Source of the DNA: an uncultured Gemmatimonadaceae bacterium
GTDB lineage: Bacteria > Gemmatimonadota > Gemmatimonadetes > Gemmatimonadales > Gemmatimonadaceae
Length of the DNA stretch: 64,000 nucleotides
Reading direction: 5' to 3'
NCBI GenBank assembly: GCA_963781585.1
Contig: CAWAGQ010000013.1
Location: 128,001-192,000, forward strand
Shown here: piece after piece, positions 1 through 64,000 of the stretch
Position numbering within the stretch: position 1 is the stretch's first letter
Layout: each line of letters opens with the position of its first letter
Notes under the pieces: generated by a model
The model's database searches: none
Seen by the model: the letters and a program-made list of their open reading frames with translations, nothing else
What the model was told of the DNA's origin: nothing
Made by a program: the position numbers and the translations under genes

Positions 1-76
1 ACGCTCCCTGGAACTGCCGACGGCCGCATCGCACGCGCAGCCACAACAGAAATCGTCACTTCCCTGCCGTTTTTCA

Positions 77-355
77 TCATCCTGTTAGGCTGAGCGTAAC
101 GCGGTACATGAGGTGGCCGTCATCGACCACATGCCCTCGAATGATTCCCTCTGCAAGAAGGAAATCCAGCGTCGAAGAAACCAACTCTGGCGTCAAGTCT
201 GTCGTATCGTGGGCGAGCGCGGTTACATCGAGAAACATTTCGCGTGGAGCTTGCTCATAAAGCGTCGCGAGGACCAACGCGACAGCGTGGTTAAACGGGT
301 CAGAGTATGTCATGGACTCGTCAGGCAAATTTGGTCGTCGGAGGTGCAGTTCCAC
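77..355 (-). CDS. Hypothetical protein, possibly winged-helix-like; may be C-terminally truncated
   Basis: ORF with protein-like composition (FNHAVALVLATLYEQAP...STLDFLLAEGII). The true start may be the second Met (MTYSD). Co-oriented with the two small upstream genes. Confidence 0.5.
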   Translation of the reverse strand: MELHLRRPNLPDESMTYSDPFNHAVALVLATLYEQAPREMFLDVTALAHDTTDLTPELVSSTLDFLLAEGIIRGHVVDDGHLMYRVTLSLTG

Positions 356-565
356 TCACAGCCTGGGAGACGCACCGTAAATCGTAAGAATCTTGATCGT
401 CTGGTTCTGAAGCGGCTTCTCGCGGCGCCTAACCCTCGGTTGAGAAAGGAAATGACGAACCGACAAGAGGACCTCTTCGCGGCTCAGCGTTCGATATGCC
501 ATTACCTGATACGTCATATTATTCGCGTCGTCGCGCAGGGTGTTGCAAATGTTAGGCATTTCCAC
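356..565 (-). CDS. Small basic hypothetical protein
   Basis: 69-aa ORF (TYQVMAYRTLSREE...) tightly packed between its neighbours on the same strand. Confidence 0.6.
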   Translation of the reverse strand: MEMPNICNTLRDDANNMTYQVMAYRTLSREEVLLSVRHFLSQPRVRRREKPLQNQTIKILTIYGASPRL

Positions 566-583
566 TTTTGGCTCCCGGCGAGC

Positions 584-790
584 CTATTTCTTCCGGTTGT
601 ACGGCTTTTGATTCGTCGGGCTGAGGGAGATGTCCTCCGCGCTGGCTCGCGTATACACCGCGGCCGCCGTACGACCGAGCTTCAACGCGATCACTCGGGT
701 CGGCGTGTTGCCGCCGGCCAGCTCACGCAGCTGCTGATCGTCGCGGGCCGTCCAATCCTTGCCGGTGTTCCTGATGTATTTCGGCGTCAT
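584..790 (-). CDS. Small helix-turn-helix (Myb/GcrA-like) hypothetical protein
   Basis: WT..DD.QL.EL....TPTRVIALKLGRT..AV...AS pattern, typical of small HTH proteins; GGAG upstream. Confidence 0.75.
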   Translation of the reverse strand: MTPKYIRNTGKDWTARDDQQLRELAGGNTPTRVIALKLGRTAAAVYTRASAEDISLSPTNQKPYNRKK

Positions 791-1046
791 CTTCGGGTCT
801 CCTGCGGTATTGAACCAGAAATCGTACGAATAGCCGGGTCCGGCACAACCACGGATCGCACATTGCTCATGAACATCATCATCTTGACATTAATGAGGAA
901 TATGGTCTTTATCAATGCATGATCGACTGCGGAGCCTTGGGTACGACGCAGCCGAATCATAGGGACTCCCAACTCGCATACCCAATCAACGGAGGAACCA
1001 CCCATGACTCGCAATCCACTTCAATCACGCCGAAGGAACACGCGGT

Positions 1047-1149
1047 GACCTTGCAGAAAGGTCCACAGTAAAATGGCTCCTTACGCAAGTGCGGGGAGCA
1101 ACTGGGGCATTTCACTGAGCGGGCGACCTGCAAAAAACCCAGCAAGGTC
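1047..1149 (+). promoter_or_regulatory. Putative TA operator/promoter: two GACCT...AGGTC inverted repeats around a TAAAAT -10-like box
   Basis: GACCTT-GCAGA-AAGGTC at 1047-1063, TAAAAT at 1069-1074, and GACCTGC...GCAAGGTC at 1125-1149, just upstream of the antitoxin RBS. Confidence 0.4.
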
Positions 1150-1165
1150 TGGGGGAGGGATTGTA

Positions 1166-1402
1166 ATGGCGAAGCTGAACGAACTGAGTGTGTCCGATCT
1201 CCGCAGCCAGCTTCCGAGTGTTCTGCACCGAGCGCTCGCGTTCGGTGAGTCGTTTCTGATTCTGAAACATGGTCAACCTTTTGCCGTTCTTTCACCACTG
1301 ACTGACAAGGAGGAGATCGAGCGCGTCCGAGCGAAGCTCAGCAGTGAGGGTGCCGACCGCGAACCGGTAGATGACGTGCTGGACGCGGAGTCGATCACGT
1401 GA
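1166..1402 (+). CDS. Phd/YefM-family antitoxin
   Basis: LSVSDLRSQLPSVLHRA...GESFLILKHGQPFAVLSP is the Phd N-terminal pattern; acidic tail; GGGAGG RBS before ATG 1166. Confidence 0.8.
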   Translation: MAKLNELSVSDLRSQLPSVLHRALAFGESFLILKHGQPFAVLSPLTDKEEIERVRAKLSSEGADREPVDDVLDAESIT

Positions 1403-1446
1403 TTTCACGCCGGCGACGAGTGGTTCGCCGGAGGGGGTAAGCAGGA

Positions 1447-1689
1447 ATGGCAGTCGCGTTCTATTTCTTACCTTCGGCTGCGGAGCGGATGATGCGGTTG
1501 CCGCCCGACCTCTTGGTTCAAGCGGAGCAGATGCTCCAGGAGATCCAAGGACATGTCGGGGGTCACATCGGCGTCGAAGGCATGGTCGCGTACCGTCGAC
1601 CGACGCCACACGGCCAGATCCGAATCGTCCTCGCAGTCGTCCGGAACGAGATCATTGTCGCCGACGTAAACGTGGAGGTGTCGGGCTGA
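1447..1689 (+). CDS. Putative RelE/ParE-fold toxin-like protein
   Basis: Directly downstream of the antitoxin; F.PSA....LP N-terminus and G.IRIVL.V....IIV..V C-terminal strands resemble the RelE layout; divergent. Confidence 0.5.
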   Translation: MAVAFYFLPSAAERMMRLPPDLLVQAEQMLQEIQGHVGGHIGVEGMVAYRRPTPHGQIRIVLAVVRNEIIVADVNVEVSG

Positions 1690-2019
1690 AGCGTTTTTCG
1701 AAACGCAACGGCGTGCAGTCCGGAATCGTTGAAAGCCAACTGATGCGAAAAAACATGACAAAGAGGGGTCAGCCAGCGTTTCGCGGGCCGACCCCTCGTT
1801 TTTCTAACCTCAGGCCGCCGACTTCTTGCCCGAGCTTTACACGGCTGCGGGCAACGCCCGTGGCAGGTCCAGCGAGCATCGTGAGATTGCGCGGTCGCCA
1901 CCATGCAAGCGGCTGGCCCCACGCCCACCGGGTTATCGCGCCGTGCTCGAAAACGGCGCACAAAGCCCGCCGTCACTCTTAAATGCTTTGGTTACGCAGA
2001 CAGCGCCGGCACGAGACTC

Positions 2020-2484
2020 CTACGTGAGGGCGCGCGGCTCGCCGCTGTTGCCCTTGAGCTCAGCGTTGCGCATCTGGTAGCAGAGAATAATCGTGGCGGC
2101 GATGCCAAGAGCGCACGCGCCGACGAGGACCCATGCTGGGTCGCTGTGGCGGCCGGAAATCAGAACTGCGGTGACTAGGACGGCATTTACAATCGCATGT
2201 GCAACTGTAAGAACGAGCGCAACTGCGAAGTGCTGTCTTGGCGCGACCGTCGCGCCAACGTATACGAATGCCAGAGGCCCGACGATGCTGTTGATGAGCT
2301 GAGAATATGCCTTTTCAAAGAATTCAGGCAAACCGGTAAGCGAGTTACCAATGGCGACGAGAATCTGAATAGCTATGTATGCGGCCGCCGCAGCGGGGAG
2401 CACGAGGGCCCAGCGTGCCCAAGCGGGGATGGAGGAGAGGGTCACGTCTCGAGTTCTTCTTACCCTGATGGCAGCGTCACGCAT
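2020..2484 (-). CDS. Hypothetical membrane protein (~4 TM)
   Basis: Hydrophobic segments after RWALVLP; ATG at 2484 lies next to the upstream stop. Confidence 0.6.
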   Translation of the reverse strand: MRDAAIRVRRTRDVTLSSIPAWARWALVLPAAAAAYIAIQILVAIGNSLTGLPEFFEKAYSQLINSIVGPLAFVYVGATVAPRQHFAVALVLTVAHAIVNAVLVTAVLISGRHSDPAWVLVGACALGIAATIILCYQMRNAELKGNSGEPRALT

Positions 2485-2485
2485 G

Positions 2486-2953
2486 CTAGACGCTTCCCAC
2501 GGTTGGAACGGCGAACCTTCCGTGAAGCTTGAACGTTGCTTCGACCGCGCGAGCTGCCACAACGAGCACCGCGATGGCCAGACCAACGTTAGTCCCAGGC
2601 GCCGACGTGATACCGACGTTGTTGAGAAGAGTAACCGCGCCGCTGCCAATGGCGGCCAACAGGAGGATCACGGCGGCGATCCGCGAATGCCACTTGCGGA
2701 GGATCGCACCCAGAACGAGGTACGCGAGAGCATCAAGTAACAAGTCGGTTGACGTCGCCCGCGGAATGAAGAGCCCTAACGCTGCTTCGATTGCTGCAAG
2801 GAAGAAGAATGCCGAAGACGAGTCTTTGACCACTTTGAGCGCGTCGTCCCTGTTCGCAATCGCTGAGAACAAGCCGTTTCTCTTCGGTGCAACCGCCATA
2901 GGCAAGCTCCGGAAGGCGTTTAGCTGCCTAACTGGGTTTGGAACCCTTTCCAT
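2486..2953 (-). CDS. Hypothetical membrane protein (~4 TM)
   Basis: Four hydrophobic stretches (FFFLAAIEAALG; SRIAAVILLL); start may be at the internal MAVAPK. Confidence 0.65.
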   Translation of the reverse strand: MERVPNPVRQLNAFRSLPMAVAPKRNGLFSAIANRDDALKVVKDSSSAFFFLAAIEAALGLFIPRATSTDLLLDALAYLVLGAILRKWHSRIAAVILLLAAIGSGAVTLLNNVGITSAPGTNVGLAIAVLVVAARAVEATFKLHGRFAVPTVGSV

Positions 2954-2980
2954 GTGTCCGTCCTCGCCTCGTTGACGACG

Positions 2981-3421
2981 TCATGTCGGGGGGAGGAAGA
3001 CGAAGAGCAAGACGGCGCAGATCGGCAGCACGAAGAAACCAACCCTCCCCATGATGTCGAACACACCCGTGTTATCGAGGCCTCCGAACCGAACAAGAGG
3101 GACCAAGACAGCCCACTGCATTGCCAACGACAGCGGGAATGCTATGGCCAGCAGTTTGACGGCTTCCAGCCATCCATTTCGATAGGCGAAATAGAGAAGG
3201 AAAGCCCAGCCAAAGACTCGCGCGATGAGAAGGACCGACCCAAACACCAGCTGCGGGCGGGTCGACGCGGGACCGCCACTCATGTACCCCTGGTGGAGCT
3301 TCAACATGTAGTACTCGTTCATGCGGAAGAGCGCATAGACGAGAATGAGTGAAACTGGCACGCCGAGGACCATGGCCGTGCGAATGTGCCGACTTTGTCC
3401 GATGCCGGTAAGGGACGACAA
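2981..3421 (-). CDS. Hypothetical membrane protein
   Basis: Multiple hydrophobic helices; same orientation as the two downstream genes; start uncertain. Confidence 0.55.
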   Translation of the reverse strand: MSSLTGIGQSRHIRTAMVLGVPVSLILVYALFRMNEYYMLKLHQGYMSGGPASTRPQLVFGSVLLIARVFGWAFLLYFAYRNGWLEAVKLLAIAFPLSLAMQWAVLVPLVRFGGLDNTGVFDIMGRVGFFVLPICAVLLFVFLPPT

Positions 3422-3927
3422 GCCTCTTACTCCGGACCTTCACGGTAGAAATCCCAAAGGGGCACCCATTCGGCCGGTGTCCCGAGGATGTCCTAATCGG
3501 TCACCGACGGGGCCCTCCACGACTCAACCGCCAGTCGCTAAGTCCTTCTCTGCCAACGCCTGTCACTGGGTGGCACGCCTAACGTCACGCTCCTAAGTCC
3601 CGCGCGTCTACCAGTTCCGCCACTTCCGCGTCCTGGAGAAGAAGGCACAGCGTTGACCAAGGTGTGCTCACCGCCCCTGGAAGATAGCCCTGCCGGAATT
3701 ACCCTGACAACGTGGATGCCCACTCCGATGCCGGGGCGTCACCGCCGAGCCCCACGCGGCGCGATGCAGGCCGACGCCGTTCAAGCGGCCGAATGGTTGG
3801 GCCTCTTCCGGGGACTGGCGACGCCTGCCGATCCCGTCCACATTGGCAGCGCGACGCGGCCCGACCGCGGCCCGGCTTGTGCGCGGAAGCGGTCGCACAC
3901 CCTCCCACCCTAACGACCTTTCTCTTC

Positions 3928-5271
3928 GTGTCTGCGCCGCAAACCAATTCCCACGACTATCCCTGCATCATCGTTCCTCTACCGGGGCCGCGCGCGCGGG
4001 ACATCGTGGAGCGCGATCGAACCTGGACGTCGCGCGCCTACATCAAGGAGTATCCACTCGTCGTCGCGCGGGGCCGCGGCGTCATGGTTGAAGACGTCGA
4101 CGGGAACCGGTTTCTGGACTTCATGAGCGGCATCGCCGTCTCGAGTACGGGTTATGGCCATCCTCGCGTGGTGGCGGCGGTACAGGAGGCGGCAGCCCGA
4201 TTCCTGCACATTTGTGGCTCGGATTTCTACTTCGAAGGGATGGCTGCCCTGTGCGAACGTCTGGCTCGACTGGGGCCCGGGCCGTCGAAAAAGCGCGTCT
4301 TCCTCACCAACTCCGGCACCGAGGCCATCGAGGGGGCCATCAAGATGGTGCGTCATGCGACTCGCCGCACCGCGATCGTCGCGTTCAAGGGCTCATTCCA
4401 CGGGCGCACCACCGGAGCGCTCGCCCTCACGTCGAGCAAGGCGCGGCAGCACGCCGGCTTCGGACCCCTGCTCCCTGATGTGCACCACGTGGCGTACCCC
4501 TACCGCTACCGCTGCGAGTGGTGCGCGCGGGAAGACCGATGCACGCGGGACTGCGTCTCGAACATCGAGACCGATCTGTTCGCGCGCCACCTCGATCCGG
4601 GCGACGTCGCGGCGATCTTCGTCGAGCCGATACAGGGGGAGGGCGGATATATCGTGCCCCCCGATGGATTCCTGCGTGACCTGCGCGCGCTGTGCGACCG
4701 GCACGGCATCCTGCTGGTGTTCGACGAGATCCAGAGCGGGATCGGACGGACGGGGAAGATGTTCGCCTGCGAATACGAGGGCGTTGAGCCCGACATTCTG
4801 GTGACCGCGAAGGGGCTCGCATCGGGCATGCCCCTCGGCGCCATCATCGCCAGGGAGGCGATCGAAACCTGGGAAGGGGGCGCGCACGGCTCGACGTTCG
4901 GGGGCAATCCGGTGTCGTGCGCGGCGGCCCTCGCCACCCTGGAACTGGTGGAGAGCGAGCTGGCCGCCAACGCCGCGCGGCGCGGTGAGCAGCTCCTTGA
5001 CGGCGCGCGCCGCCTGGCGGAGCGGTGTGAGGGCATCGGTGAGGTGCGGGGACGCGGTCTGATGGTCGGCCTGGAATTCGTACGCGACCGCGACTCGCGT
5101 GAACCCGATGCGGAGGCCTCGCACGCTCTGGTTCACGACGCTTTTCACCGGGGCGTGCTGGTACTGGGCGCCGGGAAGAGCGTGGTACGATTGGCGCCGC
5201 CTCTGGTAATCGATCAACACGACATCGGCGTCGGCCTTCGCGTGCTCGAGGAGTGTCTGGCATCCGGGTGA
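3928..5271 (+). CDS. Class-III PLP aminotransferase (acetylornithine/4-aminobutyrate aminotransferase family)
   Basis: DVDGNRFLDF, NSGTEA, FHGRT, EPIQGEGG, FDEIQSG.GRTG and AKGLASGMP (PLP Lys) motifs; GTG start at 3928 chosen. Confidence 0.92.
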   Translation: MSAPQTNSHDYPCIIVPLPGPRARDIVERDRTWTSRAYIKEYPLVVARGRGVMVEDVDGNRFLDFMSGIAVSSTGYGHPRVVAAVQEAAARFLHICGSDFYFEGMAALCERLARLGPGPSKKRVFLTNSGTEAIEGAIKMVRHATRRTAIVAFKGSFHGRTTGALALTSSKARQHAGFGPLLPDVHHVAYPYRYRCEWCAREDRCTRDCVSNIETDLFARHLDPGDVAAIFVEPIQGEGGYIVPPDGFLRDLRALCDRHGILLVFDEIQSGIGRTGKMFACEYEGVEPDILVTAKGLASGMPLGAIIAREAIETWEGGAHGSTFGGNPVSCAAALATLELVESELAANAARRGEQLLDGARRLAERCEGIGEVRGRGLMVGLEFVRDRDSREPDAEASHALVHDAFHRGVLVLGAGKSVVRLAPPLVIDQHDIGVGLRVLEECLASG

Positions 5272-5425
5272 GTTGGCACCGGGCTGGCGCGGTGTGCCGG
5301 AGTCGCGAGGGGAAGAAGACGGGGGTCGCGAGCCTGGGCTCACGACCCCCGTCGAGCCTCCACGAGGAGGCGTCGGATCAGCCGCGACGGAAGCCTGTGA
5401 CAGGCTCCCGCGCGGCACATCGTCC

Positions 5426-6979
5426 CTAGTTCCCGCCCACTCGCAGCGTCACGACGCGCGTCGACTGCGCGCCCGCGCTGTAAACGAGGAAACTGACGAG
5501 CTGCCCATCCTTGAGATTCGACACCACCTGCTGCAGATCGGTCGTGGCGCGCAGCGTGGTGCGCGTGGGGTACAGCGTTGACACGAGGATGTCGTCCTGC
5601 AGGAGCTGCGTGTGCGCCGGTCTATCCTGGTTGATGTCGGTGACACGCAAACCCCGTCGGTCCTCGGGAATGTTGTTGTCGCGCGCTTCCGCAGGCGTAA
5701 TGGGCATGACCGAGAAGCCGAGCCTGTTGTAGACCGCCCCACGGTTCGGCCGCTCGCCGGTCGGCGCCTTCGACGCCATACCAACCGTCGAGTCGGGGAC
5801 CTCGCCCAGCCTGACCTGGAACGTCTTGTCCTGCCCGAAGCGCATGGCCTCGACGCTGACCACGTCGCCCGGCTCGTGCGAGCGGATGATGCGCTGCAGC
5901 GTGCTCACGCGATCGGCGGGCTTGCCATCGGCTTTGATGATCACGTCGCCGGGCTGCAGCCCCGCCTTGCTCGCGGGCGAATCGTCGCCGGAATAGTCGC
6001 CCACCTGAACCCCTGTGATCTCCTTGAGGCCGGCGGCGGCGGCATCCTCGGGCGTCGCATTTTGAATCCGGACACCGAGCATCGCGCGGCGCACGCGGCC
6101 GTGCGTGATGATGTCATCCATCACGTCCTTGGCGAGGGTAATCGGAATCGCGAAGCCGTAGCCGGAGAAGTATCCGGTCTGGCTGGCGATCATCGAGTTG
6201 ATGCCGATGACTTCGCCGCGCACATTCACCAGCGGCCCACCCGAGTTGCCCGGATTGATCGCGGCGTCGGTCTGGATGAAATCGGTGATGGCGTAGTTGG
6301 CATTGTTCGGTGTGGGGAGATCCGTTCGGTCACGCCCCTTCGCGCTCACGATGCCGGCTGTGACGGTGAAGTCGAGACCGAGGGGATTCCCGATTGCCAA
6401 CACCCACTCGCCGACCTGGGTCGCGTCGTCGTTGCCGAGAGCGGCAACTGGAAGGTTGTGCGCGTCGATCTTGACTACGGCAACATCGGTGGTTGGGTCG
6501 CGCCCGATGAGCTTGGCCTCGAAGGTCCGGCGATCATTCAGGGTCACGTGGAGCTTGTCGAACGAGTCGACCACGTGGTTGTTGGTCAGGATGTAGCCAT
6601 CCTTGCTGACGATGAAGCCGGACCCGCTTCCCGCCCGCGGCTCCTGAAACTGCGGTCCGAACTGTCCGAAGAAGTCGTCGAGACTGGGCGCCTGATCGTT
6701 GCGACGACTGCGCTGGGGCTGCGGCTGGGTGCGTTCGGCGGTTATGGAAACCACGGCCGGGGTCACTTCCTGGGCGATGGAGGTGAACGCGTTGTTCAGC
6801 GCCAATACCGCCGGCGCATTGGGCGGCGTGGCCGGGGCGTTGGACACCCGACTGACGGGGGTCGTCTGCGCGTAGCCGAACGGGGTATGCTCGAAGCCCG
6901 ATGCGATGATGAGGCCGCCGATGAACGCGCCGACCAGCGCGCCGGCGAACTTGGCACGAGAGAGATTGAACCACGACAT
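5426..6979 (-). CDS. degP: Do/HtrA-family serine protease with two PDZ domains
   Basis: GSGFI, TNNHVV, TDVAV and QTDAAINPGNSGG catalytic triad motifs; N-terminal TM/signal; PDZ regions. Confidence 0.93.
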   Translation of the reverse strand: MSWFNLSRAKFAGALVGAFIGGLIIASGFEHTPFGYAQTTPVSRVSNAPATPPNAPAVLALNNAFTSIAQEVTPAVVSITAERTQPQPQRSRRNDQAPSLDDFFGQFGPQFQEPRAGSGSGFIVSKDGYILTNNHVVDSFDKLHVTLNDRRTFEAKLIGRDPTTDVAVVKIDAHNLPVAALGNDDATQVGEWVLAIGNPLGLDFTVTAGIVSAKGRDRTDLPTPNNANYAITDFIQTDAAINPGNSGGPLVNVRGEVIGINSMIASQTGYFSGYGFAIPITLAKDVMDDIITHGRVRRAMLGVRIQNATPEDAAAAGLKEITGVQVGDYSGDDSPASKAGLQPGDVIIKADGKPADRVSTLQRIIRSHEPGDVVSVEAMRFGQDKTFQVRLGEVPDSTVGMASKAPTGERPNRGAVYNRLGFSVMPITPAEARDNNIPEDRRGLRVTDINQDRPAHTQLLQDDILVSTLYPTRTTLRATTDLQQVVSNLKDGQLVSFLVYSAGAQSTRVVTLRVGGN

Positions 6980-7119
6980 ATGATTGACCCTGTAGAGAGT
7001 TACGTGTTTGAATCTACACGCGCCGCCGCCGTTTCGTTTCCACGGCCGAGGACGACGCTACAGAAGTAGTCACACCAGCGATCGGCACGGTTGCCTCGCG
7101 CGGCGCTCGCGGAGGCTGT

Positions 7120-7151
7120 GGGGGCCGGGGCGGTGTTTCACCCCGGCCCCC
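7120..7151. terminator. GC-rich hairpin downstream of dnaK
   Basis: GGGGCCGGGG-N10-CCCCGGCCCC inverted repeat; no clear U-tract. Confidence 0.5.
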
Positions 7152-7227
7152 CTCACCCTTCTATGTACTGCTGCGGCGCGTACTCCGCGCCACATCGGAC
7201 GGTACCCGATCGGTCCTTAATCGCGGA

Positions 7228-9177
7228 TTACTTCTTGGTACCGTCGTCGACGATCTCGTAGTCCGCCTCCACAACGTCCTCTGGCTTGGCGTCAGTGGGC
7301 GCGCCGGCAGCGGCCGGTTCTCCGCTGGGCGCCGGCTCGCCGGCAGGAGGCGCGCTCGCCTGCTGCTGCGAGTACAGCGAGCGTCCGGCTTCCTGGTACG
7401 CGGTATTGAGCTCCTCGAGCGCCGCGCGTACCTCGCTCATGTCGGCGCCTCGATGCGCCTTCCTGGCGCGCTCGACGGCTGCTTCGAGACGAGTCCTGGC
7501 GTCAGCGCCGAGCCGGTCGGCCCACTCCTTGGCGTTCTTCTCGACCTCGTAGGCGAGCGAGTCGAGCCGGTTGCGGGTGTCGATCTCCTCCCGGTGCTGC
7601 TTGTCGTCCGACGCATTCCGCTCGGCGTCCTTCACCATTCGCTCGATCTCGTCTTTCGAGAGTCCGCTGGACGCTTCGATGCGGATCTTCTGCTCCTTGT
7701 TGGTGGCCTTGTCCTTTGCCGAGACGTGGAGAATGCCGTTCGCGTCGATGTCGAACGTTACCTCGACCTGCGGCATGCCACGCGGAGCGGGGGGAATGCC
7801 GGTCAGGTGGAATTTGCCGATGGTACGATTGTCGCGCGCCAGCTCGCGTTCCCCCTGCAGGACATGGATTTCCACGGTCGTCTGGTTGTCGTCGGCCGTG
7901 GAGAAGACCTCGGTCTTGCGGGTGGGGATGGTGGTATTGCGCGGAATGAGCACCGTCATCACGCCACCCAGGGTCTCGATTCCTAACGAGAGCGGTGTGA
8001 CGTCGAGCAGTAGCACGTCCTTCTGCTCTCCGGTGAGCACGGCGCCCTGGATGGCAGCGCCAATTGCTACCACCTCGTCGGGGTTGACACTCTTGTTCGG
8101 CTCCTTGCCGAAGAAGTCCTTGACGATCTGCTGCACTTTCGGGATGCGAGTGGAGCCGCCCACCAGGATGACCTCGTCGACCGACTTGGGGTCCAGCCCC
8201 GCGTCCTTGAGCGCCTGCTGCATGGGAGGAATGGTGCGCTTGATCAGGTCGTCAACCAGCTGCTCGAACCTGGCCCGCGTCAGCGAGTAGTTGAGGTGTT
8301 TCGGCCCGGACTGGTCGGCCGTGATGAAGGGCAGATTGATATCGGTCGTCATCGTGGACGACAACTCCATCTTCGCCTTCTCGGCCGCTTCCTTGAGCCG
8401 CTGGAGCGCCATCGGATCCTTCGACAGGTCGATCCCCTGATCCCGCTTGAACTCGGCTACCAGCCACTCGATCACCCGCTGGTCGAAGTCGTCGCCTCCG
8501 AGGTGCGTGTCGCCATTGGTTGCCTTGACCTCGAACTGGCGCGTGCCTTCGACGTCGTAAAGTTCCAGAACCGAGATGTCATACGTGCCGCCCCCCAGGT
8601 CGAAGACGGCCACCTTTTCGTCCTTGCCCTTCTTGTCGAGCCCGTACGCCAACGCCGCGGCGGTCGGCTCGTTGATGATCCGCAGCACCTCCAGCCCGGC
8701 AATCTTGCCGGCGTCCTTGGTGGCCTGTCGCTGGGAATCGTTGAAATACGCCGGCACGGTCACCACGGCCTTCGACACGCCAAAGCCGAGGTAGTCTTCC
8801 GCCGTCTGCTTCATCTTCTGAAGGATCATCGCCGAGATTTCGGGCGGCGTGTATCGCTTTCCCTGTACTTCGACCGCCGCCATGTCGTTCGGTCCGGCGA
8901 CAACCGAGTAGGGCACGCGCTTCATCTCCTCGGCAACTTCGGCAGTGCGCCGGCCCATGAAGCGCTTGATGGAGAAGACCGTGTTCCTGGGGTTCGTCAC
9001 CGCCTGCCGCTTGGCGATCTGGCCGACGAGGCGCTCACCGTCCTTGGTAAAGCCGACAACTGACGGGGTGGTTCTTCCCCCCTCGGAATTGGGAATGACG
9101 ACGGGATCGCCGCCTTCCAGGACCGCGACCACCGAGTTGGTGGTGCCCAGATCGATGCCGATTACCTTGTCCGCCAT
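7228..9177 (-). CDS. dnaK: Chaperone DnaK (Hsp70)
   Basis: [31 protein letters not shown] and GGSTRIP motifs; [10 protein letters not shown] tail; GAGGTGGAG RBS. Confidence 0.98.
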
Positions 9178-9425
9178 CTCCACCTCAGGGTTGAGGAACC
9201 GCGGCACCCGCGAGCGCCGCACGTCCGTTCGGGTGTTATGCTACCCGCATGCGGCGCCTGACACGGGACATCGCGCGCGCGCATGTGGCGCACTCGGAGT
9301 GAGCAATCCGAGGGCCGCAGATCTCCGTCATTTTGGCGGAGTTCCTCGCGGAAGAGTTCGAACCTGCCTCGCCGAAATGGCCGACCTGCGAACGCAATGC
9401 ACGAGAAGCGACCAAGGGTGGCACG

Positions 9426-10199
9426 ATGATCCCGATCAGCGACGATAACCCGACCCTCCGAACGCCGGTGATGACGTATGCACTCCTCGGCGGGATGGTG
9501 GCGGTGTGGTTGTTCGTGCAAGGCGGGGGATTCGACGCTCAGCGGCTGGCGGCAAGTGTCTGCAACCTGGGAATGGTCCCCGGGGAGCTCACGCATCGCG
9601 CCGCCCTTGGCACCGGCGTGCCGATCGGACCGCAGATGGCATGTGTGGTGGACAACGATCCCATCAACATCTTCACGCCGTTGACATCGATGTTCCTGCA
9701 CGGGGGATGGGCCCACATCATCGGCAACGGGCTCTTCTTCTGGGTGTTCGGCAACAACGTCGAAGACAGCATGGGACGGGGACGGTTTCTGGTCTTCTAT
9801 CTGCTGTGCGGATTGATTGCCGCCGCGACGCACGTGCTGATGCAACCGGCATCGCCGGTGCCCACGGTCGGCGCGTCGGGAGCCATATCCGGGGTGCTGG
9901 GGGCGTATCTGGTGCTGTATCCCCGGGTGCGCGTCAACATGCTGTTCTACTTCATCTTCTTCATTCGCATCATTCCGGTGCCGGCGTGGGCGGTGCTGCT
10001 CTGGTGGTTCTTTGTGCAGCTGGTGACCGCGCTTCCGTCGCTGAATTCGATGCGGCCCGATGTGTCCGGCGGCGTTGCAGTGTGGGCGCACGTGGGTGGA
10101 TTCGTGGCCGGCCTGCTCCTGGTGCGCCTGTTCGTGAACCGGAGTCTCTACCAGCGACGCGACCGCGGCCGGGTCCCGGGAGCCGCGTTGTGGGGATGA
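9426..10199 (+). CDS. Rhomboid-family intramembrane serine protease
   Basis: MIPISDDNP start, SMFLHGG..H..GN, GASGA (catalytic Ser) and AHVGG (catalytic His). Confidence 0.93.
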   Translation: MIPISDDNPTLRTPVMTYALLGGMVAVWLFVQGGGFDAQRLAASVCNLGMVPGELTHRAALGTGVPIGPQMACVVDNDPINIFTPLTSMFLHGGWAHIIGNGLFFWVFGNNVEDSMGRGRFLVFYLLCGLIAAATHVLMQPASPVPTVGASGAISGVLGAYLVLYPRVRVNMLFYFIFFIRIIPVPAWAVLLWWFFVQLVTALPSLNSMRPDVSGGVAVWAHVGGFVAGLLLVRLFVNRSLYQRRDRGRVPGAALWG

Positions 10200-10254
10200 C
10201 CTTGGCCGCAGCGCACCCTCGCCGGTCGGGTCCGGGGCCTCTAACTTCCGCGCC

Positions 10255-10545
10255 ATGCTCCTTGCGCGCGTACTCGGGCGGGTCGTTGCCACCGTCAAGC
10301 AGGACACGCTGCAATCGGTGTCATTGCAGTGGATTCAGCCGTTGTCGGCGGGCGGTGAGCTGGCGGGGAAGCCGCTGGTTGCCACCGATCCCCTCGGTGC
10401 GGGTCCCGGCGAGGTCGTGGTTTACATCACAGCGCGAGAGGCCGCGCTCTCGCTCCGGAACAGTTTCGCCGCGGTGGACGCGAGCATCGTTGCGAAAGTG
10501 GACTGGTGCGACACGGAAGGCGGCCGAACGCTCGAGGCTCACTGA
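10255..10545 (+). CDS. EutN/CcmL-family bacterial microcompartment vertex (BMC-P) protein
   Basis: M.LARV.G.VVAT.K, VA.D.LGAG.GE.V and VDA.IVA.VD motifs of the EutN/CcmL family. Confidence 0.9.
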   Translation: MLLARVLGRVVATVKQDTLQSVSLQWIQPLSAGGELAGKPLVATDPLGAGPGEVVVYITAREAALSLRNSFAAVDASIVAKVDWCDTEGGRTLEAH

Positions 10546-10546
10546 G

Positions 10547-10837
10547 GTGTACCTGGCGCGGGTAGTGGGAGACGTGGTGGCGACGCACCGGCTGGAGGCG
10601 TTGGGAGGATACAAGCTGCTCCTCGTCAGGCGGCTGACGCTCGGTGATGTCGAGCAGGGCCCGGAGGTTGTGGCGCTGGATGTCATCGGCGTCGGTGCGG
10701 GCGAGAAGGTCCTTGTGGTGCAGGAAGGAAACGCGGCGCGATCGCTGTTTCGCAGCGGTCGGATCCCGGCACAGGCCGTTGTCGTGGGGGTTGTGGACCG
10801 AGTCGATCTGGAGCGCGCACTCGAGGCGGGCGCGTGA
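10547..10837 (+). CDS. Second EutN/CcmL-family BMC-P protein
   Basis: GTG start; YLARVVGDVVAT.R...L.G.KLLLV, VALD.IGVG.GE.VLV..EG.AAR and VVGVVD; forms the tail of the 9506..10837 ORF. Confidence 0.9.
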   Translation: MYLARVVGDVVATHRLEALGGYKLLLVRRLTLGDVEQGPEVVALDVIGVGAGEKVLVVQEGNAARSLFRSGRIPAQAVVVGVVDRVDLERALEAGA

Positions 10838-11811
10838 GCGAGGAACTGGGGAGGCTGGCGGAGCGGATTGCGCGCGCGTTGGCGGCCGGGGACCTGCGGC
10901 GCACGGTGGAGAAGGGAGGCGCGCACCCGGCGGGGCCCCCCCCCCGAAAACAATCTGACGAAGCCGGCGCTGACGGGCACCACCGCACCATTGCCACCGG
11001 TGGCGAATCGCTGCGCTCCGCCACCGGGGCCGGACACGACGCGTTCACGTCCACGGGCGTCCACCGCATCGCCGACTACATCGACCACACGCTGCTCAAG
11101 GCGGAGGCCACTCGCGCCGAGATCGATACGCTCTGCGATGAGGCGCGCGAGAACGACTTCGCAACCGTCTGCATCAATCCCGTCTGGGTGGCGCACTGTG
11201 CCGCGCGACTGCGTGGCAGTGGTGTTGGTGTGGCCACGGTGATCGGCTTCCCTCTGGGCGCGGTGGATTCGGAAACGAAAGCGTTCGAGGCGGAGCTCGC
11301 GGTGCGGCACGGCGCGACCGAACTTGATATGGTCGCCGCCATCGGTCACATCAAGAGCGGCGACTGGCACCATGTTTTTGACGACATCGTCGCAGTAGTC
11401 CGGGCAGCGCCCTTTACACCGGTGAAGGTCATCATCGAATCGGCGGCGCTCACGCCAATGGAGATTATTCGCGCAACGGCCCTGGCCAGGGAGGCGGGCG
11501 CCCGCTTCGTGAAGACGAGCACCGGCTTCCATAGCGCGGGAGGCGCCACCGCCGAGGCGGTAGCGCTCATGCGCCTGGTAGTGGGTGACACGCTGGGTGT
11601 GAAGGCCTCGGGTGGGGTGCGCGACTGTCCTACGGCGCTTCGCATGATCGCGAGTGGCGCGACGCGCATCGGGACATCGAGTGGCGTCGCGATGGCCAAG
11701 TGTCTTGGCCCTGGCCCGATGCCCCTTCGCGACCTCCTGTCGATCGCGGCGGACCACGCGACGCACTGCACCACGGGTGCGGGTGCGCCGCAGCGGTCCG
11801 ACGCCTACTGA
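10834..11811 (+). CDS. deoC: Deoxyribose-phosphate aldolase with N- and C-terminal extensions
   Basis: IDHTLLK, VIGFPLG, GATELDMV, KVIIE, FVKTSTGF (Schiff-base Lys), GVKASGGVR and RIGTSSG; ~75-aa N-terminal extension. Confidence 0.95.
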   Translation: MSEELGRLAERIARALAAGDLRRTVEKGGAHPAGPPPRKQSDEAGADGHHRTIATGGESLRSATGAGHDAFTSTGVHRIADYIDHTLLKAEATRAEIDTLCDEARENDFATVCINPVWVAHCAARLRGSGVGVATVIGFPLGAVDSETKAFEAELAVRHGATELDMVAAIGHIKSGDWHHVFDDIVAVVRAAPFTPVKVIIESAALTPMEIIRATALAREAGARFVKTSTGFHSAGGATAEAVALMRLVVGDTLGVKASGGVRDCPTALRMIASGATRIGTSSGVAMAKCLGPGPMPLRDLLSIAADHATHCTTGAGAPQRSDAY

Positions 11812-11820
11812 GTCCCCACC

Positions 11821-12432
11821 GTGCCTCTGATTCCACGCGACCGACAGTTCTTCGACCTCTTCAACGCGCTCTCGGCCAAGATGAAGACGGCCGCGGAGTT
11901 GCTCGAGCAGATGTTCGCCGAGCCGGCGCGTCTCGATCACTTCGTGGCCGCGATCAAGGTGGTGGAGCACGAGGCGGACTCCATCACGCATGAAGTCAGC
12001 ATCCGTATCGACAAGAGCTTCATCACGCCGCTCGATCGCGAGGATATCCACAACCTCGCGCAGGAACTCGACAACGTGTGTGATCTGATCGACGGCACCG
12101 CCCGGCGGGCCGCGATGTTCAAGCTCCGTGAGTCACGCCCGTACGCCGGCGAGCTGGCGCACCTGCTGCGCGAGTCAGTGCAGGCGCTGGACCGCGCGGT
12201 GACCGAAATCAGGAATCGCCGCGAAGTCGCCAGGCTGACCCACGAGGTCAAGCTGCTCGAAGAGCAGGGTGACGCCGCATATCAGCGCGCGGTGGAAGAC
12301 CTGTTCACGGGACATCCCGATCCGATCGAAGTCATCAAGTGGAAAGAGATCTACGATACGCTCGAGCGAGCGATCGACCGGTGTCAGACGGCGGCCATGG
12401 TGCTCGAGAGTATTTCGATCAAGAACTCGTGA
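11821..12432 (+). CDS. DUF47/PhoU-like phosphate transport regulator (PiT accessory)
   Basis: FFDLF, EHEAD, FITPLDREDI..L...LD, EEQGD and IKWKEIY..LE.AID; directly upstream of pit. Confidence 0.92.
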   Translation: MPLIPRDRQFFDLFNALSAKMKTAAELLEQMFAEPARLDHFVAAIKVVEHEADSITHEVSIRIDKSFITPLDREDIHNLAQELDNVCDLIDGTARRAAMFKLRESRPYAGELAHLLRESVQALDRAVTEIRNRREVARLTHEVKLLEEQGDAAYQRAVEDLFTGHPDPIEVIKWKEIYDTLERAIDRCQTAAMVLESISIKNS

Positions 12433-12435
12433 ATC

Positions 12436-13470
12436 GTGGCCGCCTACATCGTCGTCATCGTCGCGATCGCGTTCTGCTTCGACTTCATCAACGGTTTCCA
12501 CGATTCCGCGAATTCGATCGCGACGGTGGTGGGAACGCGCGTCCTGTCTCCGCTGGCGGCAGTCGCGTGGGCGGCATTCTTCAATTTCGTCGCGGCCTTC
12601 ACCGTCGGTACGGCGGTTGCCCGAACGGTGGGCTCCGGGATGATCGACGTCTCGCTGGTGACGCCCAACGTTATTCTGGGTGGATTGCTGGGCGCGATAA
12701 TCTGGAACCTGATCACCTGGTGGTTCGGTCTGCCCAGCAGCTCCTCGCACGCGCTGGTGGGCGGCTACGCGGGCGCCGCGGTCGCCAAGGCGGGATGGGG
12801 AGCGATCATCCCGGCCGGCTGGACGAAGACATTGTTGTTCATCGTGCTGTCGCCCCTGATTGGCCTGGTCGCCGGCTTCTGGATCATGGTCCTGTACTAC
12901 CGCATCCTTCAGCACGTCCCGCCGGGTCGGGTGGATGCGATCTTCCGGCGCGTGCAACTGCTCAGCGCGGCGCTCTTTTCGTACTCGCACGGGGCGAATG
13001 ACGCGCAGAAGACCATGGGGATCATCGTCGGCCTGCTGTTTTCTGCCCAGCAGGTCTTCGCGACGCAAACCGGATGGCTCAGACACCTGCATGTCGCGGA
13101 CGTCAACCGGATCCCTCTCTGGGTCGAGATGGGCGCGTATACGGCCATCGCACTTGGCACGCTGTTCGGCGGCTGGCGCATCGTCCGCACCATGGGCTCA
13201 CGTATTACCAAGCTGCGTCCGGTCGGCGGCTCAGCCGCCGAGACGGGTGGTGCGGTGGCGATCCTGATCGCCACCAGGTTCGGGATTCCGGTGAGCACCA
13301 CCCACGCGATTACCGGGTCGATCGTGGGAGTGGGGGCGACGACTCGACTCTCCGCGGTCCGGTGGGGCATCGCAGGCCGGATCGTGTGGGCATGGGTTTT
13401 CACCATCCCTGCCGCAGCCTTGATTGCCGCTATCTGCCTTCAGGGACTGGAGTTGGTCACGCGTCACTAG
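12436..13470 (+). CDS. pit: PiT-family inorganic phosphate transporter
   Basis: NGFHDSANSIAT, GLPSSSSHAL, HGANDAQK and GIPVSTTH signatures. Confidence 0.95.
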   Translation: MAAYIVVIVAIAFCFDFINGFHDSANSIATVVGTRVLSPLAAVAWAAFFNFVAAFTVGTAVARTVGSGMIDVSLVTPNVILGGLLGAIIWNLITWWFGLPSSSSHALVGGYAGAAVAKAGWGAIIPAGWTKTLLFIVLSPLIGLVAGFWIMVLYYRILQHVPPGRVDAIFRRVQLLSAALFSYSHGANDAQKTMGIIVGLLFSAQQVFATQTGWLRHLHVADVNRIPLWVEMGAYTAIALGTLFGGWRIVRTMGSRITKLRPVGGSAAETGGAVAILIATRFGIPVSTTHAITGSIVGVGATTRLSAVRWGIAGRIVWAWVFTIPAAALIAAICLQGLELVTRH

Positions 13471-13687
13471 CGGCCAAGGCAGATGGCCCTTCCGGTTCCG
13501 CAGGCCGAACGTCATTGGTCCGCAAGTCATCGGGTCCCTTGCTGCGCAAGACGATGCGGCGCAACGATTTCGCCATCGTTACATCCGTCCGGCTGTGGCA
13601 GTCTGACGCGCGGCTGCCGGAAGGGCGATATTTGAGGCTGTTCTGACGACGGCTCCTGAGCCGTCTCGTGCTCTCAACCTGCGGGTC

Positions 13688-15904
13688 ATGACCGACACAG
13701 CCACAATCCCGTCGCTCTTCTCCAATCGGGAGCTGAGCTGGCTGGAGTTCAACGCGCGGGTTCTTCACGAGGCCCTGGACGAACGCACCCCTCTCCTTGA
13801 ACGGCTGAAGTTCCTTTCGATCTTCAGCACGAATCTGGATGAGTTCTTCATGGTGCGCGTGGCGGCGCTCCGACGACAGGTCGCTGCGGGAGTGCAACTG
13901 ACACTCGCCGACGGAATGAGTGCCCAGGCTCAGCTCGACGAGATCGATCGGCGCGTCCGCGAGCTGATGCAACAGCAGCGCGAGTGCCTCCACGAGGCTG
14001 TCCTCCCGGCGCTCGAGAAGGTGGGGGTGCGGCTGCTCACGATGAACGACCTCAGCGCCGAGGAACGAGCGTCGGTCGACCAGTTCTTCGAGTCGCAGGT
14101 GTTCCCCGTCCTCACGCCGCTGGCGGTCGACCCGGGTCACCCGTTCCCGTACATCTCCAATCTTTCGCTCTCGCTGGCGGTTCAGGTGCGCGATGACGCG
14201 CGCAACGGAGGACACTTCGCGCGGGTGAAAGTGCCGAAGAGCCTGCCACGCTGGGTACCGGTTGGTGGAAGCCGCGCGCACCACTTCGTGCCGCTGGAGG
14301 ACGTGATCGGGGCGCACCTCGAGAAGCTGTTCCCGGGAATGGAGGTTCTGGGATGGCACACGTTCCGGATCACCCGCTATTCCGATCTCGACGTTCCCGC
14401 CTCAGACGAGCCCGATGATCTGCTTGCGCTCATCGAAGCCCAGATCTTCGAGCGCCGCTTCGGAGAGGTGCTGCGGCTGGAGGTGGAGACCGGGATGCCG
14501 CAGCACATTCAGGAGCTTCTCCTGAACGAACTGCGCGAAGGGACCGAGCCGGACGTGCTCGCGCTCACCGAGCGCGACGTCTTCGACGCCGGTCCGTTGC
14601 TCGAGCTGGGCGACCTGATGGGTCTTTCCTCGCTTGAGATTCCGGAATTGCGGGATCCGCCGTTCTCGCCGGTGACGCCGCCGGAACTGCGGGATCCCGA
14701 TCGCTCGATCTTCGATGTCGTGCGCCAGCACGATCTCCTGGTGCATCACCCGTTCGAGTCCTTCGGCGCCACGGTAGAGCGTTTTCTGGACGCTGCCGCC
14801 GAGGACGACAGCGTGCTCGCTATCAAGCTGACGCTGTACCGTACGTCGGGCGACACGGCGATCGTCCGGGCGCTGGCCGAAGCGGCGCAGCGCGGCAAGC
14901 AGGTGGCGGTGCTGGTCGAGCTACAGGCCCGATTCGACGAGATCAACAACATCAACTGGGCACGGACGCTGGAGAGCTACGGCGTCCACGTCGCGTACGG
15001 GCTGCCGGGACTGAAGACGCACGCCAAGATCGCCCTCGTCGTGCGACGCGAGGCGGATGGCATCCGCCGTTATGTGCATATCGGGTCGGGGAACTACAAC
15101 TCCCGCACGGCGCGGCTGTACACGGATTTCGGTCTGCTGACCTGCAATCCGGAGATCGGCGCGGACGTGAGCGAGCTATTCAACCTGCTTACCGGCTTTT
15201 CGCGCCAGCGGGAGTACCGCAAGCTGCTGGTGGCGCCGGCGAACCTGAAGGACCGGTGCATCGAACTGATCCGGCGGGAAGCCGAGCACGCGAGGCAGAG
15301 CAGGCCGGCGCGGATCATCGCGAAGATGAACGCTCTGGTGGCTCCGGAGATCATTACCGAGCTGTACGAGGCGTCACAGGCCGGGGTCGACGTCAGTCTC
15401 ATCGTTCGGGGAATCTGCTGTCTGCGTCCGGGCGTCGCCGGCCTGAGCGAGCGAATCAATGTGATCAGCGTGATCGGGCGGTTTCTCGAGCACTCGCGCC
15501 TGTTCTATTTCGCCAACGGCGGAGCCGAGGAATTCTACATGGGCTCCGCCGACTGGATGCCGCGCAATCTCGACCGGCGGGTCGAGGTCGTGGTGCCGAT
15601 CGAGGATCGGTCCTTCTACCGGCGCCTGACGACGCTGCTCGAGACGTACCTGTCCGACTACCGGCAGGCCTGGGAGCTGCGGGGAGACGGGACGTACGTG
15701 CAGCGCGCGCCTGTCAGCGACGACGACATGGGTTCGCAACGCCGGTTGATGCGCGATCCGTGGGGCCTGGACCGGACCGAATCGCGCTACCAGACGCAGG
15801 AATTCCGTACGGCAGCTCTCACGCCACCTCCGGAGCCGCACGACCACAATGTGGTGCTGGTAAACGGCCGGAGAAAACGGGCCGGGAAGAGGCGCGGAGA
15901 GTAG
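13688..15904 (+). CDS. ppk1: Polyphosphate kinase 1
   Basis: NRELSWLEFN.RVL, NLDEFFMVRV, HPFP, ARFDE..N, LKTHAK, GRFLEHSR and SADWM.RNLDRRVE. Confidence 0.97.
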   Translation: MTDTATIPSLFSNRELSWLEFNARVLHEALDERTPLLERLKFLSIFSTNLDEFFMVRVAALRRQVAAGVQLTLADGMSAQAQLDEIDRRVRELMQQQRECLHEAVLPALEKVGVRLLTMNDLSAEERASVDQFFESQVFPVLTPLAVDPGHPFPYISNLSLSLAVQVRDDARNGGHFARVKVPKSLPRWVPVGGSRAHHFVPLEDVIGAHLEKLFPGMEVLGWHTFRITRYSDLDVPASDEPDDLLALIEAQIFERRFGEVLRLEVETGMPQHIQELLLNELREGTEPDVLALTERDVFDAGPLLELGDLMGLSSLEIPELRDPPFSPVTPPELRDPDRSIFDVVRQHDLLVHHPFESFGATVERFLDAAAEDDSVLAIKLTLYRTSGDTAIVRALAEAAQRGKQVAVLVELQARFDEINNINWARTLESYGVHVAYGLPGLKTHAKIALVVRREADGIRRYVHIGSGNYNSRTARLYTDFGLLTCNPEIGADVSELFNLLTGFSRQREYRKLLVAPANLKDRCIELIRREAEHARQSRPARIIAKMNALVAPEIITELYEASQAGVDVSLIVRGICCLRPGVAGLSERINVISVIGRFLEHSRLFYFANGGAEEFYMGSADWMPRNLDRRVEVVVPIEDRSFYRRLTTLLETYLSDYRQAWELRGDGTYVQRAPVSDDDMGSQRRLMRDPWGLDRTESRYQTQEFRTAALTPPPEPHDHNVVLVNGRRKRAGKRRGE

Positions 15905-15930
15905 ACCAGGTCAGCGCGCCGGGTGGCGCA

Positions 15931-17607
15931 TCACCGGCGCGATCGGGACTCTTCGCCAGCGGGAGGTTCGCGGACGACGGTCCCATCGGGCGCCACGATC
16001 TCCACAGGTCGTCCGGCCACTTTCTCCAGGAGCCGCGCCTTGCGGCTGGCCCCCCAGAGCTCAAGCCGAACCGAGCGCGCCCGCGGATCGGGCTCGGCCG
16101 TGAGGCGGATGGCGCGCGCCAGCGTGCGGACCTTGATGCGACCGACGGCGCCGACGTGACCGCGGTCGAAGCCATCGGCGATGCGCAGGATGGCCGACAG
16201 GCGACGGATGCGGCGGCGGGTGTCCCGGTCCAGGGAGGCGTACTGGCGATGCTTGCGTCGCGGTGGGGCGCCACGATGGTATCGCGCGACGTGGGCGATG
16301 ACCACCTGTTCCTCGGGCGGCACTCCCAGCAACTCGGCGTGCGAGATGAGATGGAAGGAGTGCTTGTGATGCTGGTCGTAGTTGATGTGATATCCGGTAT
16401 CGTGCAGCAGGGCGGCGTCGGCCAGGATGCGTCGCTCGACCGCTTCGCATCCCAGACGGGCGCCGACAGCGTCGAAGACCTGCAGGGCGAGCTTCTGGAC
16501 GTGCTGCGCGTGAAAGGACTCATAGTGGCAACGCTCGGCAAAGGCCCGCACCGAGCGCTCCCGCGCTTCGCCGGGATCTGCGACCTGGGGAGCCACCCGT
16601 GCGCTCTCCAGCAGGATGCCTTCGCGAATACCGTAGCCCGAGCAGATGATCTCGCGGGCTTCGACGCGCGCGATGACCTCGGAGGCGACGACCAACCCGC
16701 CCAGGATGATGTCGGCGCGGCCCGGATTGAGTCCGGGCACGTGCATGCGTTCGTCGGGCGTGAGTTGCTGCAGGGCGTCGATGATGTGCTCGAGCTCCTC
16801 ACGCGGCACGCGTGTGTCGTGCACGCGGCCGTCGAAGGGAAGGCCGCGCCGCGCCAGACACATGGCGCCGAGGTTGGTGAATGTTCCTCCCGATCCGATG
16901 AGCTGTGCGCCGCGCCAGTCCTTGACCGGGAGCACGCGACGGATGTCGTCGTGGATGGCATCGCGCAGCCGCTTCAGATGTTTGCGCCGTGGTCGGTCCC
17001 CCAGAAACTGCTCGGTCATGCGCATGGCTCCGAAGGGCAGCGAGATGAGCCGCTCGACGAGTCCGTCGGCACTCATCGTGAGCTCCAGCGACCCGCCCCC
17101 GATGTCCATGACGACCGCGCGCCCGACCCCGAGGTCGAAATGCGCCAGCGCGGAGCGGAACGACAGGCGGGCCTCCTCCTCGCCGTCGAGCACGCGGACT
17201 TTCAATCCGGCCTCCCGCCGGACGCGCTCGATGAACACGCGGCGATTCGTCGCCTCGCGCACGGCGCTGGTCGCCACGGCGTCGATACGGGCCGCTCCCA
17301 TCTGCCTCGCCAGCATCGCCATGCGCTGGAGGGCCTCGACGGACTGCTGCATTGCATCTTCCGAGAGGAGACCGCTCTGGGCGAGGTCCGCGCCGAGTCG
17401 CGGGGCCGCCTTCATTTCATCGACCACCCGGATGGCGCCCGACGGCGCGACGTCGGCAATGATCTGCCGGATGGAATTGGATCCGATGTCGATGGCGGCG
17501 AGCCGGAGGGGATGGGGTTCGGCGTGACCCCTCGAATGGAGATCGAACACCCGCACCCGCGGGGTGGTTACCGACCGCACGGCGGGAGACGGTACGCGGG
17601 GAGCCAC
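15931..17607 (-). CDS. ppx: Ppx/GppA exopolyphosphatase with C-terminal HD domain
   Basis: AAIDIGSNS, ATSAVREA.N, DIGGGSLE, GIREG and AALLHD.G; the start may be nearer 17550. Confidence 0.93.
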   Translation of the reverse strand: MAPRVPSPAVRSVTTPRVRVFDLHSRGHAEPHPLRLAAIDIGSNSIRQIIADVAPSGAIRVVDEMKAAPRLGADLAQSGLLSEDAMQQSVEALQRMAMLARQMGAARIDAVATSAVREATNRRVFIERVRREAGLKVRVLDGEEEARLSFRSALAHFDLGVGRAVVMDIGGGSLELTMSADGLVERLISLPFGAMRMTEQFLGDRPRRKHLKRLRDAIHDDIRRVLPVKDWRGAQLIGSGGTFTNLGAMCLARRGLPFDGRVHDTRVPREELEHIIDALQQLTPDERMHVPGLNPGRADIILGGLVVASEVIARVEAREIICSGYGIREGILLESARVAPQVADPGEARERSVRAFAERCHYESFHAQHVQKLALQVFDAVGARLGCEAVERRILADAALLHDTGYHINYDQHHKHSFHLISHAELLGVPPEEQVVIAHVARYHRGAPPRRKHRQYASLDRDTRRRIRRLSAILRIADGFDRGHVGAVGRIKVRTLARAIRLTAEPDPRARSVRLELWGASRKARLLEKVAGRPVEIVAPDGTVVREPPAGEESRSRR

Positions 17608-17709
17608 GACCAGACAGCGAGGGACGAACGAGCGCGACGCCTGATGCGTCGGATGCGGAGGCAGTCGTGCGCTCCCTGCTGCCTGACGAGAGATCTCGTG
17701 TGAACGCTC

Positions 17710-18429
17710 CTATCCGGCGGCAGCGCCGGTGTCGGGCTCCATATGCAGTTCCCGTTCCGCATGATGTTTAATCTGTTTCCCCTCCGCGAGGTAGACCGCA
17801 TCTTCAGCAATGTTGGTGGCGAGGTCGGCTACCCGCTCCAGGTTCCTGCCCACGAGCAGCAGCTCCAGGGACGGGGTGATCATGCGGGGGTCGGCCATCA
17901 TGTGGGTGAGGAGGGTGCGGAAGAGCGCGTCGTGGAGCGAGTCCACCTGGTCGTCGCGCCGGCAGACGTCCCGGCCCAGCACGCCGTCGGCACGCACGAA
18001 GGCGTCGAGCGCGTCGCCGAGCATGCGTCGCGCCCGCCGGGCCATGTCCTCAATGGCGGGATCGATCCGCAGCAGCCGCTGCTCGTGGAGGTGCTGCGCC
18101 GACTGCGCGATATTGACGGCGTGATCACCCACCCGTTCCAGATCACTGGAGATCTTGATGGCGGTGATGACGAAGCGCAGGTCGCGGGCCATCGGCTGCT
18201 GCAGGGCGAGCAGCTCGATGGCGAGGTGCTCCACTTCCAGTTCGAGCTGATCCACTTCGCGGTCGCCCTGGATCACGGACTCCGCTTTGTCAGCGTCCCG
18301 CGTGAGCATCGCGTCCACGGCGAGGTCGACCAGCTCTTCGGCGCGCGCGGACATGTCGAGCAAGCGCTGTTTCAGCGTCGCCAGCTGGGCGTGGAAATGA
18401 CGGGCAGTAACGGCCTCGACGGAACTCAT
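17710..18429 (-). CDS. phoU: Phosphate signalling protein PhoU
   Basis: [26 protein letters not shown] and [14 protein letters not shown]. Confidence 0.96.
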
Positions 18430-19298
18430 CCGAACCTCCCGGTAACGTACGCCTCGGTGCGTTCCTCGCGAGGAGTGGTGAAAAGTCGCTCAGTGGTGTC
18501 GACTTCTACCAGACGCCCGAGGTAAAAAAACGCCGTTCGGTCCGACACCCGTGCCGCCTGTTGCAGATTGTGTGTCACGATCACGATCGTCAACTCCGCC
18601 TTGAGCTCGTACAGCAGCTCTTCGATCTTCTGGGTGGCGATGGGGTCGAGCGCGGAGCAGGGCTCGTCGAGCAGCAGCACCTCGGGTTGATTGGCGAGCG
18701 CCCGGGCGATGCACAGCCGCTGCTGCTGGCCGCCCGAGAGACTGAGCGCGTTGTGCCGCAGGCGATCCTTGACCTCGTCCCAGAGCGCGGCACGGCGGAG
18801 CGCGGACTCGACGGTCGCCTCCAGGTCGGCGCGCGACAGATCACCGTTGATGCGCGGACCATACGCCACGTTGTCGTAGACGGACTTCGGGAATGGATTG
18901 GATCGCTGAAAGACCATTCCGACACGCTGGCGCAGCTGGACGAGGTCCACCGTGGGCGCGTGAATGTCCACGCCATCGAGAAAGATGCTCCCTTCATACC
19001 GAATACCGGGGATGAGCGCGTTGAGACGATTGATGGACCGGAGAAAGGTGGACTTCCCGCACCCCGACGGGCCGATGAGCGCGGTCACCATTTGCGGGTT
19101 GATGCCGAGCGAGATGTCGTACAGGGCCTGCTTGCCACCGTACCAGAACGAGAACTGCCGTGCCTCGATGGTTCCGGATGGCGAGGTCCCGTCGGACGGA
19201 GTCGGAATCGGCGCGGGACGTGCCTGGTCGCGTACCTCCTGTCTCGCCGGCATCGGATCCGGCGGGGCCGGCGACCCCGGAGGGAGCGACGCGCTCAT
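18426..19298 (-). CDS. pstB: Phosphate ABC transporter ATP-binding protein
   Basis: [41 protein letters not shown] and C-terminal YVTGRFG. Confidence 0.96.
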
Positions 19299-20131
19299 CC
19301 AAAGCGGCCGGTGATGTAGGCCTCGGTGCGTGAGTCGCGGGGGGTGGTAAAGAGTGCGCGGGTGGCTGCAGTCTCGACGAGCTCACCGAACAGCATGAAC
19401 GCTGCGTGTTCGGAGACGCGCGCGGCCTGCTGCATGTTGTGGGTGACGATGACCACCGTCACGGTGTCGCGGAGCTCGTACACCAGGTCCTCCACTTTCT
19501 GTGTGCTCAACGGGTCGAGCGACGCCGTGGGCTCGTCGAGCAGGAGGACGCTGGGACGGGTGGCGAGGGCGCGCGCGATGCAGAGCCGCTGCTGCTGCCC
19601 ACCGGAGAGCGCGGTGGCGGATTCCCGCAGCCGATCCTTGACCTCGTCCCAGAGCGCCGCACGTCGCAGGGACTGCTCCACGACGGCGTCCGTGTCGGCG
19701 CGACCAAGGTGCGCACCGCGCATTCCCCGCAACCCGGAGGCGACGTTGTCGCGAATCGACATGGTCGGGAAGGGCGTCGGGCGCTGGAAGACCATGCCCA
19801 CGTGGCGGCGCACCTCGATGGGATTCACGCCGCGTGCGTAGATGTCGGTTCCATCGAGTAGAACCTCTCCCTCCACGCGCCCGCCGGAGACCGTTTCATG
19901 CATGCGGTTGAGACAGCGGAGCAGCGTGGACTTCCCGCACCCGGACGGACCGATGATGGCGGTCACCCGGCGATCGGCCAGATCGATGGACGCGCCGCTC
20001 ACGGCGCGGCGGGCGCCATAGTAGGCGTCGAGCTGTCGCACTGCCACCCGAATCCTGACCGCTGGGTCGGTGGGTGCTTCGACGGCGCGCGTGGTGACGC
20101 GTGGGCGCACCAGATCAGCCAACTCAGTCAC
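19295..20131 (-). CDS. pstB: Phosphate ABC transporter ATP-binding protein (second copy)
   Basis: Same motifs; ends YITGRFG; overlaps both neighbours. Confidence 0.95.
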
Positions 20132-21035
20132 CGGCTCCTCCGTGTCGCTGGCGTGTCACGAATCGCGCGGCGAGGCTGATCACGAGCACCAGCGCAATGA
20201 GGACAAGGGCGCCAGCCCACGCAAGGCGGTGCCACTCATCGAAGGGGCCAATGGCATACTGATAAATCTGCAGCGGGAGAGCGGCGATAGGCTGTTGTAA
20301 CGACACAGACCAGAAGTTGTTACCGAACGCGGTAAAAAGCAGCGGCGCCGTCTCGCCGGCGATACGGGCGATGGCGACGAGTGCGGCGGTCACAATGCCC
20401 GGCAGGGCGGTACGGAGCACGACCGACAGGGACGTGCGCCAGCGGGGGTACCCGAGGGCAAGCGCGGCCTCGCGCAGGGCATCGGGCACCGTGCGCACCA
20501 TCTCTTCAGTGGCACGCGTCACGAGCGGCAACATCATTGCTCCCAGGGCCAGGCCACCGGCCACGGCGGAGAAGTGTCCAGCCGGACGTACAAGGGCCTG
20601 CCAGATGAAAATGCCCATGACGATGGAGGGCAGTCCATTCAGCACGTCGGACAGGAAGCGCACGCTGGTCGCCAGACGCGCGCCGCGATGCTCCGCGAGG
20701 TAGACGCCGGCGCCGACACCAACGGGCAACCCGATGACCGAGGCCGCGCCAATGAGAATCAGGGTCCCGACGATGCCGTTGGCCATACCGCCACCCGATT
20801 CCAGTGCCGGCCGGGGGTTGCGGGTGAAGAAAGAGAGGTTGATCGACGACGCGCCCTGTCGGAGCAGGTGCCAGAGAATGAGCATGAGGGGCAGTGTTGC
20901 CAGCACGGCCGCGACCCCCATGAGTCCGAGCATCACCGCGCTCACGGCCCGGCGCGCACGCATCGAGCGGCGCTGCGGACGCGGTGTGCGGCGCCGCGGT
21001 GGCCCGCGCACCGTATCCCATCGGGCAACGGTCAT
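20124..21035 (-). CDS. pstA: Phosphate ABC transporter permease PstA
   Basis: [37 protein letters not shown] and [12 protein letters not shown] 21035 overlaps the pstC stop. Confidence 0.94.
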
Positions 21036-22018
21036 ATCCTGGCCTCGCGGGCGACGCTCCAGACGAGCCAGCGGGCCATCGCGTTGACGACCAGCGTGAC
21101 AACGAACAGCACGAAGCCGCACGCCATCAGCGCCGAGACGTGGAGGCGGCCGGTGGCTTCGGAGAACTCGTTGGCGATCACCGAGGCGAGCGTGTAGCCC
21201 GGCGCGAACAGCGACGTGGAAATGTCGTGGCGGTTGCCGATGAGCATGGTGACTGCCATCGTCTCGCCGAGCGCGCGGGCCAGGCCGAGCATGATGCCGC
21301 CGATGATTCCGGAACGGGCATACGGCACCACCGCGTCGCGAATCATCTCCCACCGGGTGGCGCCCAGGGCCAGCGCCGCTTCGCGCTGGGTGCGCGGTAC
21401 CGTCATCAGCACCTCGCGTGATACGGCCGAGATGTACGGCAGGATCATGATGGCGAGGATGATCCCGGCGGCGAGCATGCTCTGCCCGTATGCCGGGCCG
21501 GAAAAGAACGGTGTGCGCCCCAGGCCCAGGGTCTGCGCGAGAAACGGCATCACCGATGACCGGAGCACAGGCAGCAGCACAAAGATCCCCCACAGCCCGT
21601 AGACAACGCTCGGGATGGCGGCCAGGAGGTCCACCAGGAACGAGACCGGCCGGCGGAGCCAGGGCGGAGAGAGATCCGACAGAAAGATCGCCACACCTAA
21701 CGCCAACGGCGTGGCGATGAACAGAGCGAGCGTCGACGAGACCAGCGTCCCATAGATCATCGGCGCGGCGCCAAACCGCTCGCGCACCGGATCCCACTCG
21801 GACGAGGTGAGGAACGACGGGCCGAAATGGCTCAGCGCCGGCCACGCCGCGATGCCGATCCCCAGCACGATCAGCAACAACAACAGGGGCACCGCCCAGG
21901 CGAACGCCGCGGTCGTGACCCGGTACAGCAGGTCGCCGATCGAAATGCCTTCCAGCCTGGACGCCGGAACCGACGACGCGAGCGCCGCCGCCTCGGGTGT
22001 CACGCGGGCGTCGGTCAC
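21032..22018 (-). CDS. pstC: Phosphate ABC transporter permease PstC
   Basis: W.P....FG....IYGTL, LAAIPSVVYGLWG, RALGETMAV and IANEF.EA. Confidence 0.95.
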   Translation of the reverse strand: MTDARVTPEAAALASSVPASRLEGISIGDLLYRVTTAAFAWAVPLLLLLIVLGIGIAAWPALSHFGPSFLTSSEWDPVRERFGAAPMIYGTLVSSTLALFIATPLALGVAIFLSDLSPPWLRRPVSFLVDLLAAIPSVVYGLWGIFVLLPVLRSSVMPFLAQTLGLGRTPFFSGPAYGQSMLAAGIILAIMILPYISAVSREVLMTVPRTQREAALALGATRWEMIRDAVVPYARSGIIGGIMLGLARALGETMAVTMLIGNRHDISTSLFAPGYTLASVIANEFSEATGRLHVSALMACGFVLFVVTLVVNAMARWLVWSVAREARI

Positions 22019-23097
22019 TGCGCTCCGCCGATCTGGATCTCGCTCAGCCGGTCGGTGAGCCGCTGCGCCAGCGATGGCGGCAGGGGCGCATAATCGAGCG
22101 AGGCGGCGCTCTGCTCTCCCGTCTGGTACATCCAGCGCATGAAGTCGACGAGTTTCTTTCCCTTGACCGGGTCGGCCTGGTGCTGGTACACCAGGAGCCA
22201 GGTGAAGGAAGAGATCGGATACGCGGTTGCACCCGGTGCGTTGACGATCGAGATGCGATAGTCGGTGTCGGGGCCGAGTCTCGAAATGGCGCCCTCAGCG
22301 GCCGCCGAGATGCTCTCAATGGTGGGCGCAACGAACTCTCCGGCGGCGTTCCTGACATGACCGGCCGGAAGGCGATTCTGAATGGCGTACGCGAGTTCGA
22401 CGTAGCCGATCGAACCCGGTGTGGTCTTTACCTGGCCGGCAACCTGTTCATTTCCCTGCCCACCGAGCCCGACCGGCCAGTTCACCGATTTTCCACGCCC
22501 GGGCCCGTTCGCCCAGTCCTGGCTCACAGTGGAGAGATAGTCGGTGAAGATGAAGCTCGTGCCACTTGTTTCCGCGCGGTGGACGACGAGGATGTCGCGG
22601 GCCGGCAGCGTGACGCCGGGATTGAGAGCCGCCAGTCGGGCGTCATTCCACTTCGTGATCTTGCCCAGGAAGATGCCGGCAATGGCGTCGCCGGTGAGGT
22701 GCAGGGGCGAGGTCGCTTCTGCCAGATTGTACGTGATCACGACGGCGCCGAGTACGGTCGGGAAATGGAGGATCTTGCCGGCCGACGCGGCGCCCATTTC
22801 CTGATCCGTCATCGGGCTGTCAGATGCCCCGAAGTCGATGGTATTGTCGGAAAGTTGTTTGATGCCGGCGCCCGACCCCTTCGACTGATAGTTGATCTTC
22901 ACGCCGGTGGCCTGGGCATACATCGAAAACCACTTGTCATAAATGATGTAGGGAAAGGTTGCTCCGGCGCCGTTCAGGTCGACGCCGCTGCTCACCGCCG
23001 CCGACGAGTCGCCGGTTCCAGGAGCACGTTGGTCCCCGCCACAGCCGGCGACAAGAACGGCGCCGAACAGCGTGAGCGCGATGGTGCGCGGATGCAT
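22015..23097 (-). CDS. pstS: Phosphate-binding lipoprotein PstS
   Basis: LVAGC lipobox, GAGATFP, YQSKGSGAG, DFGASD, SGTSFIFT.YL and YPI. Confidence 0.96.
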   Translation of the reverse strand: MHPRTIALTLFGAVLVAGCGGDQRAPGTGDSSAAVSSGVDLNGAGATFPYIIYDKWFSMYAQATGVKINYQSKGSGAGIKQLSDNTIDFGASDSPMTDQEMGAASAGKILHFPTVLGAVVITYNLAEATSPLHLTGDAIAGIFLGKITKWNDARLAALNPGVTLPARDILVVHRAETSGTSFIFTDYLSTVSQDWANGPGRGKSVNWPVGLGGQGNEQVAGQVKTTPGSIGYVELAYAIQNRLPAGHVRNAAGEFVAPTIESISAAAEGAISRLGPDTDYRISIVNAPGATAYPISSFTWLLVYQHQADPVKGKKLVDFMRWMYQTGEQSAASLDYAPLPPSLAQRLTDRLSEIQIGGAQ

Positions 23098-23125
23098 AAC
23101 GAGAGCCTCCGGAGAATGGACGGGA

Positions 23126-24355
23126 TCAGAAGCCGGCGATGAGATGCAGGTACACCGTGCGCGTGTTTGGCGCGACGAGTCCGCTGACAGGATAGGATGA
23201 TTGCAGGTCGAGGGTGGCCGAGGTGCGGGAACTGAAGTCCCAGGAAATACCGGCAGTCCAGGCGTGGACGACACCATCCGCGTTCACGTCCGGCTTGACC
23301 TGATCCAGTCGTACGACCACCCAGAGCGGCGCACCCGGCGACCGGGGCGTGGATGCGAAGGGATGTCCAATCGCGAACAGCGACGTGACCCGACCGGTGC
23401 GACTGCTGGCGGTGGGAACAACGTCCCTGGTCGTGTCGGCGTGCTCGACGACATCCTTGCGCCAGGCCAACTGTGCGCCGAGCGTCAGCCGCGGACCGCG
23501 CGTGGACACGAACAGCCCATAGCGGTTGCGCTCGCGTCCACGGCTGACGGCTTGCACCGTGCCGTGGCGTTGCGCATAGTCGCTCGCGCGCTCGCCAAGG
23601 CTGCCCCAGGGTGAGATCTGGAGGCTCCGAAGGGAGCCCGACCCGCGCGCAAACGGGGTCAGCGTGAGCCGCGCCGCATACTCCTTGAATCGATCGAGCT
23701 CGCGCGAGCCGTAGCCGGAGCCGTTCACGATGGTGGTGTACAGCTCGCCCGCCCGGTCCGGCAGGGTAATGGTTGATGCCACGCCGGCATCAGAGGAGGA
23801 GAAGAACCCGGTCTGTTCGATGGCGACCTGCGATAATCCGCGTTGCCAGTACTGCTCCTCCTTGTCGATGACCACCGTATGGACGAGTCCCATCCGGGCG
23901 CTGATGCGCAGGTTGTCGGCCCCGCCACGAAGGAACTCATGCTGGAGGTACGCATACTTGGCTCGAAGACTCCACCCGCGGTAGTAGCCGTCCCGGGTCG
24001 TGTCCCGTTGTTGATAGACGTCGAGGGTGATGCGAATGGAATCGCGCTCGCCGGCGCGGGTGCGGAAGTTGAGATACGCGCGCTCCAGGTCAAATCGATT
24101 CTGTGACCGACTCCCCTTGGGCCCGCCGTATTGGTAGTTCGCGTAGAGCACGCCTGAGAAGGAGAACGAGGGCGACGACGGTTGCGCGGTCCCCGCAGCG
24201 GAATCGCGAGTCGCCGGAGGGGATGCGGGTGGCGAAGTCGGAAGTGGAGCGACAGGACCCTGGGCCGCAACCGTGGCGGTCACCAGGCAGACGAGCGGAG
24301 GGAGAGGACGGAGGACGCGGACGTGGGCACGGCGGGGAGCAAGTCGGATTGTCAC
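23126..24355 (-). CDS. Putative outer-membrane porin-like beta-barrel (phosphate-porin candidate)
   Basis: Signal peptide and Pro-rich linker, F.LERAYLNF and KYAYLQ motifs, alternating beta strands, C-terminal Phe; first gene of the pst operon. Confidence 0.65.
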   Translation of the reverse strand: MTIRLAPRRAHVRVLRPLPPLVCLVTATVAAQGPVAPLPTSPPASPPATRDSAAGTAQPSSPSFSFSGVLYANYQYGGPKGSRSQNRFDLERAYLNFRTRAGERDSIRITLDVYQQRDTTRDGYYRGWSLRAKYAYLQHEFLRGGADNLRISARMGLVHTVVIDKEEQYWQRGLSQVAIEQTGFFSSSDAGVASTITLPDRAGELYTTIVNGSGYGSRELDRFKEYAARLTLTPFARGSGSLRSLQISPWGSLGERASDYAQRHGTVQAVSRGRERNRYGLFVSTRGPRLTLGAQLAWRKDVVEHADTTRDVVPTASSRTGRVTSLFAIGHPFASTPRSPGAPLWVVVRLDQVKPDVNADGVVHAWTAGISWDFSSRTSATLDLQSSYPVSGLVAPNTRTVYLHLIAGF

Positions 24356-24417
24356 GGATCGTCACCGGGTGCGAGTGAACCAGCGTCGTTTGTAACGACA
24401 ACGCCGTACTCTGCCGG

Positions 24418-24450
24418 CTCTGTGTAACAGCTTGGCGACGAACCGGTAAC
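24418..24450 (-). promoter_or_regulatory. Pho-box-like direct repeats upstream of the porin-pst operon
   Basis: Minus strand GTTAC-N6-GTCGC-N6-GTTAC with exact 11-bp periodicity. Confidence 0.6.
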
Positions 24451-24732
24451 GGACCGGTCGTTTCACCGGCCCACGCGGACACGCAAGACCGCCGTTCCGG
24501 ACCGCGGTCCGAAACGGGAAGCTTCCCATCTGGAGAGAGAGAATCACTCGGCCGCGTTTCACCGCTGTGTCGCTTGCGTAACCGCCAGGTCACGAACGTC
24601 CGGCCGCAACGCCGCTCCCCGGCCACGAGCGCGTGGGGAACCGGCGGCTTCCGAAAGTGCCCGATCGTGGCGCTCCCGGACGGGTCGATGTCGCATTCCT
24701 GCTCGCACGCCGCTTGAACTCTGTCGCCAGGG

Positions 24733-25419
24733 TCAGAACTCGTTCCGGTAGCTCACGATCTTGTATCGCCCGTCGCGCTCGATGATCGAACCGAAGTAGC
24801 GATGCGTGCTGATCGACCCATCTGTCTCGCGGATCCGCAGGGTGCAGCCGGTCCAGATCGTATTGGGGCCCTGCCGGTCAGGTTTCGCGTCGCAGCGATG
24901 GTCGATGTAGTCCAACGGCTTGCCGCCCAGACGACGCAGGAGTCGAGTCAACCCGGACTCGCTCGGCTCGTTGATGAGCATCCAGATTCGAGCCGGGGAT
25001 TCGCGGTACGGCGGGTGAGTGTACGGTGAGCTCGGGAAAACCAGGTCCGCGAATTCGCGCGCCGAGAGCACCATGTCGTGAAGTTCGGTGCTGTCGTTCG
25101 CGGCGAGCGCCTTGACGAACCGGCTGACGACCTGGTCGCGCGACTGGCTGCCGTGGCGCAGCGCTGTGACGTGTGCCCCGCCGATGCTCTCGCTGAACCG
25201 GCGCATCTCCTCGTCCAGCGGCAGGATCGAGTCGACGATGTATCCTGGCTGGACGCGGTTGATGGAATCCTGTCGCGCGCGGGCGATCGAGTCCTCGCGC
25301 AGTGAATCGGCCGCGGTGCGGGGCGCCGGGGTTCCTTCGGCACGCCCGCAGGAGGTCAGTATGACCACGGTCGCGACGACCATGGAGGATAAACGAAAGG
25401 GCGATGTTGCGATTCTCAT
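24733..25419 (-). CDS. Hypothetical lipoprotein
   Basis: Hydrophobic leader ending in LTSC, followed by a globular domain (YIVDSILP..E..RF...; FGSIIERDGRYK.VSY.N). Confidence 0.75.
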   Translation of the reverse strand: MRIATSPFRLSSMVVATVVILTSCGRAEGTPAPRTAADSLREDSIARARQDSINRVQPGYIVDSILPLDEEMRRFSESIGGAHVTALRHGSQSRDQVVSRFVKALAANDSTELHDMVLSAREFADLVFPSSPYTHPPYRESPARIWMLINEPSESGLTRLLRRLGGKPLDYIDHRCDAKPDRQGPNTIWTGCTLRIRETDGSISTHRYFGSIIERDGRYKIVSYRNEF

Positions 25420-25440
25420 GTGGGTTTCCCACCCGGACGA

Positions 25441-25473
25441 ACATGGGCGGCGCCCGGAGGACGCCGCCCATGT
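25441..25473 (-). terminator. Hairpin after the large lipoprotein gene
   Basis: ACATGGGCGGCG-N9-CGCCGCCCATGT, perfect 12-bp stem. Confidence 0.55.
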
Positions 25474-25490
25474 CGATACGAAGATGCGAA

Positions 25491-27242
25491 TCAGTTGCGA
25501 GCGTAATATGTCCACCCCTCCCACCACTTGGCCCCGCCCGGTGCGACCGCGCCAAGGTATGCCGATGGCTGGACAAAGGTGCCGGCCTTGGTCAGGAGCT
25601 TTCCCGTGAAGGTGTTCATTCCGCCTGTGGCGATCGCCGATCCGTTTACCGGTGTCCAGTCGAAATCCGCCACACCGGTTGGGGCCACGCCCTGAGCGGG
25701 AATCTTGGTAAAAAGGGCGGTCGCGAGCGCACCGCCTAACGTGAGACCGTTTCCGGCCAGGTCGAGAGAATTCTGCGGGTTGGAGCCAGGGCCTTCGAAG
25801 ACCTTCGGTGTTTCCGCGAAATAGACGTTCTTCACGGCCAGGTCGGTCGTCGCCATGTCGGGGATCGGTACCGAGCCCCCCCGGGCGTAGGACTCATTAT
25901 CACGCAGCGAGACGCCATCGGTCGGGAACCGCGCCACCACGCCGTTGACGTAGAAACCGCCGGTCCCTCGCCGGAGCATCATCCCGTGCCCGCCCGAGGC
26001 GCCGACGCACGTGGCGGCCCCGCAGCCGACGAGCGTGAAATTTGCTACCACGGGCTCGGTGTACGGCTGCTGGTTGAATCCGTTGTCGCATCCCGATCCC
26101 TGGCAACCGTCGTTCTCGATGCCTTCGAGATCGGAGGCGAGAAACCCGGCGCCAGTACGCGGCGTGAGTTGCACCGAGTTGAAGCCAATCAGATACTGGA
26201 GCCGGCCTTGGAAGCCTTCGGACATGTCAAACATGTCGTCGCCGGTCTCGTAGGCCACCATGTGATCGCCGTCCAGCGCGCCGCCGAAAAACTCGTACGA
26301 GTCATCCAGGCCGCCGAGGGCCTGGACGTAGGACAGGCGTGTGCCGGAACCGACGGCGGCGAAGGTGAACGCATTCAACTCGTTGTTGAGCGAAGGGGCG
26401 TAGCCGGCGAACTGGACGCGGACGTACTGGAGCGTCCCGGAATTGTCGGTCGCCGTGGTGCCGCCCGAGTAGATGACCTGGTAGTTCTTCCCACTCACCA
26501 CCGTCGTGCCGTCCGTGCCGGATCCCTCTACCTCCACCGTCCCGCTGCGGCTGTTGATGCCGTTCCCGATGAGGAGCAATCCGCCCCAGTCGCCGATCTG
26601 TCGTTGCCCGACGGGTCGTGACGAGGTGAAGACGATGGGGCGATCCGCGGTGCCCACCGCCTGAATCCTGGCGCCGCGCAGGATCCACAGCGACGAGCCG
26701 GCCGGATCGAAGGCGCCAAGGATCGTGGTCCCGGGCTGAATGGTCAGCGTCGTGCCGTTGCCCACCACGTGGATGAACCCCTTGAGCGTATAGGTCGTGT
26801 CGGCATACAGCGTGCGGCTCGCAGTAATGTCACCGGTGATGTCAGCTGACGCGTAGCCGAGCGCGAAGGTGGTAGTAGTGGCCGGGGTCGTCGGATCGCT
26901 GCGCGCCCCCGACTTGATTGCCACCGCTTCGTACTGATATGCGGTCGACGGGTCGAGGCTGGTGTCGTCGTAGGTCTGCGTGCCGTCGGCTGACAGAGTT
27001 GGGATCGTCGTGATCACCGTGAAGCTGGCAGATCCACCGTCGGCGCGACTGATCTCGTAGCTCTCGCCGCTGCGGCCGCTGAAGGTGACGCGTACCGTGC
27101 CCGTGCCGGTCGCGGTCGCTGAGAAGCCGAGCGGCGGGTCAGGATTGGCTGGTGGCCCGGTGCTCTTGTCGTTGTTGCTGCAGGCGGACAGCATCGCGAG
27201 TGCTGCGAGCGCCGCGGTGGTGAAACGGATGGGGCTGAACAT
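25491..27242 (-). CDS. Surface lipoprotein with FN3-like domain and beta-helix-like domain
   Basis: LSAC lipobox; Y.D.SL.PST.Y.Y FN3-like motif; TLTIQPGT, GTADRPIVFTS, GDWGG, SG.LQYVRV.FAG and DD..EFFGG motifs. Confidence 0.8.
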   Translation of the reverse strand: MFSPIRFTTAALAALAMLSACSNNDKSTGPPANPDPPLGFSATATGTGTVRVTFSGRSGESYEISRADGGSASFTVITTIPTLSADGTQTYDDTSLDPSTAYQYEAVAIKSGARSDPTTPATTTTFALGYASADITGDITASRTLYADTTYTLKGFIHVVGNGTTLTIQPGTTILGAFDPAGSSLWILRGARIQAVGTADRPIVFTSSRPVGQRQIGDWGGLLLIGNGINSRSGTVEVEGSGTDGTTVVSGKNYQVIYSGGTTATDNSGTLQYVRVQFAGYAPSLNNELNAFTFAAVGSGTRLSYVQALGGLDDSYEFFGGALDGDHMVAYETGDDMFDMSEGFQGRLQYLIGFNSVQLTPRTGAGFLASDLEGIENDGCQGSGCDNGFNQQPYTEPVVANFTLVGCGAATCVGASGGHGMMLRRGTGGFYVNGVVARFPTDGVSLRDNESYARGGSVPIPDMATTDLAVKNVYFAETPKVFEGPGSNPQNSLDLAGNGLTLGGALATALFTKIPAQGVAPTGVADFDWTPVNGSAIATGGMNTFTGKLLTKAGTFVQPSAYLGAVAPGGAKWWEGWTYYARN

Positions 27243-27342
27243 TCCGGTTCCTCTGCAGGGATGGATGTGATGCGAGCTACGCGTCAGGAGGATCCGACGA
27301 CGCCACGAGCCTCCAAATTCAAAGCCGGACTGTGTTCGTTAC

Positions 27343-27384
27343 GTCTACCCAACGTCACGAGACGGTCACGTGAATCGTGACCGT
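27343..27384 (-). promoter_or_regulatory. Pho-box-like repeats overlapping a hairpin between the TBDR and lipoprotein genes
   Basis: Minus strand GTGAC-N6-GTGAC-N6-TAGAC (27343-27369), plus inverted repeat ACGGTCACG-N5-CGTGACCGT (27362-27384). Confidence 0.35.
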
Positions 27385-27392
27385 GGCGCCAA

Positions 27393-30212
27393 TCAAGGAC
27401 GCCAGACGAGTCCGGCCTGCAGAGTCCTGCCGGTGCGGAAGTATTCGCGCGTGACTGTGCCCTGCACCGTGTGGAACGGCGCGTCGAGCAGATTCTTCCC
27501 GTCGAGACGCCCGGACAACACACTGCCGAGCGGGAATCGCAGCGAAAGGTCGACCACGCTACGGGCCTGTTCCACCACGTCGGGGAGGGGAGAATCACCG
27601 GCTGCATCGATGCGATCGCCGATGCGATTGAAGAGCACGGTCGCCGAGGTGGAGCCGCTGTTGGAGATGTACGACAGTCCCGCGTTGATCACGTATGGCG
27701 CCTGTCCCACCATCCGACGCTTGAGATTCGTAGCGCTCGCCTGGGTGTTCTTGTCCAGACGGATCTGGCTCTGCATCAAGGTCACGTTGCTGAAGACCGT
27801 GAAGGGCGTAAACGCGCTGCCAAGGAAGTCGAGAGCCTTCCGCGCCTCGAGCTCCACGCCGTAGTTGTCGGCGCCTTTGGCGTTCGTGTAGTAGACGGTT
27901 CGGGTCCCCGAGCCTGAGGCCCGGTAGACGCGCTCGATCGGCTTGTCGAACCGCTTGATGAAGAACGCGATGCTGAGAACCTCCTCGGGTCTCGGGTACC
28001 ACTCCCACCGGGTGTCGATATTCAGGATGTTGGTGCGCTCCAGCGCGTCGCTCCCCTGGGTATCATCGCCATTGAGCACGTCACGGCTGGTGATGGGAGA
28101 AAGCTCCCGGTACTCCGGACGCGCCAGTGTCCTGGATGCGGACAGCCGAAGCTGCTGCGCATCGTTCAACTTCACGTCGAGCGCCAGGGAGGGGAGCAGA
28201 TCATTCCACTGTTTGGTGGTGGACACCGGCGTGCCGAGGGTGGAGGCCGCGTTGACGGTGACGTGATCCGACTCGTAGCGCACGCCACCGATCAGCCGAA
28301 GCCGCTCTGAGAGAGAGACCTCGGTCATGGCGTAGCCGGCACCGAGGTGGTCACCTGCGGTGTAGGAGCCGCCTTCAGAAATCGGTGCGATCACGAAGAC
28401 ATTGTCAGTGGGATTGGTGAACCGGCCGTCGAACAGTTCTTCGGCGGGCAGCGCACGGATGTCATTGGTCGCCCCGGGGGCCTCGATCGCATACGCGCGC
28501 GTGTCGGCGTCGCGGGCCGTGCTCCGGATCAACCCGCCGAGCTTCAGGGCGTGGTCGCGACCGCCCGCAGAAAACGTCAGCTGATAGTTCGCCTTCCCCT
28601 CGTCGCTGTGCTCATTGAGCGAAGAGAAGGTGCGCGCGGCGCCCCCATTACTCGTATTGTGCCACAGGAGTTGCTCCGCGCCGGTGGCGGGGTCCTGCAC
28701 GATTTGCTGGACGAACTCGGAGCGGTCCGGCTCGTCGCGCGTTACGCCGCTTGCGGTGGCCGCCCAGTCCACCCGGTTTCTCCTGCCCAACTGGTGTTCC
28801 CCGGACACCTGGAGCGAATGCACGCCCCGTTCGATGTACTGCATGCGCGTGATCTTCGCCGCGAATGCTTCGTTTTCAAAGGATCCACGTTCGATGCGGG
28901 CATTGTTGTCGGAAGTGCGGTCGTACATGCCGTTGAGGGAGATGCGCGACCCCAACCCGATCAAAGTGCTCAGATTCACCAGCCCGCCCCAGAGCACGCT
29001 CTGGGTGGTCGTCGATCCCTCGAACCGGTCGATCTCGGTTGTTTGCCCGGCAATATTTCCGCGGTTTGCCAGGGCACGGACCTGATCGCTCTTGACCGAC
29101 GTGCCTGACGAGTAGGTGCCAGACAGCAGATACCCCAGGCGATGACCCAGCAGGAGCGGGTCGTTCCCGCCGATCGAGAGCGAGCCCGAACCCAACGGCG
29201 GAGCGCTGATCGTCTTGGGGGTCCAGGCGTCGCGGAACTGCGACACCAGACGGTTCATGTCTGCCTGAGAGAGATTGATGCCCTGGAAGTTCCCGACCTG
29301 CCTGAGAAGCGGCGGGAGGTCGCGATCGTGATTCACCATCGCGAACTGCTCGCCGCCGGTGGTCTGTCCGGCGATGAGGTGGTCACCGGTCGCTCCGCCG
29401 GCCAACCCACTGTTCAACTGCAGGGACCAGGAGCGGCGCGCCGGGAATTCGCGGGTGCGGATGTTCACCGTGGCGCCGGAGAAATCGCCCTGCTGGTCGG
29501 GGGTAAAGGTCTTGGTCGTGGTGATGGTCTGGAGGAGCCCCGACGGGAACAGGTCCAGTGGCACCACACGCCGCTCGGGCTCCGGGCTGGGTACGCGTGA
29601 CCCATTGAGCTGGGTGGTGGTGTAGCGCTCACCCAAGCCACGCACGAAGACCACGCCGTCGCGCTGCACCGTCACGCCGCTGATGCGGCGGGCCGCCTGG
29701 GCGGCGTCGCCATCCGGTGTCTTCGCGATCTGTTCCGCGGTTACCGCGCTCACCACCTCGACAGCGGTGCGCTGCATGTTCATCGCTTCGTTGATCGTTC
29801 CGCGCTCGGTGCTTGCCGTCACGACGGTCGCGCTCAGCACGACGGTCGCGGCTTCGAGGGAGATGTTCTGCTCGAGGGTCCGATTCGCGTCGAGCATGAT
29901 CCCCGTGACGGTCTTCTGCTGGAAGCCGAGACGACGCGCCAGCAGCGTCACGGTGCCCGCGGGAATGCCGGGAATGGCGAAACGCCCATTCACGCCCGAA
30001 GTCGTACCGAGACTGGTTCCCACGACCTGGATCTGCACGTCGCTCACGCCCTCTCCTGACACGGCGTCCAGAATGCGACCCACGATCCGACCTTTCGGCA
30101 GCGGCGTGGGTGATGTCCCCTGCGCAGCGGCCGGAACCGCTACCAGCACGGGCAGCAAGGCTGCCAGCGCGAGGAGGCGCGACACGAGACGACGGGCGTT
30201 GGGACTGTTCAT
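27393..30212 (-). CDS. TonB-dependent receptor with N-terminal carboxypeptidase-regulatory-like domain
   Basis: Signal peptide, GRI.G.I.D N-domain, plug (RISGVT...VFVRGLGERY..T.LNG), SRTLARPEYREL and C-terminal GKNLLD...GR. Confidence 0.93.
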   Translation of the reverse strand: MNSPNARRLVSRLLALAALLPVLVAVPAAAQGTSPTPLPKGRIVGRILDAVSGEGVSDVQIQVVGTSLGTTSGVNGRFAIPGIPAGTVTLLARRLGFQQKTVTGIMLDANRTLEQNISLEAATVVLSATVVTASTERGTINEAMNMQRTAVEVVSAVTAEQIAKTPDGDAAQAARRISGVTVQRDGVVFVRGLGERYTTTQLNGSRVPSPEPERRVVPLDLFPSGLLQTITTTKTFTPDQQGDFSGATVNIRTREFPARRSWSLQLNSGLAGGATGDHLIAGQTTGGEQFAMVNHDRDLPPLLRQVGNFQGINLSQADMNRLVSQFRDAWTPKTISAPPLGSGSLSIGGNDPLLLGHRLGYLLSGTYSSGTSVKSDQVRALANRGNIAGQTTEIDRFEGSTTTQSVLWGGLVNLSTLIGLGSRISLNGMYDRTSDNNARIERGSFENEAFAAKITRMQYIERGVHSLQVSGEHQLGRRNRVDWAATASGVTRDEPDRSEFVQQIVQDPATGAEQLLWHNTSNGGAARTFSSLNEHSDEGKANYQLTFSAGGRDHALKLGGLIRSTARDADTRAYAIEAPGATNDIRALPAEELFDGRFTNPTDNVFVIAPISEGGSYTAGDHLGAGYAMTEVSLSERLRLIGGVRYESDHVTVNAASTLGTPVSTTKQWNDLLPSLALDVKLNDAQQLRLSASRTLARPEYRELSPITSRDVLNGDDTQGSDALERTNILNIDTRWEWYPRPEEVLSIAFFIKRFDKPIERVYRASGSGTRTVYYTNAKGADNYGVELEARKALDFLGSAFTPFTVFSNVTLMQSQIRLDKNTQASATNLKRRMVGQAPYVINAGLSYISNSGSTSATVLFNRIGDRIDAAGDSPLPDVVEQARSVVDLSLRFPLGSVLSGRLDGKNLLDAPFHTVQGTVTREYFRTGRTLQAGLVWRP

Positions 30213-30303
30213 GCGAATTGGGCCGCTCCGAGTGAGGCGTGAAATCACGCGTAGGAGAACCACTGAATTCGCATTGACAGTGCATCAGTTGCGTTTCGGA
30301 CAC

Positions 30304-30330
30304 CGCACGGGTATGCAACGGAAGTGTCAC
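30304..30330 (-). promoter_or_regulatory. Weak Pho-box-like repeats upstream of the TBDR
   Basis: Minus strand GTGAC-N6-GTTGC-N6-GTGCG, 11-bp period. Confidence 0.35.
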
Positions 30331-30364
30331 GGCGGGCGGGACCGTCGGTGGCTAGCCTGGGCGG

Positions 30365-32074
30365 TCAGGCGGCTCCGGGAGCCGGAATCCATGCCTCGAC
30401 AGTCGTGCCCTCGCCAACGGTGCTGGCGGCGCGCACGTGCCCACCGTGTGCTTCCACGAGGTGACGCACGATGGCGAGACCGAGGCCGGTGCCACCCTCG
30501 TTCCGCGAACGGCCCTCATCCACCCGGTAGAAGCGCTCGAAGATCCTGGGAAGTGCTTCTCGCGAGATACCGCTTCCCGTGTCGCGCACCGCGATAACAA
30601 TTCCGCCGTTCTGGCGTCGGGTGGAGACAACGACTTCGCCGGCGCCCGTGTGGCGCACCGCGTTGTCGACGAGGTTTACGAGGATCTGGCGGATCGCTGT
30701 GTGGTCCGCGTAGACCGCGGCGGCATCAGGGGAAATTTCGGTGCGAAGCCCGATTCCACCGGCCTTGGCCTTGGCGCGAACGGTGGAAAACGCCTCCGCC
30801 GCTGCGACCGCCACATCGACCTCGCTTGGCATCGGGGCCCAGCTACCCGATTCGATCCGCGAGAGGTCGAGGAGGTCGTCGACGATGCGCTGCATGCGAC
30901 GCGTGTTGGAAATGATGGTGGTCACGAATCCCTGGCGCTCCTCGGCGTTCAGGTGTTCGTCCATCAGGGTTTCGGCGAACCCGCCGACCACCGTGAGCGG
31001 CGTCTTCAGCTCGTGGGAGACATTGGCTACGAAGTCGCGCCGGACGGCTTCCAGTCGCCGCACCGGCGTGAGGTCGAACAGCGCCAGCACGGCGCCGCCG
31101 GCGGCGAGGGGGCGTGCGGTGAGGGAGACCGTGCGGTCGCCGAGCCGGAGCTCCAGGGCATCGGTGGCACCGCCGGCCACGGCCGCGTCGATGGCGTCGC
31201 GCAGAACGCGGTCCCGAGGAAGGCGGTCGGCCGGGAATGGTACGGTGTCGCGCACGTCGAGCAGCCGGCGCGCATTCGCGTTCATGTGGACCACGTCGCG
31301 TCGTGCGTCGATGGCCACGGCGCCCTCGTTCAGCGAATCGCTGAGGGCGCGGAGGAGCGCGTCATCGGCCTCGAGGGCCTGCAGGCGGGCCGAGAGCTGC
31401 TCGGCGAGCCGGTGGAACGCGATGGCCAGCTCGCCCACCTCGCCCGGGGCGGCCAGTGATGGACGGTGCTCGAGGTCGCCGCCGGCGATGGCACGAGCGT
31501 CGTCGCGCAGTTCGAGGATGGGCCGGGCGACCGTCCGGGCGAAGAAAACCGCCAGCAGGAGTGCGAACAGCGTGCCCACCGCGGCCACCGTGAGGACATC
31601 GCGCTGCATCCGGCTCACGATCACGTCCTGGGCCCGGGTGCTCACCGACACGCGGGCGATGCCCAGAGTTGTTCGGACGGCGGCGTAGAGTTCCTCATCA
31701 CCCTCCGAGGGGCTGATACGCACCGACGACCCCTCGCCGTCGGCCATCGCCTGAACAACCTCCGGGCGGTGGGCGTGGTTTTCCAGCCTGCCTAACGCTG
31801 GTGGATCGAACTCGGAGTCGCCGATGACCGTGCCGTCGGCGGCAATCAGCGTCACCCGGTGGGCGATGGCGCGACCGGCGTCATCGGCCAGGGAGTCGGC
31901 GTTGGCCCCGGCCCGCCATTGCATGCCCACCAGATGCGCCTCGCGCAGGAGCTCGGCGGCAATGTCTTCGCGCAACCGTGCGCGCAGCCGCCTGTCCAGA
32001 CTGGTGACCGTGAGGACGACGAATGCGCCGATCACCAGGAGTGATCCGGCGATCAGTCGTTGGGTAAGCGTCAA
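30365..32074 (-). CDS. phoR: Phosphate sensor histidine kinase PhoR
   Basis: LENH.HRPEV sensor region, HAMP, PAS, RRDFVANVSHELKTPL H-box, NLVDNA and RIFERFYRVD..RSR..GGTGLGLAI. Confidence 0.9.
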   Translation of the reverse strand: MTLTQRLIAGSLLVIGAFVVLTVTSLDRRLRARLREDIAAELLREAHLVGMQWRAGANADSLADDAGRAIAHRVTLIAADGTVIGDSEFDPPALGRLENHAHRPEVVQAMADGEGSSVRISPSEGDEELYAAVRTTLGIARVSVSTRAQDVIVSRMQRDVLTVAAVGTLFALLLAVFFARTVARPILELRDDARAIAGGDLEHRPSLAAPGEVGELAIAFHRLAEQLSARLQALEADDALLRALSDSLNEGAVAIDARRDVVHMNANARRLLDVRDTVPFPADRLPRDRVLRDAIDAAVAGGATDALELRLGDRTVSLTARPLAAGGAVLALFDLTPVRRLEAVRRDFVANVSHELKTPLTVVGGFAETLMDEHLNAEERQGFVTTIISNTRRMQRIVDDLLDLSRIESGSWAPMPSEVDVAVAAAEAFSTVRAKAKAGGIGLRTEISPDAAAVYADHTAIRQILVNLVDNAVRHTGAGEVVVSTRRQNGGIVIAVRDTGSGISREALPRIFERFYRVDEGRSRNEGGTGLGLAIVRHLVEAHGGHVRAASTVGEGTTVEAWIPAPGAA

Positions 32075-32793
32075 GCGCTACGCGGCTGGGCGGCTCGCAG
32101 GCGGTATCCGAATCCGCGGACGGTCTCGATCAGCTCTCCCGCCGCCCCAAGTTTACTGCGCAAGCGCTGCACGTGCATGTCGACGGTGCGGGTCTGGATG
32201 TCGGGCGCGGCGTCCCACACGGTCTCGAGCAGGTGGCTCCGGCCCTGCACGCGTCCCCGCCGTTCGGCGAGGGTGAGGAGCAGGCGGTACTCGGTGGGGG
32301 TGAGATCGAGGTCACGGCCATCAACCGTGACCCGGTGGGCCGCCCGATCGACCACGATCGGCCCGATACGGATCCGGTCCGCGAGCCCCTGCTGTCCCTG
32401 CACCAGACGCCGCAGAATCGCCCCCACCCGGAGGACGAGTTCCTGGGGACTGAAAGGCTTCGTGAGATAGTCGTCGGCGCCGAGTGACAACCCCTTGATG
32501 CGATCCGGCTCATCGCGTCGCGCGGTGAGCAGCAGGACGGCGATGTCGCGGGTGGTCTCGTCGCGGCGCAGCTCTTCGAGCACCTCGAGCCCCGACATCT
32601 CGGGGAGCATCAGGTCGAGGACGATGAGCCCCGGATGATCCTGCTGGGCTACGCGGAGCGCGTCGCCACCATTGGTCGCCGTGGAGACGCGGTAGCCGGC
32701 CTTGACCAGGTGGTAGGCGACGAGAGCGACAATGTCCGGCTCGTCGTCGACGACGAGGATGCGATCGCCCGGCGGCGCATGATTCAGCGACAT
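32071..32793 (-). CDS. phoB: Response regulator PhoB/PhoP (OmpR family)
   Basis: ILVVDDE, LDLMLP, GADDY.TKPF, TRTVD.HV.RLR.KL and IETVRG.GY; coupled to phoR. Confidence 0.88.
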   Translation of the reverse strand: MSLNHAPPGDRILVVDDEPDIVALVAYHLVKAGYRVSTATNGGDALRVAQQDHPGLIVLDLMLPEMSGLEVLEELRRDETTRDIAVLLLTARRDEPDRIKGLSLGADDYLTKPFSPQELVLRVGAILRRLVQGQQGLADRIRIGPIVVDRAAHRVTVDGRDLDLTPTEYRLLLTLAERRGRVQGRSHLLETVWDAAPDIQTRTVDMHVQRLRSKLGAAGELIETVRGFGYRLRAAQPRSA

Positions 32794-32973
32794 CCGGACT
32801 CCAGCCGGCGATGGATCCTGTCCACGAGCATCTCGATCAGCGCCTCGGCGACCTTTGCGTGCGACGATGGACTTCGCCGATCCGATGCCACGCGCGAAGC
32901 CAATGATGCGGGGCTAACTGGCTCGACGACCGCATCGCCGAGTCGGATTCACGATGCGCTCGCATCTGAGGAA

Positions 32974-33006
32974 ATAGAAGCGACGTCGGTGTCACGGTTT
33001 TGTATC
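32974..33006 (-). promoter_or_regulatory. Pho-box-like repeats upstream of phoBR
   Basis: Minus strand GATAC-N6-GTGAC-N6-GTCGC, 11-bp period. Confidence 0.45.
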
Positions 33007-33068
33007 GCGTCTGGAGGCCGAAGGCCACAGGTCAAAGTCCATGGGCTAAAGGAAATAGGCCAAGAAAA

Positions 33069-33152
33069 AAAGGCCAAAGGCCAAAGGTCAAAGGTCAAAG
33101 GCCAAAGGTCAAAGGCCAAAGGTCAAAGGCCAAAGGTCAAAGGCCAAAGCCC
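33069..33152. repeat. Heptamer tandem repeat (AAAGGYC) x11 plus one degenerate copy
   Basis: Counted directly; further degenerate copies extend left to ~33020. Confidence 0.95.
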
Positions 33153-33312
33153 CAAGACCGGGCAAACGGCGTCGTGCGCGATCCGCCGAGGCAATCCGAA
33201 CTCGTTGCCGCCGGCCGTGCGACGCGGACCTCTCGCCTCCCTGCGGGAGGGGGGTGCGGCTACCTTCCTCGCATGCTCCAGGAACCATCGCCGCTCCGCA
33301 CCCGCAGCGCGC

Positions 33313-33546
33313 ATGTCTGAGTCCATCCGCGTCTACATCAATGCGCGGGGGGTGGATGTGCCGGCCGGGTCCCTCGCGCTGGACGCCGTGCGCGCCTTCG
33401 ACCCGGCGACCGCGGATCTGGTGGCCGCCCGGGATCGCGCCCTGACCGACAGCCGGGGGCTTCCGGTCGAGCCGGACGCGCAGATGTACACGGGCGCCAT
33501 TCTTCGAATCGTCTCCGGGCGGCACCACGCTCCCGGTGCGCCGTAG
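33313..33546 (+). CDS. Small hypothetical protein, possible beta-grasp (ubiquitin/ThiS-like) fold
   Basis: IRVYIN...VDVP.G...LDAV ... GAILRIV pattern; stop lies 3 nt before the add start. Confidence 0.7.
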   Translation: MSESIRVYINARGVDVPAGSLALDAVRAFDPATADLVAARDRALTDSRGLPVEPDAQMYTGAILRIVSGRHHAPGAP

Positions 33547-33549
33547 CGC

Positions 33550-34596
33550 ATGGGGCTCGCGGTCACCCGGGCCTTGCTGGAGCGGCTTCCGAAAGCCGAA
33601 CTCCACTGCCACCTCGACGGCTCGGTGCGCCCCGAGACCCTGCTGGACCTGGGCCGCGAGTATGACGTCGCGATGCCACGCGACGACGCCGAGGCGCTCC
33701 GCAACTATATGGTTGTGCGGGACGCCCGGAGCCTGGAGGACTACCTTCAGCGCTTCGACACCACGCTGTCGGTGATGCAGACCGAGGACGCGCTCGAGCG
33801 GATCGCGTTCGAGCTCGGGGAGGATTGTGCGAGCGAGGGAGTGCGCTATCTGGAGACGCGGTTCGATCCCGTGCTCAGCACCCGCCGCGGACTGTCGGTC
33901 GGCGCGACGATTGAGGCGGTCGTGCGCGGGTTGGAGCGTGCCGGGCAGCGGTATCGCCTCGTTGGGCGGCTGATCGTGACGACGCTGCGCACCCATCCGG
34001 CCACCGAGTCGCTGGAAGTGGCCCGGATGGCAGTGTCCTACAAGGGACGCGGGGTGGTGGGCTTCGATCTGGCCGGTGCGGAGCGCGGACACCCGGCGTC
34101 GGCGCACGCCGAGGCATTTCATTTCGCGCGGGCGCACGACCTCGCCTGCACGTGCCACGCGGGAGAGGGCGATGGCGCGGGGTCGATCCGCCAGGCGGTG
34201 CACGAGTGCTGCGCGGATCGCATCGGCCACGCCACGCGGCTGTTCGAGGACGAGTCGCTGGCGGAGTACGTGAACGACCGGCGGATTCCCCTGGAGATGT
34301 GCCTGACGAGCAACGTCCAGACGCGGGCCGCCGAGTCGTACCAAGCGCATCCGGCGCGGACGTATTTCGATCGCGGGATGAACGTGGTGTTGGGGACCGA
34401 CAACCGGCTGATGAGCGGGACGTCGCTGACCGACGAGTACGAGCATGCCGCACACCGCCTGGGCTTCACGTTCGACGAGCTGGCTCGCATCGCCCTGAAC
34501 GGGTTCGAGAGCGCGTTTCTGCCGTGGCCGGAGCGGGTGTCGCTCATCGAAGCAGCGCGCGCGGACATCGCGCGCCTGACGGGAGCGGCCGCGTGA
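33550..34596 (+). CDS. add: Adenosine deaminase
   Basis: LPKAELHCHLDGS, GFDLAGAE, HAGE, RIGH, LEMC.TSN and TDN. Confidence 0.95.
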   Translation: MGLAVTRALLERLPKAELHCHLDGSVRPETLLDLGREYDVAMPRDDAEALRNYMVVRDARSLEDYLQRFDTTLSVMQTEDALERIAFELGEDCASEGVRYLETRFDPVLSTRRGLSVGATIEAVVRGLERAGQRYRLVGRLIVTTLRTHPATESLEVARMAVSYKGRGVVGFDLAGAERGHPASAHAEAFHFARAHDLACTCHAGEGDGAGSIRQAVHECCADRIGHATRLFEDESLAEYVNDRRIPLEMCLTSNVQTRAAESYQAHPARTYFDRGMNVVLGTDNRLMSGTSLTDEYEHAAHRLGFTFDELARIALNGFESAFLPWPERVSLIEAARADIARLTGAAA

Positions 34597-34791
34597 AGCG
34601 GTCCCGCTTCTCCAGCATCAGCGTAACTACGGTCGTGCCAGTGCGCGTTTCTGCGGTGCTCGGCGCGGAGCGGTACCTGTTCGGCTGGCGGCGAACTCAA
34701 CACGGGACCATGACCGCGCGGGGTCGCGCGGCCATCTGGGCGCGCGGAGGAATGTCCGACGCCGAGTGGCCGCTTTGACGGAGCGGATCTC

Positions 34792-35655
34792 GTGAGTGAG
34801 GCGTCGGTGGCCGTGGACGCGAGCGTTGTGGCCGGCGCGCTGCGCGAGCGACTCGATGTGCGCGCGCCGGCCATCGCGATCGTCCTCGGCTCGGGGCTGG
34901 GAGGACTGGCGAAGCGGGTGGGTCGCGCCCGCTCGGTGCGGTATGCCGACATCCCGGGCTTCGCGGCGCCGGCCGTGGAGGGTCATGCCGGGCTGCTGAT
35001 GGCCGGGGAGCTCGCGGGGCGCGAGGCGCTGGTGCTGGCCGGCCGCTTTCACTTGTACGAGGGACATCCCCCAGCCGCCGCCGGATTCCCGGTCCGGGTG
35101 GCCTCCGCGTTAGGCGCGCGGGTGCTGCTGCTGTCGAACGCGGCCGGAGGAATCCGGCGCACCTTCCGGACCGGCGACCTGATGGTCATCAACGACCACA
35201 TCAATCTGATGTGGCGGAATCCGCTCACCGGTCCGGTCGTGGCCGGGGATGAGCGGTTCCCGGACATGTCGTGTCCGTACGATCCCGCGCTGCGCGCGCT
35301 GCTCCACGAATCCGCCGCTTTCCTCGGCGAGGCATTGCAGGAGGGCGTCTACGCGGGGCTGCTGGGGCCGTCGTACGAAACGCCGGCCGAAATCCGGATG
35401 CTCGAGCGCCTGGGGGCCGACGCGGTGGGCATGTCCACCGTGCCCGAGGTGCTGGTGGCGCGCGCGCTCGGGCTGCGCGTGGCGGGGGTGAGCTGCATAA
35501 CGAATCCGGCCGCTGGCTTGTCGGCCGGGAAGGTCGATCACGCCGATGTGCTCGAACGCTCGGCCGCGGCGGCCGAGCGCTTCGAGCGCATCGTCATCGA
35601 ATTCGTGCGGCGGGTGGAAGAGGGCGACGGCGACGGCGGTGAGGAGACACCGTGA
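34792..35655 (+). CDS. punA: Purine-nucleoside phosphorylase (trimeric PunA/XapA type)
   Basis: IVLGSGLG, GH.G, GRFH.YEG, NAAGG, DHIN, GPSYETPAE and DAVGMSTVPE. Confidence 0.93.
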   Translation: MSEASVAVDASVVAGALRERLDVRAPAIAIVLGSGLGGLAKRVGRARSVRYADIPGFAAPAVEGHAGLLMAGELAGREALVLAGRFHLYEGHPPAAAGFPVRVASALGARVLLLSNAAGGIRRTFRTGDLMVINDHINLMWRNPLTGPVVAGDERFPDMSCPYDPALRALLHESAAFLGEALQEGVYAGLLGPSYETPAEIRMLERLGADAVGMSTVPEVLVARALGLRVAGVSCITNPAAGLSAGKVDHADVLERSAAAAERFERIVIEFVRRVEEGDGDGGEETP

Positions 35656-35697
35656 TTCCGGGGATGATCTCGCGACCGTCGCCGCCGATCAGCGTCA

Positions 35698-36303
35698 CTA
35701 CCAGGACAATCCCACGCTCATCGGGAAGAACTGGAAGTGCGTGTTGCCCACGCTCACCGCGTGATAACGCGACTCGACAAACAGATTCGCTCCGCCCATC
35801 CGGAAACGAAGGCCTCCGCCGGCGTTGAACCCGAGCTTGGTGTCGCTGCTGCTCACGGTGATATCCTGGTCGGTGATGGACGGCTCTACGCGATACACGG
35901 CGGGTCCCGCCAGCAGGTACCAGCCGATACCGCGTCCCTGCGGCGCGACTTCAAGGACGCCGTCCGCGCCAAAGGAGAGCATGCCGTAGTGGCCCGTCGT
36001 GCCAACGGATCCGCCTTCGTCCACCAGGAACCGGTCGGTGAAGTCGTTCCTGTACTGCACTTCACCGCGAAGTCCGAAAACCTGGTCGGGCTGCCGGTAC
36101 TGCACGTACCCGCCGAGGTTCCACCCGGTCTTCGTGACATCGCCGAGGTCACCGCTGGGCACGGTGAGGCCACCCTGGATGCCGACGGAGACCGGCTTGC
36201 CGGCTGGTGGAGCAGCGAATTGGGCCACCGCCACGCGGGGCGCCAGACCAGCCGCGGCCGCGAGGACGACGAGCGAAGCACTGCCAAGAAGAGAACGCTG
36301 CAT
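35698..36303 (-). CDS. Outer-membrane beta-barrel protein (8-stranded type)
   Basis: Signal peptide, amphipathic strands, GFNAGGG, FVESRYH and terminal Trp. Confidence 0.8.
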   Translation of the reverse strand: MQRSLLGSASLVVLAAAAGLAPRVAVAQFAAPPAGKPVSVGIQGGLTVPSGDLGDVTKTGWNLGGYVQYRQPDQVFGLRGEVQYRNDFTDRFLVDEGGSVGTTGHYGMLSFGADGVLEVAPQGRGIGWYLLAGPAVYRVEPSITDQDITVSSSDTKLGFNAGGGLRFRMGGANLFVESRYHAVSVGNTHFQFFPMSVGLSW

Positions 36304-36364
36304 ATTGAACCTCTGGATTCTCCGATGGAGGAAACGGGCGGCGCGCCTGCCGATACCCGGCGAG

Positions 36365-37168
36365 TCAGCGCCGGCCGCGTGAGGTGGTTACCGGCAGCGA
36401 CATCAGCCGGTCGCGAAACGCCCGGTAGGCGGGGGTATCCGTGGTGAGGGTGCGCAGCACGGACGGGCTGATCTGGTCGATCTCCGCCTGCACGGCGGCG
36501 ATGCGGTCCTCTTCCAGCGGGTGGGTGGCGAACCACGCGTCCACCCCGGCCGGCCGGGACTTTCGCTCGTCGAGGAGCGTCTGAAACATCTGCGTCATGC
36601 CGCGCGGATCGATGCCGGCGCGAGTGACATACTGCACGCCGACGTGATCCGCCTGCGCTTCGTCATCGCGGCTGAACTTGGCGAACAGCGCGGTGCCGCC
36701 GACCTGAATCGCGGCGCCGGCCGCCTGACTCTGGCAAACACGCGTCAGCACGCAGGCGAGCGTGACTCCCACGTTGGCGCCCTGCGCCTGCTGCATCTGC
36801 TTCACCGAATGGCGCAGCACCACGTGCCCGATCTCGTGTCCGAGCACCCCCGCCAGTTCGTCCATGCTGGTGGCACGCTCGATCAGCCCGCGGTTCACGT
36901 AGACGTAGCCGCCCGGGACCGCGAATGCGTTGACCTCCTTGCTGTCCACGACAAAAAAGTGCCAGCTGAGTCCCCGCTGATCGGCCACATGTGCAATGGA
37001 GTCGCCGAGCAGGTTGATGTAGCGGTTTACCTCGGCGTCACGGACGATGGGCAGCTGCGCGTTGATCTGCTGGGAGTACTGCTGTCCCATCTGCACCTCT
37101 TGCTGGGTGGAGACGGCGCAGGCGCCCAGAGAGAGGGAGAGGGCGACGACGCCCGGCACGCGCTTCAT
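36365..37168 (-). CDS. M48-family metalloprotease lipoprotein
   Basis: LGAC lipobox, VNAFAVPGG, ELAGVLGHEIGH, FSRDDE.QAD and ATHP. Confidence 0.92.
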   Translation of the reverse strand: MKRVPGVVALSLSLGACAVSTQQEVQMGQQYSQQINAQLPIVRDAEVNRYINLLGDSIAHVADQRGLSWHFFVVDSKEVNAFAVPGGYVYVNRGLIERATSMDELAGVLGHEIGHVVLRHSVKQMQQAQGANVGVTLACVLTRVCQSQAAGAAIQVGGTALFAKFSRDDEAQADHVGVQYVTRAGIDPRGMTQMFQTLLDERKSRPAGVDAWFATHPLEEDRIAAVQAEIDQISPSVLRTLTTDTPAYRAFRDRLMSLPVTTSRGRR

Positions 37169-37298
37169 ATTTCTGGCCAATGCAATGTGCCCGCGGGGCT
37201 TCGAACAGCCGCACCATGAATCGGACGCGGCGAACGACTCGGGGAGAGGATGCCCCGGAGTGCGGACGCCGGCACTCCGGTTCGTATCGAGCACCCTC

Positions 37299-38054
37299 AT
37301 GCGCGTCCTGACGCTCGCGCGTGACCTGCGGCGTCGCAAAGCGCGCGCGCGCGACGCGCTGTTTGTGGCGGAAGGGATTCGCTGCATCGAAGAACTCCTG
37401 CGATCCCCGCTGGACGTGGTTGGCATTCTGGCCGCACCGAAGCTGGCGGAGTCGTCGCGCGGGGCCGCGTTGCTGGAATCGATGAAGTCACAGGGACGGC
37501 TTGTGACCGAGGTGGACGAGAAGGACTTTCGCAGTGCTGCGGAAACGGAGTCGCCGCAAGGGGTGCTCGCCATTGTTCGTGTGCCCGACCGTTCGCTGAG
37601 CGCGCTGGCCGATCTGTCGCCGCTCCGGATGCTCGTCCTCGATGCCGTGCAGGATCCCGGGAATGTCGGGACACTGATTCGCTCGGCCGCGGCCCTTGGT
37701 GCGCACGCGACTGTCGCCCTGCCGGGCACCGTTGACGTCTGGAACGCGAAGGTCGTCCGTAGCGCAATGGGAGCGCACTTCCATCACCTCGCTCTGCATA
37801 CTACCTGGGCCGACCTGGGGGCGTTCCTCGCGGGCACGGGGACGGCGCTCTGGGCCGCTGATCCGCACGGGGAGCCGCTGCCGGCCAGCGCGCCGCCGCG
37901 GCTGGCGATTGCCGTGGGGAACGAGGGGGCCGGGCTCAGCGGCGAGGTGCGCAGCGCGGCGGCGCTCGAGGTTGCCCTTCCACTTGCGGCGGGCGCAGAG
38001 TCGCTCAACGTCGCGGTCGCGGCCGGGATTCTCCTGTACGAGCTGCGGCCGTGA
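37299..38054 (+). CDS. TrmH/SpoU-family RNA methyltransferase
   Basis: FVAEG, PQGVLA, QDPGNVGTLIRSA, GNEGAG and ESLNVAVA. Confidence 0.92.
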   Translation: MRVLTLARDLRRRKARARDALFVAEGIRCIEELLRSPLDVVGILAAPKLAESSRGAALLESMKSQGRLVTEVDEKDFRSAAETESPQGVLAIVRVPDRSLSALADLSPLRMLVLDAVQDPGNVGTLIRSAAALGAHATVALPGTVDVWNAKVVRSAMGAHFHHLALHTTWADLGAFLAGTGTALWAADPHGEPLPASAPPRLAIAVGNEGAGLSGEVRSAAALEVALPLAAGAESLNVAVAAGILLYELRP

Positions 38055-38911
38055 TCGACGCCTTCTCGGGCACGTTTTTCTTTCTCATCGGCGCCGCGGT
38101 CGGGTCGTTCCTGAACGTGTGCATCGCGCGGTGGCCCCACGAGCTGTCGGTGGTCAAGCCGCGGTCGCGGTGCCCCACCTGCGGCCAGCCGATTGCCTGG
38201 TACGACAACGTGCCGCTGGTGAGCTGGCTGGTGCTTCGCGGGCGCTGCCGGCACTGCGGCAACCCGATCTCGGTGCTCTACCCGGCGGTGGAGCTATTGG
38301 TGGCGTTAGGCTGGCTGCTGGCGGCGTCGGCGTTCGGCCCGACCTTCACGGCGGTGCGGGTGGCCGTGTTCGGGACGCTGATGCTCGGCATCGCGGTCAC
38401 CGACGCGCGGCATTACCTGATCCCCGACGGCTTCACGGTCTTCGGATTGATCTGGGTCCTCGGGACCGCGCTGGCGGCGGGTGCACGCGGCGACCTATCG
38501 CCGTTCGCGGGGCCGTACGACGCGCTGATCGGCGCCTGTGCGGGCGCCGGTGCCATCGCCATCGTCGGATGGCTGGGCGAAGTGGCGCTCAAGAAGGAAG
38601 CGATGGGCTTCGGCGACGTCACCCTGATGGCGGTGGCGGGCGGGGCACTGGGGCCGGGGCGCGCGCTCCTCGCCATCTTTCTGGGAGCGATGGCCGGTGC
38701 GGTCGGCTTTGCACTGGTGGTGTATCCGATCGTGAGATTCCGCCGTAGGGACGCAGGTGAACAGATGGAACTCGAGATGGACAATTCGCGCCGGCGCGCG
38801 CTTCCGCAGGTCCCGTTCGGCGTTTTCCTTGCGCCTGTCGCGATCATCGCGTTGGTTTGGGGCGAGCACCTCATTTCCTGGTATGTAGGACGGATGCTGG
38901 CGGCATCGTGA
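38051..38911 (+). CDS. pilD: Prepilin peptidase/N-methyltransferase
   Basis: GSFLNV.I.R.P, two CxxC pairs, D...Y.IPD, MGFGDV.L and PFG.FL. Confidence 0.92.
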   Translation: MIDAFSGTFFFLIGAAVGSFLNVCIARWPHELSVVKPRSRCPTCGQPIAWYDNVPLVSWLVLRGRCRHCGNPISVLYPAVELLVALGWLLAASAFGPTFTAVRVAVFGTLMLGIAVTDARHYLIPDGFTVFGLIWVLGTALAAGARGDLSPFAGPYDALIGACAGAGAIAIVGWLGEVALKKEAMGFGDVTLMAVAGGALGPGRALLAIFLGAMAGAVGFALVVYPIVRFRRRDAGEQMELEMDNSRRRALPQVPFGVFLAPVAIIALVWGEHLISWYVGRMLAAS

Positions 38912-40107
38912 CGGACGAGATTGAGCCCACCTCGCTCCCCCGCAACGGAGCGCTCGCGCGATTCGCGCGCGATCTCACGGCCGAAGCCCGCGAGGGACGG
39001 CTGGAGCCCGTGCGCTGCCGCGCCCCGGAGATCGCCCGACTGATCGACATTCTCCTGCGCCAGGGCAAGAACAATCCGGCGCTGGTAGGACCGGCCGGCG
39101 TCGGCAAGACGGCGATCGCGGAAGGACTGGCGATGCGCCTCGTTGAGGGCGACGTCCCGCTGGCGTTGCGCTCGGCGCGACTGATGGCGGTGGACCACGT
39201 GGCCCTGCTGGCGGGCACGACCTACCGCGGCCAGTACGAGGAACGGATCCGGGTACTGGTCGAGGAGACGCGCTCGCATCCCGACGTCATCCTGTTCATC
39301 GACGAGCTGCACAACCTCATTGGACAGGGAACGGCGTTAGGCGTGGCGATGGACGCGGCCAACATGCTGAAGCCGGCGCTGGTCCGCGGCGACTTCCGGG
39401 TGATCGGCGCCACCACCGACGAGGAATACGACCGCTGGATCCGCACCGATCCGGCGCTGGAACGCCGGTTTCAGCGGCTGCAGGTGACCGAGCTGTCGTC
39501 CGAGGAGACGCTCAAGATCCTGCGCGCCCGCCGCGAACGGCTGGAACGCCACCACAACGTGGTCATCTCCGACGACGCGCTGCGCGCCGCGGTCGCCCTC
39601 ACCGACCAATACCAGACCGATCGCCGCCGCCCCGACCGCGCCATCGACGCCCTGGATGAAGCCTGCGCACACACGCATGCACTGGCGCACTATTCGGATC
39701 GGGCGCAGCAGCTCATCCTGCGGCGGCGCCAGCTCCTGCGCTCGGCGCCGGCGGCGAGGGAGGCCGAACGCGAGTCCGCTCCCGAAGACGATCCCATCGA
39801 TCAGTTCGCGCGCGATGGCATTTCGGCGCTCCAGCGATTCGGCGCCGAGCTCGAGGCCATGTTCGTCGGTCCACCGATCGACGGCAATGGCGACGGGCCC
39901 GAGCGCACCAACGTGCCGCGCGTGGCCGTGCCCGAGGCACCCGCGCCTCAGCCGGAACCGGCGGTGGACCTGCCCACCACTCTCCCGGCCGCGGAGCGCG
40001 CGCTCACCGACCTGCTGCACGCGGAGAGCGTGGTGGTGCGCGGCGTGGACGTGGCACGCGTAGTGGCGGTGTCGACGGGGCGCGAGGTGACATGGGCCGC
40101 CGCGTAG
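38908..40107 (+). CDS. Clp/Hsp100-like ATPase with only the first AAA+ module
   Basis: KNNP.LVG.AGVGKT, AGT.YRG.YEER, LFIDELH, IGATT..EY, ALERRF and PD.AID.LDEA; no N-domain and no second NBD. Confidence 0.85.
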   Translation: MTDEIEPTSLPRNGALARFARDLTAEAREGRLEPVRCRAPEIARLIDILLRQGKNNPALVGPAGVGKTAIAEGLAMRLVEGDVPLALRSARLMAVDHVALLAGTTYRGQYEERIRVLVEETRSHPDVILFIDELHNLIGQGTALGVAMDAANMLKPALVRGDFRVIGATTDEEYDRWIRTDPALERRFQRLQVTELSSEETLKILRARRERLERHHNVVISDDALRAAVALTDQYQTDRRRPDRAIDALDEACAHTHALAHYSDRAQQLILRRRQLLRSAPAAREAERESAPEDDPIDQFARDGISALQRFGAELEAMFVGPPIDGNGDGPERTNVPRVAVPEAPAPQPEPAVDLPTTLPAAERALTDLLHAESVVVRGVDVARVVAVSTGREVTWAAA

Positions 40108-41354
40108 TCGCCGGTCTCATGGCGGCGAGCGCGCTGACCGCCTGCGCGCACGACAAGGGTGCGGCAGCGGCGGGGCCTTACGCCGACAAGGTGGCGGAGA
40201 TCGTCCCCAAGCTCGAGAAGGAGACCGGTCTCAGGTTCAAGACACCGCCAAAGCTCGAGATTCGCACTCACGACGAGGTGAAATCATTCCTGGAGCAGCG
40301 CTTCAACGACGAACTTCCCGCCGAGGAACTGTCGGGGTCAGAACGCGCGTACAAGCGGCTAGGCCTGCTCCCCGACTCGCTCGACCTCCGGGCGTTCATG
40401 CTCAAGCTGCTGGCCGAGCAGGTGATCGGGTACTACGACCCGAAGATGAAGGTGCTGTACGTGGTGCAGGGCGCGGGAGAGGAAAACGTCGTGCTCACCA
40501 TCTCGCACGAACTGGTGCACGCGCTGCAGGACCAGTACTTCAATCTCGATTCGGTCCAGAACAGCCACGACGACAACGACCGGACGTCGGCGGCGCAGGC
40601 GGTGATCGAGGGCCAGGCCACGCTCGATGGCATCGCGGCGATGATCGGAGGTCAGAACTTCGTCACGGCACTTCCCGGGGGCTGGGACCGCATCCGCCAG
40701 ATGATCCGCGAATCGCAGGGCTCGATGCCGGTGTACGCATCGGCGCCGCTGCTGCTGCAGGAGACGCTGATCTTTCCGTATCTGAGCGGTGCCGAATTCA
40801 TGCGCCGGTTCGAGGAGAAGGAACCGGGGAAGCAGCCGTTCGACCGGATGCCGGTGTCGACGGAGCAAGTCCTCCACGAGGACCGGTACTTCGGAGACGG
40901 GCGCGATGAACCGACCACCGTGACGCTCCCTGCGCCGAAGACCGGGAAGCTGGTCTATTCCAACGACCTCGGGGAGTTCGAGACCCGGCTGCTGCTGTTC
41001 CAGTATCTGCGCGACCAGCCGACGGCGGTGCGCGGCGCAGCGGGGTGGGATGGCGACCGGTATCAGCTCATCAGCGTGGGGCGCGACGAGGCTCTGGTGT
41101 GGCTCTCGGTGTGGGATACGTCCATCGACGCCGCCGAGTTCTTCAATGATCTGGATCTCGGCCTGCTCAAGCACTACGCGAGCGTCAAGCCGGAGACGTC
41201 GACCGAGACGCGCCATGCGTACGTTGTGGGCACGCGGACGATGTCGATCGAGATCAGCGAGATCCAGAAGCGCCCGGTGGTGGTGTTCACGGACGTGCCG
41301 CGCGGCATGTCGCCGTCGCTGCTCGACCTCGCGAAGGTCACGCTCAAGGAGTAG
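40092..41354 (+). CDS. Putative zinc-metallopeptidase lipoprotein
   Basis: LTAC lipobox, GYYDP, HELVHALQDQ (HExxH), downstream EG.A and STEQVLH. Confidence 0.75.
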   Translation: MGRRVVAGLMAASALTACAHDKGAAAAGPYADKVAEIVPKLEKETGLRFKTPPKLEIRTHDEVKSFLEQRFNDELPAEELSGSERAYKRLGLLPDSLDLRAFMLKLLAEQVIGYYDPKMKVLYVVQGAGEENVVLTISHELVHALQDQYFNLDSVQNSHDDNDRTSAAQAVIEGQATLDGIAAMIGGQNFVTALPGGWDRIRQMIRESQGSMPVYASAPLLLQETLIFPYLSGAEFMRRFEEKEPGKQPFDRMPVSTEQVLHEDRYFGDGRDEPTTVTLPAPKTGKLVYSNDLGEFETRLLLFQYLRDQPTAVRGAAGWDGDRYQLISVGRDEALVWLSVWDTSIDAAEFFNDLDLGLLKHYASVKPETSTETRHAYVVGTRTMSIEISEIQKRPVVVFTDVPRGMSPSLLDLAKVTLKE

Positions 41355-41355
41355 C

Positions 41356-42765
41356 GTGTCGCGCCAGGGCGCGGACCCGGCGACGCCCGGGCTTCCGACC
41401 ACGACGCCGCCGCGGGCGGGCGAGCCGGTTGCGGCGGCGGCCGGGGCCAGCATTCCGGCGACGCGGCCCCTCGCGAAAACGGACGTCGCCGGCCGCGATC
41501 CCCTGTCGCAACCCGTGTCGTTGCGGCCCGGAGAGGATGAGGTCCGGCAGCGGGCGCTGGACCGGATGAAGCGATGGGCGACCGGGCTCCTGCTGCTGGC
41601 GACGGTGATCTTTCTTGTTGCCCGATGGCTCGAGCCGGCCCATCCCTGGTTAGGCATCATCCGGGCGACCGCCGAGGCGTCGATGGTGGGGGCACTCGCC
41701 GACTGGTTCGCGGTGACCGCGCTGTTCAAGCACCCGCTGGGGATCCGCATTCCGCACACCGCCATCATTCCGGCGCGGAAGGACCGGGTGGGGCAAACGT
41801 TAGGCGCGTTCGTGCAGCGCAATTTCCTCAATCGCGACGTGATCGCGGCCAAGGTGCGGTCCATTCACGCCGCCGAGCGGCTGGCGCGGTGGATGCTGGA
41901 GCCGGAGAACGGGCGGCGGATCGCCCGCCAGCTGGCGCGCGGGCTGGCGACCGGCGCCGAGGTCGTGCGTGACGAGGACGTGCAGCAGCTGTTGCACCGC
42001 ACCGTCACCGACCGCGTGCGCGCGGTGAAAGTCGCGCCGCTCCTTGGGAAGCTGCTGGGCGTGCTGACCGAGGGGAACCGGCACCAGGCGCTGCTGGACG
42101 AAGGGATCCGGATCGCGGCGCGGGCGGTGTCGGGGAATCGCGATCTCATCCGGGAGAGGGTGGAGAGCGAGAGCCCGTGGTGGATCCCCGGTGTGGTGGA
42201 CGAGAAAATAGCCGAGAAGATCTCCGGTGGTCTGGAGCGGACGCTGGCCGATATTCATGCCGATCCCGCGCATCCGCTGCGGCTGCGGTTCGACCACGCG
42301 CTGGAGGAGTTCGTCCAGCGGTTGCAGACGTCTCCCGAGGTGATCGCGCGCGCGGAGGCGATCAAGGAGGAAGTGCTGAGCGCCGAGGTCGTGCGGGCGT
42401 TCACCGGGTCGCTGTGGGGCGATGCGAAGCGCGCGGTGGCGAGGTACGCGGACACCGAGGAAGGTTTCAATCCGGCCGCCGTGCAGCGGGCGCTGAGCGG
42501 ATTCGGCGAGGCGATTCTGTCCGATCCGGCACTGATGGAGAAGATCGACGGATGGCTGACGGAGGCGGCGGTGGCGCTGGTGGACCGGTATCAGGACGAG
42601 GTGGGGGAGCTGATCGCGGGCACGGTGCGGCGCTGGGACCCGGTGGCGACGTCGCGTCGCATCGAACTGGCGATCGGGCGCGATCTGCAGTTCATCCGGA
42701 TCAACGGGACGCTGGTAGGCGGGCTGGCGGGGATGATGCTGTACCTGCTGCAGCGGATGATGTAG
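41356..42765 (+). CDS. DUF445-family membrane protein
   Basis: MK..ATGLL, AEA.MVG.LADWFAVTALFKHP and IE..IGRDLQFIRINGTLVGG; start approximate. Confidence 0.9.
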   Translation: MSRQGADPATPGLPTTTPPRAGEPVAAAAGASIPATRPLAKTDVAGRDPLSQPVSLRPGEDEVRQRALDRMKRWATGLLLLATVIFLVARWLEPAHPWLGIIRATAEASMVGALADWFAVTALFKHPLGIRIPHTAIIPARKDRVGQTLGAFVQRNFLNRDVIAAKVRSIHAAERLARWMLEPENGRRIARQLARGLATGAEVVRDEDVQQLLHRTVTDRVRAVKVAPLLGKLLGVLTEGNRHQALLDEGIRIAARAVSGNRDLIRERVESESPWWIPGVVDEKIAEKISGGLERTLADIHADPAHPLRLRFDHALEEFVQRLQTSPEVIARAEAIKEEVLSAEVVRAFTGSLWGDAKRAVARYADTEEGFNPAAVQRALSGFGEAILSDPALMEKIDGWLTEAAVALVDRYQDEVGELIAGTVRRWDPVATSRRIELAIGRDLQFIRINGTLVGGLAGMMLYLLQRMM

Positions 42766-43109
42766 GTGACCATCCTGAGCGATTGCTGATCATTGTTTGA
42801 TAGGCCCCGCGCCCGGGTGCCGGGCAGCAGGTGCGGGGCCTAGCCGCACCATCGTGGTGTGCATCGATCTCTGGTCCCGATTCCACGCGTTTTGCGAGCA
42901 GTTCTCATCAGAAAGTGACGCTGCCGTGCGGCCGGCGTTTTCTCACCTTGAGGCCACGGATTTCCAATTCTGAGTCTGGCCGAGTGTGCCTGAAGAGCCT
43001 ACCCGTTTACGAGAGACTGGGTCAGCTCCGTTGAGGCCAGGGAACCGTGGCGGCCGACAGCGGGCTCAAGCAAGAAAAGCCAGGGGCATTGAGGTCGGAG
43101 GTCTACACC

Positions 43110-44153
43110 ATGACAAGGGCTAGCTTTGGACAAGGCTACCGCGCGCTGCTTGTGACTGCTGGGGTCGTCGCTCTTGCCTGCTATGACTCCAGTGGTGGTC
43201 CTCCGCCAGTGGGGCCTCCACGCGCGAATCAGGTACTCGCGCGCGATAAGCAGACCTACTCGCCTACCGCCCTTCACGACAGGAACCCGATGGACTGGGT
43301 AGGCCGACTTCATAACGCCATAAGTCGGAGGGTGGTGCAGGAAATAAGCAAACCGGGAACAACTCCGTCACACGTGTGCTCTCGGCTCGCCGCGTGGTTC
43401 GACGATTCAACAGACTTGGCCAAGGTCTCATCGAGACTTTCGTCGATCGGGTCTGCTCCGCTGAAAGCAGCTTGGGCGCGGACGGCATGGTGCCAGGTTG
43501 GGCTCAGCATATCGCGTCACGTGAGCTACTACCGACCTACCTCAATCAGCTCCTCGGTGGCGCTCGATACACTGAGCACGGCTCTCGATTCCGCATTCTC
43601 TCTAGTCGATGCAGCATTGGGTGAGGCTACTGACCCGAATGATCTAGCCTCACGACTGAGCCCTATTCTGGACGGCGCTTCGAGCTTGGGAGAGGACTCA
43701 ACCGCCCTCCAAGGGCAGGTCGCGATCGCCCAGAGCTCCTACGAAGAGTGGTATGCAGGCACGGAGATTGAGGTCTTCGTGGCCCCCATACAGGCGGACA
43801 TGGAACCATGCCTGGAGGGACAACTGGAGCACCAGAACTACGAGCTGGATGGCGTGACGTACACTTGCCTCAATGGGGAGTGGCTAGCAGCGCGGTTCCG
43901 AAATCCGCCGATGCGGCCAGGTCGGATGAAGTTCGTGTCGTATGGCGCTTCGGCGTTCTGCGGCATCAATTGGGAGTCGGTTGCGTGGGCTGACGCTGGT
44001 GCCGGGGTGACGGGGATTACGGTAATGTGGTACACAGGGCAGTTGGGGAATCCCGCCGCGTGGACAGCCTTAGGAGTAACAGTCGCTGGCGTCTCTTCCG
44101 TATCGTCTGTCATCGAAGGTTATAACTTTCTCAAGTGCCTGTTTGCACTCTAG
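43110..44153 (+). CDS. Orphan lipoprotein with Gly/Ala-rich hydrophobic C-terminus
   Basis: ALAC lipobox, NP.D.VG.LHN motif and C-terminal W..VA.AD..AG hydrophobic segment; lower GC than the flanks. Confidence 0.7.
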   Translation: MTRASFGQGYRALLVTAGVVALACYDSSGGPPPVGPPRANQVLARDKQTYSPTALHDRNPMDWVGRLHNAISRRVVQEISKPGTTPSHVCSRLAAWFDDSTDLAKVSSRLSSIGSAPLKAAWARTAWCQVGLSISRHVSYYRPTSISSSVALDTLSTALDSAFSLVDAALGEATDPNDLASRLSPILDGASSLGEDSTALQGQVAIAQSSYEEWYAGTEIEVFVAPIQADMEPCLEGQLEHQNYELDGVTYTCLNGEWLAARFRNPPMRPGRMKFVSYGASAFCGINWESVAWADAGAGVTGITVMWYTGQLGNPAAWTALGVTVAGVSSVSSVIEGYNFLKCLFAL

Positions 44154-44350
44154 CGTCCCCATTCGGGATGGTGCATACCCCTCACCTACAGTCCGTTACC
44201 TGTCATCACCGATCTGAAATTGCTCAGAATCACCGATCGAAATTGCACACTTCCTCCTTCCTGATCCGGGGGGTGCACCGCACGTGATCGGTTGATGCGC
44301 GCTCCCGGATTCCTTCCAAGTTGCGTCTCCCCGTGCTGGTGGAGGCGCCC

Positions 44351-45391
44351 GTGTACGGATGGGAGCGACTTGTGCTACTCAAACACCTGCTGGAGCAAGG
44401 GCTGAAGAAGACCGCCATCGCCGCGCGGCTCGGCGTGAGCCGGCGCGTGATTCACCACTGGCTGCAAACCGGGCAGCTGGACCGCGACGTGGACGCACCG
44501 ATTCCCCCGCGCGTGCGACACACGGGACCGCCGAAGCTCGCGCCCTATCAGGCGATCATCACCGCGCGCCTCGACACGTACCCCGAGCTCAGTGCGGTGC
44601 GGTTGTTCGAGGAGATCCGCGCCGCGGGCTATCCCGGCGGGATCAGTCAGCTGCGCGAGTTCGTGCAGCACGTGCGCCCGCAGCCGCCCCCGGAGGCGAT
44701 CGTGCGCTTCGAGACGCCGCCCGGGCTGCAGGCACAGCTCGACTTCGCGACGTATCGCTTCCCCTGGGGGACGCGCTATGGCTTGCAGATTGTGCTCGGC
44801 TACTCGCGGTTGTTGTGGGTGCAGTTCTATCCGCGCCAGACGATGCGGGTGGTGATGCAGGGACTCGAAGCGGCGTTTGCGTATTTCGGGGGCGTCCCAC
44901 GCGAGATCCTGTTCGATCAGATGAAGGCCGTCATCATCGACGATGGACGGCCGGACGGCGGCAAGCTCCTGGAGAATCCGGAGTTTCTCCGCTTCGCAGC
45001 GCACTGGGGCTTTCGCATTCGGGCCTGTCGGCCCTATCGCGCCCAGACGAAGGGCAAGGTCGAGCGACCGGTGAGTTACATCCGGACGAATCTGATCTAC
45101 GGGCGCGACTTTCTGGGCGATGGCGATCTCAATGCACAGACGCTGACCTGGCTCGAGGTGACGGCGAATGGGCGGATCCACGGCACGACGCACGAGGCGC
45201 CACGGGAACGGTTTGAGCGCGATGAGCGCGCCGTGTTGCTGCCGCTCGCCCTGCGGCCGTATCACGCCCTCGCGCTCCCACCTGAGCGGCGACCGACGTG
45301 CGACCCGGTCCGGCGGACGGGCCGGCCGCTGGTGGTGGTCGAACGGCGCCCCCTCGCGGCGTATGGGCACCTCCTGGAGGGCGAGCGATGA
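44351..45391 (+). CDS. istA: IS21 transposase IstA
   Basis: N-terminal HTH, RFETPPG.QAQ.D, FGGVP...LFDQMK and C.PYR.QTKGKVER; GGAGG RBS before GTG. Confidence 0.95.
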   Translation: MYGWERLVLLKHLLEQGLKKTAIAARLGVSRRVIHHWLQTGQLDRDVDAPIPPRVRHTGPPKLAPYQAIITARLDTYPELSAVRLFEEIRAAGYPGGISQLREFVQHVRPQPPPEAIVRFETPPGLQAQLDFATYRFPWGTRYGLQIVLGYSRLLWVQFYPRQTMRVVMQGLEAAFAYFGGVPREILFDQMKAVIIDDGRPDGGKLLENPEFLRFAAHWGFRIRACRPYRAQTKGKVERPVSYIRTNLIYGRDFLGDGDLNAQTLTWLEVTANGRIHGTTHEAPRERFERDERAVLLPLALRPYHALALPPERRPTCDPVRRTGRPLVVVERRPLAAYGHLLEGER

Positions 45392-46223
45392 AAGCCGCCA
45401 CCCTCTCCCTGCGGGATCGGATCCGCACGCAGCTCGCCGATCTCCGCATGCCGGGCGCGCTTGAAGCCCTCGATGACGTCCTGCAGGAGGTCGACGGCGG
45501 CAAGCTCCCCGGCCCGGTCGCCATCGAGCGGCTGTTAGGCGCACAAATCACGCTCCGCAACAATCGCCGCCTGACCGCGGCGATGCGGTCCTCGCGCCTC
45601 CCGGCGGTGAAGCTGCTCGCCGACTTCGATTTCAGCTTCCAGCCGTCGCTCAAGCGCGAGCAGATCGACAGCCTGCACACGTTAGGCTTCGTCGAGCGGC
45701 GAGAAAACGTGATCCTGCTCGGGCCGCCCGGCGTCGGCAAGAGTCACCTGGCGATCAGCCTCGCGATCGCGGCGGCGCAGAGCGGGCGCCGGGTCTACTA
45801 CGGCACCTTGGCCGATCTCATCACCTCGCTCGAGGAGGCCCAGGCCGCCGGCCGGCTCTCGCAGCGGCTCAAGACGCTCATCTTCCGAGTGTGCTGGTGG
45901 TCGACGAGATCGGCTACCTCCCGATCAGTCGGACCGGGGCGATGCTCTTCTTCCAGCTCATGTCCCGCCGCTACGAACGCGGCAGCAGTGTGCTCACGTC
46001 GAACAAGAGCTTCGAGGAGTGGGGCGAGATCTTCGGCGACGAGGTGATGGCGACCGCGCTCATCGACCGGCTCGTGCACCACTGTCACATCGTCAACATC
46101 CGCGGCAACAGCTACCGGATGAAGAACCACGCCGACCTCTACGCCGCGCTCCGGGCCACGACCCGCGGCGACGCCTCACCCACCCTCAAACGGCCCAGCC
46201 GGCGGGAGGTGGTGGCGCGCTGA
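45388..46223 (+). pseudogene. istB: IS21 helper ATPase IstB with a 1-nt deletion frameshift near 45885
   Basis: GPPGVGKSHLA in one frame; LVVDEIGY, LTSN and DRLVHH in another; TTCCGAGT lacks one C relative to TTC CCG AGT. Confidence 0.88.
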
Positions 46224-46901
46224 CGGCTCGCCCCCAACGTGAGCAATTTCGATCGGTGAAAGTGAGCAATTTCAATCGGTGTTGACACGTTACCACTGAA
46301 ATTCGACACAAAACGACAAGAGAATGAGAGGTCTCAGAGCAACAACGACTACTCCAACTTCCCGGTAGCGGCTACGCCGGCATGTGGACGGGCGTAGGCG
46401 CCGCCACACCGCGAGTGATTAGAACATGGTGGTATTTGGAATTGGGCCGCGCCAGCGCTCAGGTTCTGCGCGCTGGCCTAGCCGACCTGTCTCAGCACGC
46501 CATGTACCGTTGCACGGAGCCACGTTCATGCCGCTCCGAGACATTGCGCCCCAGACCGCTATGCTGCATCCGCTCGCGGGAGCATGACTTCCGGCGGACA
46601 TTGCGAACGATCAGCTTCATCGAGGTCGAAGAGGGTGTGAAGCACCGGCAAGCAGCGTGGCACGCACCGTTCCAACGACCCCCATCGGGCTCCGCACGTC
46701 TCTCGCAAACCCAGCCCAAAGCGGATCCGTGCTACCTGAATCCGACGGAACCAAGTTGAGTTGCTGAATTGCTGATCCCAATCCGCAAACGCCGCCTAAC
46801 AGTCCTCAACATGGGAGCATGTCCTTCTACAAAAAACGCGGCCTTGACCATCGGAGAAGGCTACCTCCGGCTTGCTTTGGCCATGAGGTCTTCGTAGCGT
46901 A

Positions 46902-47513
46902 GTGACTCATCTCAGGGGTCAGGATTTCCCATTGGCCACGGGTCGCGCCGTGTCATCGAAGGGATCCAATGAGCTGAGGTTTACGTTCCCCTTCTCCCTT
47001 CGGGAGCAGGCCCGAGCCATGAAGGCGTCGCTACAACGCGGCCGACTGGGGCGCGGGTGGAAAACGGTGGGCGTCGTCGTTGGAGCGGTGGCGGTCGCTG
47101 ATCTCGCTTTAGGACTCAAGAGTCAAGACTTCGGTCCAGCAATGAGCCATGCGCTCCCACTCTTCGCACTGTCCGTCTTCTGGAGCCAATTCTTCAGGCT
47201 GCTCCCGAAACGCTTTTATGAAAGTATGATACAACGTGCGACGTCCGCGCAGTTGGAGCATCAGGTTCGCATTTTCTCCGCTGACGGGTTCTTCTGCAGC
47301 AGTCCAGCCGGCGCCCAGTTTTACCCTTGGGATGCCGTCCAGGAAGTTGTGGAGACCGATGAATTTCTGCTTCTATACACCGCTTTGGGTCCCTCACAAT
47401 TTGTGCCGAAGCACGCGATTCCGGTTGATCATGAGGTGGCCCTTCGTGAGTTGCTGGCCCGGCGATTTGCTGCGCGGCCGACCGCACTTCGGCTACAGGA
47501 GTGGACCGGCTAG
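46902..47513 (+). CDS. YcxB-like membrane protein
   Basis: Two TM segments followed by W..V..V.ET.E..LLY.....FVPK. Confidence 0.65.
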   Translation: MTHLRGQDFPLATGRAVSSKGSNELRFTFPFSLREQARAMKASLQRGRLGRGWKTVGVVVGAVAVADLALGLKSQDFGPAMSHALPLFALSVFWSQFFRLLPKRFYESMIQRATSAQLEHQVRIFSADGFFCSSPAGAQFYPWDAVQEVVETDEFLLLYTALGPSQFVPKHAIPVDHEVALRELLARRFAARPTALRLQEWTG

Positions 47514-47544
47514 TACATACTTCCGTAGAACGGGACAGACGTAG

Positions 47545-48063
47545 GTGGGAAAACGAACCGTGAATCCTATAATGCGTACCATGTCGCACGTGGCGGTGGC
47601 GGTGGTCTTCGTCGCGTCGCGGGGATTGTCTCAAGGGGTCCCACTCGTCACGCTCTCTCGACCCGAAGCCGTCTTCGCCACTGCGCTTCGCGATGTATCA
47701 GCCGTGCGGGAACTGGGCGACGGGAGCCTGCTGGTTTTGGATCGCGTCGAGGGCACTGTATTGATTCTCGATTCGGGCTATCGCAGGCTCGGCAGGTGGG
47801 AAGGAAAGCTGCTGGTCCACGCGAGTATTCCCTTCGTCGCGCCTGTTCGCGCTGGCAGGCGACAGCTCGGCGGTACTCGATCGTGGCCCAGGTAGGTTGC
47901 TGATTATTACACCCGACGGAAAACCCGGGGGATTTGTCCGGGGCCGCGGTGACGCGACGTGCTCAGGTGGAGTTGGAGCTCGGCCCCAACTCTTCCAAGC
48001 TGTGGATGAGGTCGGTCATTATTACGTGCGGGCAGAACCGGTTGACGTGGCGCCAGGTGGCGA
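47545..48063 (+). pseudogene. Fragmented secreted beta-propeller-like protein
   Basis: Signal-like start and VSAVRELGDGSLLVLD blade motif, then frame breaks; a second fragment (LLII.PDGKP) runs into the lon 3' end. Confidence 0.5.
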
Positions 48064-50519
48064 CTACGTCCCCGCCTCAGCCTCCACCACCCCTTCCGTG
48101 TACCGCGGTGGATGCTCCACCGGCAACTCGCCGGCCTGGAATGCGACTTCGGGCGGGACCTTGGGGAGCAGCGCCAGTCGCAACACTTCGTCCATCGTGG
48201 CCACGAAGGTGAACGCCATGTGCTGCCTGACCTCGTCAGGCACCTCGCGCAGGTCCTTCTGGTTGCCCGACGGCAGGATCACCTCGCGCAGTCCGGCACG
48301 GTAGGCGGCCAGGGTCTTCTCCTTCACACCGCCGATCTCCAGCACCTTGCCGCGCAGCGTGACCTCGCCCGTCAGGGCCACATCGCGCCGGATCGCGCGC
48401 CGGCTCAACACGCTGGCGATGGCCAGCGTGACCGCCACGCCGGCGCTGGGTCCGTCCTTGGGTACCGACCCGGCGGGGAAATGGATGTGAAGGTCCGTTT
48501 CCTTGAAGTCGCGCTCCGGGACGCCCAGCACTTCGGCGCGCGACCGCACGTACGACAGCGCCGCGTCGACCGACTCGCGCATCACGTCGCCGAGCTGCCC
48601 GGTCACCGTCAGCTTTCCTGCGCCCGGCATGCGCAATGCCTCGATGGTCATGATGTCGCCACCGGTGGTGGTCCAGGCCAGCCCCGTGACGGTGCCGATC
48701 TCGGGCTCCTTCTCCGCCTCCTCCGCCGCATAACGAGGCGCGCCCAGGATTTCCTCGACCTTCTCGTTGTCGATCACCCACGCTCCTTCCTCGCCGTCGG
48801 CCTTCTTTCGGGCACGCTTGCGCATCACGGCCGACAGGTTCCGCTCGAACCCTCGCAACCCGGCCTCGCGCGAGTAGCGGCTGGAGACGAACCCCAGCAC
48901 CTCGTCGGTGAACTGGATGTCCTTGTCGGAAATCCCGTGCTCCTCGAGCATCCGCGGCAGGAGATAGCGCCAGGCGATCTCCACCTTCTCTTCCACGGTG
49001 TAGCCGGCGATGCGGATCACTTCCATCCGGTCGCGCAGCGGCGGCGGGATGTCGAACAGGTTGTTGGCGGTGCAGATGAACAGCACCGCCGACAGGTCGA
49101 AAGCGAGATTCAGGTAATGGTCGACGAAGTCGTGGTTCTGTGACGGGTCGAGCACCTCGAGCATCGCTGCTGTCGGATCGCCCGACGCGCCACCGCCGGC
49201 CATCTTGTCGATCTCGTCGATCATCATCACCGGATCCTTGACCGCCACCCGGCGCAGCGCCTGGATGATGAGTCCCGGCATCGCGCCCACGTAGGTGCGC
49301 CGGTGGCCCCGGATCTCGGCCTCGTCGCGCACGCCGCCCACCGCGATCCGGTAGAACGCGCGGCCGATGCTGGTGGCGATCGCCGAGCCTAACGAGGTCT
49401 TGCCGGTCCCCGGGGGACCGACGAAGCAGAGGATGGGGCCGTGCGGGTCGCCCCCGCGCAGCTTGCGGACGGCCAGGAACTCGAGGATCCGTTCCTTGGC
49501 CTCGGTCAGTCCGTAGTGCCGGGTGTCGAGCGCCTCCTCCACCTTCTTGAGCTCGATCTCCTCGTCGCCGGTGCGCCGGTTCCAGGGAGCGAGAGGATCC
49601 AGTCGAGATAGGTGCGGATCACCTGGTACTCGCTCGACGCCGGCGAGAGCATCCGCAGCCGCTCCGTCTCGCGACGCGCTTCCTGTCCCGCGCGCTCGGG
49701 GAGACCCGCCTCGTCCACCCTCTTGAGGAGATCGAGCGCTTCCTTCTCGCCCGGATCGGTCTCGCCCAGCTCCGACTGGATCGCGCGCAGCTGCTGGCGC
49801 AGGTAAAACTCGCGCTGGTGCTGCTCGATCTTGACCTCGGTCTGCTTCTTGACGTCCTCCATCACGCGCGCCCGCGCGACTTCGCGCTCGAGGCGGGTGA
49901 GGATGAAGCGGAGCCGCTGGCCCACGTCGAGGCGCTGGAGCACCTCGTCCTTGTCCGAGATCCGGAAGTTCATGTTGGTCGCCGCCAGGTCGGCGAACCG
50001 GCCGGGGTCGGACACGTTCATCTTCAGGATCTGCGGCACCTCATCAGGGATGCGGTCGACGAGGTCGGCGAGGGTCTCGGCGGCGCTCACGATGCGCGTG
50101 ACCAGGTCATCCAGTTCCGACGGCTCGGCCAGCGTCTCGCGGGCCGGCTTGACCGTCGCGATGGAGTACGGTTCGACCTGGGTGATCGATTCGATCGTGA
50201 TGCGGCGGAGTCCCTGCAGCGTGATCTGGACCGTGTCGCCCGGGAGGTTGATGCGCTCGTGGACGCGCGCCGCCACCCCCACCCTGCCGATGAACGTGGT
50301 GTGGTCGAGCGGTTCGTCCAGGTCGCCGGCGGCGACCACCAGCGCGACGATGAGTCCCGGTTCCTCGTTGTCGCGGAGCAGGGCGAGGTTATCCGGAGCG
50401 CCCATCTGCACGGCGATGGTGCCGAGCGGATAGACGATCGTCGAGCGCAGCGCCATCAGGGGCAGGGATGGCGGGAGCTCGGAGCCGAGGATCTCGTCTT
50501 TGCGTTGGGGACGGGGCAT
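48064..50519 (-). CDS. lon: ATP-dependent Lon protease (frameshift near 49585, possibly sequencing error)
   Basis: N-domain and QREFYLRQQL in one frame; HYGL..KERILE, GPPGTGKTS, GHRRTYVGAMPG, PKDGPSAG (Ser) and IGGVKEK (Lys) in another. Confidence 0.93.
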
Positions 50520-50532
50520 TACATCATCATCA

Positions 50533-50643
50533 GGTCATGGGTCATAGGCCGAATCAACGGCCATAGGCCATAGGTCAACAGGCCATAGGTCAAAGGCCAT
50601 TGGTCAAAGGCCATTGGTCAAAGGCCATTGGTCAAAGGCCATA
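50533..50643. repeat. Heptamer tandem repeats (GGYCAWW), with 14-bp unit GGTCAAAGGCCATT
   Basis: Directly visible immediately upstream of the lon start. Confidence 0.9.
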
Positions 50644-50931
50644 GAGACCAGCGTTCCGAATCGCTGGCGCAGCGTAACACGCGCCAGGGTGCCATGGTAG
50701 CCGATCGTTGATCGCGAGGAAAGTAACGGTACGCCCCGGGAAAGGGTGCCAGCCTGGCTCCCGGACGCGTCCGGACCACGTCTGCCCCGGATGACGCGCC
50801 CACTGCAGGGGACGATGAGGATCGCTGCGGCAAGTCGCGTGAGAGCAAGGGCCTGGGCAGTTGTGACGCTGCGGGGCGAAGTGTAATCGCGGCTTGTGTT
50901 TACGACCACTGCCGATTAACCTCCGGCTCCC

Positions 50932-52263
50932 ATGTTCGACGAACTTTCCGAGAAGCTGTCCGCCACGTTCTCGCGCCTTCGCGGGCGAGGCATACTCACG
51001 GATTCCGACATCAAGGACGGACTCCGCGAGATCCGGCGCGTGCTCCTCGAGGCCGACGTGAATTTCCAGCTCACGCGGGAGTTCCTCGAACGGGTGGAGT
51101 CGAAGGCCGCTGGTGTGACGTCGATCAGGACGGTCCAGCCGGCGCAGCAACTGGTCAAGATCGTCTACGACGAGCTGACCGCCATGCTGGGCGAGCAGCG
51201 GCAGCAGCTCAAGTTCAGCAGTGTGCCGCCGACGGTCGTGATGCTGGTGGGGCTCCAGGGTTCCGGGAAGACGACCACGGCGGCGAAGCTCGCGCGAAGG
51301 CTCAAGGGCGAAGGACGGCCGACGCGAATGGTTGCGGCCGACGTGTATCGTCCGGCCGCCATCGACCAGCTGGAGACGCTCGGCGCGCAGCTCGAGGTGC
51401 CGGTGTACGCGGACCGCTCGACGCAAGACGTGGTGCGGATCGCGCGGACGGGCATCGAGGAGGCGCGCCGGGCGCGCGACCGGATCGTGGTGCTCGATAC
51501 CGCCGGCCGGCTGCAGATCGACGAGGAGATGATGAAGGAGCTGGTGCGGGTGAAGGAGGCGGTGCACCCCGACGAGATCCTGCTGGTGGCCGACGGCATG
51601 ACGGGGCAGGACGCGGTGCGCATCGCCCAGGGCTTCAACGACGCGTTAGGCATCACCGGGGTCATTCTCACCAAGATGGACGGCGATGCCCGCGGCGGGG
51701 CGGCGCTGTCGATCTACGGCGTGATCAAGAAGCCGATCAAGTTCGTGGGCGTCGGCGAGAAGGTGGATGCGCTCGAGGACTTCCATCCCGAGCGCATGGC
51801 CGGCCGTATCCTTCAGATGGGCGACATCGTGTCGCTGGTCGAGAAGGCGCAGGAGGCGTTCGACACGGCCGAGGCGAAGAAGCTCGAGAAGAAGGTCCGG
51901 AAGGAAGGGGTCGATCTGGAGGACTTCCTGACGGCGATGAAGCAGATGCAGAAGCTCGGACCGCTCGAGGGAATCCTGAAGATGCTGCCCGGCGTGAACG
52001 CCAAGATGCTGCGGCAGGCGAATCTCGATCCGAAGCGGATGAAGCACGTGGAGGCGATCGTGCTGTCGATGACGCGCCAGGAGCGGAAGACACCTGGCGT
52101 GATCAACGGCTCGCGGCGGGCGCGCATCGCGCGGGGCAGCGGCCGTCCCATCAGCGAGGTGAACAGGCTGCTGGAGCAGTTCCGCGACATGCAGAAGATG
52201 ATGAAGAAGGCGGCCGGGGGCGGGCGGATGGGGTTGCCGCCTGGGCTGATGGGGATGCGGTGA
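50932..52263 (+). CDS. ffh: Signal recognition particle protein
   Basis: GLQGSGKTT, D.YRPAA, DTAGR, TKMDGDARGG and M-domain SRRARIARGSG. Confidence 0.98.
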   Translation: MFDELSEKLSATFSRLRGRGILTDSDIKDGLREIRRVLLEADVNFQLTREFLERVESKAAGVTSIRTVQPAQQLVKIVYDELTAMLGEQRQQLKFSSVPPTVVMLVGLQGSGKTTTAAKLARRLKGEGRPTRMVAADVYRPAAIDQLETLGAQLEVPVYADRSTQDVVRIARTGIEEARRARDRIVVLDTAGRLQIDEEMMKELVRVKEAVHPDEILLVADGMTGQDAVRIAQGFNDALGITGVILTKMDGDARGGAALSIYGVIKKPIKFVGVGEKVDALEDFHPERMAGRILQMGDIVSLVEKAQEAFDTAEAKKLEKKVRKEGVDLEDFLTAMKQMQKLGPLEGILKMLPGVNAKMLRQANLDPKRMKHVEAIVLSMTRQERKTPGVINGSRRARIARGSGRPISEVNRLLEQFRDMQKMMKKAAGGGRMGLPPGLMGMR

Positions 52264-52267
52264 TGAG

Positions 52268-52330
52268 AGGCCACAGGCCTCGGGCCATGGGTCAGAGGGT
52301 AGAGGACGGCAGGTCAAAGGTCATAGCTCA
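52268..52330. repeat. Degenerate GGYCA heptamer repeats between ffh and rpsP
   Basis: AGGCCAC AGGCCTC GGGCCAT GGGTCAG ... AGGTCAA AGGTCAT. Confidence 0.55.
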
Positions 52331-52422
52331 CCATTCCTTCTGTTTGCGCCGGGTGCGGGCCGGAGAGGCCGGTTTCGCGTGGAGCCTGGCGAGTTGCACG
52401 AACACCTAACGAGGATACATCC

Positions 52423-52758
52423 ATGGCAGTGCGCATTCGTCTTCGCCGGGTGGGGCGCAAGAAGCAGCCCTACTATCGCATCGTGGTCGCCGACAGTCGC
52501 AGTCCGCGCGACGGCCGGTTCATCGAAGTCATCGGTCACTACAATCCTCGTCAGGGTACCGCGCTGGGCGCGGGCGTGGATTTGAAACTCGATCGCGCGA
52601 ACTACTGGCTCGATGTCGGCGCGCTGCCCACGGACACCGCACGCTCGCTGCTCCGGCGCGCCGGCGTGCTGAAGACGCGGCACGAGGCGCGGGTGGCAAC
52701 GCGGCGCCAGACGGAAGCCGTGCCGCTGGCCGAGGGCGCGGAGCCGAAGGAAGGGTAG
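52423..52758 (+). CDS. rpsP: 30S ribosomal protein S16
   Basis: [33 protein letters not shown]. Confidence 0.97.
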
Positions 52759-52771
52759 GAGCGGGCGGGCC

Positions 52772-53440
52772 GTGCCCGGGCCCGAGCCGCGCCTGCCGGA
52801 ATACGTCATCGTCGGACGTGTGCGCCGCGCGCATGGCGTGAACGGCGAGGTGGTGGTGGAGCCGCTGACCGACTCGCCCGACGTGATCTTCGCTCCGGGC
52901 CGGCGGGTCTTCGCGGGGACCACCCGGGGCGATGTGAGCGCTGGAACCCCCCAATTGCACGTCGGGAGCGCCTTTGCGCACCAGCTCGCGCTGGTGGTTG
53001 CATTCGCGGAGATCGCCGATCGGGATGCGGCGGACCTCTGGCGCAACCGTTACCTCCTCGTTCCGCGCGACGAGTTGCCGGGCCCGGAGGAGGGCGAGAT
53101 CTATCTCCACGAGCTGGTGGGATTGCGCGTGGAGACTCAGGACGGAGTCACGATCGGGACCGTCGACGCGTTCTATGAGTTGGCCCAGGGGCTGATGCTC
53201 GAGGTGCGGGTTGTGCTGGGGAGCGGGGCGGGCACGCGCGGGGACCATCGCGAGCGCGCGGCGAGGGACGACGCGAGCCCGGGGGAGAGGCCGCAACCCG
53301 ATGGCGACGCCGGACCTGCGGAGGCAGAGGCGTCCGGAAGCCGCACCTTGCTGCTCCCCTATCGGCCCGAGTTCGTCCGGCGGGTGGACGTGAAACAGGG
53401 GATGATGGTTGTGGAGCTGCCGGAGGGGTGGGTTGATTGA
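52772..53440 (+). CDS. rimM: Ribosome maturation factor RimM (with low-complexity insertion)
   Basis: VGRV.RAHGV.GE, E.Y..ELVGL.V and LLPY...FV..VD; canonical position after rpsP. Confidence 0.9.
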   Translation: MPGPEPRLPEYVIVGRVRRAHGVNGEVVVEPLTDSPDVIFAPGRRVFAGTTRGDVSAGTPQLHVGSAFAHQLALVVAFAEIADRDAADLWRNRYLLVPRDELPGPEEGEIYLHELVGLRVETQDGVTIGTVDAFYELAQGLMLEVRVVLGSGAGTRGDHRERAARDDASPGERPQPDGDAGPAEAEASGSRTLLLPYRPEFVRRVDVKQGMMVVELPEGWVD

Positions 53441-53445
53441 AGGCA

Positions 53446-53545
53446 GGTATCAGATATCAGCGTTCAGCTCTCAGAGGTGGGGGCCGTATCTGCTGAATGC
53501 TGCATGCTGCACCCTGAATGCTGATCGCTGAATGCTGACCGCCGA
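53446..53545. repeat. Opposed heptamer arrays (nnnTCAG)n and (GCTGAAT)n
   Basis: GTATCAG ATATCAG CGTTCAG CTCTCAG, then GCTGAAT GCTGCAT GCTGCAC CCTGAAT GCTGATC GCTGAAT GCTGACC. Confidence 0.8.
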
Positions 53546-53555
53546 TCTCACTTCC

Positions 53556-54302
53556 ATGCTCCCGATTACGATTCTCACCATATTCCCTGACTACTTCAGC
53601 GCTCCGCTCGGACTCAGTATTCCGGCGCGCGCGGCGGAGGTGGGCGTGGTGTCGTATCGGGTGGTCGACCTGCGGGACTTCACCCACGATCGGCATCGGA
53701 CGGTGGATGACTACGCGTATGGAGGCGGGGCAGGCATGGTGATGAAGCCGGAGCCGTTCTTCGAAGCCGTCGACGCGCTGCGGCCGGAAGGACCAATCGT
53801 GCTGCTCTCGCCGCGCGGGCGCACCTTCAGCCAGGACGACGCGCGGCGGTACGCCGGGGCGCCCGGGCTGACGCTGCTCTGCGGTCACTACAAGGACGTG
53901 GACCAGCGCGTGGCCGATCACCTGGCGACCGAGGTCGTCTCGTTAGGCGATTTCGTGCTGAGCGGCGGGGAACCGGCGGCACTGGCGGTGATCGATGCCA
54001 CGGTGCGCCTGCTCCCCGGCGCCATGTCCAGGCTCGAGAGCGCCCACGGCGACTCCTTCTTCGACCGCGACCTCAGCGCGCCGAGCTACACGAGGCCGCC
54101 CGAGTACCGGGGACACGCGGTGCCGGACGTGCTGCTGTCGGGCGACCACAAGCGGATCGCCGCGTGGCGACGCGACGTGGGCGACCGCCTGAGCCGGGAA
54201 CGCCAGCCGAACGGCGCGGGTACGCCCCGGGTGTCGACCGCGGCGGGGAAACCGGACCACGCCCCGACCGGCCGCGGCGTCGTCGAACGCGACCATTCCT
54301 GA
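53556..54302 (+). CDS. trmD: tRNA (guanine-N1)-methyltransferase
   Basis: TIFP, VDD..YGGG.GMV, SLGDFVLSGGE, YTRP and VPDVLLSGDH. Confidence 0.96.
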   Translation: MLPITILTIFPDYFSAPLGLSIPARAAEVGVVSYRVVDLRDFTHDRHRTVDDYAYGGGAGMVMKPEPFFEAVDALRPEGPIVLLSPRGRTFSQDDARRYAGAPGLTLLCGHYKDVDQRVADHLATEVVSLGDFVLSGGEPAALAVIDATVRLLPGAMSRLESAHGDSFFDRDLSAPSYTRPPEYRGHAVPDVLLSGDHKRIAAWRRDVGDRLSRERQPNGAGTPRVSTAAGKPDHAPTGRGVVERDHS

Positions 54303-54320
54303 TCGGACCGAATCGAACTC

Positions 54321-54896
54321 GTGCGACACTCCATCGCGCTCTGCCTGCTGACCGCTACCGGTTGCGCCGCCTTCTCGGCGAGGCAGGCGGCGCGAACGCC
54401 GGGCGGCGAAGCGCTATCGGGCGGCGAGGTTCGCGCGCATCACCACGCACCAGTGGCGTACTCCGTGCGCCTTGCCCCACGCGCACGACCCGCCTCCGCC
54501 GACGGTGGTGACGATGGCGATGGTCAGCAGGTCGAGTCGCGGAATTCCGGATCGATCCGGCTGATCATCGACGACGACGACACCTTCGAGTACCAGCTGA
54601 CGATCCAGAATCAGGCGCGTCGAACCTACACCTCGGCGCGCATCTATCGTGGCGACCCCGAGAACGGCGGCCAGCTCGTCGCGACGCTGTTCGACGATGT
54701 TGCGATGGGCAATCGCTACATCCAGGTGCGCGGCACGGCCCTGGTGCAACGTGCGTTGGATTCGCACCAGGCGCTCGATGCCCTGCGCAGTCATCCGGAC
54801 GAATATGTTTTCCGGGTGGACGCGGGGGATCGCTCGGCAGCGGCGTTGCAGGGCGGTATCGGCGATGACACCGGGGTCACAGGCCAGGGGCGGTAA
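54321..54896 (+). CDS. Exported CHRD-like domain protein
   Basis: Signal/lipobox (ATGC); SG...L......FEY.L.I ... A.IY.G....GG.LV..LF ... P..Y pattern. Confidence 0.55.
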
Positions 54897-55002
54897 GCCG
54901 CAGGCCATACCGCGCGCTGGCGTAAAGCTTTGCGGCCGGTTACGTTGCAGGTCTTCCCGAAGACGACGTCGACCGGGTTTCCCCGACTGGCCCGAGCATC
55001 AT

Positions 55003-55389
55003 ATGCATCCGTTCATCGAGACGCAGAAAGAGTGGCTGCGCACCGATCGCCCACCCTTTCGAGCAGGCGACACGCTCCGCGTGAGCGTTCGAGTGCGTGA
55101 AGGAGAGAAGGAGCGACTGCAGGCGTTCGAGGGCATCTGTATCGCCCGGCGTGGAAGCGGCGTGAGCGCCTCGTTCACGGTTCGGAAGATCTCCAACGGC
55201 GTCGGCGTGGAGCGCATCTTCCCCCTGCACAGTCCGATGATCGCGGACATCACGGTGGTGCGGCGCGGTCGCGTTCGGCGCGCCAAGCTGTACTACCTGC
55301 GTCATCTCGTCGGCAAGGCGACGCGTATTCGCGAGAAGAAGGTGCGCGTGTCGGTTCCCGTCACCGAAACACCCGAGAGCGCGGAGTAG
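55003..55389 (+). CDS. rplS: 50S ribosomal protein L19
   Basis: [27 protein letters not shown] and [10 protein letters not shown]. Confidence 0.97.
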
Positions 55390-55440
55390 CGGAGCCCCTC
55401 GTGCGGTCGTCCCGCGCTCGGCGCGATTGCGCCTGATGGG

Positions 55441-56118
55441 GTGGCGGCTCACCGGTGGAGCCAGATAGAGCGGCAACTCCGCGCCGAGCACGGCGCGTTG
55501 ATCGCCGGAGTGGATGAGGTAGGACGCGGGCCGCTGGCCGGGCCGGTGGTCGCGTGCGCAGTGATCATGCCGCCGGAGCGTCGCGCCATCGCCGGCGTGG
55601 ACGACTCGAAGCGTCTCACCGAAGGGCAGCGCGTCCGGCTGGCCGCGCGCATTCGCTCCGTCGCGCTCGCGCTCGGCGTCGGCGCGGCGTCGGTGCGCGA
55701 GATCGACACCTTCAACATCTACCACGCGAGCACCCGCGCCATTCGACGGGCGATCATGCGCCTCGCCGTCAATCCGCATCACGTGCTGATCGACGGTCTC
55801 CCGATCCGAACGCTGGGAGTTCCGCACACGGCGGTGGTGCGCGGCGATTCCCGATGCTACTCGGTGGCCTGCGCGTCGATCGTGGCAAAGGTGGTTCGCG
55901 ACACGCTCATGCGCCGGCTTGCGCCGCGATATCCCCAGTACGGGTGGGAGCACAACGTGGGGTACGCCACGCCGGAGCACATCGCCGTGCTCGATGCGCA
56001 CGGCGGGTCGCCGCATCACCGCACCTCGTTCCGGATTACGCAACTCACGCTCGATCTCGACGAGGGCGCCGCGCTCGATGCGTCGTTCTCGAGAGCATCG
56101 CGGATCGGCGACGCGTGA
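55441..56118 (+). CDS. rnhB: Ribonuclease HII
   Basis: AGVDEVGRGPLAGPVVA, DSKRL, LIDG, ASIVAKV.RD and GY.T.EH. Confidence 0.96.
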   Translation: MAAHRWSQIERQLRAEHGALIAGVDEVGRGPLAGPVVACAVIMPPERRAIAGVDDSKRLTEGQRVRLAARIRSVALALGVGAASVREIDTFNIYHASTRAIRRAIMRLAVNPHHVLIDGLPIRTLGVPHTAVVRGDSRCYSVACASIVAKVVRDTLMRRLAPRYPQYGWEHNVGYATPEHIAVLDAHGGSPHHRTSFRITQLTLDLDEGAALDASFSRASRIGDA

Positions 56119-56990
56119 GACAGCCTGCCAGTGACTCGACGTTTCGGGCCGGGCTGTTCGACGGCCGGGTGGCACTGGTGACGGGCGGCGGGACCGGCAT
56201 CGGACTCGGGATATCGACGCTGCTGGCCGAGCTTGGGGCGCACGTGGTCATGGCGAGCCGGAAGCCCGAGCATCTCGATCCGGCGGTGGGCTATCTGCGC
56301 GCGCGCGGCCTGTCGGCGAGCGCGCAACCCCTCGACGTGCGCGACCGTGAGCGTGTGGGCGAAACCGTGGCCGCCGTGCGCGAGGCGCACGGCCGCATCG
56401 ATCTCCTCGTCAACAACGCGGCCGGCAACTTCTACGCGCCGAGCGAGACCATGAGCCCCAACGCGTGGCGGTCGGTGCTCGAGATCGATCTGTTCGGCAC
56501 GTTCTACTGCTCGCAGGCGGTGGCGCCGGTGATGCGCGCGCAGGGCGGCGGCGCGATCGTCAACATCTCGATGACACTGCAGTACCGTGGATGGCCGCTC
56601 ATGGCGCACGCGACCGCCGCGAAGGCGGGAGTGGACGCCCTCACCCGCACCCTCGCGGTGGAGTGGGCGCCGCACGGGATCCGGGTGAACGCCGTGGCAC
56701 CGGGACCGATTCCCACGGAAGGTGTCAAACGCGCATTCACTCCGCCGACGGTGGGGAAGGACAGCGGCGGGAGCAATGCCGCGGCGGATGTGTTTGCGGT
56801 GGAGCGCACCCTCGAGGACTACGCCCGTGCGGCCATTCCCCTACGGCGCTTCGGCACTCCGGCTGATATAGCTCATGCGGTGGTGTTCCTCGCGTCGCCT
56901 GCGGCGGGATGGATCACGGGGGCGATCCTGGTGGTGGATGGCGGCGAGTGGATCTGGAAGCCGGGACCACAGAGGCCGGGGCCTGTGTGA
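56115..56990 (+). CDS. SDR oxidoreductase, 2,4-dienoyl-CoA reductase-like
   Basis: VTGGGTGIG, NNAAGNF, H...AKAGV, RVNAVAPGPI and ITG..LVVDGG. Confidence 0.88.
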   Translation: MRQPASDSTFRAGLFDGRVALVTGGGTGIGLGISTLLAELGAHVVMASRKPEHLDPAVGYLRARGLSASAQPLDVRDRERVGETVAAVREAHGRIDLLVNNAAGNFYAPSETMSPNAWRSVLEIDLFGTFYCSQAVAPVMRAQGGGAIVNISMTLQYRGWPLMAHATAAKAGVDALTRTLAVEWAPHGIRVNAVAPGPIPTEGVKRAFTPPTVGKDSGGSNAAADVFAVERTLEDYARAAIPLRRFGTPADIAHAVVFLASPAAGWITGAILVVDGGEWIWKPGPQRPGPV

Positions 56991-57119
56991 CCCCGGTCAC
57001 ACGCTGTTCGTCGCACCCCCGGTATTATTGACCTGACTCCCTGCGGCGGACCGGCAGACGCTTCCGGAGCGCGGGGCAGTCCAGCGTCTAGAACAACTCT
57101 TCTCTGTGGGAGTGAAGAT

Positions 57120-57791
57120 ATGAACAATTTCAGCAGACTGCCCGCGATCGCCCTGGCGACGATGGTAGCTGGTGCGTGTGCGACGAAAGGGTACGTGCGC
57201 CAGCAAGTGGAAACCGGCGTGACCGCCGAGCGTGTCGCGCGTGTCTCAGCCGACAGTTCCCTGACGGGGAACGTCAACGACCTGAATTCGCAGGTCACGA
57301 CGGTGAAGTCGGACGTGGCGTCGTTGAAGAACGACGTCGCCGCGCTGCGCAGCGATCTGACCTCACTGCGCACCGAATTCGACGCGAAGATCACGGCGAT
57401 GGAGAACGGCATGAAGTTCGCGTTCCCGGTGACGTTCGCGTTCGACGATGCGACGGTCCGTGACGAGGACCGGGCGGCGCTCGATCAGTTCACCAAGGTG
57501 GTGAACAAGTACTATGGCGGATCGGTGCTGACGGTTGAGGGCCATGCGGACCCCGCCGGCTCCGCGACCTACAACAACAAGCTCTCCAAGGAGCGCGCCG
57601 AAGCGGTTGCGGCGTACCTGACGCAGGCCGGACTCACGGGTGTGGATGTACGCACCGTCGGGTATGGCGAGAGCCGTCAGGTGGTGAAGGGCGCCGAGAA
57701 GGACGAGCCCGGAGCCGACTCGAACCGCCGCGTGGTGTTCGTCGTCGAGTCGAAGGGGACGGCTGCTGCCACCGTGTCGAGCATGCCGTAA
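57120..57791 (+). CDS. OmpA-family peptidoglycan-associated lipoprotein with coiled coil
   Basis: AGAC lipobox, heptad coil, FAFD, VEGHAD..G...YN..LS..RA..V and GYGE...NRRV. Confidence 0.92.
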   Translation: MNNFSRLPAIALATMVAGACATKGYVRQQVETGVTAERVARVSADSSLTGNVNDLNSQVTTVKSDVASLKNDVAALRSDLTSLRTEFDAKITAMENGMKFAFPVTFAFDDATVRDEDRAALDQFTKVVNKYYGGSVLTVEGHADPAGSATYNNKLSKERAEAVAAYLTQAGLTGVDVRTVGYGESRQVVKGAEKDEPGADSNRRVVFVVESKGTAAATVSSMP

Positions 57792-57850
57792 CGGACCGGC
57801 GGCGCTCGGCCACGAGCGCCCCGACGCTGGCGCCAGTGCGCCGGCATCCG

Positions 57851-57883
57851 AGAGGCCCGGGAGTCCGCTCCCGGGCCTCTTTC
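57851..57883 (+). terminator. Intrinsic terminator between convergent genes
   Basis: AGAGGCCCGGGAG-TCCG-CTCCCGGGCCTCT followed by TTC. Confidence 0.7.
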
Positions 57884-57885
57884 AT

Positions 57886-59348
57886 TCAGGAGGCGGCGAG
57901 CGGCGCGGTCGCCGGAACGGGCAGCGTCAGGCGAAAGAGACTTCCGCCGGGACCCGTTTTCGCCAGGGTGACGTCGCCGCCATGCGCGCGTACGACCCAG
58001 CGTGCGATGGCCAGCCCCAGCCCAGCCCCGCCCGGACGAGCGGCGGCATCGTCGTGGTGGGGCGCGCGATAGAAGCGCTCGAAGATGCGCTCGGCGGCGT
58101 GAGGCGGCACGCCCACGCCGGTGTCCTCGACGTCGATCCCGTATGAGCCGTTGTCGCGGCTCGGCGCGGACCGTGACCCGGCCGCCCGGCGGCGTGTACT
58201 TCACGGCGTTGTCGAGGAGGTTCATGACGGCCCGTTTGAGCAGCGTCTCGTCGCCCGAGAACGGGAGGTCGTCGTCACCGAGCTCCGGGGCCAGACGTGA
58301 TGCCCTTCGCGGCGGCCAGGGACCGGGCCGCGCGCACGCACTCCTCGAGGACATCGCGGAGGTACAGTTCCTCGTCGCGAACGGGGCGCGAGCCGCCCTC
58401 GCTCTGCGCGAGCAGGAAGAGGTCGTCGACGATGCCGCGCAGCCGCCGGCTTTCCGCGCGAACGGCGGTCAGGGCGTCGCGCAGCTCTTCCGTGCGGCGG
58501 TCGGGTCTCGACAGCGCCAGTTCGCTCTCACCGCTGATGACCGCGACGGGCGTGCGCAGCTCATGCGAGGCGTCGGCCATGAACCGGCGCTGCTCCTCGA
58601 AGGCGCGCTCGAGGCGGTCGAGCAGGTCGTTGAAGACCGCGGCCAGGCGTCCGAGTTCGTCGCGCGGATTGCCCTCCGGCAGTCGCTCGTGCAGCGACGA
58701 CGCCCCGATAAAGGCGGCGCGCTCGGTCATGGAGGCGACCGGATGCAGGCTCTTCCGGGCGAGCATGTATCCGCCGATGGTGGCGAACCCCAGCAGAATC
58801 GGGATGACGAGCAGGAGCACGATGCCGACGTCGCGGAGCAGCTTCTGCTGCGCCCGCAACCGCTGGACGGTGGCGATCACGAGCGAATGGCTGCCGAGGG
58901 TATAGGGCATCGTGTAGACGCGAAGGGTTTCGTCTCCTTCGCGCACGGTGCGGAATGTCTGGGCGTCGGCCGGCGTGCGCTGCATCAGCGAGTCCATGTC
59001 GCTGACGACCGGGACGGTGGTCACCAGGGCGGACGTGGAGTTCGGGTCCACGCCGGCGCGCGCGTGGAAGGCGATCCCGGTTCCGCGGTCGAGCACCACC
59101 ACGTCGGTCTCGCGCAGCCGGAACGCGCGCACGACGTCGGCAATGGCGACGCTGTCGGACTTGCCGCTGTTGCGCTCGTACTCCATCGCGCCGGTGACGG
59201 CGCTGGCGGTCTCGGCGAGGAATTCGTTGATGCGCGCGAGACTCGATTGCCGGAGGAAGAGGAAGACGGCGACCGCGAAGGCCGCCAGAAAGACCGTGAA
59301 GACGCCCGCGTACCAGAGGGCGATCCGGGCCCGGATCGAGTGGAGCAC
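57886..59348 (-). pseudogene. HAMP sensor histidine kinase with two frameshifts (~58295 and ~58160)
   Basis: RRFMADASHELRTP H-box; the N-box (NLLDNAVKY) and the G boxes (EDTG.G, RIFERFYR, GAGLGLAI) each lie in different frames. Confidence 0.85.
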
Positions 59349-59349
59349 G

Positions 59350-60081
59350 TCAGCGCGGTCGCGTCGAGCGTCCCCGCGTGCCGGCCGGTTCGTTAGGCGC
59401 GGCGTCGTCCGCGACGTCGGCCAGCAGGTAGCCGGCGCCGCGCCGGGTGTGGATGAGCGCGCGTCCGGCGCCCTCATCCACCTTCTTGCGCAGGCGGTTG
59501 ATGTAGACCTCGATGGCGTTGGAGAAGGGGTCGTGGTTCTCGTCCCAGACGTGCTCGCACAGCTCGGCCCGTCCCACGACCCGTCCCGCGTGGCGCGCCA
59601 GGTACTCGAGCATCACGTATTCCTTGCCGGTGAGGCGCAGCGGCCGTTCGGCGCGGGTGGCCGTCTGGCCGGCGGTGTCGATCCGCAGGTCGGCGACGGT
59701 GAGGACGGCGGGCAGCAGCGACGGCATGCGGCGCAGGAGAGCACGCAGCCGCGCGTGCAACTCCTCGAGCTCGAAGGGCTTGGTGAGGTAGTCGTCCGCC
59801 CCGGCGTCGAGACCCGTGATGCGATCGGGCAGGGTGTCGCGCGCGGTGAGCATGAGAATCGGGACCTGAAGGCCGCGCCGCCGCAACTCGCGGCTGACCT
59901 CGATGCCATCCTTGCGAGGCAGGCCGATATCGAGGATCAGGGCGTCATATGGATTGACCGCGGCCTGGAAGATGGCCGCGTCGCCATCGACGGCCAGATC
60001 GACCGCGTAGCCCCGTTCGCGCAAGCTGCGGGCCAGCATGTCCGCCAGGCGGGCGTCGTCTTCGACAACAAGGAGTCGCAT
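59350..60081 (-). CDS. OmpR-family response regulator (CusR/CzcR-like)
   Basis: MRLLVVEDD, LDIGLP, GLDAGADDYL.KPF, SN.IEVYI.RLRKK and IHTRRG.GY. Confidence 0.93.
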   Translation of the reverse strand: MRLLVVEDDARLADMLARSLRERGYAVDLAVDGDAAIFQAAVNPYDALILDIGLPRKDGIEVSRELRRRGLQVPILMLTARDTLPDRITGLDAGADDYLTKPFELEELHARLRALLRRMPSLLPAVLTVADLRIDTAGQTATRAERPLRLTGKEYVMLEYLARHAGRVVGRAELCEHVWDENHDPFSNAIEVYINRLRKKVDEGAGRALIHTRRGAGYLLADVADDAAPNEPAGTRGRSTRPR

Positions 60082-60247
60082 GGGAATGATCCCGATCGAG
60101 CGGGGTGTGCGGGCGTTAGCCGCCGTTTAGGTGGAGTCCCGTAACGTCATCCCGCGAATCGATGCACGACAGCGGGACAAGTGGCCGTCGGGGCTTTCGA
60201 CATCGCGGATCGCAAGACAGTACCACCAATCTACCAGAGGAGTTCAT

Positions 60248-60541
60248 ATGACCCGTAAGCTGATCGCCCTCCTCGCATCGCTGGCGCTCGCGTCACCGGT
60301 GCTGGGCGCCCAGCAGTCGAAGGCGGCGGCGCCGAAGCCTGCGGCGTCGCAAGCGGCGACGGCGGCGAAGGGCAAGGCAGATACCGCCAAGACCAAGGCC
60401 GACTCCACCAAGGCCAAGACTGCGGCGACGAAGAAGTCCACCACCGGCAAGTCGGCGACGACCAAGGGGAAGTCGAAGTCCGCGACGACGCACAAAGGCG
60501 CGACGAAGGATTCGACCAAGGCCGCGCCGAAGAAGCCGTAG
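60248..60541 (+). CDS. Small secreted Lys/Ala/Thr-rich low-complexity protein
   Basis: AGAGGAG RBS, signal peptide, then KADTAKTKADSTKAK-type repeats. Confidence 0.75.
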   Translation: MTRKLIALLASLALASPVLGAQQSKAAAPKPAASQAATAAKGKADTAKTKADSTKAKTAATKKSTTGKSATTKGKSKSATTHKGATKDSTKAAPKKP

Positions 60542-60593
60542 CGCGGTAGTACTGCCGCGCTGTGTTCGCCGCTGCGTGCTCCTGGGGGTGTAG

Positions 60594-63248
60594 ATGTCCA
60601 ACGCAGTGTTGCGGTCCGTGGGCGGGCACAGCGCGGTTCCCGCGCCTCCGAAGGCGCGGCACGACAAATCGAGTGACGAGCGGTCGCGCCTGACGCCGCG
60701 CCGACGCCGGCTCCGGCAGTGGGGAATGCTGGCCGGCGTGCTGACCCTGTTTGGCACCGCACTCTTCCTGTTGCACCGCGAGCTGGCGCGGTACAGCTAT
60801 CGCAACATCGCCCAGGCAGTCCGCGACATCCCGACGCCGCTGCTGATTCTCGCCGGGGCGGCGACCGCCGCCTCGTATGCGCTGCTGTTCGGATACGACT
60901 GGCTGGCGCTGCGCTATGTGGGGCGCCGCCTGACGATTCGGCGCACCGCGCTGGCGTCGTTCATCGCCTACGCGTTCAGCCAGAGCCTGGGTGTGTCGGC
61001 CCTGACCGGGGCGTCGGTCCGGTTCCGCTTCTGGTCGGCGTGGGGGTTGTCGCCGGAGGAGATCGCGCAGGGCGTCGCGTTCACCACGGCGGCGTTCTGG
61101 CTGGGGGCATCGACGCTGGGTGGTCTGGCGGCACTCGCCGCCGGCGGCGTTGCACCCGGACTGGTTCCACCGGTGTTGTCGGGTGTCGGCGGCGTACTGC
61201 TCCTGCTGCCGGCGGTGGCGTACCTGGTGTGGGTCGGCCGCGGACGCCCGACGCTGGCGCTGCGGCGCTGGTCGCTCCATCCGCCGGCCCCACGGTTGGC
61301 GGTGGCGCAGATCGTCGTGGCCAGTCTCGACTGGACGCTGGCCGGTGTGGCGCTCTACCTGGTGCTCCCGCACGACGGGGGGCTGACGCTGGCACGGCTG
61401 CTCGGGGCGTTCCTGATCGCGCAGATGGCGGGTCTGGCCAGCCACGTACCGGGCGGGGTGGGCGTGTTCGATACCACGATGCTCGTGCTCCTCGAACGCT
61501 ATGCACCGGTGCCGCGGATCGCGGCCTCGCTGCTCGCCTACCGGTTCATCTACTACCTGCTCCCGTTAGGCGCGGCGACCATCGCGTTCGCGGCGCACGA
61601 GATGACGGTGCGGCGGCGGATGGTGACGCGGGCGGTCCGGATCGTCGGCCGGGTGGTCGCTTCGTCCGCCCCGTTCTGGCTGAGCGGCGCCACGTTCGTC
61701 GCCGGAGTGCTGCTCCTGGCATCGGGATCGACGCCGTCGGTGCACAGCCGGCTGCGGTTCCTCGACGCGCTGTTCCCGCTGGCGGTGATCGAGCTGTCCC
61801 ACTTCGCCGCCAGCGTCGTGGGCGTGGTACTGCTGCTGGTGGCCAACGGGCTGCGACGCCGGCTCGACGCGGCTTGGCACGTGGCGGTGGCGTTGCTGGC
61901 GGTGGGCATCGGCGCGTCGTTGCTCAAAGGCGGCGATTACGAAGAGGCTCTCACGCTGGCGATCGTGCTTGGCGCCCTGCTGCCGGCGCGCCGCCACTTC
62001 TACCGTCGGGCGGCGCTGCTGGCCGAGCCGCTGTCGGCGGGGTGGATGGTGGCGGTGACGCTGGCGATCGCGGCCACCACCTGGCTCGGGATCTTCTCGT
62101 TCAAGCACGTTCCGTATCGCGCGAGCATGTGGTGGCGCTTCGCCACCACCGCGGACGCGCCGCGGTTCCTCAGGGCGACGGTCGGGGTGGCGGTGGTGCT
62201 GATCGGGTATGCGATGGCGCGGTTGCTGCGGCCTTCACGGGCGCGCACCGTGAGGCCGTCGCCCGCGGAACTGGCGCGCGCCGGCGAGGTGGTGTCGGCG
62301 GCCGGGTCGGGCGACCCGTACCTCGCCCTGCTTGGCGACAAGAGCCTGCTTTTCTCGAAGTCGGGACGCGGCCTCCTGATGTACGGTGTGCATCGGGACG
62401 TGTGGGTGGCGCTTGGGGATCCGGTGGCGACGCCCGGGGAGGCCCGCCAGCTGGTGTGGGAGTTCTGTGAGCAGGCCGACGCGCACGGGGGGTATCCCGC
62501 GTTCTACGAGATCGGCCACGACAGCCTGCCGATGTACGTCGACCTGGGGCTGTCGCTGGTGAAGGTTGGCGAGGAAGCCCGCGTGTCGCTGCCGAGCTTC
62601 GCCCTGGACGGGGGAGGGCGAAAGGGCCTGCGGCGGGCGCTCCGCGACGGGGAGCGCGCCGGCCTCAGTCTCCAGATCGTTCGTCCGCCGTTCCAGCCCC
62701 TGCTGATGGAGGAACTGGCGGCTCTGTCCGACGCCTGGCTGGCGGAGCGCCACACGCGCGAGAAGGGATTCTCGTTAGGCTTCTTCGATGTCGACTACCT
62801 CGAGCGGTTTCCGCTGGCGCTGGTCTGGCAGGGCAGCCGGGTGGTCGCGTTCGCCAACCTGTGGATGTCGGCCGGGAACCAGGAGTTGTCGGTAGACCTC
62901 ATGCGGCACGTCCCCGATGCGCCCGACGGGGTGATGGACTTCCTGTTCCTGCGGCTGATGCTCTGGGGGCGCGAGGCGGGCTTCTCGTGGTTCAACCTCG
63001 GCATGGCCCCGCTCTCCGGGTTCGAGACGCATTCGCTGGCGCCGCTCTGGAGCCGGCTCGGCGCACTCGTGTACCGCCATGGCGAGCATTTCTACAACTT
63101 CCGCGGACTCCGGCAGTACAAGGAGAAATTCGATCCGGTGTGGACGCCGAAATATCTCGCGTCGCCGGGCGGGTGGCGGCTCCCGGTGGTGCTCGGAAGC
63201 ATCGCCGCGCTGATCGGCGGTGGGTTCAAGGGAGTGGTCGCGAAGTGA
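60594..63248 (+). CDS. mprF: Bifunctional aminoacyl-phosphatidylglycerol flippase/synthetase
   Basis: Many TM segments, VPGG.GVFD, LLAYR.IYYLLP, LLGDK, LGDPV, EKGFSLG, DLMR, LGMAPL and YNF.GL..YK.KF.P.W. Confidence 0.95.
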   Translation: MSNAVLRSVGGHSAVPAPPKARHDKSSDERSRLTPRRRRLRQWGMLAGVLTLFGTALFLLHRELARYSYRNIAQAVRDIPTPLLILAGAATAASYALLFGYDWLALRYVGRRLTIRRTALASFIAYAFSQSLGVSALTGASVRFRFWSAWGLSPEEIAQGVAFTTAAFWLGASTLGGLAALAAGGVAPGLVPPVLSGVGGVLLLLPAVAYLVWVGRGRPTLALRRWSLHPPAPRLAVAQIVVASLDWTLAGVALYLVLPHDGGLTLARLLGAFLIAQMAGLASHVPGGVGVFDTTMLVLLERYAPVPRIAASLLAYRFIYYLLPLGAATIAFAAHEMTVRRRMVTRAVRIVGRVVASSAPFWLSGATFVAGVLLLASGSTPSVHSRLRFLDALFPLAVIELSHFAASVVGVVLLLVANGLRRRLDAAWHVAVALLAVGIGASLLKGGDYEEALTLAIVLGALLPARRHFYRRAALLAEPLSAGWMVAVTLAIAATTWLGIFSFKHVPYRASMWWRFATTADAPRFLRATVGVAVVLIGYAMARLLRPSRARTVRPSPAELARAGEVVSAAGSGDPYLALLGDKSLLFSKSGRGLLMYGVHRDVWVALGDPVATPGEARQLVWEFCEQADAHGGYPAFYEIGHDSLPMYVDLGLSLVKVGEEARVSLPSFALDGGGRKGLRRALRDGERAGLSLQIVRPPFQPLLMEELAALSDAWLAERHTREKGFSLGFFDVDYLERFPLALVWQGSRVVAFANLWMSAGNQELSVDLMRHVPDAPDGVMDFLFLRLMLWGREAGFSWFNLGMAPLSGFETHSLAPLWSRLGALVYRHGEHFYNFRGLRQYKEKFDPVWTPKYLASPGGWRLPVVLGSIAALIGGGFKGVVAK

Positions 63249-64000
63249 GCGACGGTTCACGACCTCGTCGGCGCTGGAGATGGTCCGTCGTGTGCGTCCT
63301 CTGCATGTCGACGCTGGGGTGCGAAACCACTGGATCGGCCGGGCACGCAGATGGCTCCGACGGCGATTCGCGGATGGCTGCGGCCACTCCGACGTCGGAG
63401 GGCCACCTGCGATCGCTTCCCCTGTTCACGGTGGCGGCGGCGAGGGACGGAAACTGGCTGGCCATGTTCATGACCGGGGACGAAGGATGGAGCGATGCCG
63501 ATCGCGTCCTGGCGGGCGATCTGGCGGCGCGCGGGATGCCGGTGGTGGCCCTCGATGCGCGAACGTATCTGTCGCGCCGCCGAACTCCCGACCAGGTGGC
63601 CGATGACGTGGCGGCGACGCTGGCGCGGTACCTCGGTGTGTGGCGTCGAGAACGCATTCTGCTGCTCGGGTATTCGCGCGGAGCGGACGTCATGCCATTC
63701 GTGGCGAACCGCCTGCCGGACAGCCTGCGGGCCCGGGTGGGGCTGGTTGCCCTGATGAACGTGGCGGCCTGGGCCGGATTCCAGTTCCATTGGCGCGACC
63801 TGTTCATGACGACGCGCCGGGCGACGGACTTTCCGGTCCTCCCCGAGCTGGAACGGCTGCGCGGGACGCCGGTGCTCTGCGTCTACACCGCCGACGAAAA
63901 GGACTCGTTATGCAGGCGCATCGACCCGACGCTCGCCCAGCGGTACGAACGCCGGGGTGTGCACCGGCTGCGACCCGGCGACGTCGCGGAGGTCGAACGC
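63245..64000 (+). CDS. AcvB/VirJ-family aminoacyl-PG hydrolase (runs off the window end)
   Basis: Translated by hand from the GTG overlapping the mprF stop: MTGDEGW...D, G.PVV.LD...Y, LLGYSRGADV.P (nucleophile Ser) and LCVY..DE..SLC. Confidence 0.88.
   Translation, partial: MSDGSRPRRRWRWSVVCVLCMSTLGCETTGSAGHADGSDGDSRMAAATPTSEGHLRSLPLFTVAAARDGNWLAMFMTGDEGWSDADRVLAGDLAARGMPVVALDARTYLSRRRTPDQVADDVAATLARYLGVWRRERILLLGYSRGADVMPFVANRLPDSLRARVGLVALMNVAAWAGFQFHWRDLFMTTRRATDFPVLPELERLRGTPVLCVYTADEKDSLCRRIDPTLAQRYERRGVHRLRPGDVAEVER

Follow-up and report, generated by a model that had tools for sequence, protein, structure and literature searches.

The sequence CGTTAGG(C) is a double-stranded-DNA recognition word that has been spread through one clade by a strong sequence-specific force. 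We interpret it, with a probability of about 35%, as a recognition tag maintained by drive, closest to DNA uptake sequences and identical in sequence to the integron R box. In the window (the whole analysed stretch of 64 kb, from the genome of a soil bacterium of the Gemmatimonadaceae), GTTAGGC was found in 21 exact copies, 14 on the plus and 7 on the minus strand, the same copies that the initial annotation had located. One hundred dinucleotide-preserving shuffles had a mean of 2.45 and a maximum of 7 copies and never reached 21, and the heptamer ranked first among the 7-mers of the window against an order-2 Markov model (expected 1.5). The 15 genic copies compare with 0.93 ± 0.98 after synonymous-codon shuffling of all called genes (at most 5 in 1,000 shuffles), so the proposed enrichment holds up under a codon-preserving null model. 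The non-coding DNA of the window (8,880 bases) has 6 copies against 0.55 expected.

Identity and distribution of the word

All 21 window occurrences of TTAGGC are directly preceded by G, and the 26 occurrences of GTTAGG are followed by C in 21 cases and directly preceded by C in 19. The GTTAGG[A/T/G] variants reported earlier for dnaK, pstC and elsewhere do exist: five were found, namely the core-only variant CGTTAGGA (TCG-TTA-GGA) in dnaK (7981..7987) and CGTTAGG[T/G] at 2774, 3908, 21695 (pst permease) and 52404. All five are minus-strand copies and have a C before them. In pooled relatives the best-defined core is CGTTAGG (217 copies vs 14 expected), with CGTTAGGC at 157 vs 5.3 and CGTTAGGCG at 99 vs 2.2, and the upstream C is present in 157 of 182 copies; the heptamer as first described is enriched, but lies one base off the register of this core. 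The majority of one-base variants are not enriched in these relatives. T is the variant seen most at the last position, and the commonest one-base variant, CGTTAGGTG, has C→T at the last core position in CpG context (14 vs 0.9 expected). An assembly artefact is ruled out, since short-read metagenome assemblies made independently and a cultured isolate's finished genome show the same enrichment.

Copies occur at 0.376 per kb in a 27-member clade and at 0.052 per kb in the other 45 Gemmatimonadota entries, as expected for the lineage-specific iterated signal, akin to HIP1 or DNA-uptake sequences, that the initial annotation had suspected. One nested clade member has none in 21 kb, and the word is enriched in the cultured Gemmatirosa kalamazoonensis too. 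The enrichment is largely confined to one Gemmatimonadaceae clade, and is dynamic there. Spacing was compared with an opportunity-matched null model of 2,000 simulations. Pairs at most 200 bp apart numbered 6 vs 15.2 ± 3.4 in pooled relatives (equally low in 0.2% of simulations) and 15 vs 31.6 ± 4.4 in Gemmatirosa (0 of 2,000), where pairs at most 400 bp apart numbered 28 vs 53.9 ± 5.0 (0 of 2,000). This depletion is independent of the relative orientation of the copies, and no terminators made of inverted pairs of the word were seen.

Placement inside and outside genes

With genes called by our own codon model and named by Pfam matches, 14 of the 21 copies are sense xxG-TTA-GGC (Leu-Gly), which bears out the described in-frame prevalence, one is antisense G-CCT-AAC and six lie outside called genes; 12 of the 15 genic copies are on the plus strand, which is G-rich. 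The solitary copy at 84..90 (plus) may fall close to the end of an unvalidated minus-strand ORF of 77 aa, in antisense (AGC-CTA-ACA, Ser-Leu-Thr). Those at 427..433 (minus) and 551..557 (plus) are non-coding and form a GCCTAAC...GTTAGGC pair 124 bp apart, 2926..2932 (minus) lies outside called genes in a low-GC (59%) accessory stretch (1–3,700), 3577..3583 (minus) is non-coding and preceded by C, and 46794..46800 (minus) is non-coding and adjoins an IS21 element. The left end of the window combines a low GC content and small ORFs with a Phd/YefM antitoxin, and looks cassette-like.

Among the sense copies, ACG-TTA-GGC (Thr-Leu-Gly; 25734..25740, minus) lies in a 583-aa protein without Pfam match adjoining a TonB-dependent receptor, and GCG-TTA-GGC (Ala-Leu-Gly; 31790..31796, minus) in a phoR-like HAMP/HisKA/HATPase sensor kinase. 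GCG-TTA-GGC also occurs on the plus strand in a purine nucleoside phosphorylase family gene (35109..35115; motif in 3 of 15 aligned relatives), the prepilin peptidase gene pilD (38305..38311; 0 of 29), a Clp-like AAA+ ATPase gene (39336..39342; 1 of 25, the majority of relatives having Ala-Met/Ile-Gly) and ffh (51645..51651, Ala-Leu-Gly). A DUF445 gene has TGG-TTA-GGC (41649..41655, plus; 0 of 17) and ACG-TTA-GGC (41799..41805, plus; 3 of 17), and the IS21-family istB has CTG-TTA-GGC (45534..45540, plus) and ACG-TTA-GGC (45681..45687, plus). TCG-TTA-GGC is found in the Walker-A region of lon (49387..49393, minus; GKT-Ser-Leu-Gly), in trmD (53942..53948, plus; 1 of 66, the others having CTC or CTG) and in mprF (62774..62780, plus; 1 of 2), which also has CCG-TTA-GGC (61565..61571, plus) where both aligned relatives have Pro-Phe-Ala. 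The antisense copy (59392..59398, plus; Pro-Asn) lies in a minus-strand response regulator gene. The location in core genes claimed earlier is too narrow a description, as copies also occupy non-coding DNA, istB and the low-GC accessory stretch. The suggested check at orthologous positions found the motif in the same codons in 20 of 80 loci for ffh and in 14 of 34 relatives for lon, and in none at the pilD site and the first DUF445 site.

TTA accounts for 24 of the 1,921 Leu codons in the window, 14 of these 24 being in G-TTA-GGC and 19 being followed by Gly, which agrees with the reported rarity of TTA outside the motif. The force behind the motif is strong: at xCG-Leu-GGC, TTA is used in 11 of 21 window sites, 88 of 147 in enriched relatives and 69 of 219 in Gemmatirosa, vs 2 of 188 in motif-free relatives. 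Two of the six reading frames of the word are closed by stops (TAG and TAA), and the Leu-Gly frame makes up 60–67% of synonymous opportunities; given this opportunity, at least 14 of 15 copies in that frame have P = 0.02 for the window alone. In 22 pooled sequences, occupancy is 111/844 for sense Leu-Gly, 15/84 for antisense Pro-Asn, 15/310 for Val-Arg and 7/165 for xGC-CTA-ACx, with 34 further copies in non-coding DNA, while Gemmatirosa has 91/649 for sense Leu-Gly and 37/118 for antisense Pro-Asn. In percentages, pooled relatives fill 18% of antisense Pro-Asn and 13% of sense Leu-Gly sites, and Gemmatirosa 31% and 13–14%, respectively. Stop codons lie inside the word in 19 of 399 cases, and non-coding DNA has about 2 times (pooled relatives) and 3.6 times (Gemmatirosa) the copy density of coding DNA. 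The word is placed wherever it is tolerated, on both strands: at synonymous xCG-Leu-GGC, antisense Pro-Asn, over stop codons and in non-coding DNA. The sense-strand in-frame pattern is mostly coding constraint, and the coding-strand orientation that the initial annotation ascribed to the signal itself is not upheld, given the closed frames, the share of Leu-Gly opportunities and the filling of antisense sites. The word acts at the level of DNA rather than of mRNA or translation.

Integron R boxes and alternative explanations

In G. kalamazoonensis, 82 integron attC sites have an R-box stem made of the octamer CGTTAGGC and its complement GCCTAACG, and beside their array lies an integron integrase (TIGR02249, 423 bits vs a cut-off of 265); the match to the core site GTTRRRY pointed out earlier thus goes beyond a coincidence of patterns. 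The R' boxes of these attC sites are varied (CGTTAGGC 28, CGTTAGAC 13, CGTTAGCC 10, CGTTAGGT 6) vs solitary Gemmatirosa copies of 155, 2, 1 and 1, respectively, so the reader of solitary sites is stricter than whatever shapes attC. Cassette interiors have 3 copies in 37.1 kb vs 0.76 per kb in the rest of the replicons. Since the attC sites of the array already contribute one copy of the word per 550 bp or so, this depletion could equally stem from close-pair avoidance. The attC covariance model gave no hit in the window, also with filters off, and one hit in 1.06 Mb of 71 loci. The window copies are solitary, and none of them is an attC site.

It is possible, if rather unlikely, that solitary copies are where the integron integrase, or an intracellular DNA-binding protein that shares its R-box specificity as a paralogue or partner, binds or lands, and that selection would retain them for a task in the chromosome (recombination control, nucleoid organisation or cassette parking, for example). 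The exact R-box identity, the adjoining true integrase, the fit of the T variant to the Y of GTTRRRY and the near lack of the word inside cassettes, whose excision would suffer from stray R boxes, favour such a reader, as does the capacity of integrases to recombine cassettes into double-stranded genomic attG sites, described in an excerpt of one preprint (bioRxiv 10.1101/2022.09.11.507474). According to the same excerpt, attG needs GWT only and insertions avoid essential genes, whereas the word is present in lon, ffh and trmD, genes in which an insertion would be lethal; it has no known benefit there. The strictness of solitary copies and the lack of attC beside them also speak against it, as does a plasmid of Xanthomonas citri, which we take to be a species with a chromosomal integron (0 copies vs 2.8 expected; a weak control). 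The integron crossover point lies between G and TT, and a cassette inserted at a secondary site would leave a G-TTAGGC junction. That the copies are scars of such insertions or of decayed attC, as the cassette-like left end might suggest, is nevertheless highly improbable, and for genic copies already contradicted: codons at conserved Leu-Gly are swapped without inserted DNA, the R' variety of real cassettes and attC hits in the window are both absent, and the 427/551 pair (420–565) folds no better into an attC-like structure than shuffles (z −0.21).

For the HIP1 palindrome of cyanobacteria, a cytosine methyltransferase with short-patch mismatch repair has been proposed as the cause. We consider a by-product of this kind improbable for the present word, which is non-palindromic; CGTTAGGTG is the change that deamination of 5-methylcytosine would give, but one-mismatch repair is unable to make TTA from CTC or CTG, the intermediates CGTTGGGCG (6 vs 10.6 expected) and CGCTAGGCG (2 vs 4.5) are not enriched in pooled relatives, and even spacing is not predicted. 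SMRT sequencing detects 5-methylcytosine poorly, and this modification at the word is therefore compatible with the published SMRT methylome of the motif-rich G. kalamazoonensis KBS708. That methylome reports three unrelated motifs only (RGATCY, ATGCAC and CCAGN7TCA), all m6A and none matching the word, which lends no support to the suggested methylation-associated site in its N6-adenine form, 5-methylcytosine being outside its scope. A polar chromosome-maintenance signal like Chi or FtsK-orienting sequences would likewise be short, over-represented, non-palindromic and found in conserved genes, and 12 genic copies do lie on the G-rich strand. It is even less probable, with Gemmatirosa copies at 141 plus vs 113 minus and an enrichment of 30- to 45-fold, which Chi falls far short of. 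Replication direction was proxied by the sign of GC skew in stretches of 4–64 kb, a weak proxy at absolute skews of 0.00–0.05; by it, occupancy is alike in presumed leading and lagging genes in sense and antisense frames (sense Leu-Gly 75/529 vs 36/315 in pooled relatives, P = 0.29; 49/394 vs 48/350 in Gemmatirosa), in line with the earlier reading of no replichore polarity. Ribosome pausing or bldA-like rare-tRNA control through the dicodon TTA-GGC would account for the 14 sense copies and the near disuse of TTA otherwise, but is extremely improbable and already contradicted by the antisense, non-coding and stop-codon copies; moreover, the upstream C, in another codon, belongs to the word, and frame use tracks synonymous opportunity.

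A possible role in DNA uptake

In excerpts of two reports (PMC2817400, PMC1939737), uptake sequences (USS and DUS) are more evenly spaced than random, present in both orientations, under-represented in coding DNA, strongly frame-biased and not found in genes that lack homologs in relatives; the former also gives them about double the frequency of the peptides that they encode. The word is likewise evenly spaced, in both orientations, denser in non-coding DNA and frame-biased. Unlike for uptake sequences, word-encodable peptides are not raised in enriched vs non-enriched loci (Leu-Gly 8.30 vs 8.95 and Pro-Asn 0.94 vs 0.82 per 1,000 aa, P = 0.30 for the latter). Inverted-pair terminators, which DUS often form, are likewise missing for the word. 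Uptake sequences are missing from lineage-foreign genes, and it fits poorly with this that the word occurs in the IS21 element and, with 5 copies in 3.6 kb, in the low-GC accessory left end. The R-box identity is not predicted by a pure uptake model and points at least as naturally to an integrase or another intracellular reader. Literature data on uptake or transformation in Gemmatimonadota were not found. The prepilin peptidase gene pilD in the window is a point in favour, but it is the only competence-apparatus gene visible there.

Under the preferred uptake-sequence reading, the force would be a molecular drive: natural competence would involve a surface DNA receptor with a preference for word-bearing fragments, and, through homologous recombination of relatives' DNA, new copies would become fixed at a higher rate than they are erased by mutation and codon bias. 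A single copy per imported fragment would be enough, which would lead to even spacing. With a word that is also the attC R box, such a preference may aid the import of integron cassettes as well, and we offer this, as a proposal only, as the reason for the identity of the two sequences.

Abundance and reading of the word

The initial annotation placed GTTAGGC at 21 positions in the window, 14 on the plus and seven on the minus strand, and every position proved exact. Dinucleotide-preserving shuffles gave a mean of 2.45 copies and a maximum of 7, and the heptamer was the strongest 7-mer outlier of the window (order-2 Markov expectation, 1.5). All 21 TTAGGC hexamers are preceded by G, and the 26 GTTAGG hexamers are followed by C in 21 cases and preceded by C in 19. 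The enrichment also survived a shuffle of synonymous codons, which left 0.93 ± 0.98 genic copies compared with 15 observed; this shuffle was chosen because a dicodon-preserving one keeps TTA-GGC by construction. Non-coding DNA of the window carries six copies versus 0.55 expected. The word thus lies far above expectation, as do the DNA uptake sequences of Pasteurellaceae (USS) and Neisseriaceae (DUS). The 22 kb at 3584–25733, with dnaK, ppk, ppx and the pst operon, hold no exact heptamer and only core variants at 3908, 7981 and 21695.

Pooling the window with 21 enriched relative loci (418 kb, 182 copies) sharpened the outline of the word. Position −1 is C in 157 copies; at position +7, 113 copies have G and 44 have A. 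The flanks beyond these two positions carry no information in the 182 copies, which rules out a longer repeat or mobile element, and no Rfam family or tRNA was found in the window. In the pooled set, CGTTAGG occurs 217 times (14 expected), GTTAGGC 182 times (12 expected), the octamer CGTTAGGC 157 times (5.3 expected) and CGTTAGGCG 99 times (2.2 expected). Among one-base variants of the core, only three rise above baseline: those with T for the last C, T for G at position 6 and C for T at position 4. Given these counts and the variant baseline, the heptamer was rightly picked out as enriched, but its boundaries were one base off the best-defined core, CGTTAGG.

Genes were called with a codon model trained on the window and named by Pfam (63 ORFs scanned). 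Fourteen of the 21 copies read xxG-TTA-GGC in sense, two each in DUF445, istB and mprF and one each in the purine nucleoside phosphorylase gene, pilD, the Clp-like ATPase gene, lon, ffh, trmD, a phoR-like kinase gene and the gene of an unnamed 583-aa protein. One copy is antisense (G-CCT-AAC, in a response regulator gene) and six lie outside called genes. TTA is as rare as had been supposed (24 of 1,921 Leu codons), and 14 of these 24 codons fall in the word, in line with the proposed context. The sense Leu-Gly pattern held as a count (14 of 15 genic copies); as a property of the signal it is only mildly unusual (P = 0.02), because the word shuts two of the six frames (GT-TAG-GC and GCC-TAA-C) and Leu-Gly makes up 150 of the 224 synonymous opportunities across the four open ones.

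We calculated occupancy as filled over synonymous opportunities in the pooled relatives and in the finished genome of the isolate Gemmatirosa kalamazoonensis KBS708, sampled as six 50-kb pieces of its 1.1-Mb and 1.0-Mb replicons, with the subset L081–L085 also counted separately. In this order, occupancy was 111/844 (13%), 97/744 and 91/649 for sense Leu-Gly, 15/84 (18%), 39/124 and 37/118 for antisense Pro-Asn, 15/310 (5%), 7/209 and 6/183 for sense Val-Arg, and 7/165 (4%), 11/135 and 9/124 for antisense xGC-CTA-ACx, so that sense and antisense sites are comparably filled. The word also overlaps 19 of 399 real stop codons, and the density of the GTTAGG core in the pooled relatives is about twice as high in non-coding as in coding DNA. 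Judged from these antisense, stop-codon and non-coding copies, the signal acts on DNA without preference for the transcribed strand. Control of translation through TTA codons of the bldA type was ruled out by the antisense and non-coding copies and by codon use, since TTA rises from 0.2–0.7% of Leu codons outside Gly contexts to 52% at xCG-Leu-GGC.

The share of TTA at xCG-Leu-GGC was 11/21 Leu codons in the window, 88/147 in enriched loci of metagenome-assembled genomes (MAGs), 69/219 in Gemmatirosa and 2/188 in relatives without the motif, a comparison with some circularity, since the neighbouring codons may have been adjusted to the word as well. In other contexts TTA accounts for at most 0.7% of Leu codons. 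TTA thus climbs from about 1% to 50–60% of Leu codons in the right context, and the force that maintains the word is strong enough to beat an extreme codon bias. The encoded peptides were not in excess in enriched loci for any of Leu-Gly, Pro-Asn and Val-Arg (enriched to non-enriched ratios of 0.93, 1.14 with P = 0.30, and 1.08, respectively), in a test of low power because motif copies account for only about 11–14% of those dipeptides.

Clade distribution, conservation and spacing

The closest relatives of the window Ffh are at most 88% identical and belong to Gemmatimonadaceae MAGs. We counted the word in 80 fetched loci and placed 79 of them with the window in a quick Ffh tree (IQ-TREE, LG+G4). 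The enrichment is concentrated in one clade (SH-aLRT 98), which comprises 27 rows, the window among them. Its 492 kb carry 185 copies (0.376 per kb), and 25 of the rows have at least 0.1 per kb; the signal is thus lineage-specific, as had been suspected. The other 45 Gemmatimonadota rows average 0.052 per kb (9 at or above 0.1 per kb), as do the nine outgroup rows (0.052 per kb). The word is thus a sharp taxonomic marker, of use in binning members of the clade. Nested inside it, locus L020 has no copy in 21 kb. In a distant Gemmatimonadota clade, loci L065 and L060, whose Ffh sequences are 63–64% identical, carry three copies in 8.7 kb and two in 4.1 kb, respectively, with the word of L065 at the same ffh codons; either a second lineage of carriers or a driver that has spread horizontally could explain this.

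At orthologous codons, the word is widely shared at some sites and private to the window lineage at others. It is common to 14/34 loci at a Ser-Leu-Gly site of lon and to 20/80 at an Ala-Leu-Gly site of ffh, and was found in 1/66 loci at the trmD site, 0/29 at the pilD site and 0/17 at codon 98 of DUF445. In relatives that lack the word, the codon at these sites is CTC or CTG. A few copies accompany amino-acid changes: the site in the Clp-like ATPase reads Ala-Met/Ile-Gly in most relatives, and codon 280 of mprF lies in Pro-Phe-Ala in both aligned relatives.

Three window genes appear frameshifted, which is why we checked for an artefact. The lon gene (48064–50456, minus strand) is represented by two ORFs overlapping by 37 nt, one for the N-terminal substrate-binding part and one for the AAA+/protease part, the IS21 istB gene (45298–46223, plus strand) by two overlapping ORFs, and a HAMP/HisKA sensor kinase gene (57677–59348, minus strand) has no more than a fragment of HATPase_c, which lies in another frame. 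These could be pseudogenes or indel errors of long-read assembly. A sequencing or assembly artefact as the source of the word was excluded, because many rich loci are short-read assemblies of unrelated studies and the motif stands at orthologous codons in these independent MAGs and in a finished isolate genome. Two further regions of the window merit description. Positions 1–3700 look like an accessory island of low G+C content (59%), with small ORFs, a terminator-like hairpin near 1760–1800 and a Phd/YefM antitoxin gene (1166–1402) followed by an 80-aa ORF; this left end has five copies of the word in 3.6 kb, and istB has two. At 10255–11811, a tandem pair of EutN/CcmL pentamer genes with a DeoC/LacD-family aldolase gene after it hints at a bacterial microcompartment locus, on the far side of which lie PhoU_div, PHO4, ppk, ppx, phoU and pstSCAB.

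Spacing was compared with an opportunity-matched null, used in place of a naive uniform one, in which copies were redistributed class by class among synonymous opportunities and non-coding positions. Pairs within 200 bp numbered 6 in the pooled relatives versus 15.2 ± 3.4 simulated (0.2% of 2,000 simulations as low) and 15 in Gemmatirosa versus 31.6 ± 4.4 (0 of 2,000 as low); pairs within 400 bp in Gemmatirosa numbered 28 versus 53.9 ± 5.0 (0 of 2,000 as low). This depletion is independent of the mutual orientation of the copies. Copies are therefore more evenly spaced than random, a trait they share with USS and DUS. A few non-coding copies in KBS708 are tandem duplicates 7–19 bp apart (L083 7500/7507, L081 22095/22107, L085 31644/31663), and at L083 1990–2040, near 202 kb of replicon 1, a perfect 16-bp hairpin with the arms ggctgcgtggctgcgt and acgcagccacgcagcc has a solitary copy in its loop.

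The annotation had also described the word as free of replichore polarity, and this agreed with our data as far as the sign of the GC skew, a weak proxy, reports replication direction. Occupancy on the leading versus lagging strand was 75/529 versus 36/315 for pooled Leu-Gly (P = 0.29), 10/50 versus 5/34 for pooled Pro-Asn (P = 0.58) and 49/394 versus 48/350 in Gemmatirosa, whose six samples carry 141 plus and 113 minus copies. By this weak proxy, a polar signal of the Chi or KOPS type is unlikely.

The word and integron attC sites

KBS708 has 254 copies of the word in the 300 kb sampled, and 254 of its 275 TTAGG pentamers lie inside the heptamer. Piece L086, in which TRF found no tandem repeats, is extremely dense owing to an array of GCCTAAC...GTTAGGC pairs 89–91 bp apart with conserved inner arms. 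Ten aligned sites fold into a 9-bp terminal stem (GGCCTAACG with CGTTAGGCC), followed inward by an unpaired spacer and by another stem, with bulged bases, whose tip is variable; changes at nine pairs are compensatory. This is the architecture of integron attC sites, defined by an inverse core RYYYAAC and a core GTTRRRY (PMC3053210). A covariance model built from the ten sites recovered 82 attC sites at E ≤ 1e-7 over about 45 kb, two outliers included. Adjoining the array is an integrase gene, intI (L087 6827–7786; TIGR02249, 423 bits versus a cut-off of 265), at its right end; no integrase was found among 16 ORFs at the left end. Replicon 1 has about 80 cassettes of roughly 550 bp on average in a single array (L086 10837–49837 and L087 114–6170) that intI borders on one side; another attC pair (L087 30951–31831) lies apart from it, 25 kb beyond the integrase. 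A large integron on a KBS708 replicon is already in print (PMC9024848). What is new here is that the genome-wide word is the R-box stem of the attC sites. The match to GTTRRRY pointed out in the annotation by itself is no proof of an integron, and it gained substance in KBS708, where the octamer pairs with its complement as the R box of the 82 attC sites next to intI.

The window copies are of a different kind. They too fit GTTRRRY, but they are single half-sites without inverse partner, L box, hairpin or cassette, and they lie in frame inside housekeeping genes. The attC model gave no match at E ≤ 1 over the window and, with filters off, none at a motif copy in positions 1–6,000; the fold of the non-coding GCCTAAC...GTTAGGC pair at 427 and 551 was no better than shuffles. 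Both results speak against attC sites at this cassette-like left end, and the Pfam scan of 63 window ORFs showed no tyrosine recombinase. The model matched once in 71 Gemmatimonadota loci totalling 1.06 Mb; this match, the only one outside Gemmatirosa, lies on a Longimicrobiaceae contig (L078 20371–20467, minus strand; 33.5 bits, E 2.8e-4). As a crude control, a plasmid of Xanthomonas citri, a species that carries a chromosomal integron, had 0 copies versus 2.8 expected.

R' boxes are varied in sequence, and solitary copies, those outside the arrays, do not have such variety. The R' word CGTTAGGC occurs 28 times in the 82 attC sites and 155 times as a solitary word in 250 kb of Gemmatirosa, compared with 13 and 2 times for CGTTAGAC, 10 and 1 for CGTTAGCC and 6 and 1 for CGTTAGGT. 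Because they differ from R' boxes in this way, the solitary copies are not scars of cassette insertion, and because they are less varied, their reader must be stricter than the agent that shapes attC sites. Cassette interiors have three copies in 37.1 kb versus 0.76 per kb elsewhere on the replicons, and two of the three resemble degenerate attC ends. The word also recalls attG sites, which are double-stranded genomic sites containing the G|TT crossover trinucleotide usable by integrases. However, attG needs only GWT, occurs by chance, and takes insertions that avoid essential genes (bioRxiv 10.1101/2022.09.11.507474), whereas here the full 8-mer is positively enriched, essential genes included.

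Known iterated words and candidate explanations

Compared with the properties listed for USS and DUS (PMC2817400, PMC1939737), the word is likewise short, non-palindromic, over-represented tens-fold and clade-specific, occurs in two orientations without replication polarity (for the word, by the GC-skew proxy), is spaced more evenly than random, is denser in non-coding DNA, shows a strong reading-frame bias fixed by protein tolerance, and is nearly absent from mobile cassettes, although the low-G+C left end of the window and the IS21 istB gene do carry it. It differs in its shorter core (7–8 versus 9–12 bp), its lower density (0.3–0.8 per kb), the lack of encoded-peptide enrichment and of inverted-pair terminators, and its match to the attC R box, to which USS and DUS offer no parallel. 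These are uptake-biased, and the word is likened to them from its sequence properties. The 64-kb window, as one part of a genome, contains a prepilin peptidase gene (38051–38911) as its only competence or pilus gene, and in the literature on Gemmatimonadetes and Gemmatimonas we found no report of a DNA uptake sequence or natural transformation.

HIP1 of cyanobacteria is a palindromic, lineage-specific octamer with about one copy per kb at synonymous positions in genes; it is linked to methyltransferases, and its mechanism is debated. The word resembles HIP1 as an iterated lineage-specific octamer at synonymous positions in genes, but it is asymmetric and its adenine has no detected m6A in KBS708. 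The SMRT methylome of that strain, which covers m6A and not 5mC, lists only RGATCY, ATGCAC and CCAGN7TCA (PMC3974934). Since no m6A motif of the list matches, the word's adenine is not detectably methylated, and the suggestion of a methylation-associated site was not borne out for m6A; with the word not palindromic and these motifs unrelated to it, a HIP1-type methylation-linked repeat was rejected at the level of m6A.

What is established is a word in double-stranded DNA that is symmetric between strands, evenly spaced, limited to one clade and sharply specific, and that equals the integron R box of the lineage. By analogy with USS and DUS, we tentatively favour a molecular drive of the DNA-uptake-sequence type as the force that maintains it, with a probability of about 35%, because this is the known mechanism that yields the whole set of properties; a receptor specific for the R box would favour the import of cassettes as well. 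The main rival is a reader inside the cell, the integrase or a protein sharing its specificity. It is favoured by the identity of word and R box, yet it fits poorly with solitary copies that are stricter than the R' boxes and lie inside essential genes, and has no known benefit to recommend it; we regard it as doubtful. Readings of the word as a methylation-and-repair, translational or polar signal, or as a scar, fare worse than both uptake-type drive and an intracellular reader.

Extending the uptake-type drive, the integron R box may have been co-opted as a genome-wide self-recognition tag, read by a candidate DNA receptor for CGTTAGGC, a proposal that we consider unlikely as a whole. The receptor could belong to a competence pilus or be of the integrase lineage itself, acting on double-stranded DNA; one 8-bp word would couple the import or recombination of relatives' DNA to cassette capture, and molecular drive would have brought the word to roughly half of the clade's synonymous xCG-Leu-GGC sites.

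In openly accessible articles we found no description of the enrichment, and in the papers listed for the 7-mer and the 8-mer, the matches were primers and unrelated constructs only. To our knowledge, genome-wide tags this strong come from few lineages only, with USS, DUS and HIP1 as the examples. Each of these has been informative on how recombination, uptake or repair shapes genomes. The carriers described here belong to a phylum that is abundant in soil and barely studied. Since word and integron core site are identical, one reader may serve both the capture of cassettes and the recognition of relatives' DNA, an idea open to test, and the presence of the word in KBS708, a cultured, non-pathogenic strain with a finished genome, makes uptake, binding and methylation directly approachable. 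If the co-option were true, this would be the third known uptake-sequence system and the first outside Proteobacteria, and uptake specificity and integrons would for the first time be functionally linked.
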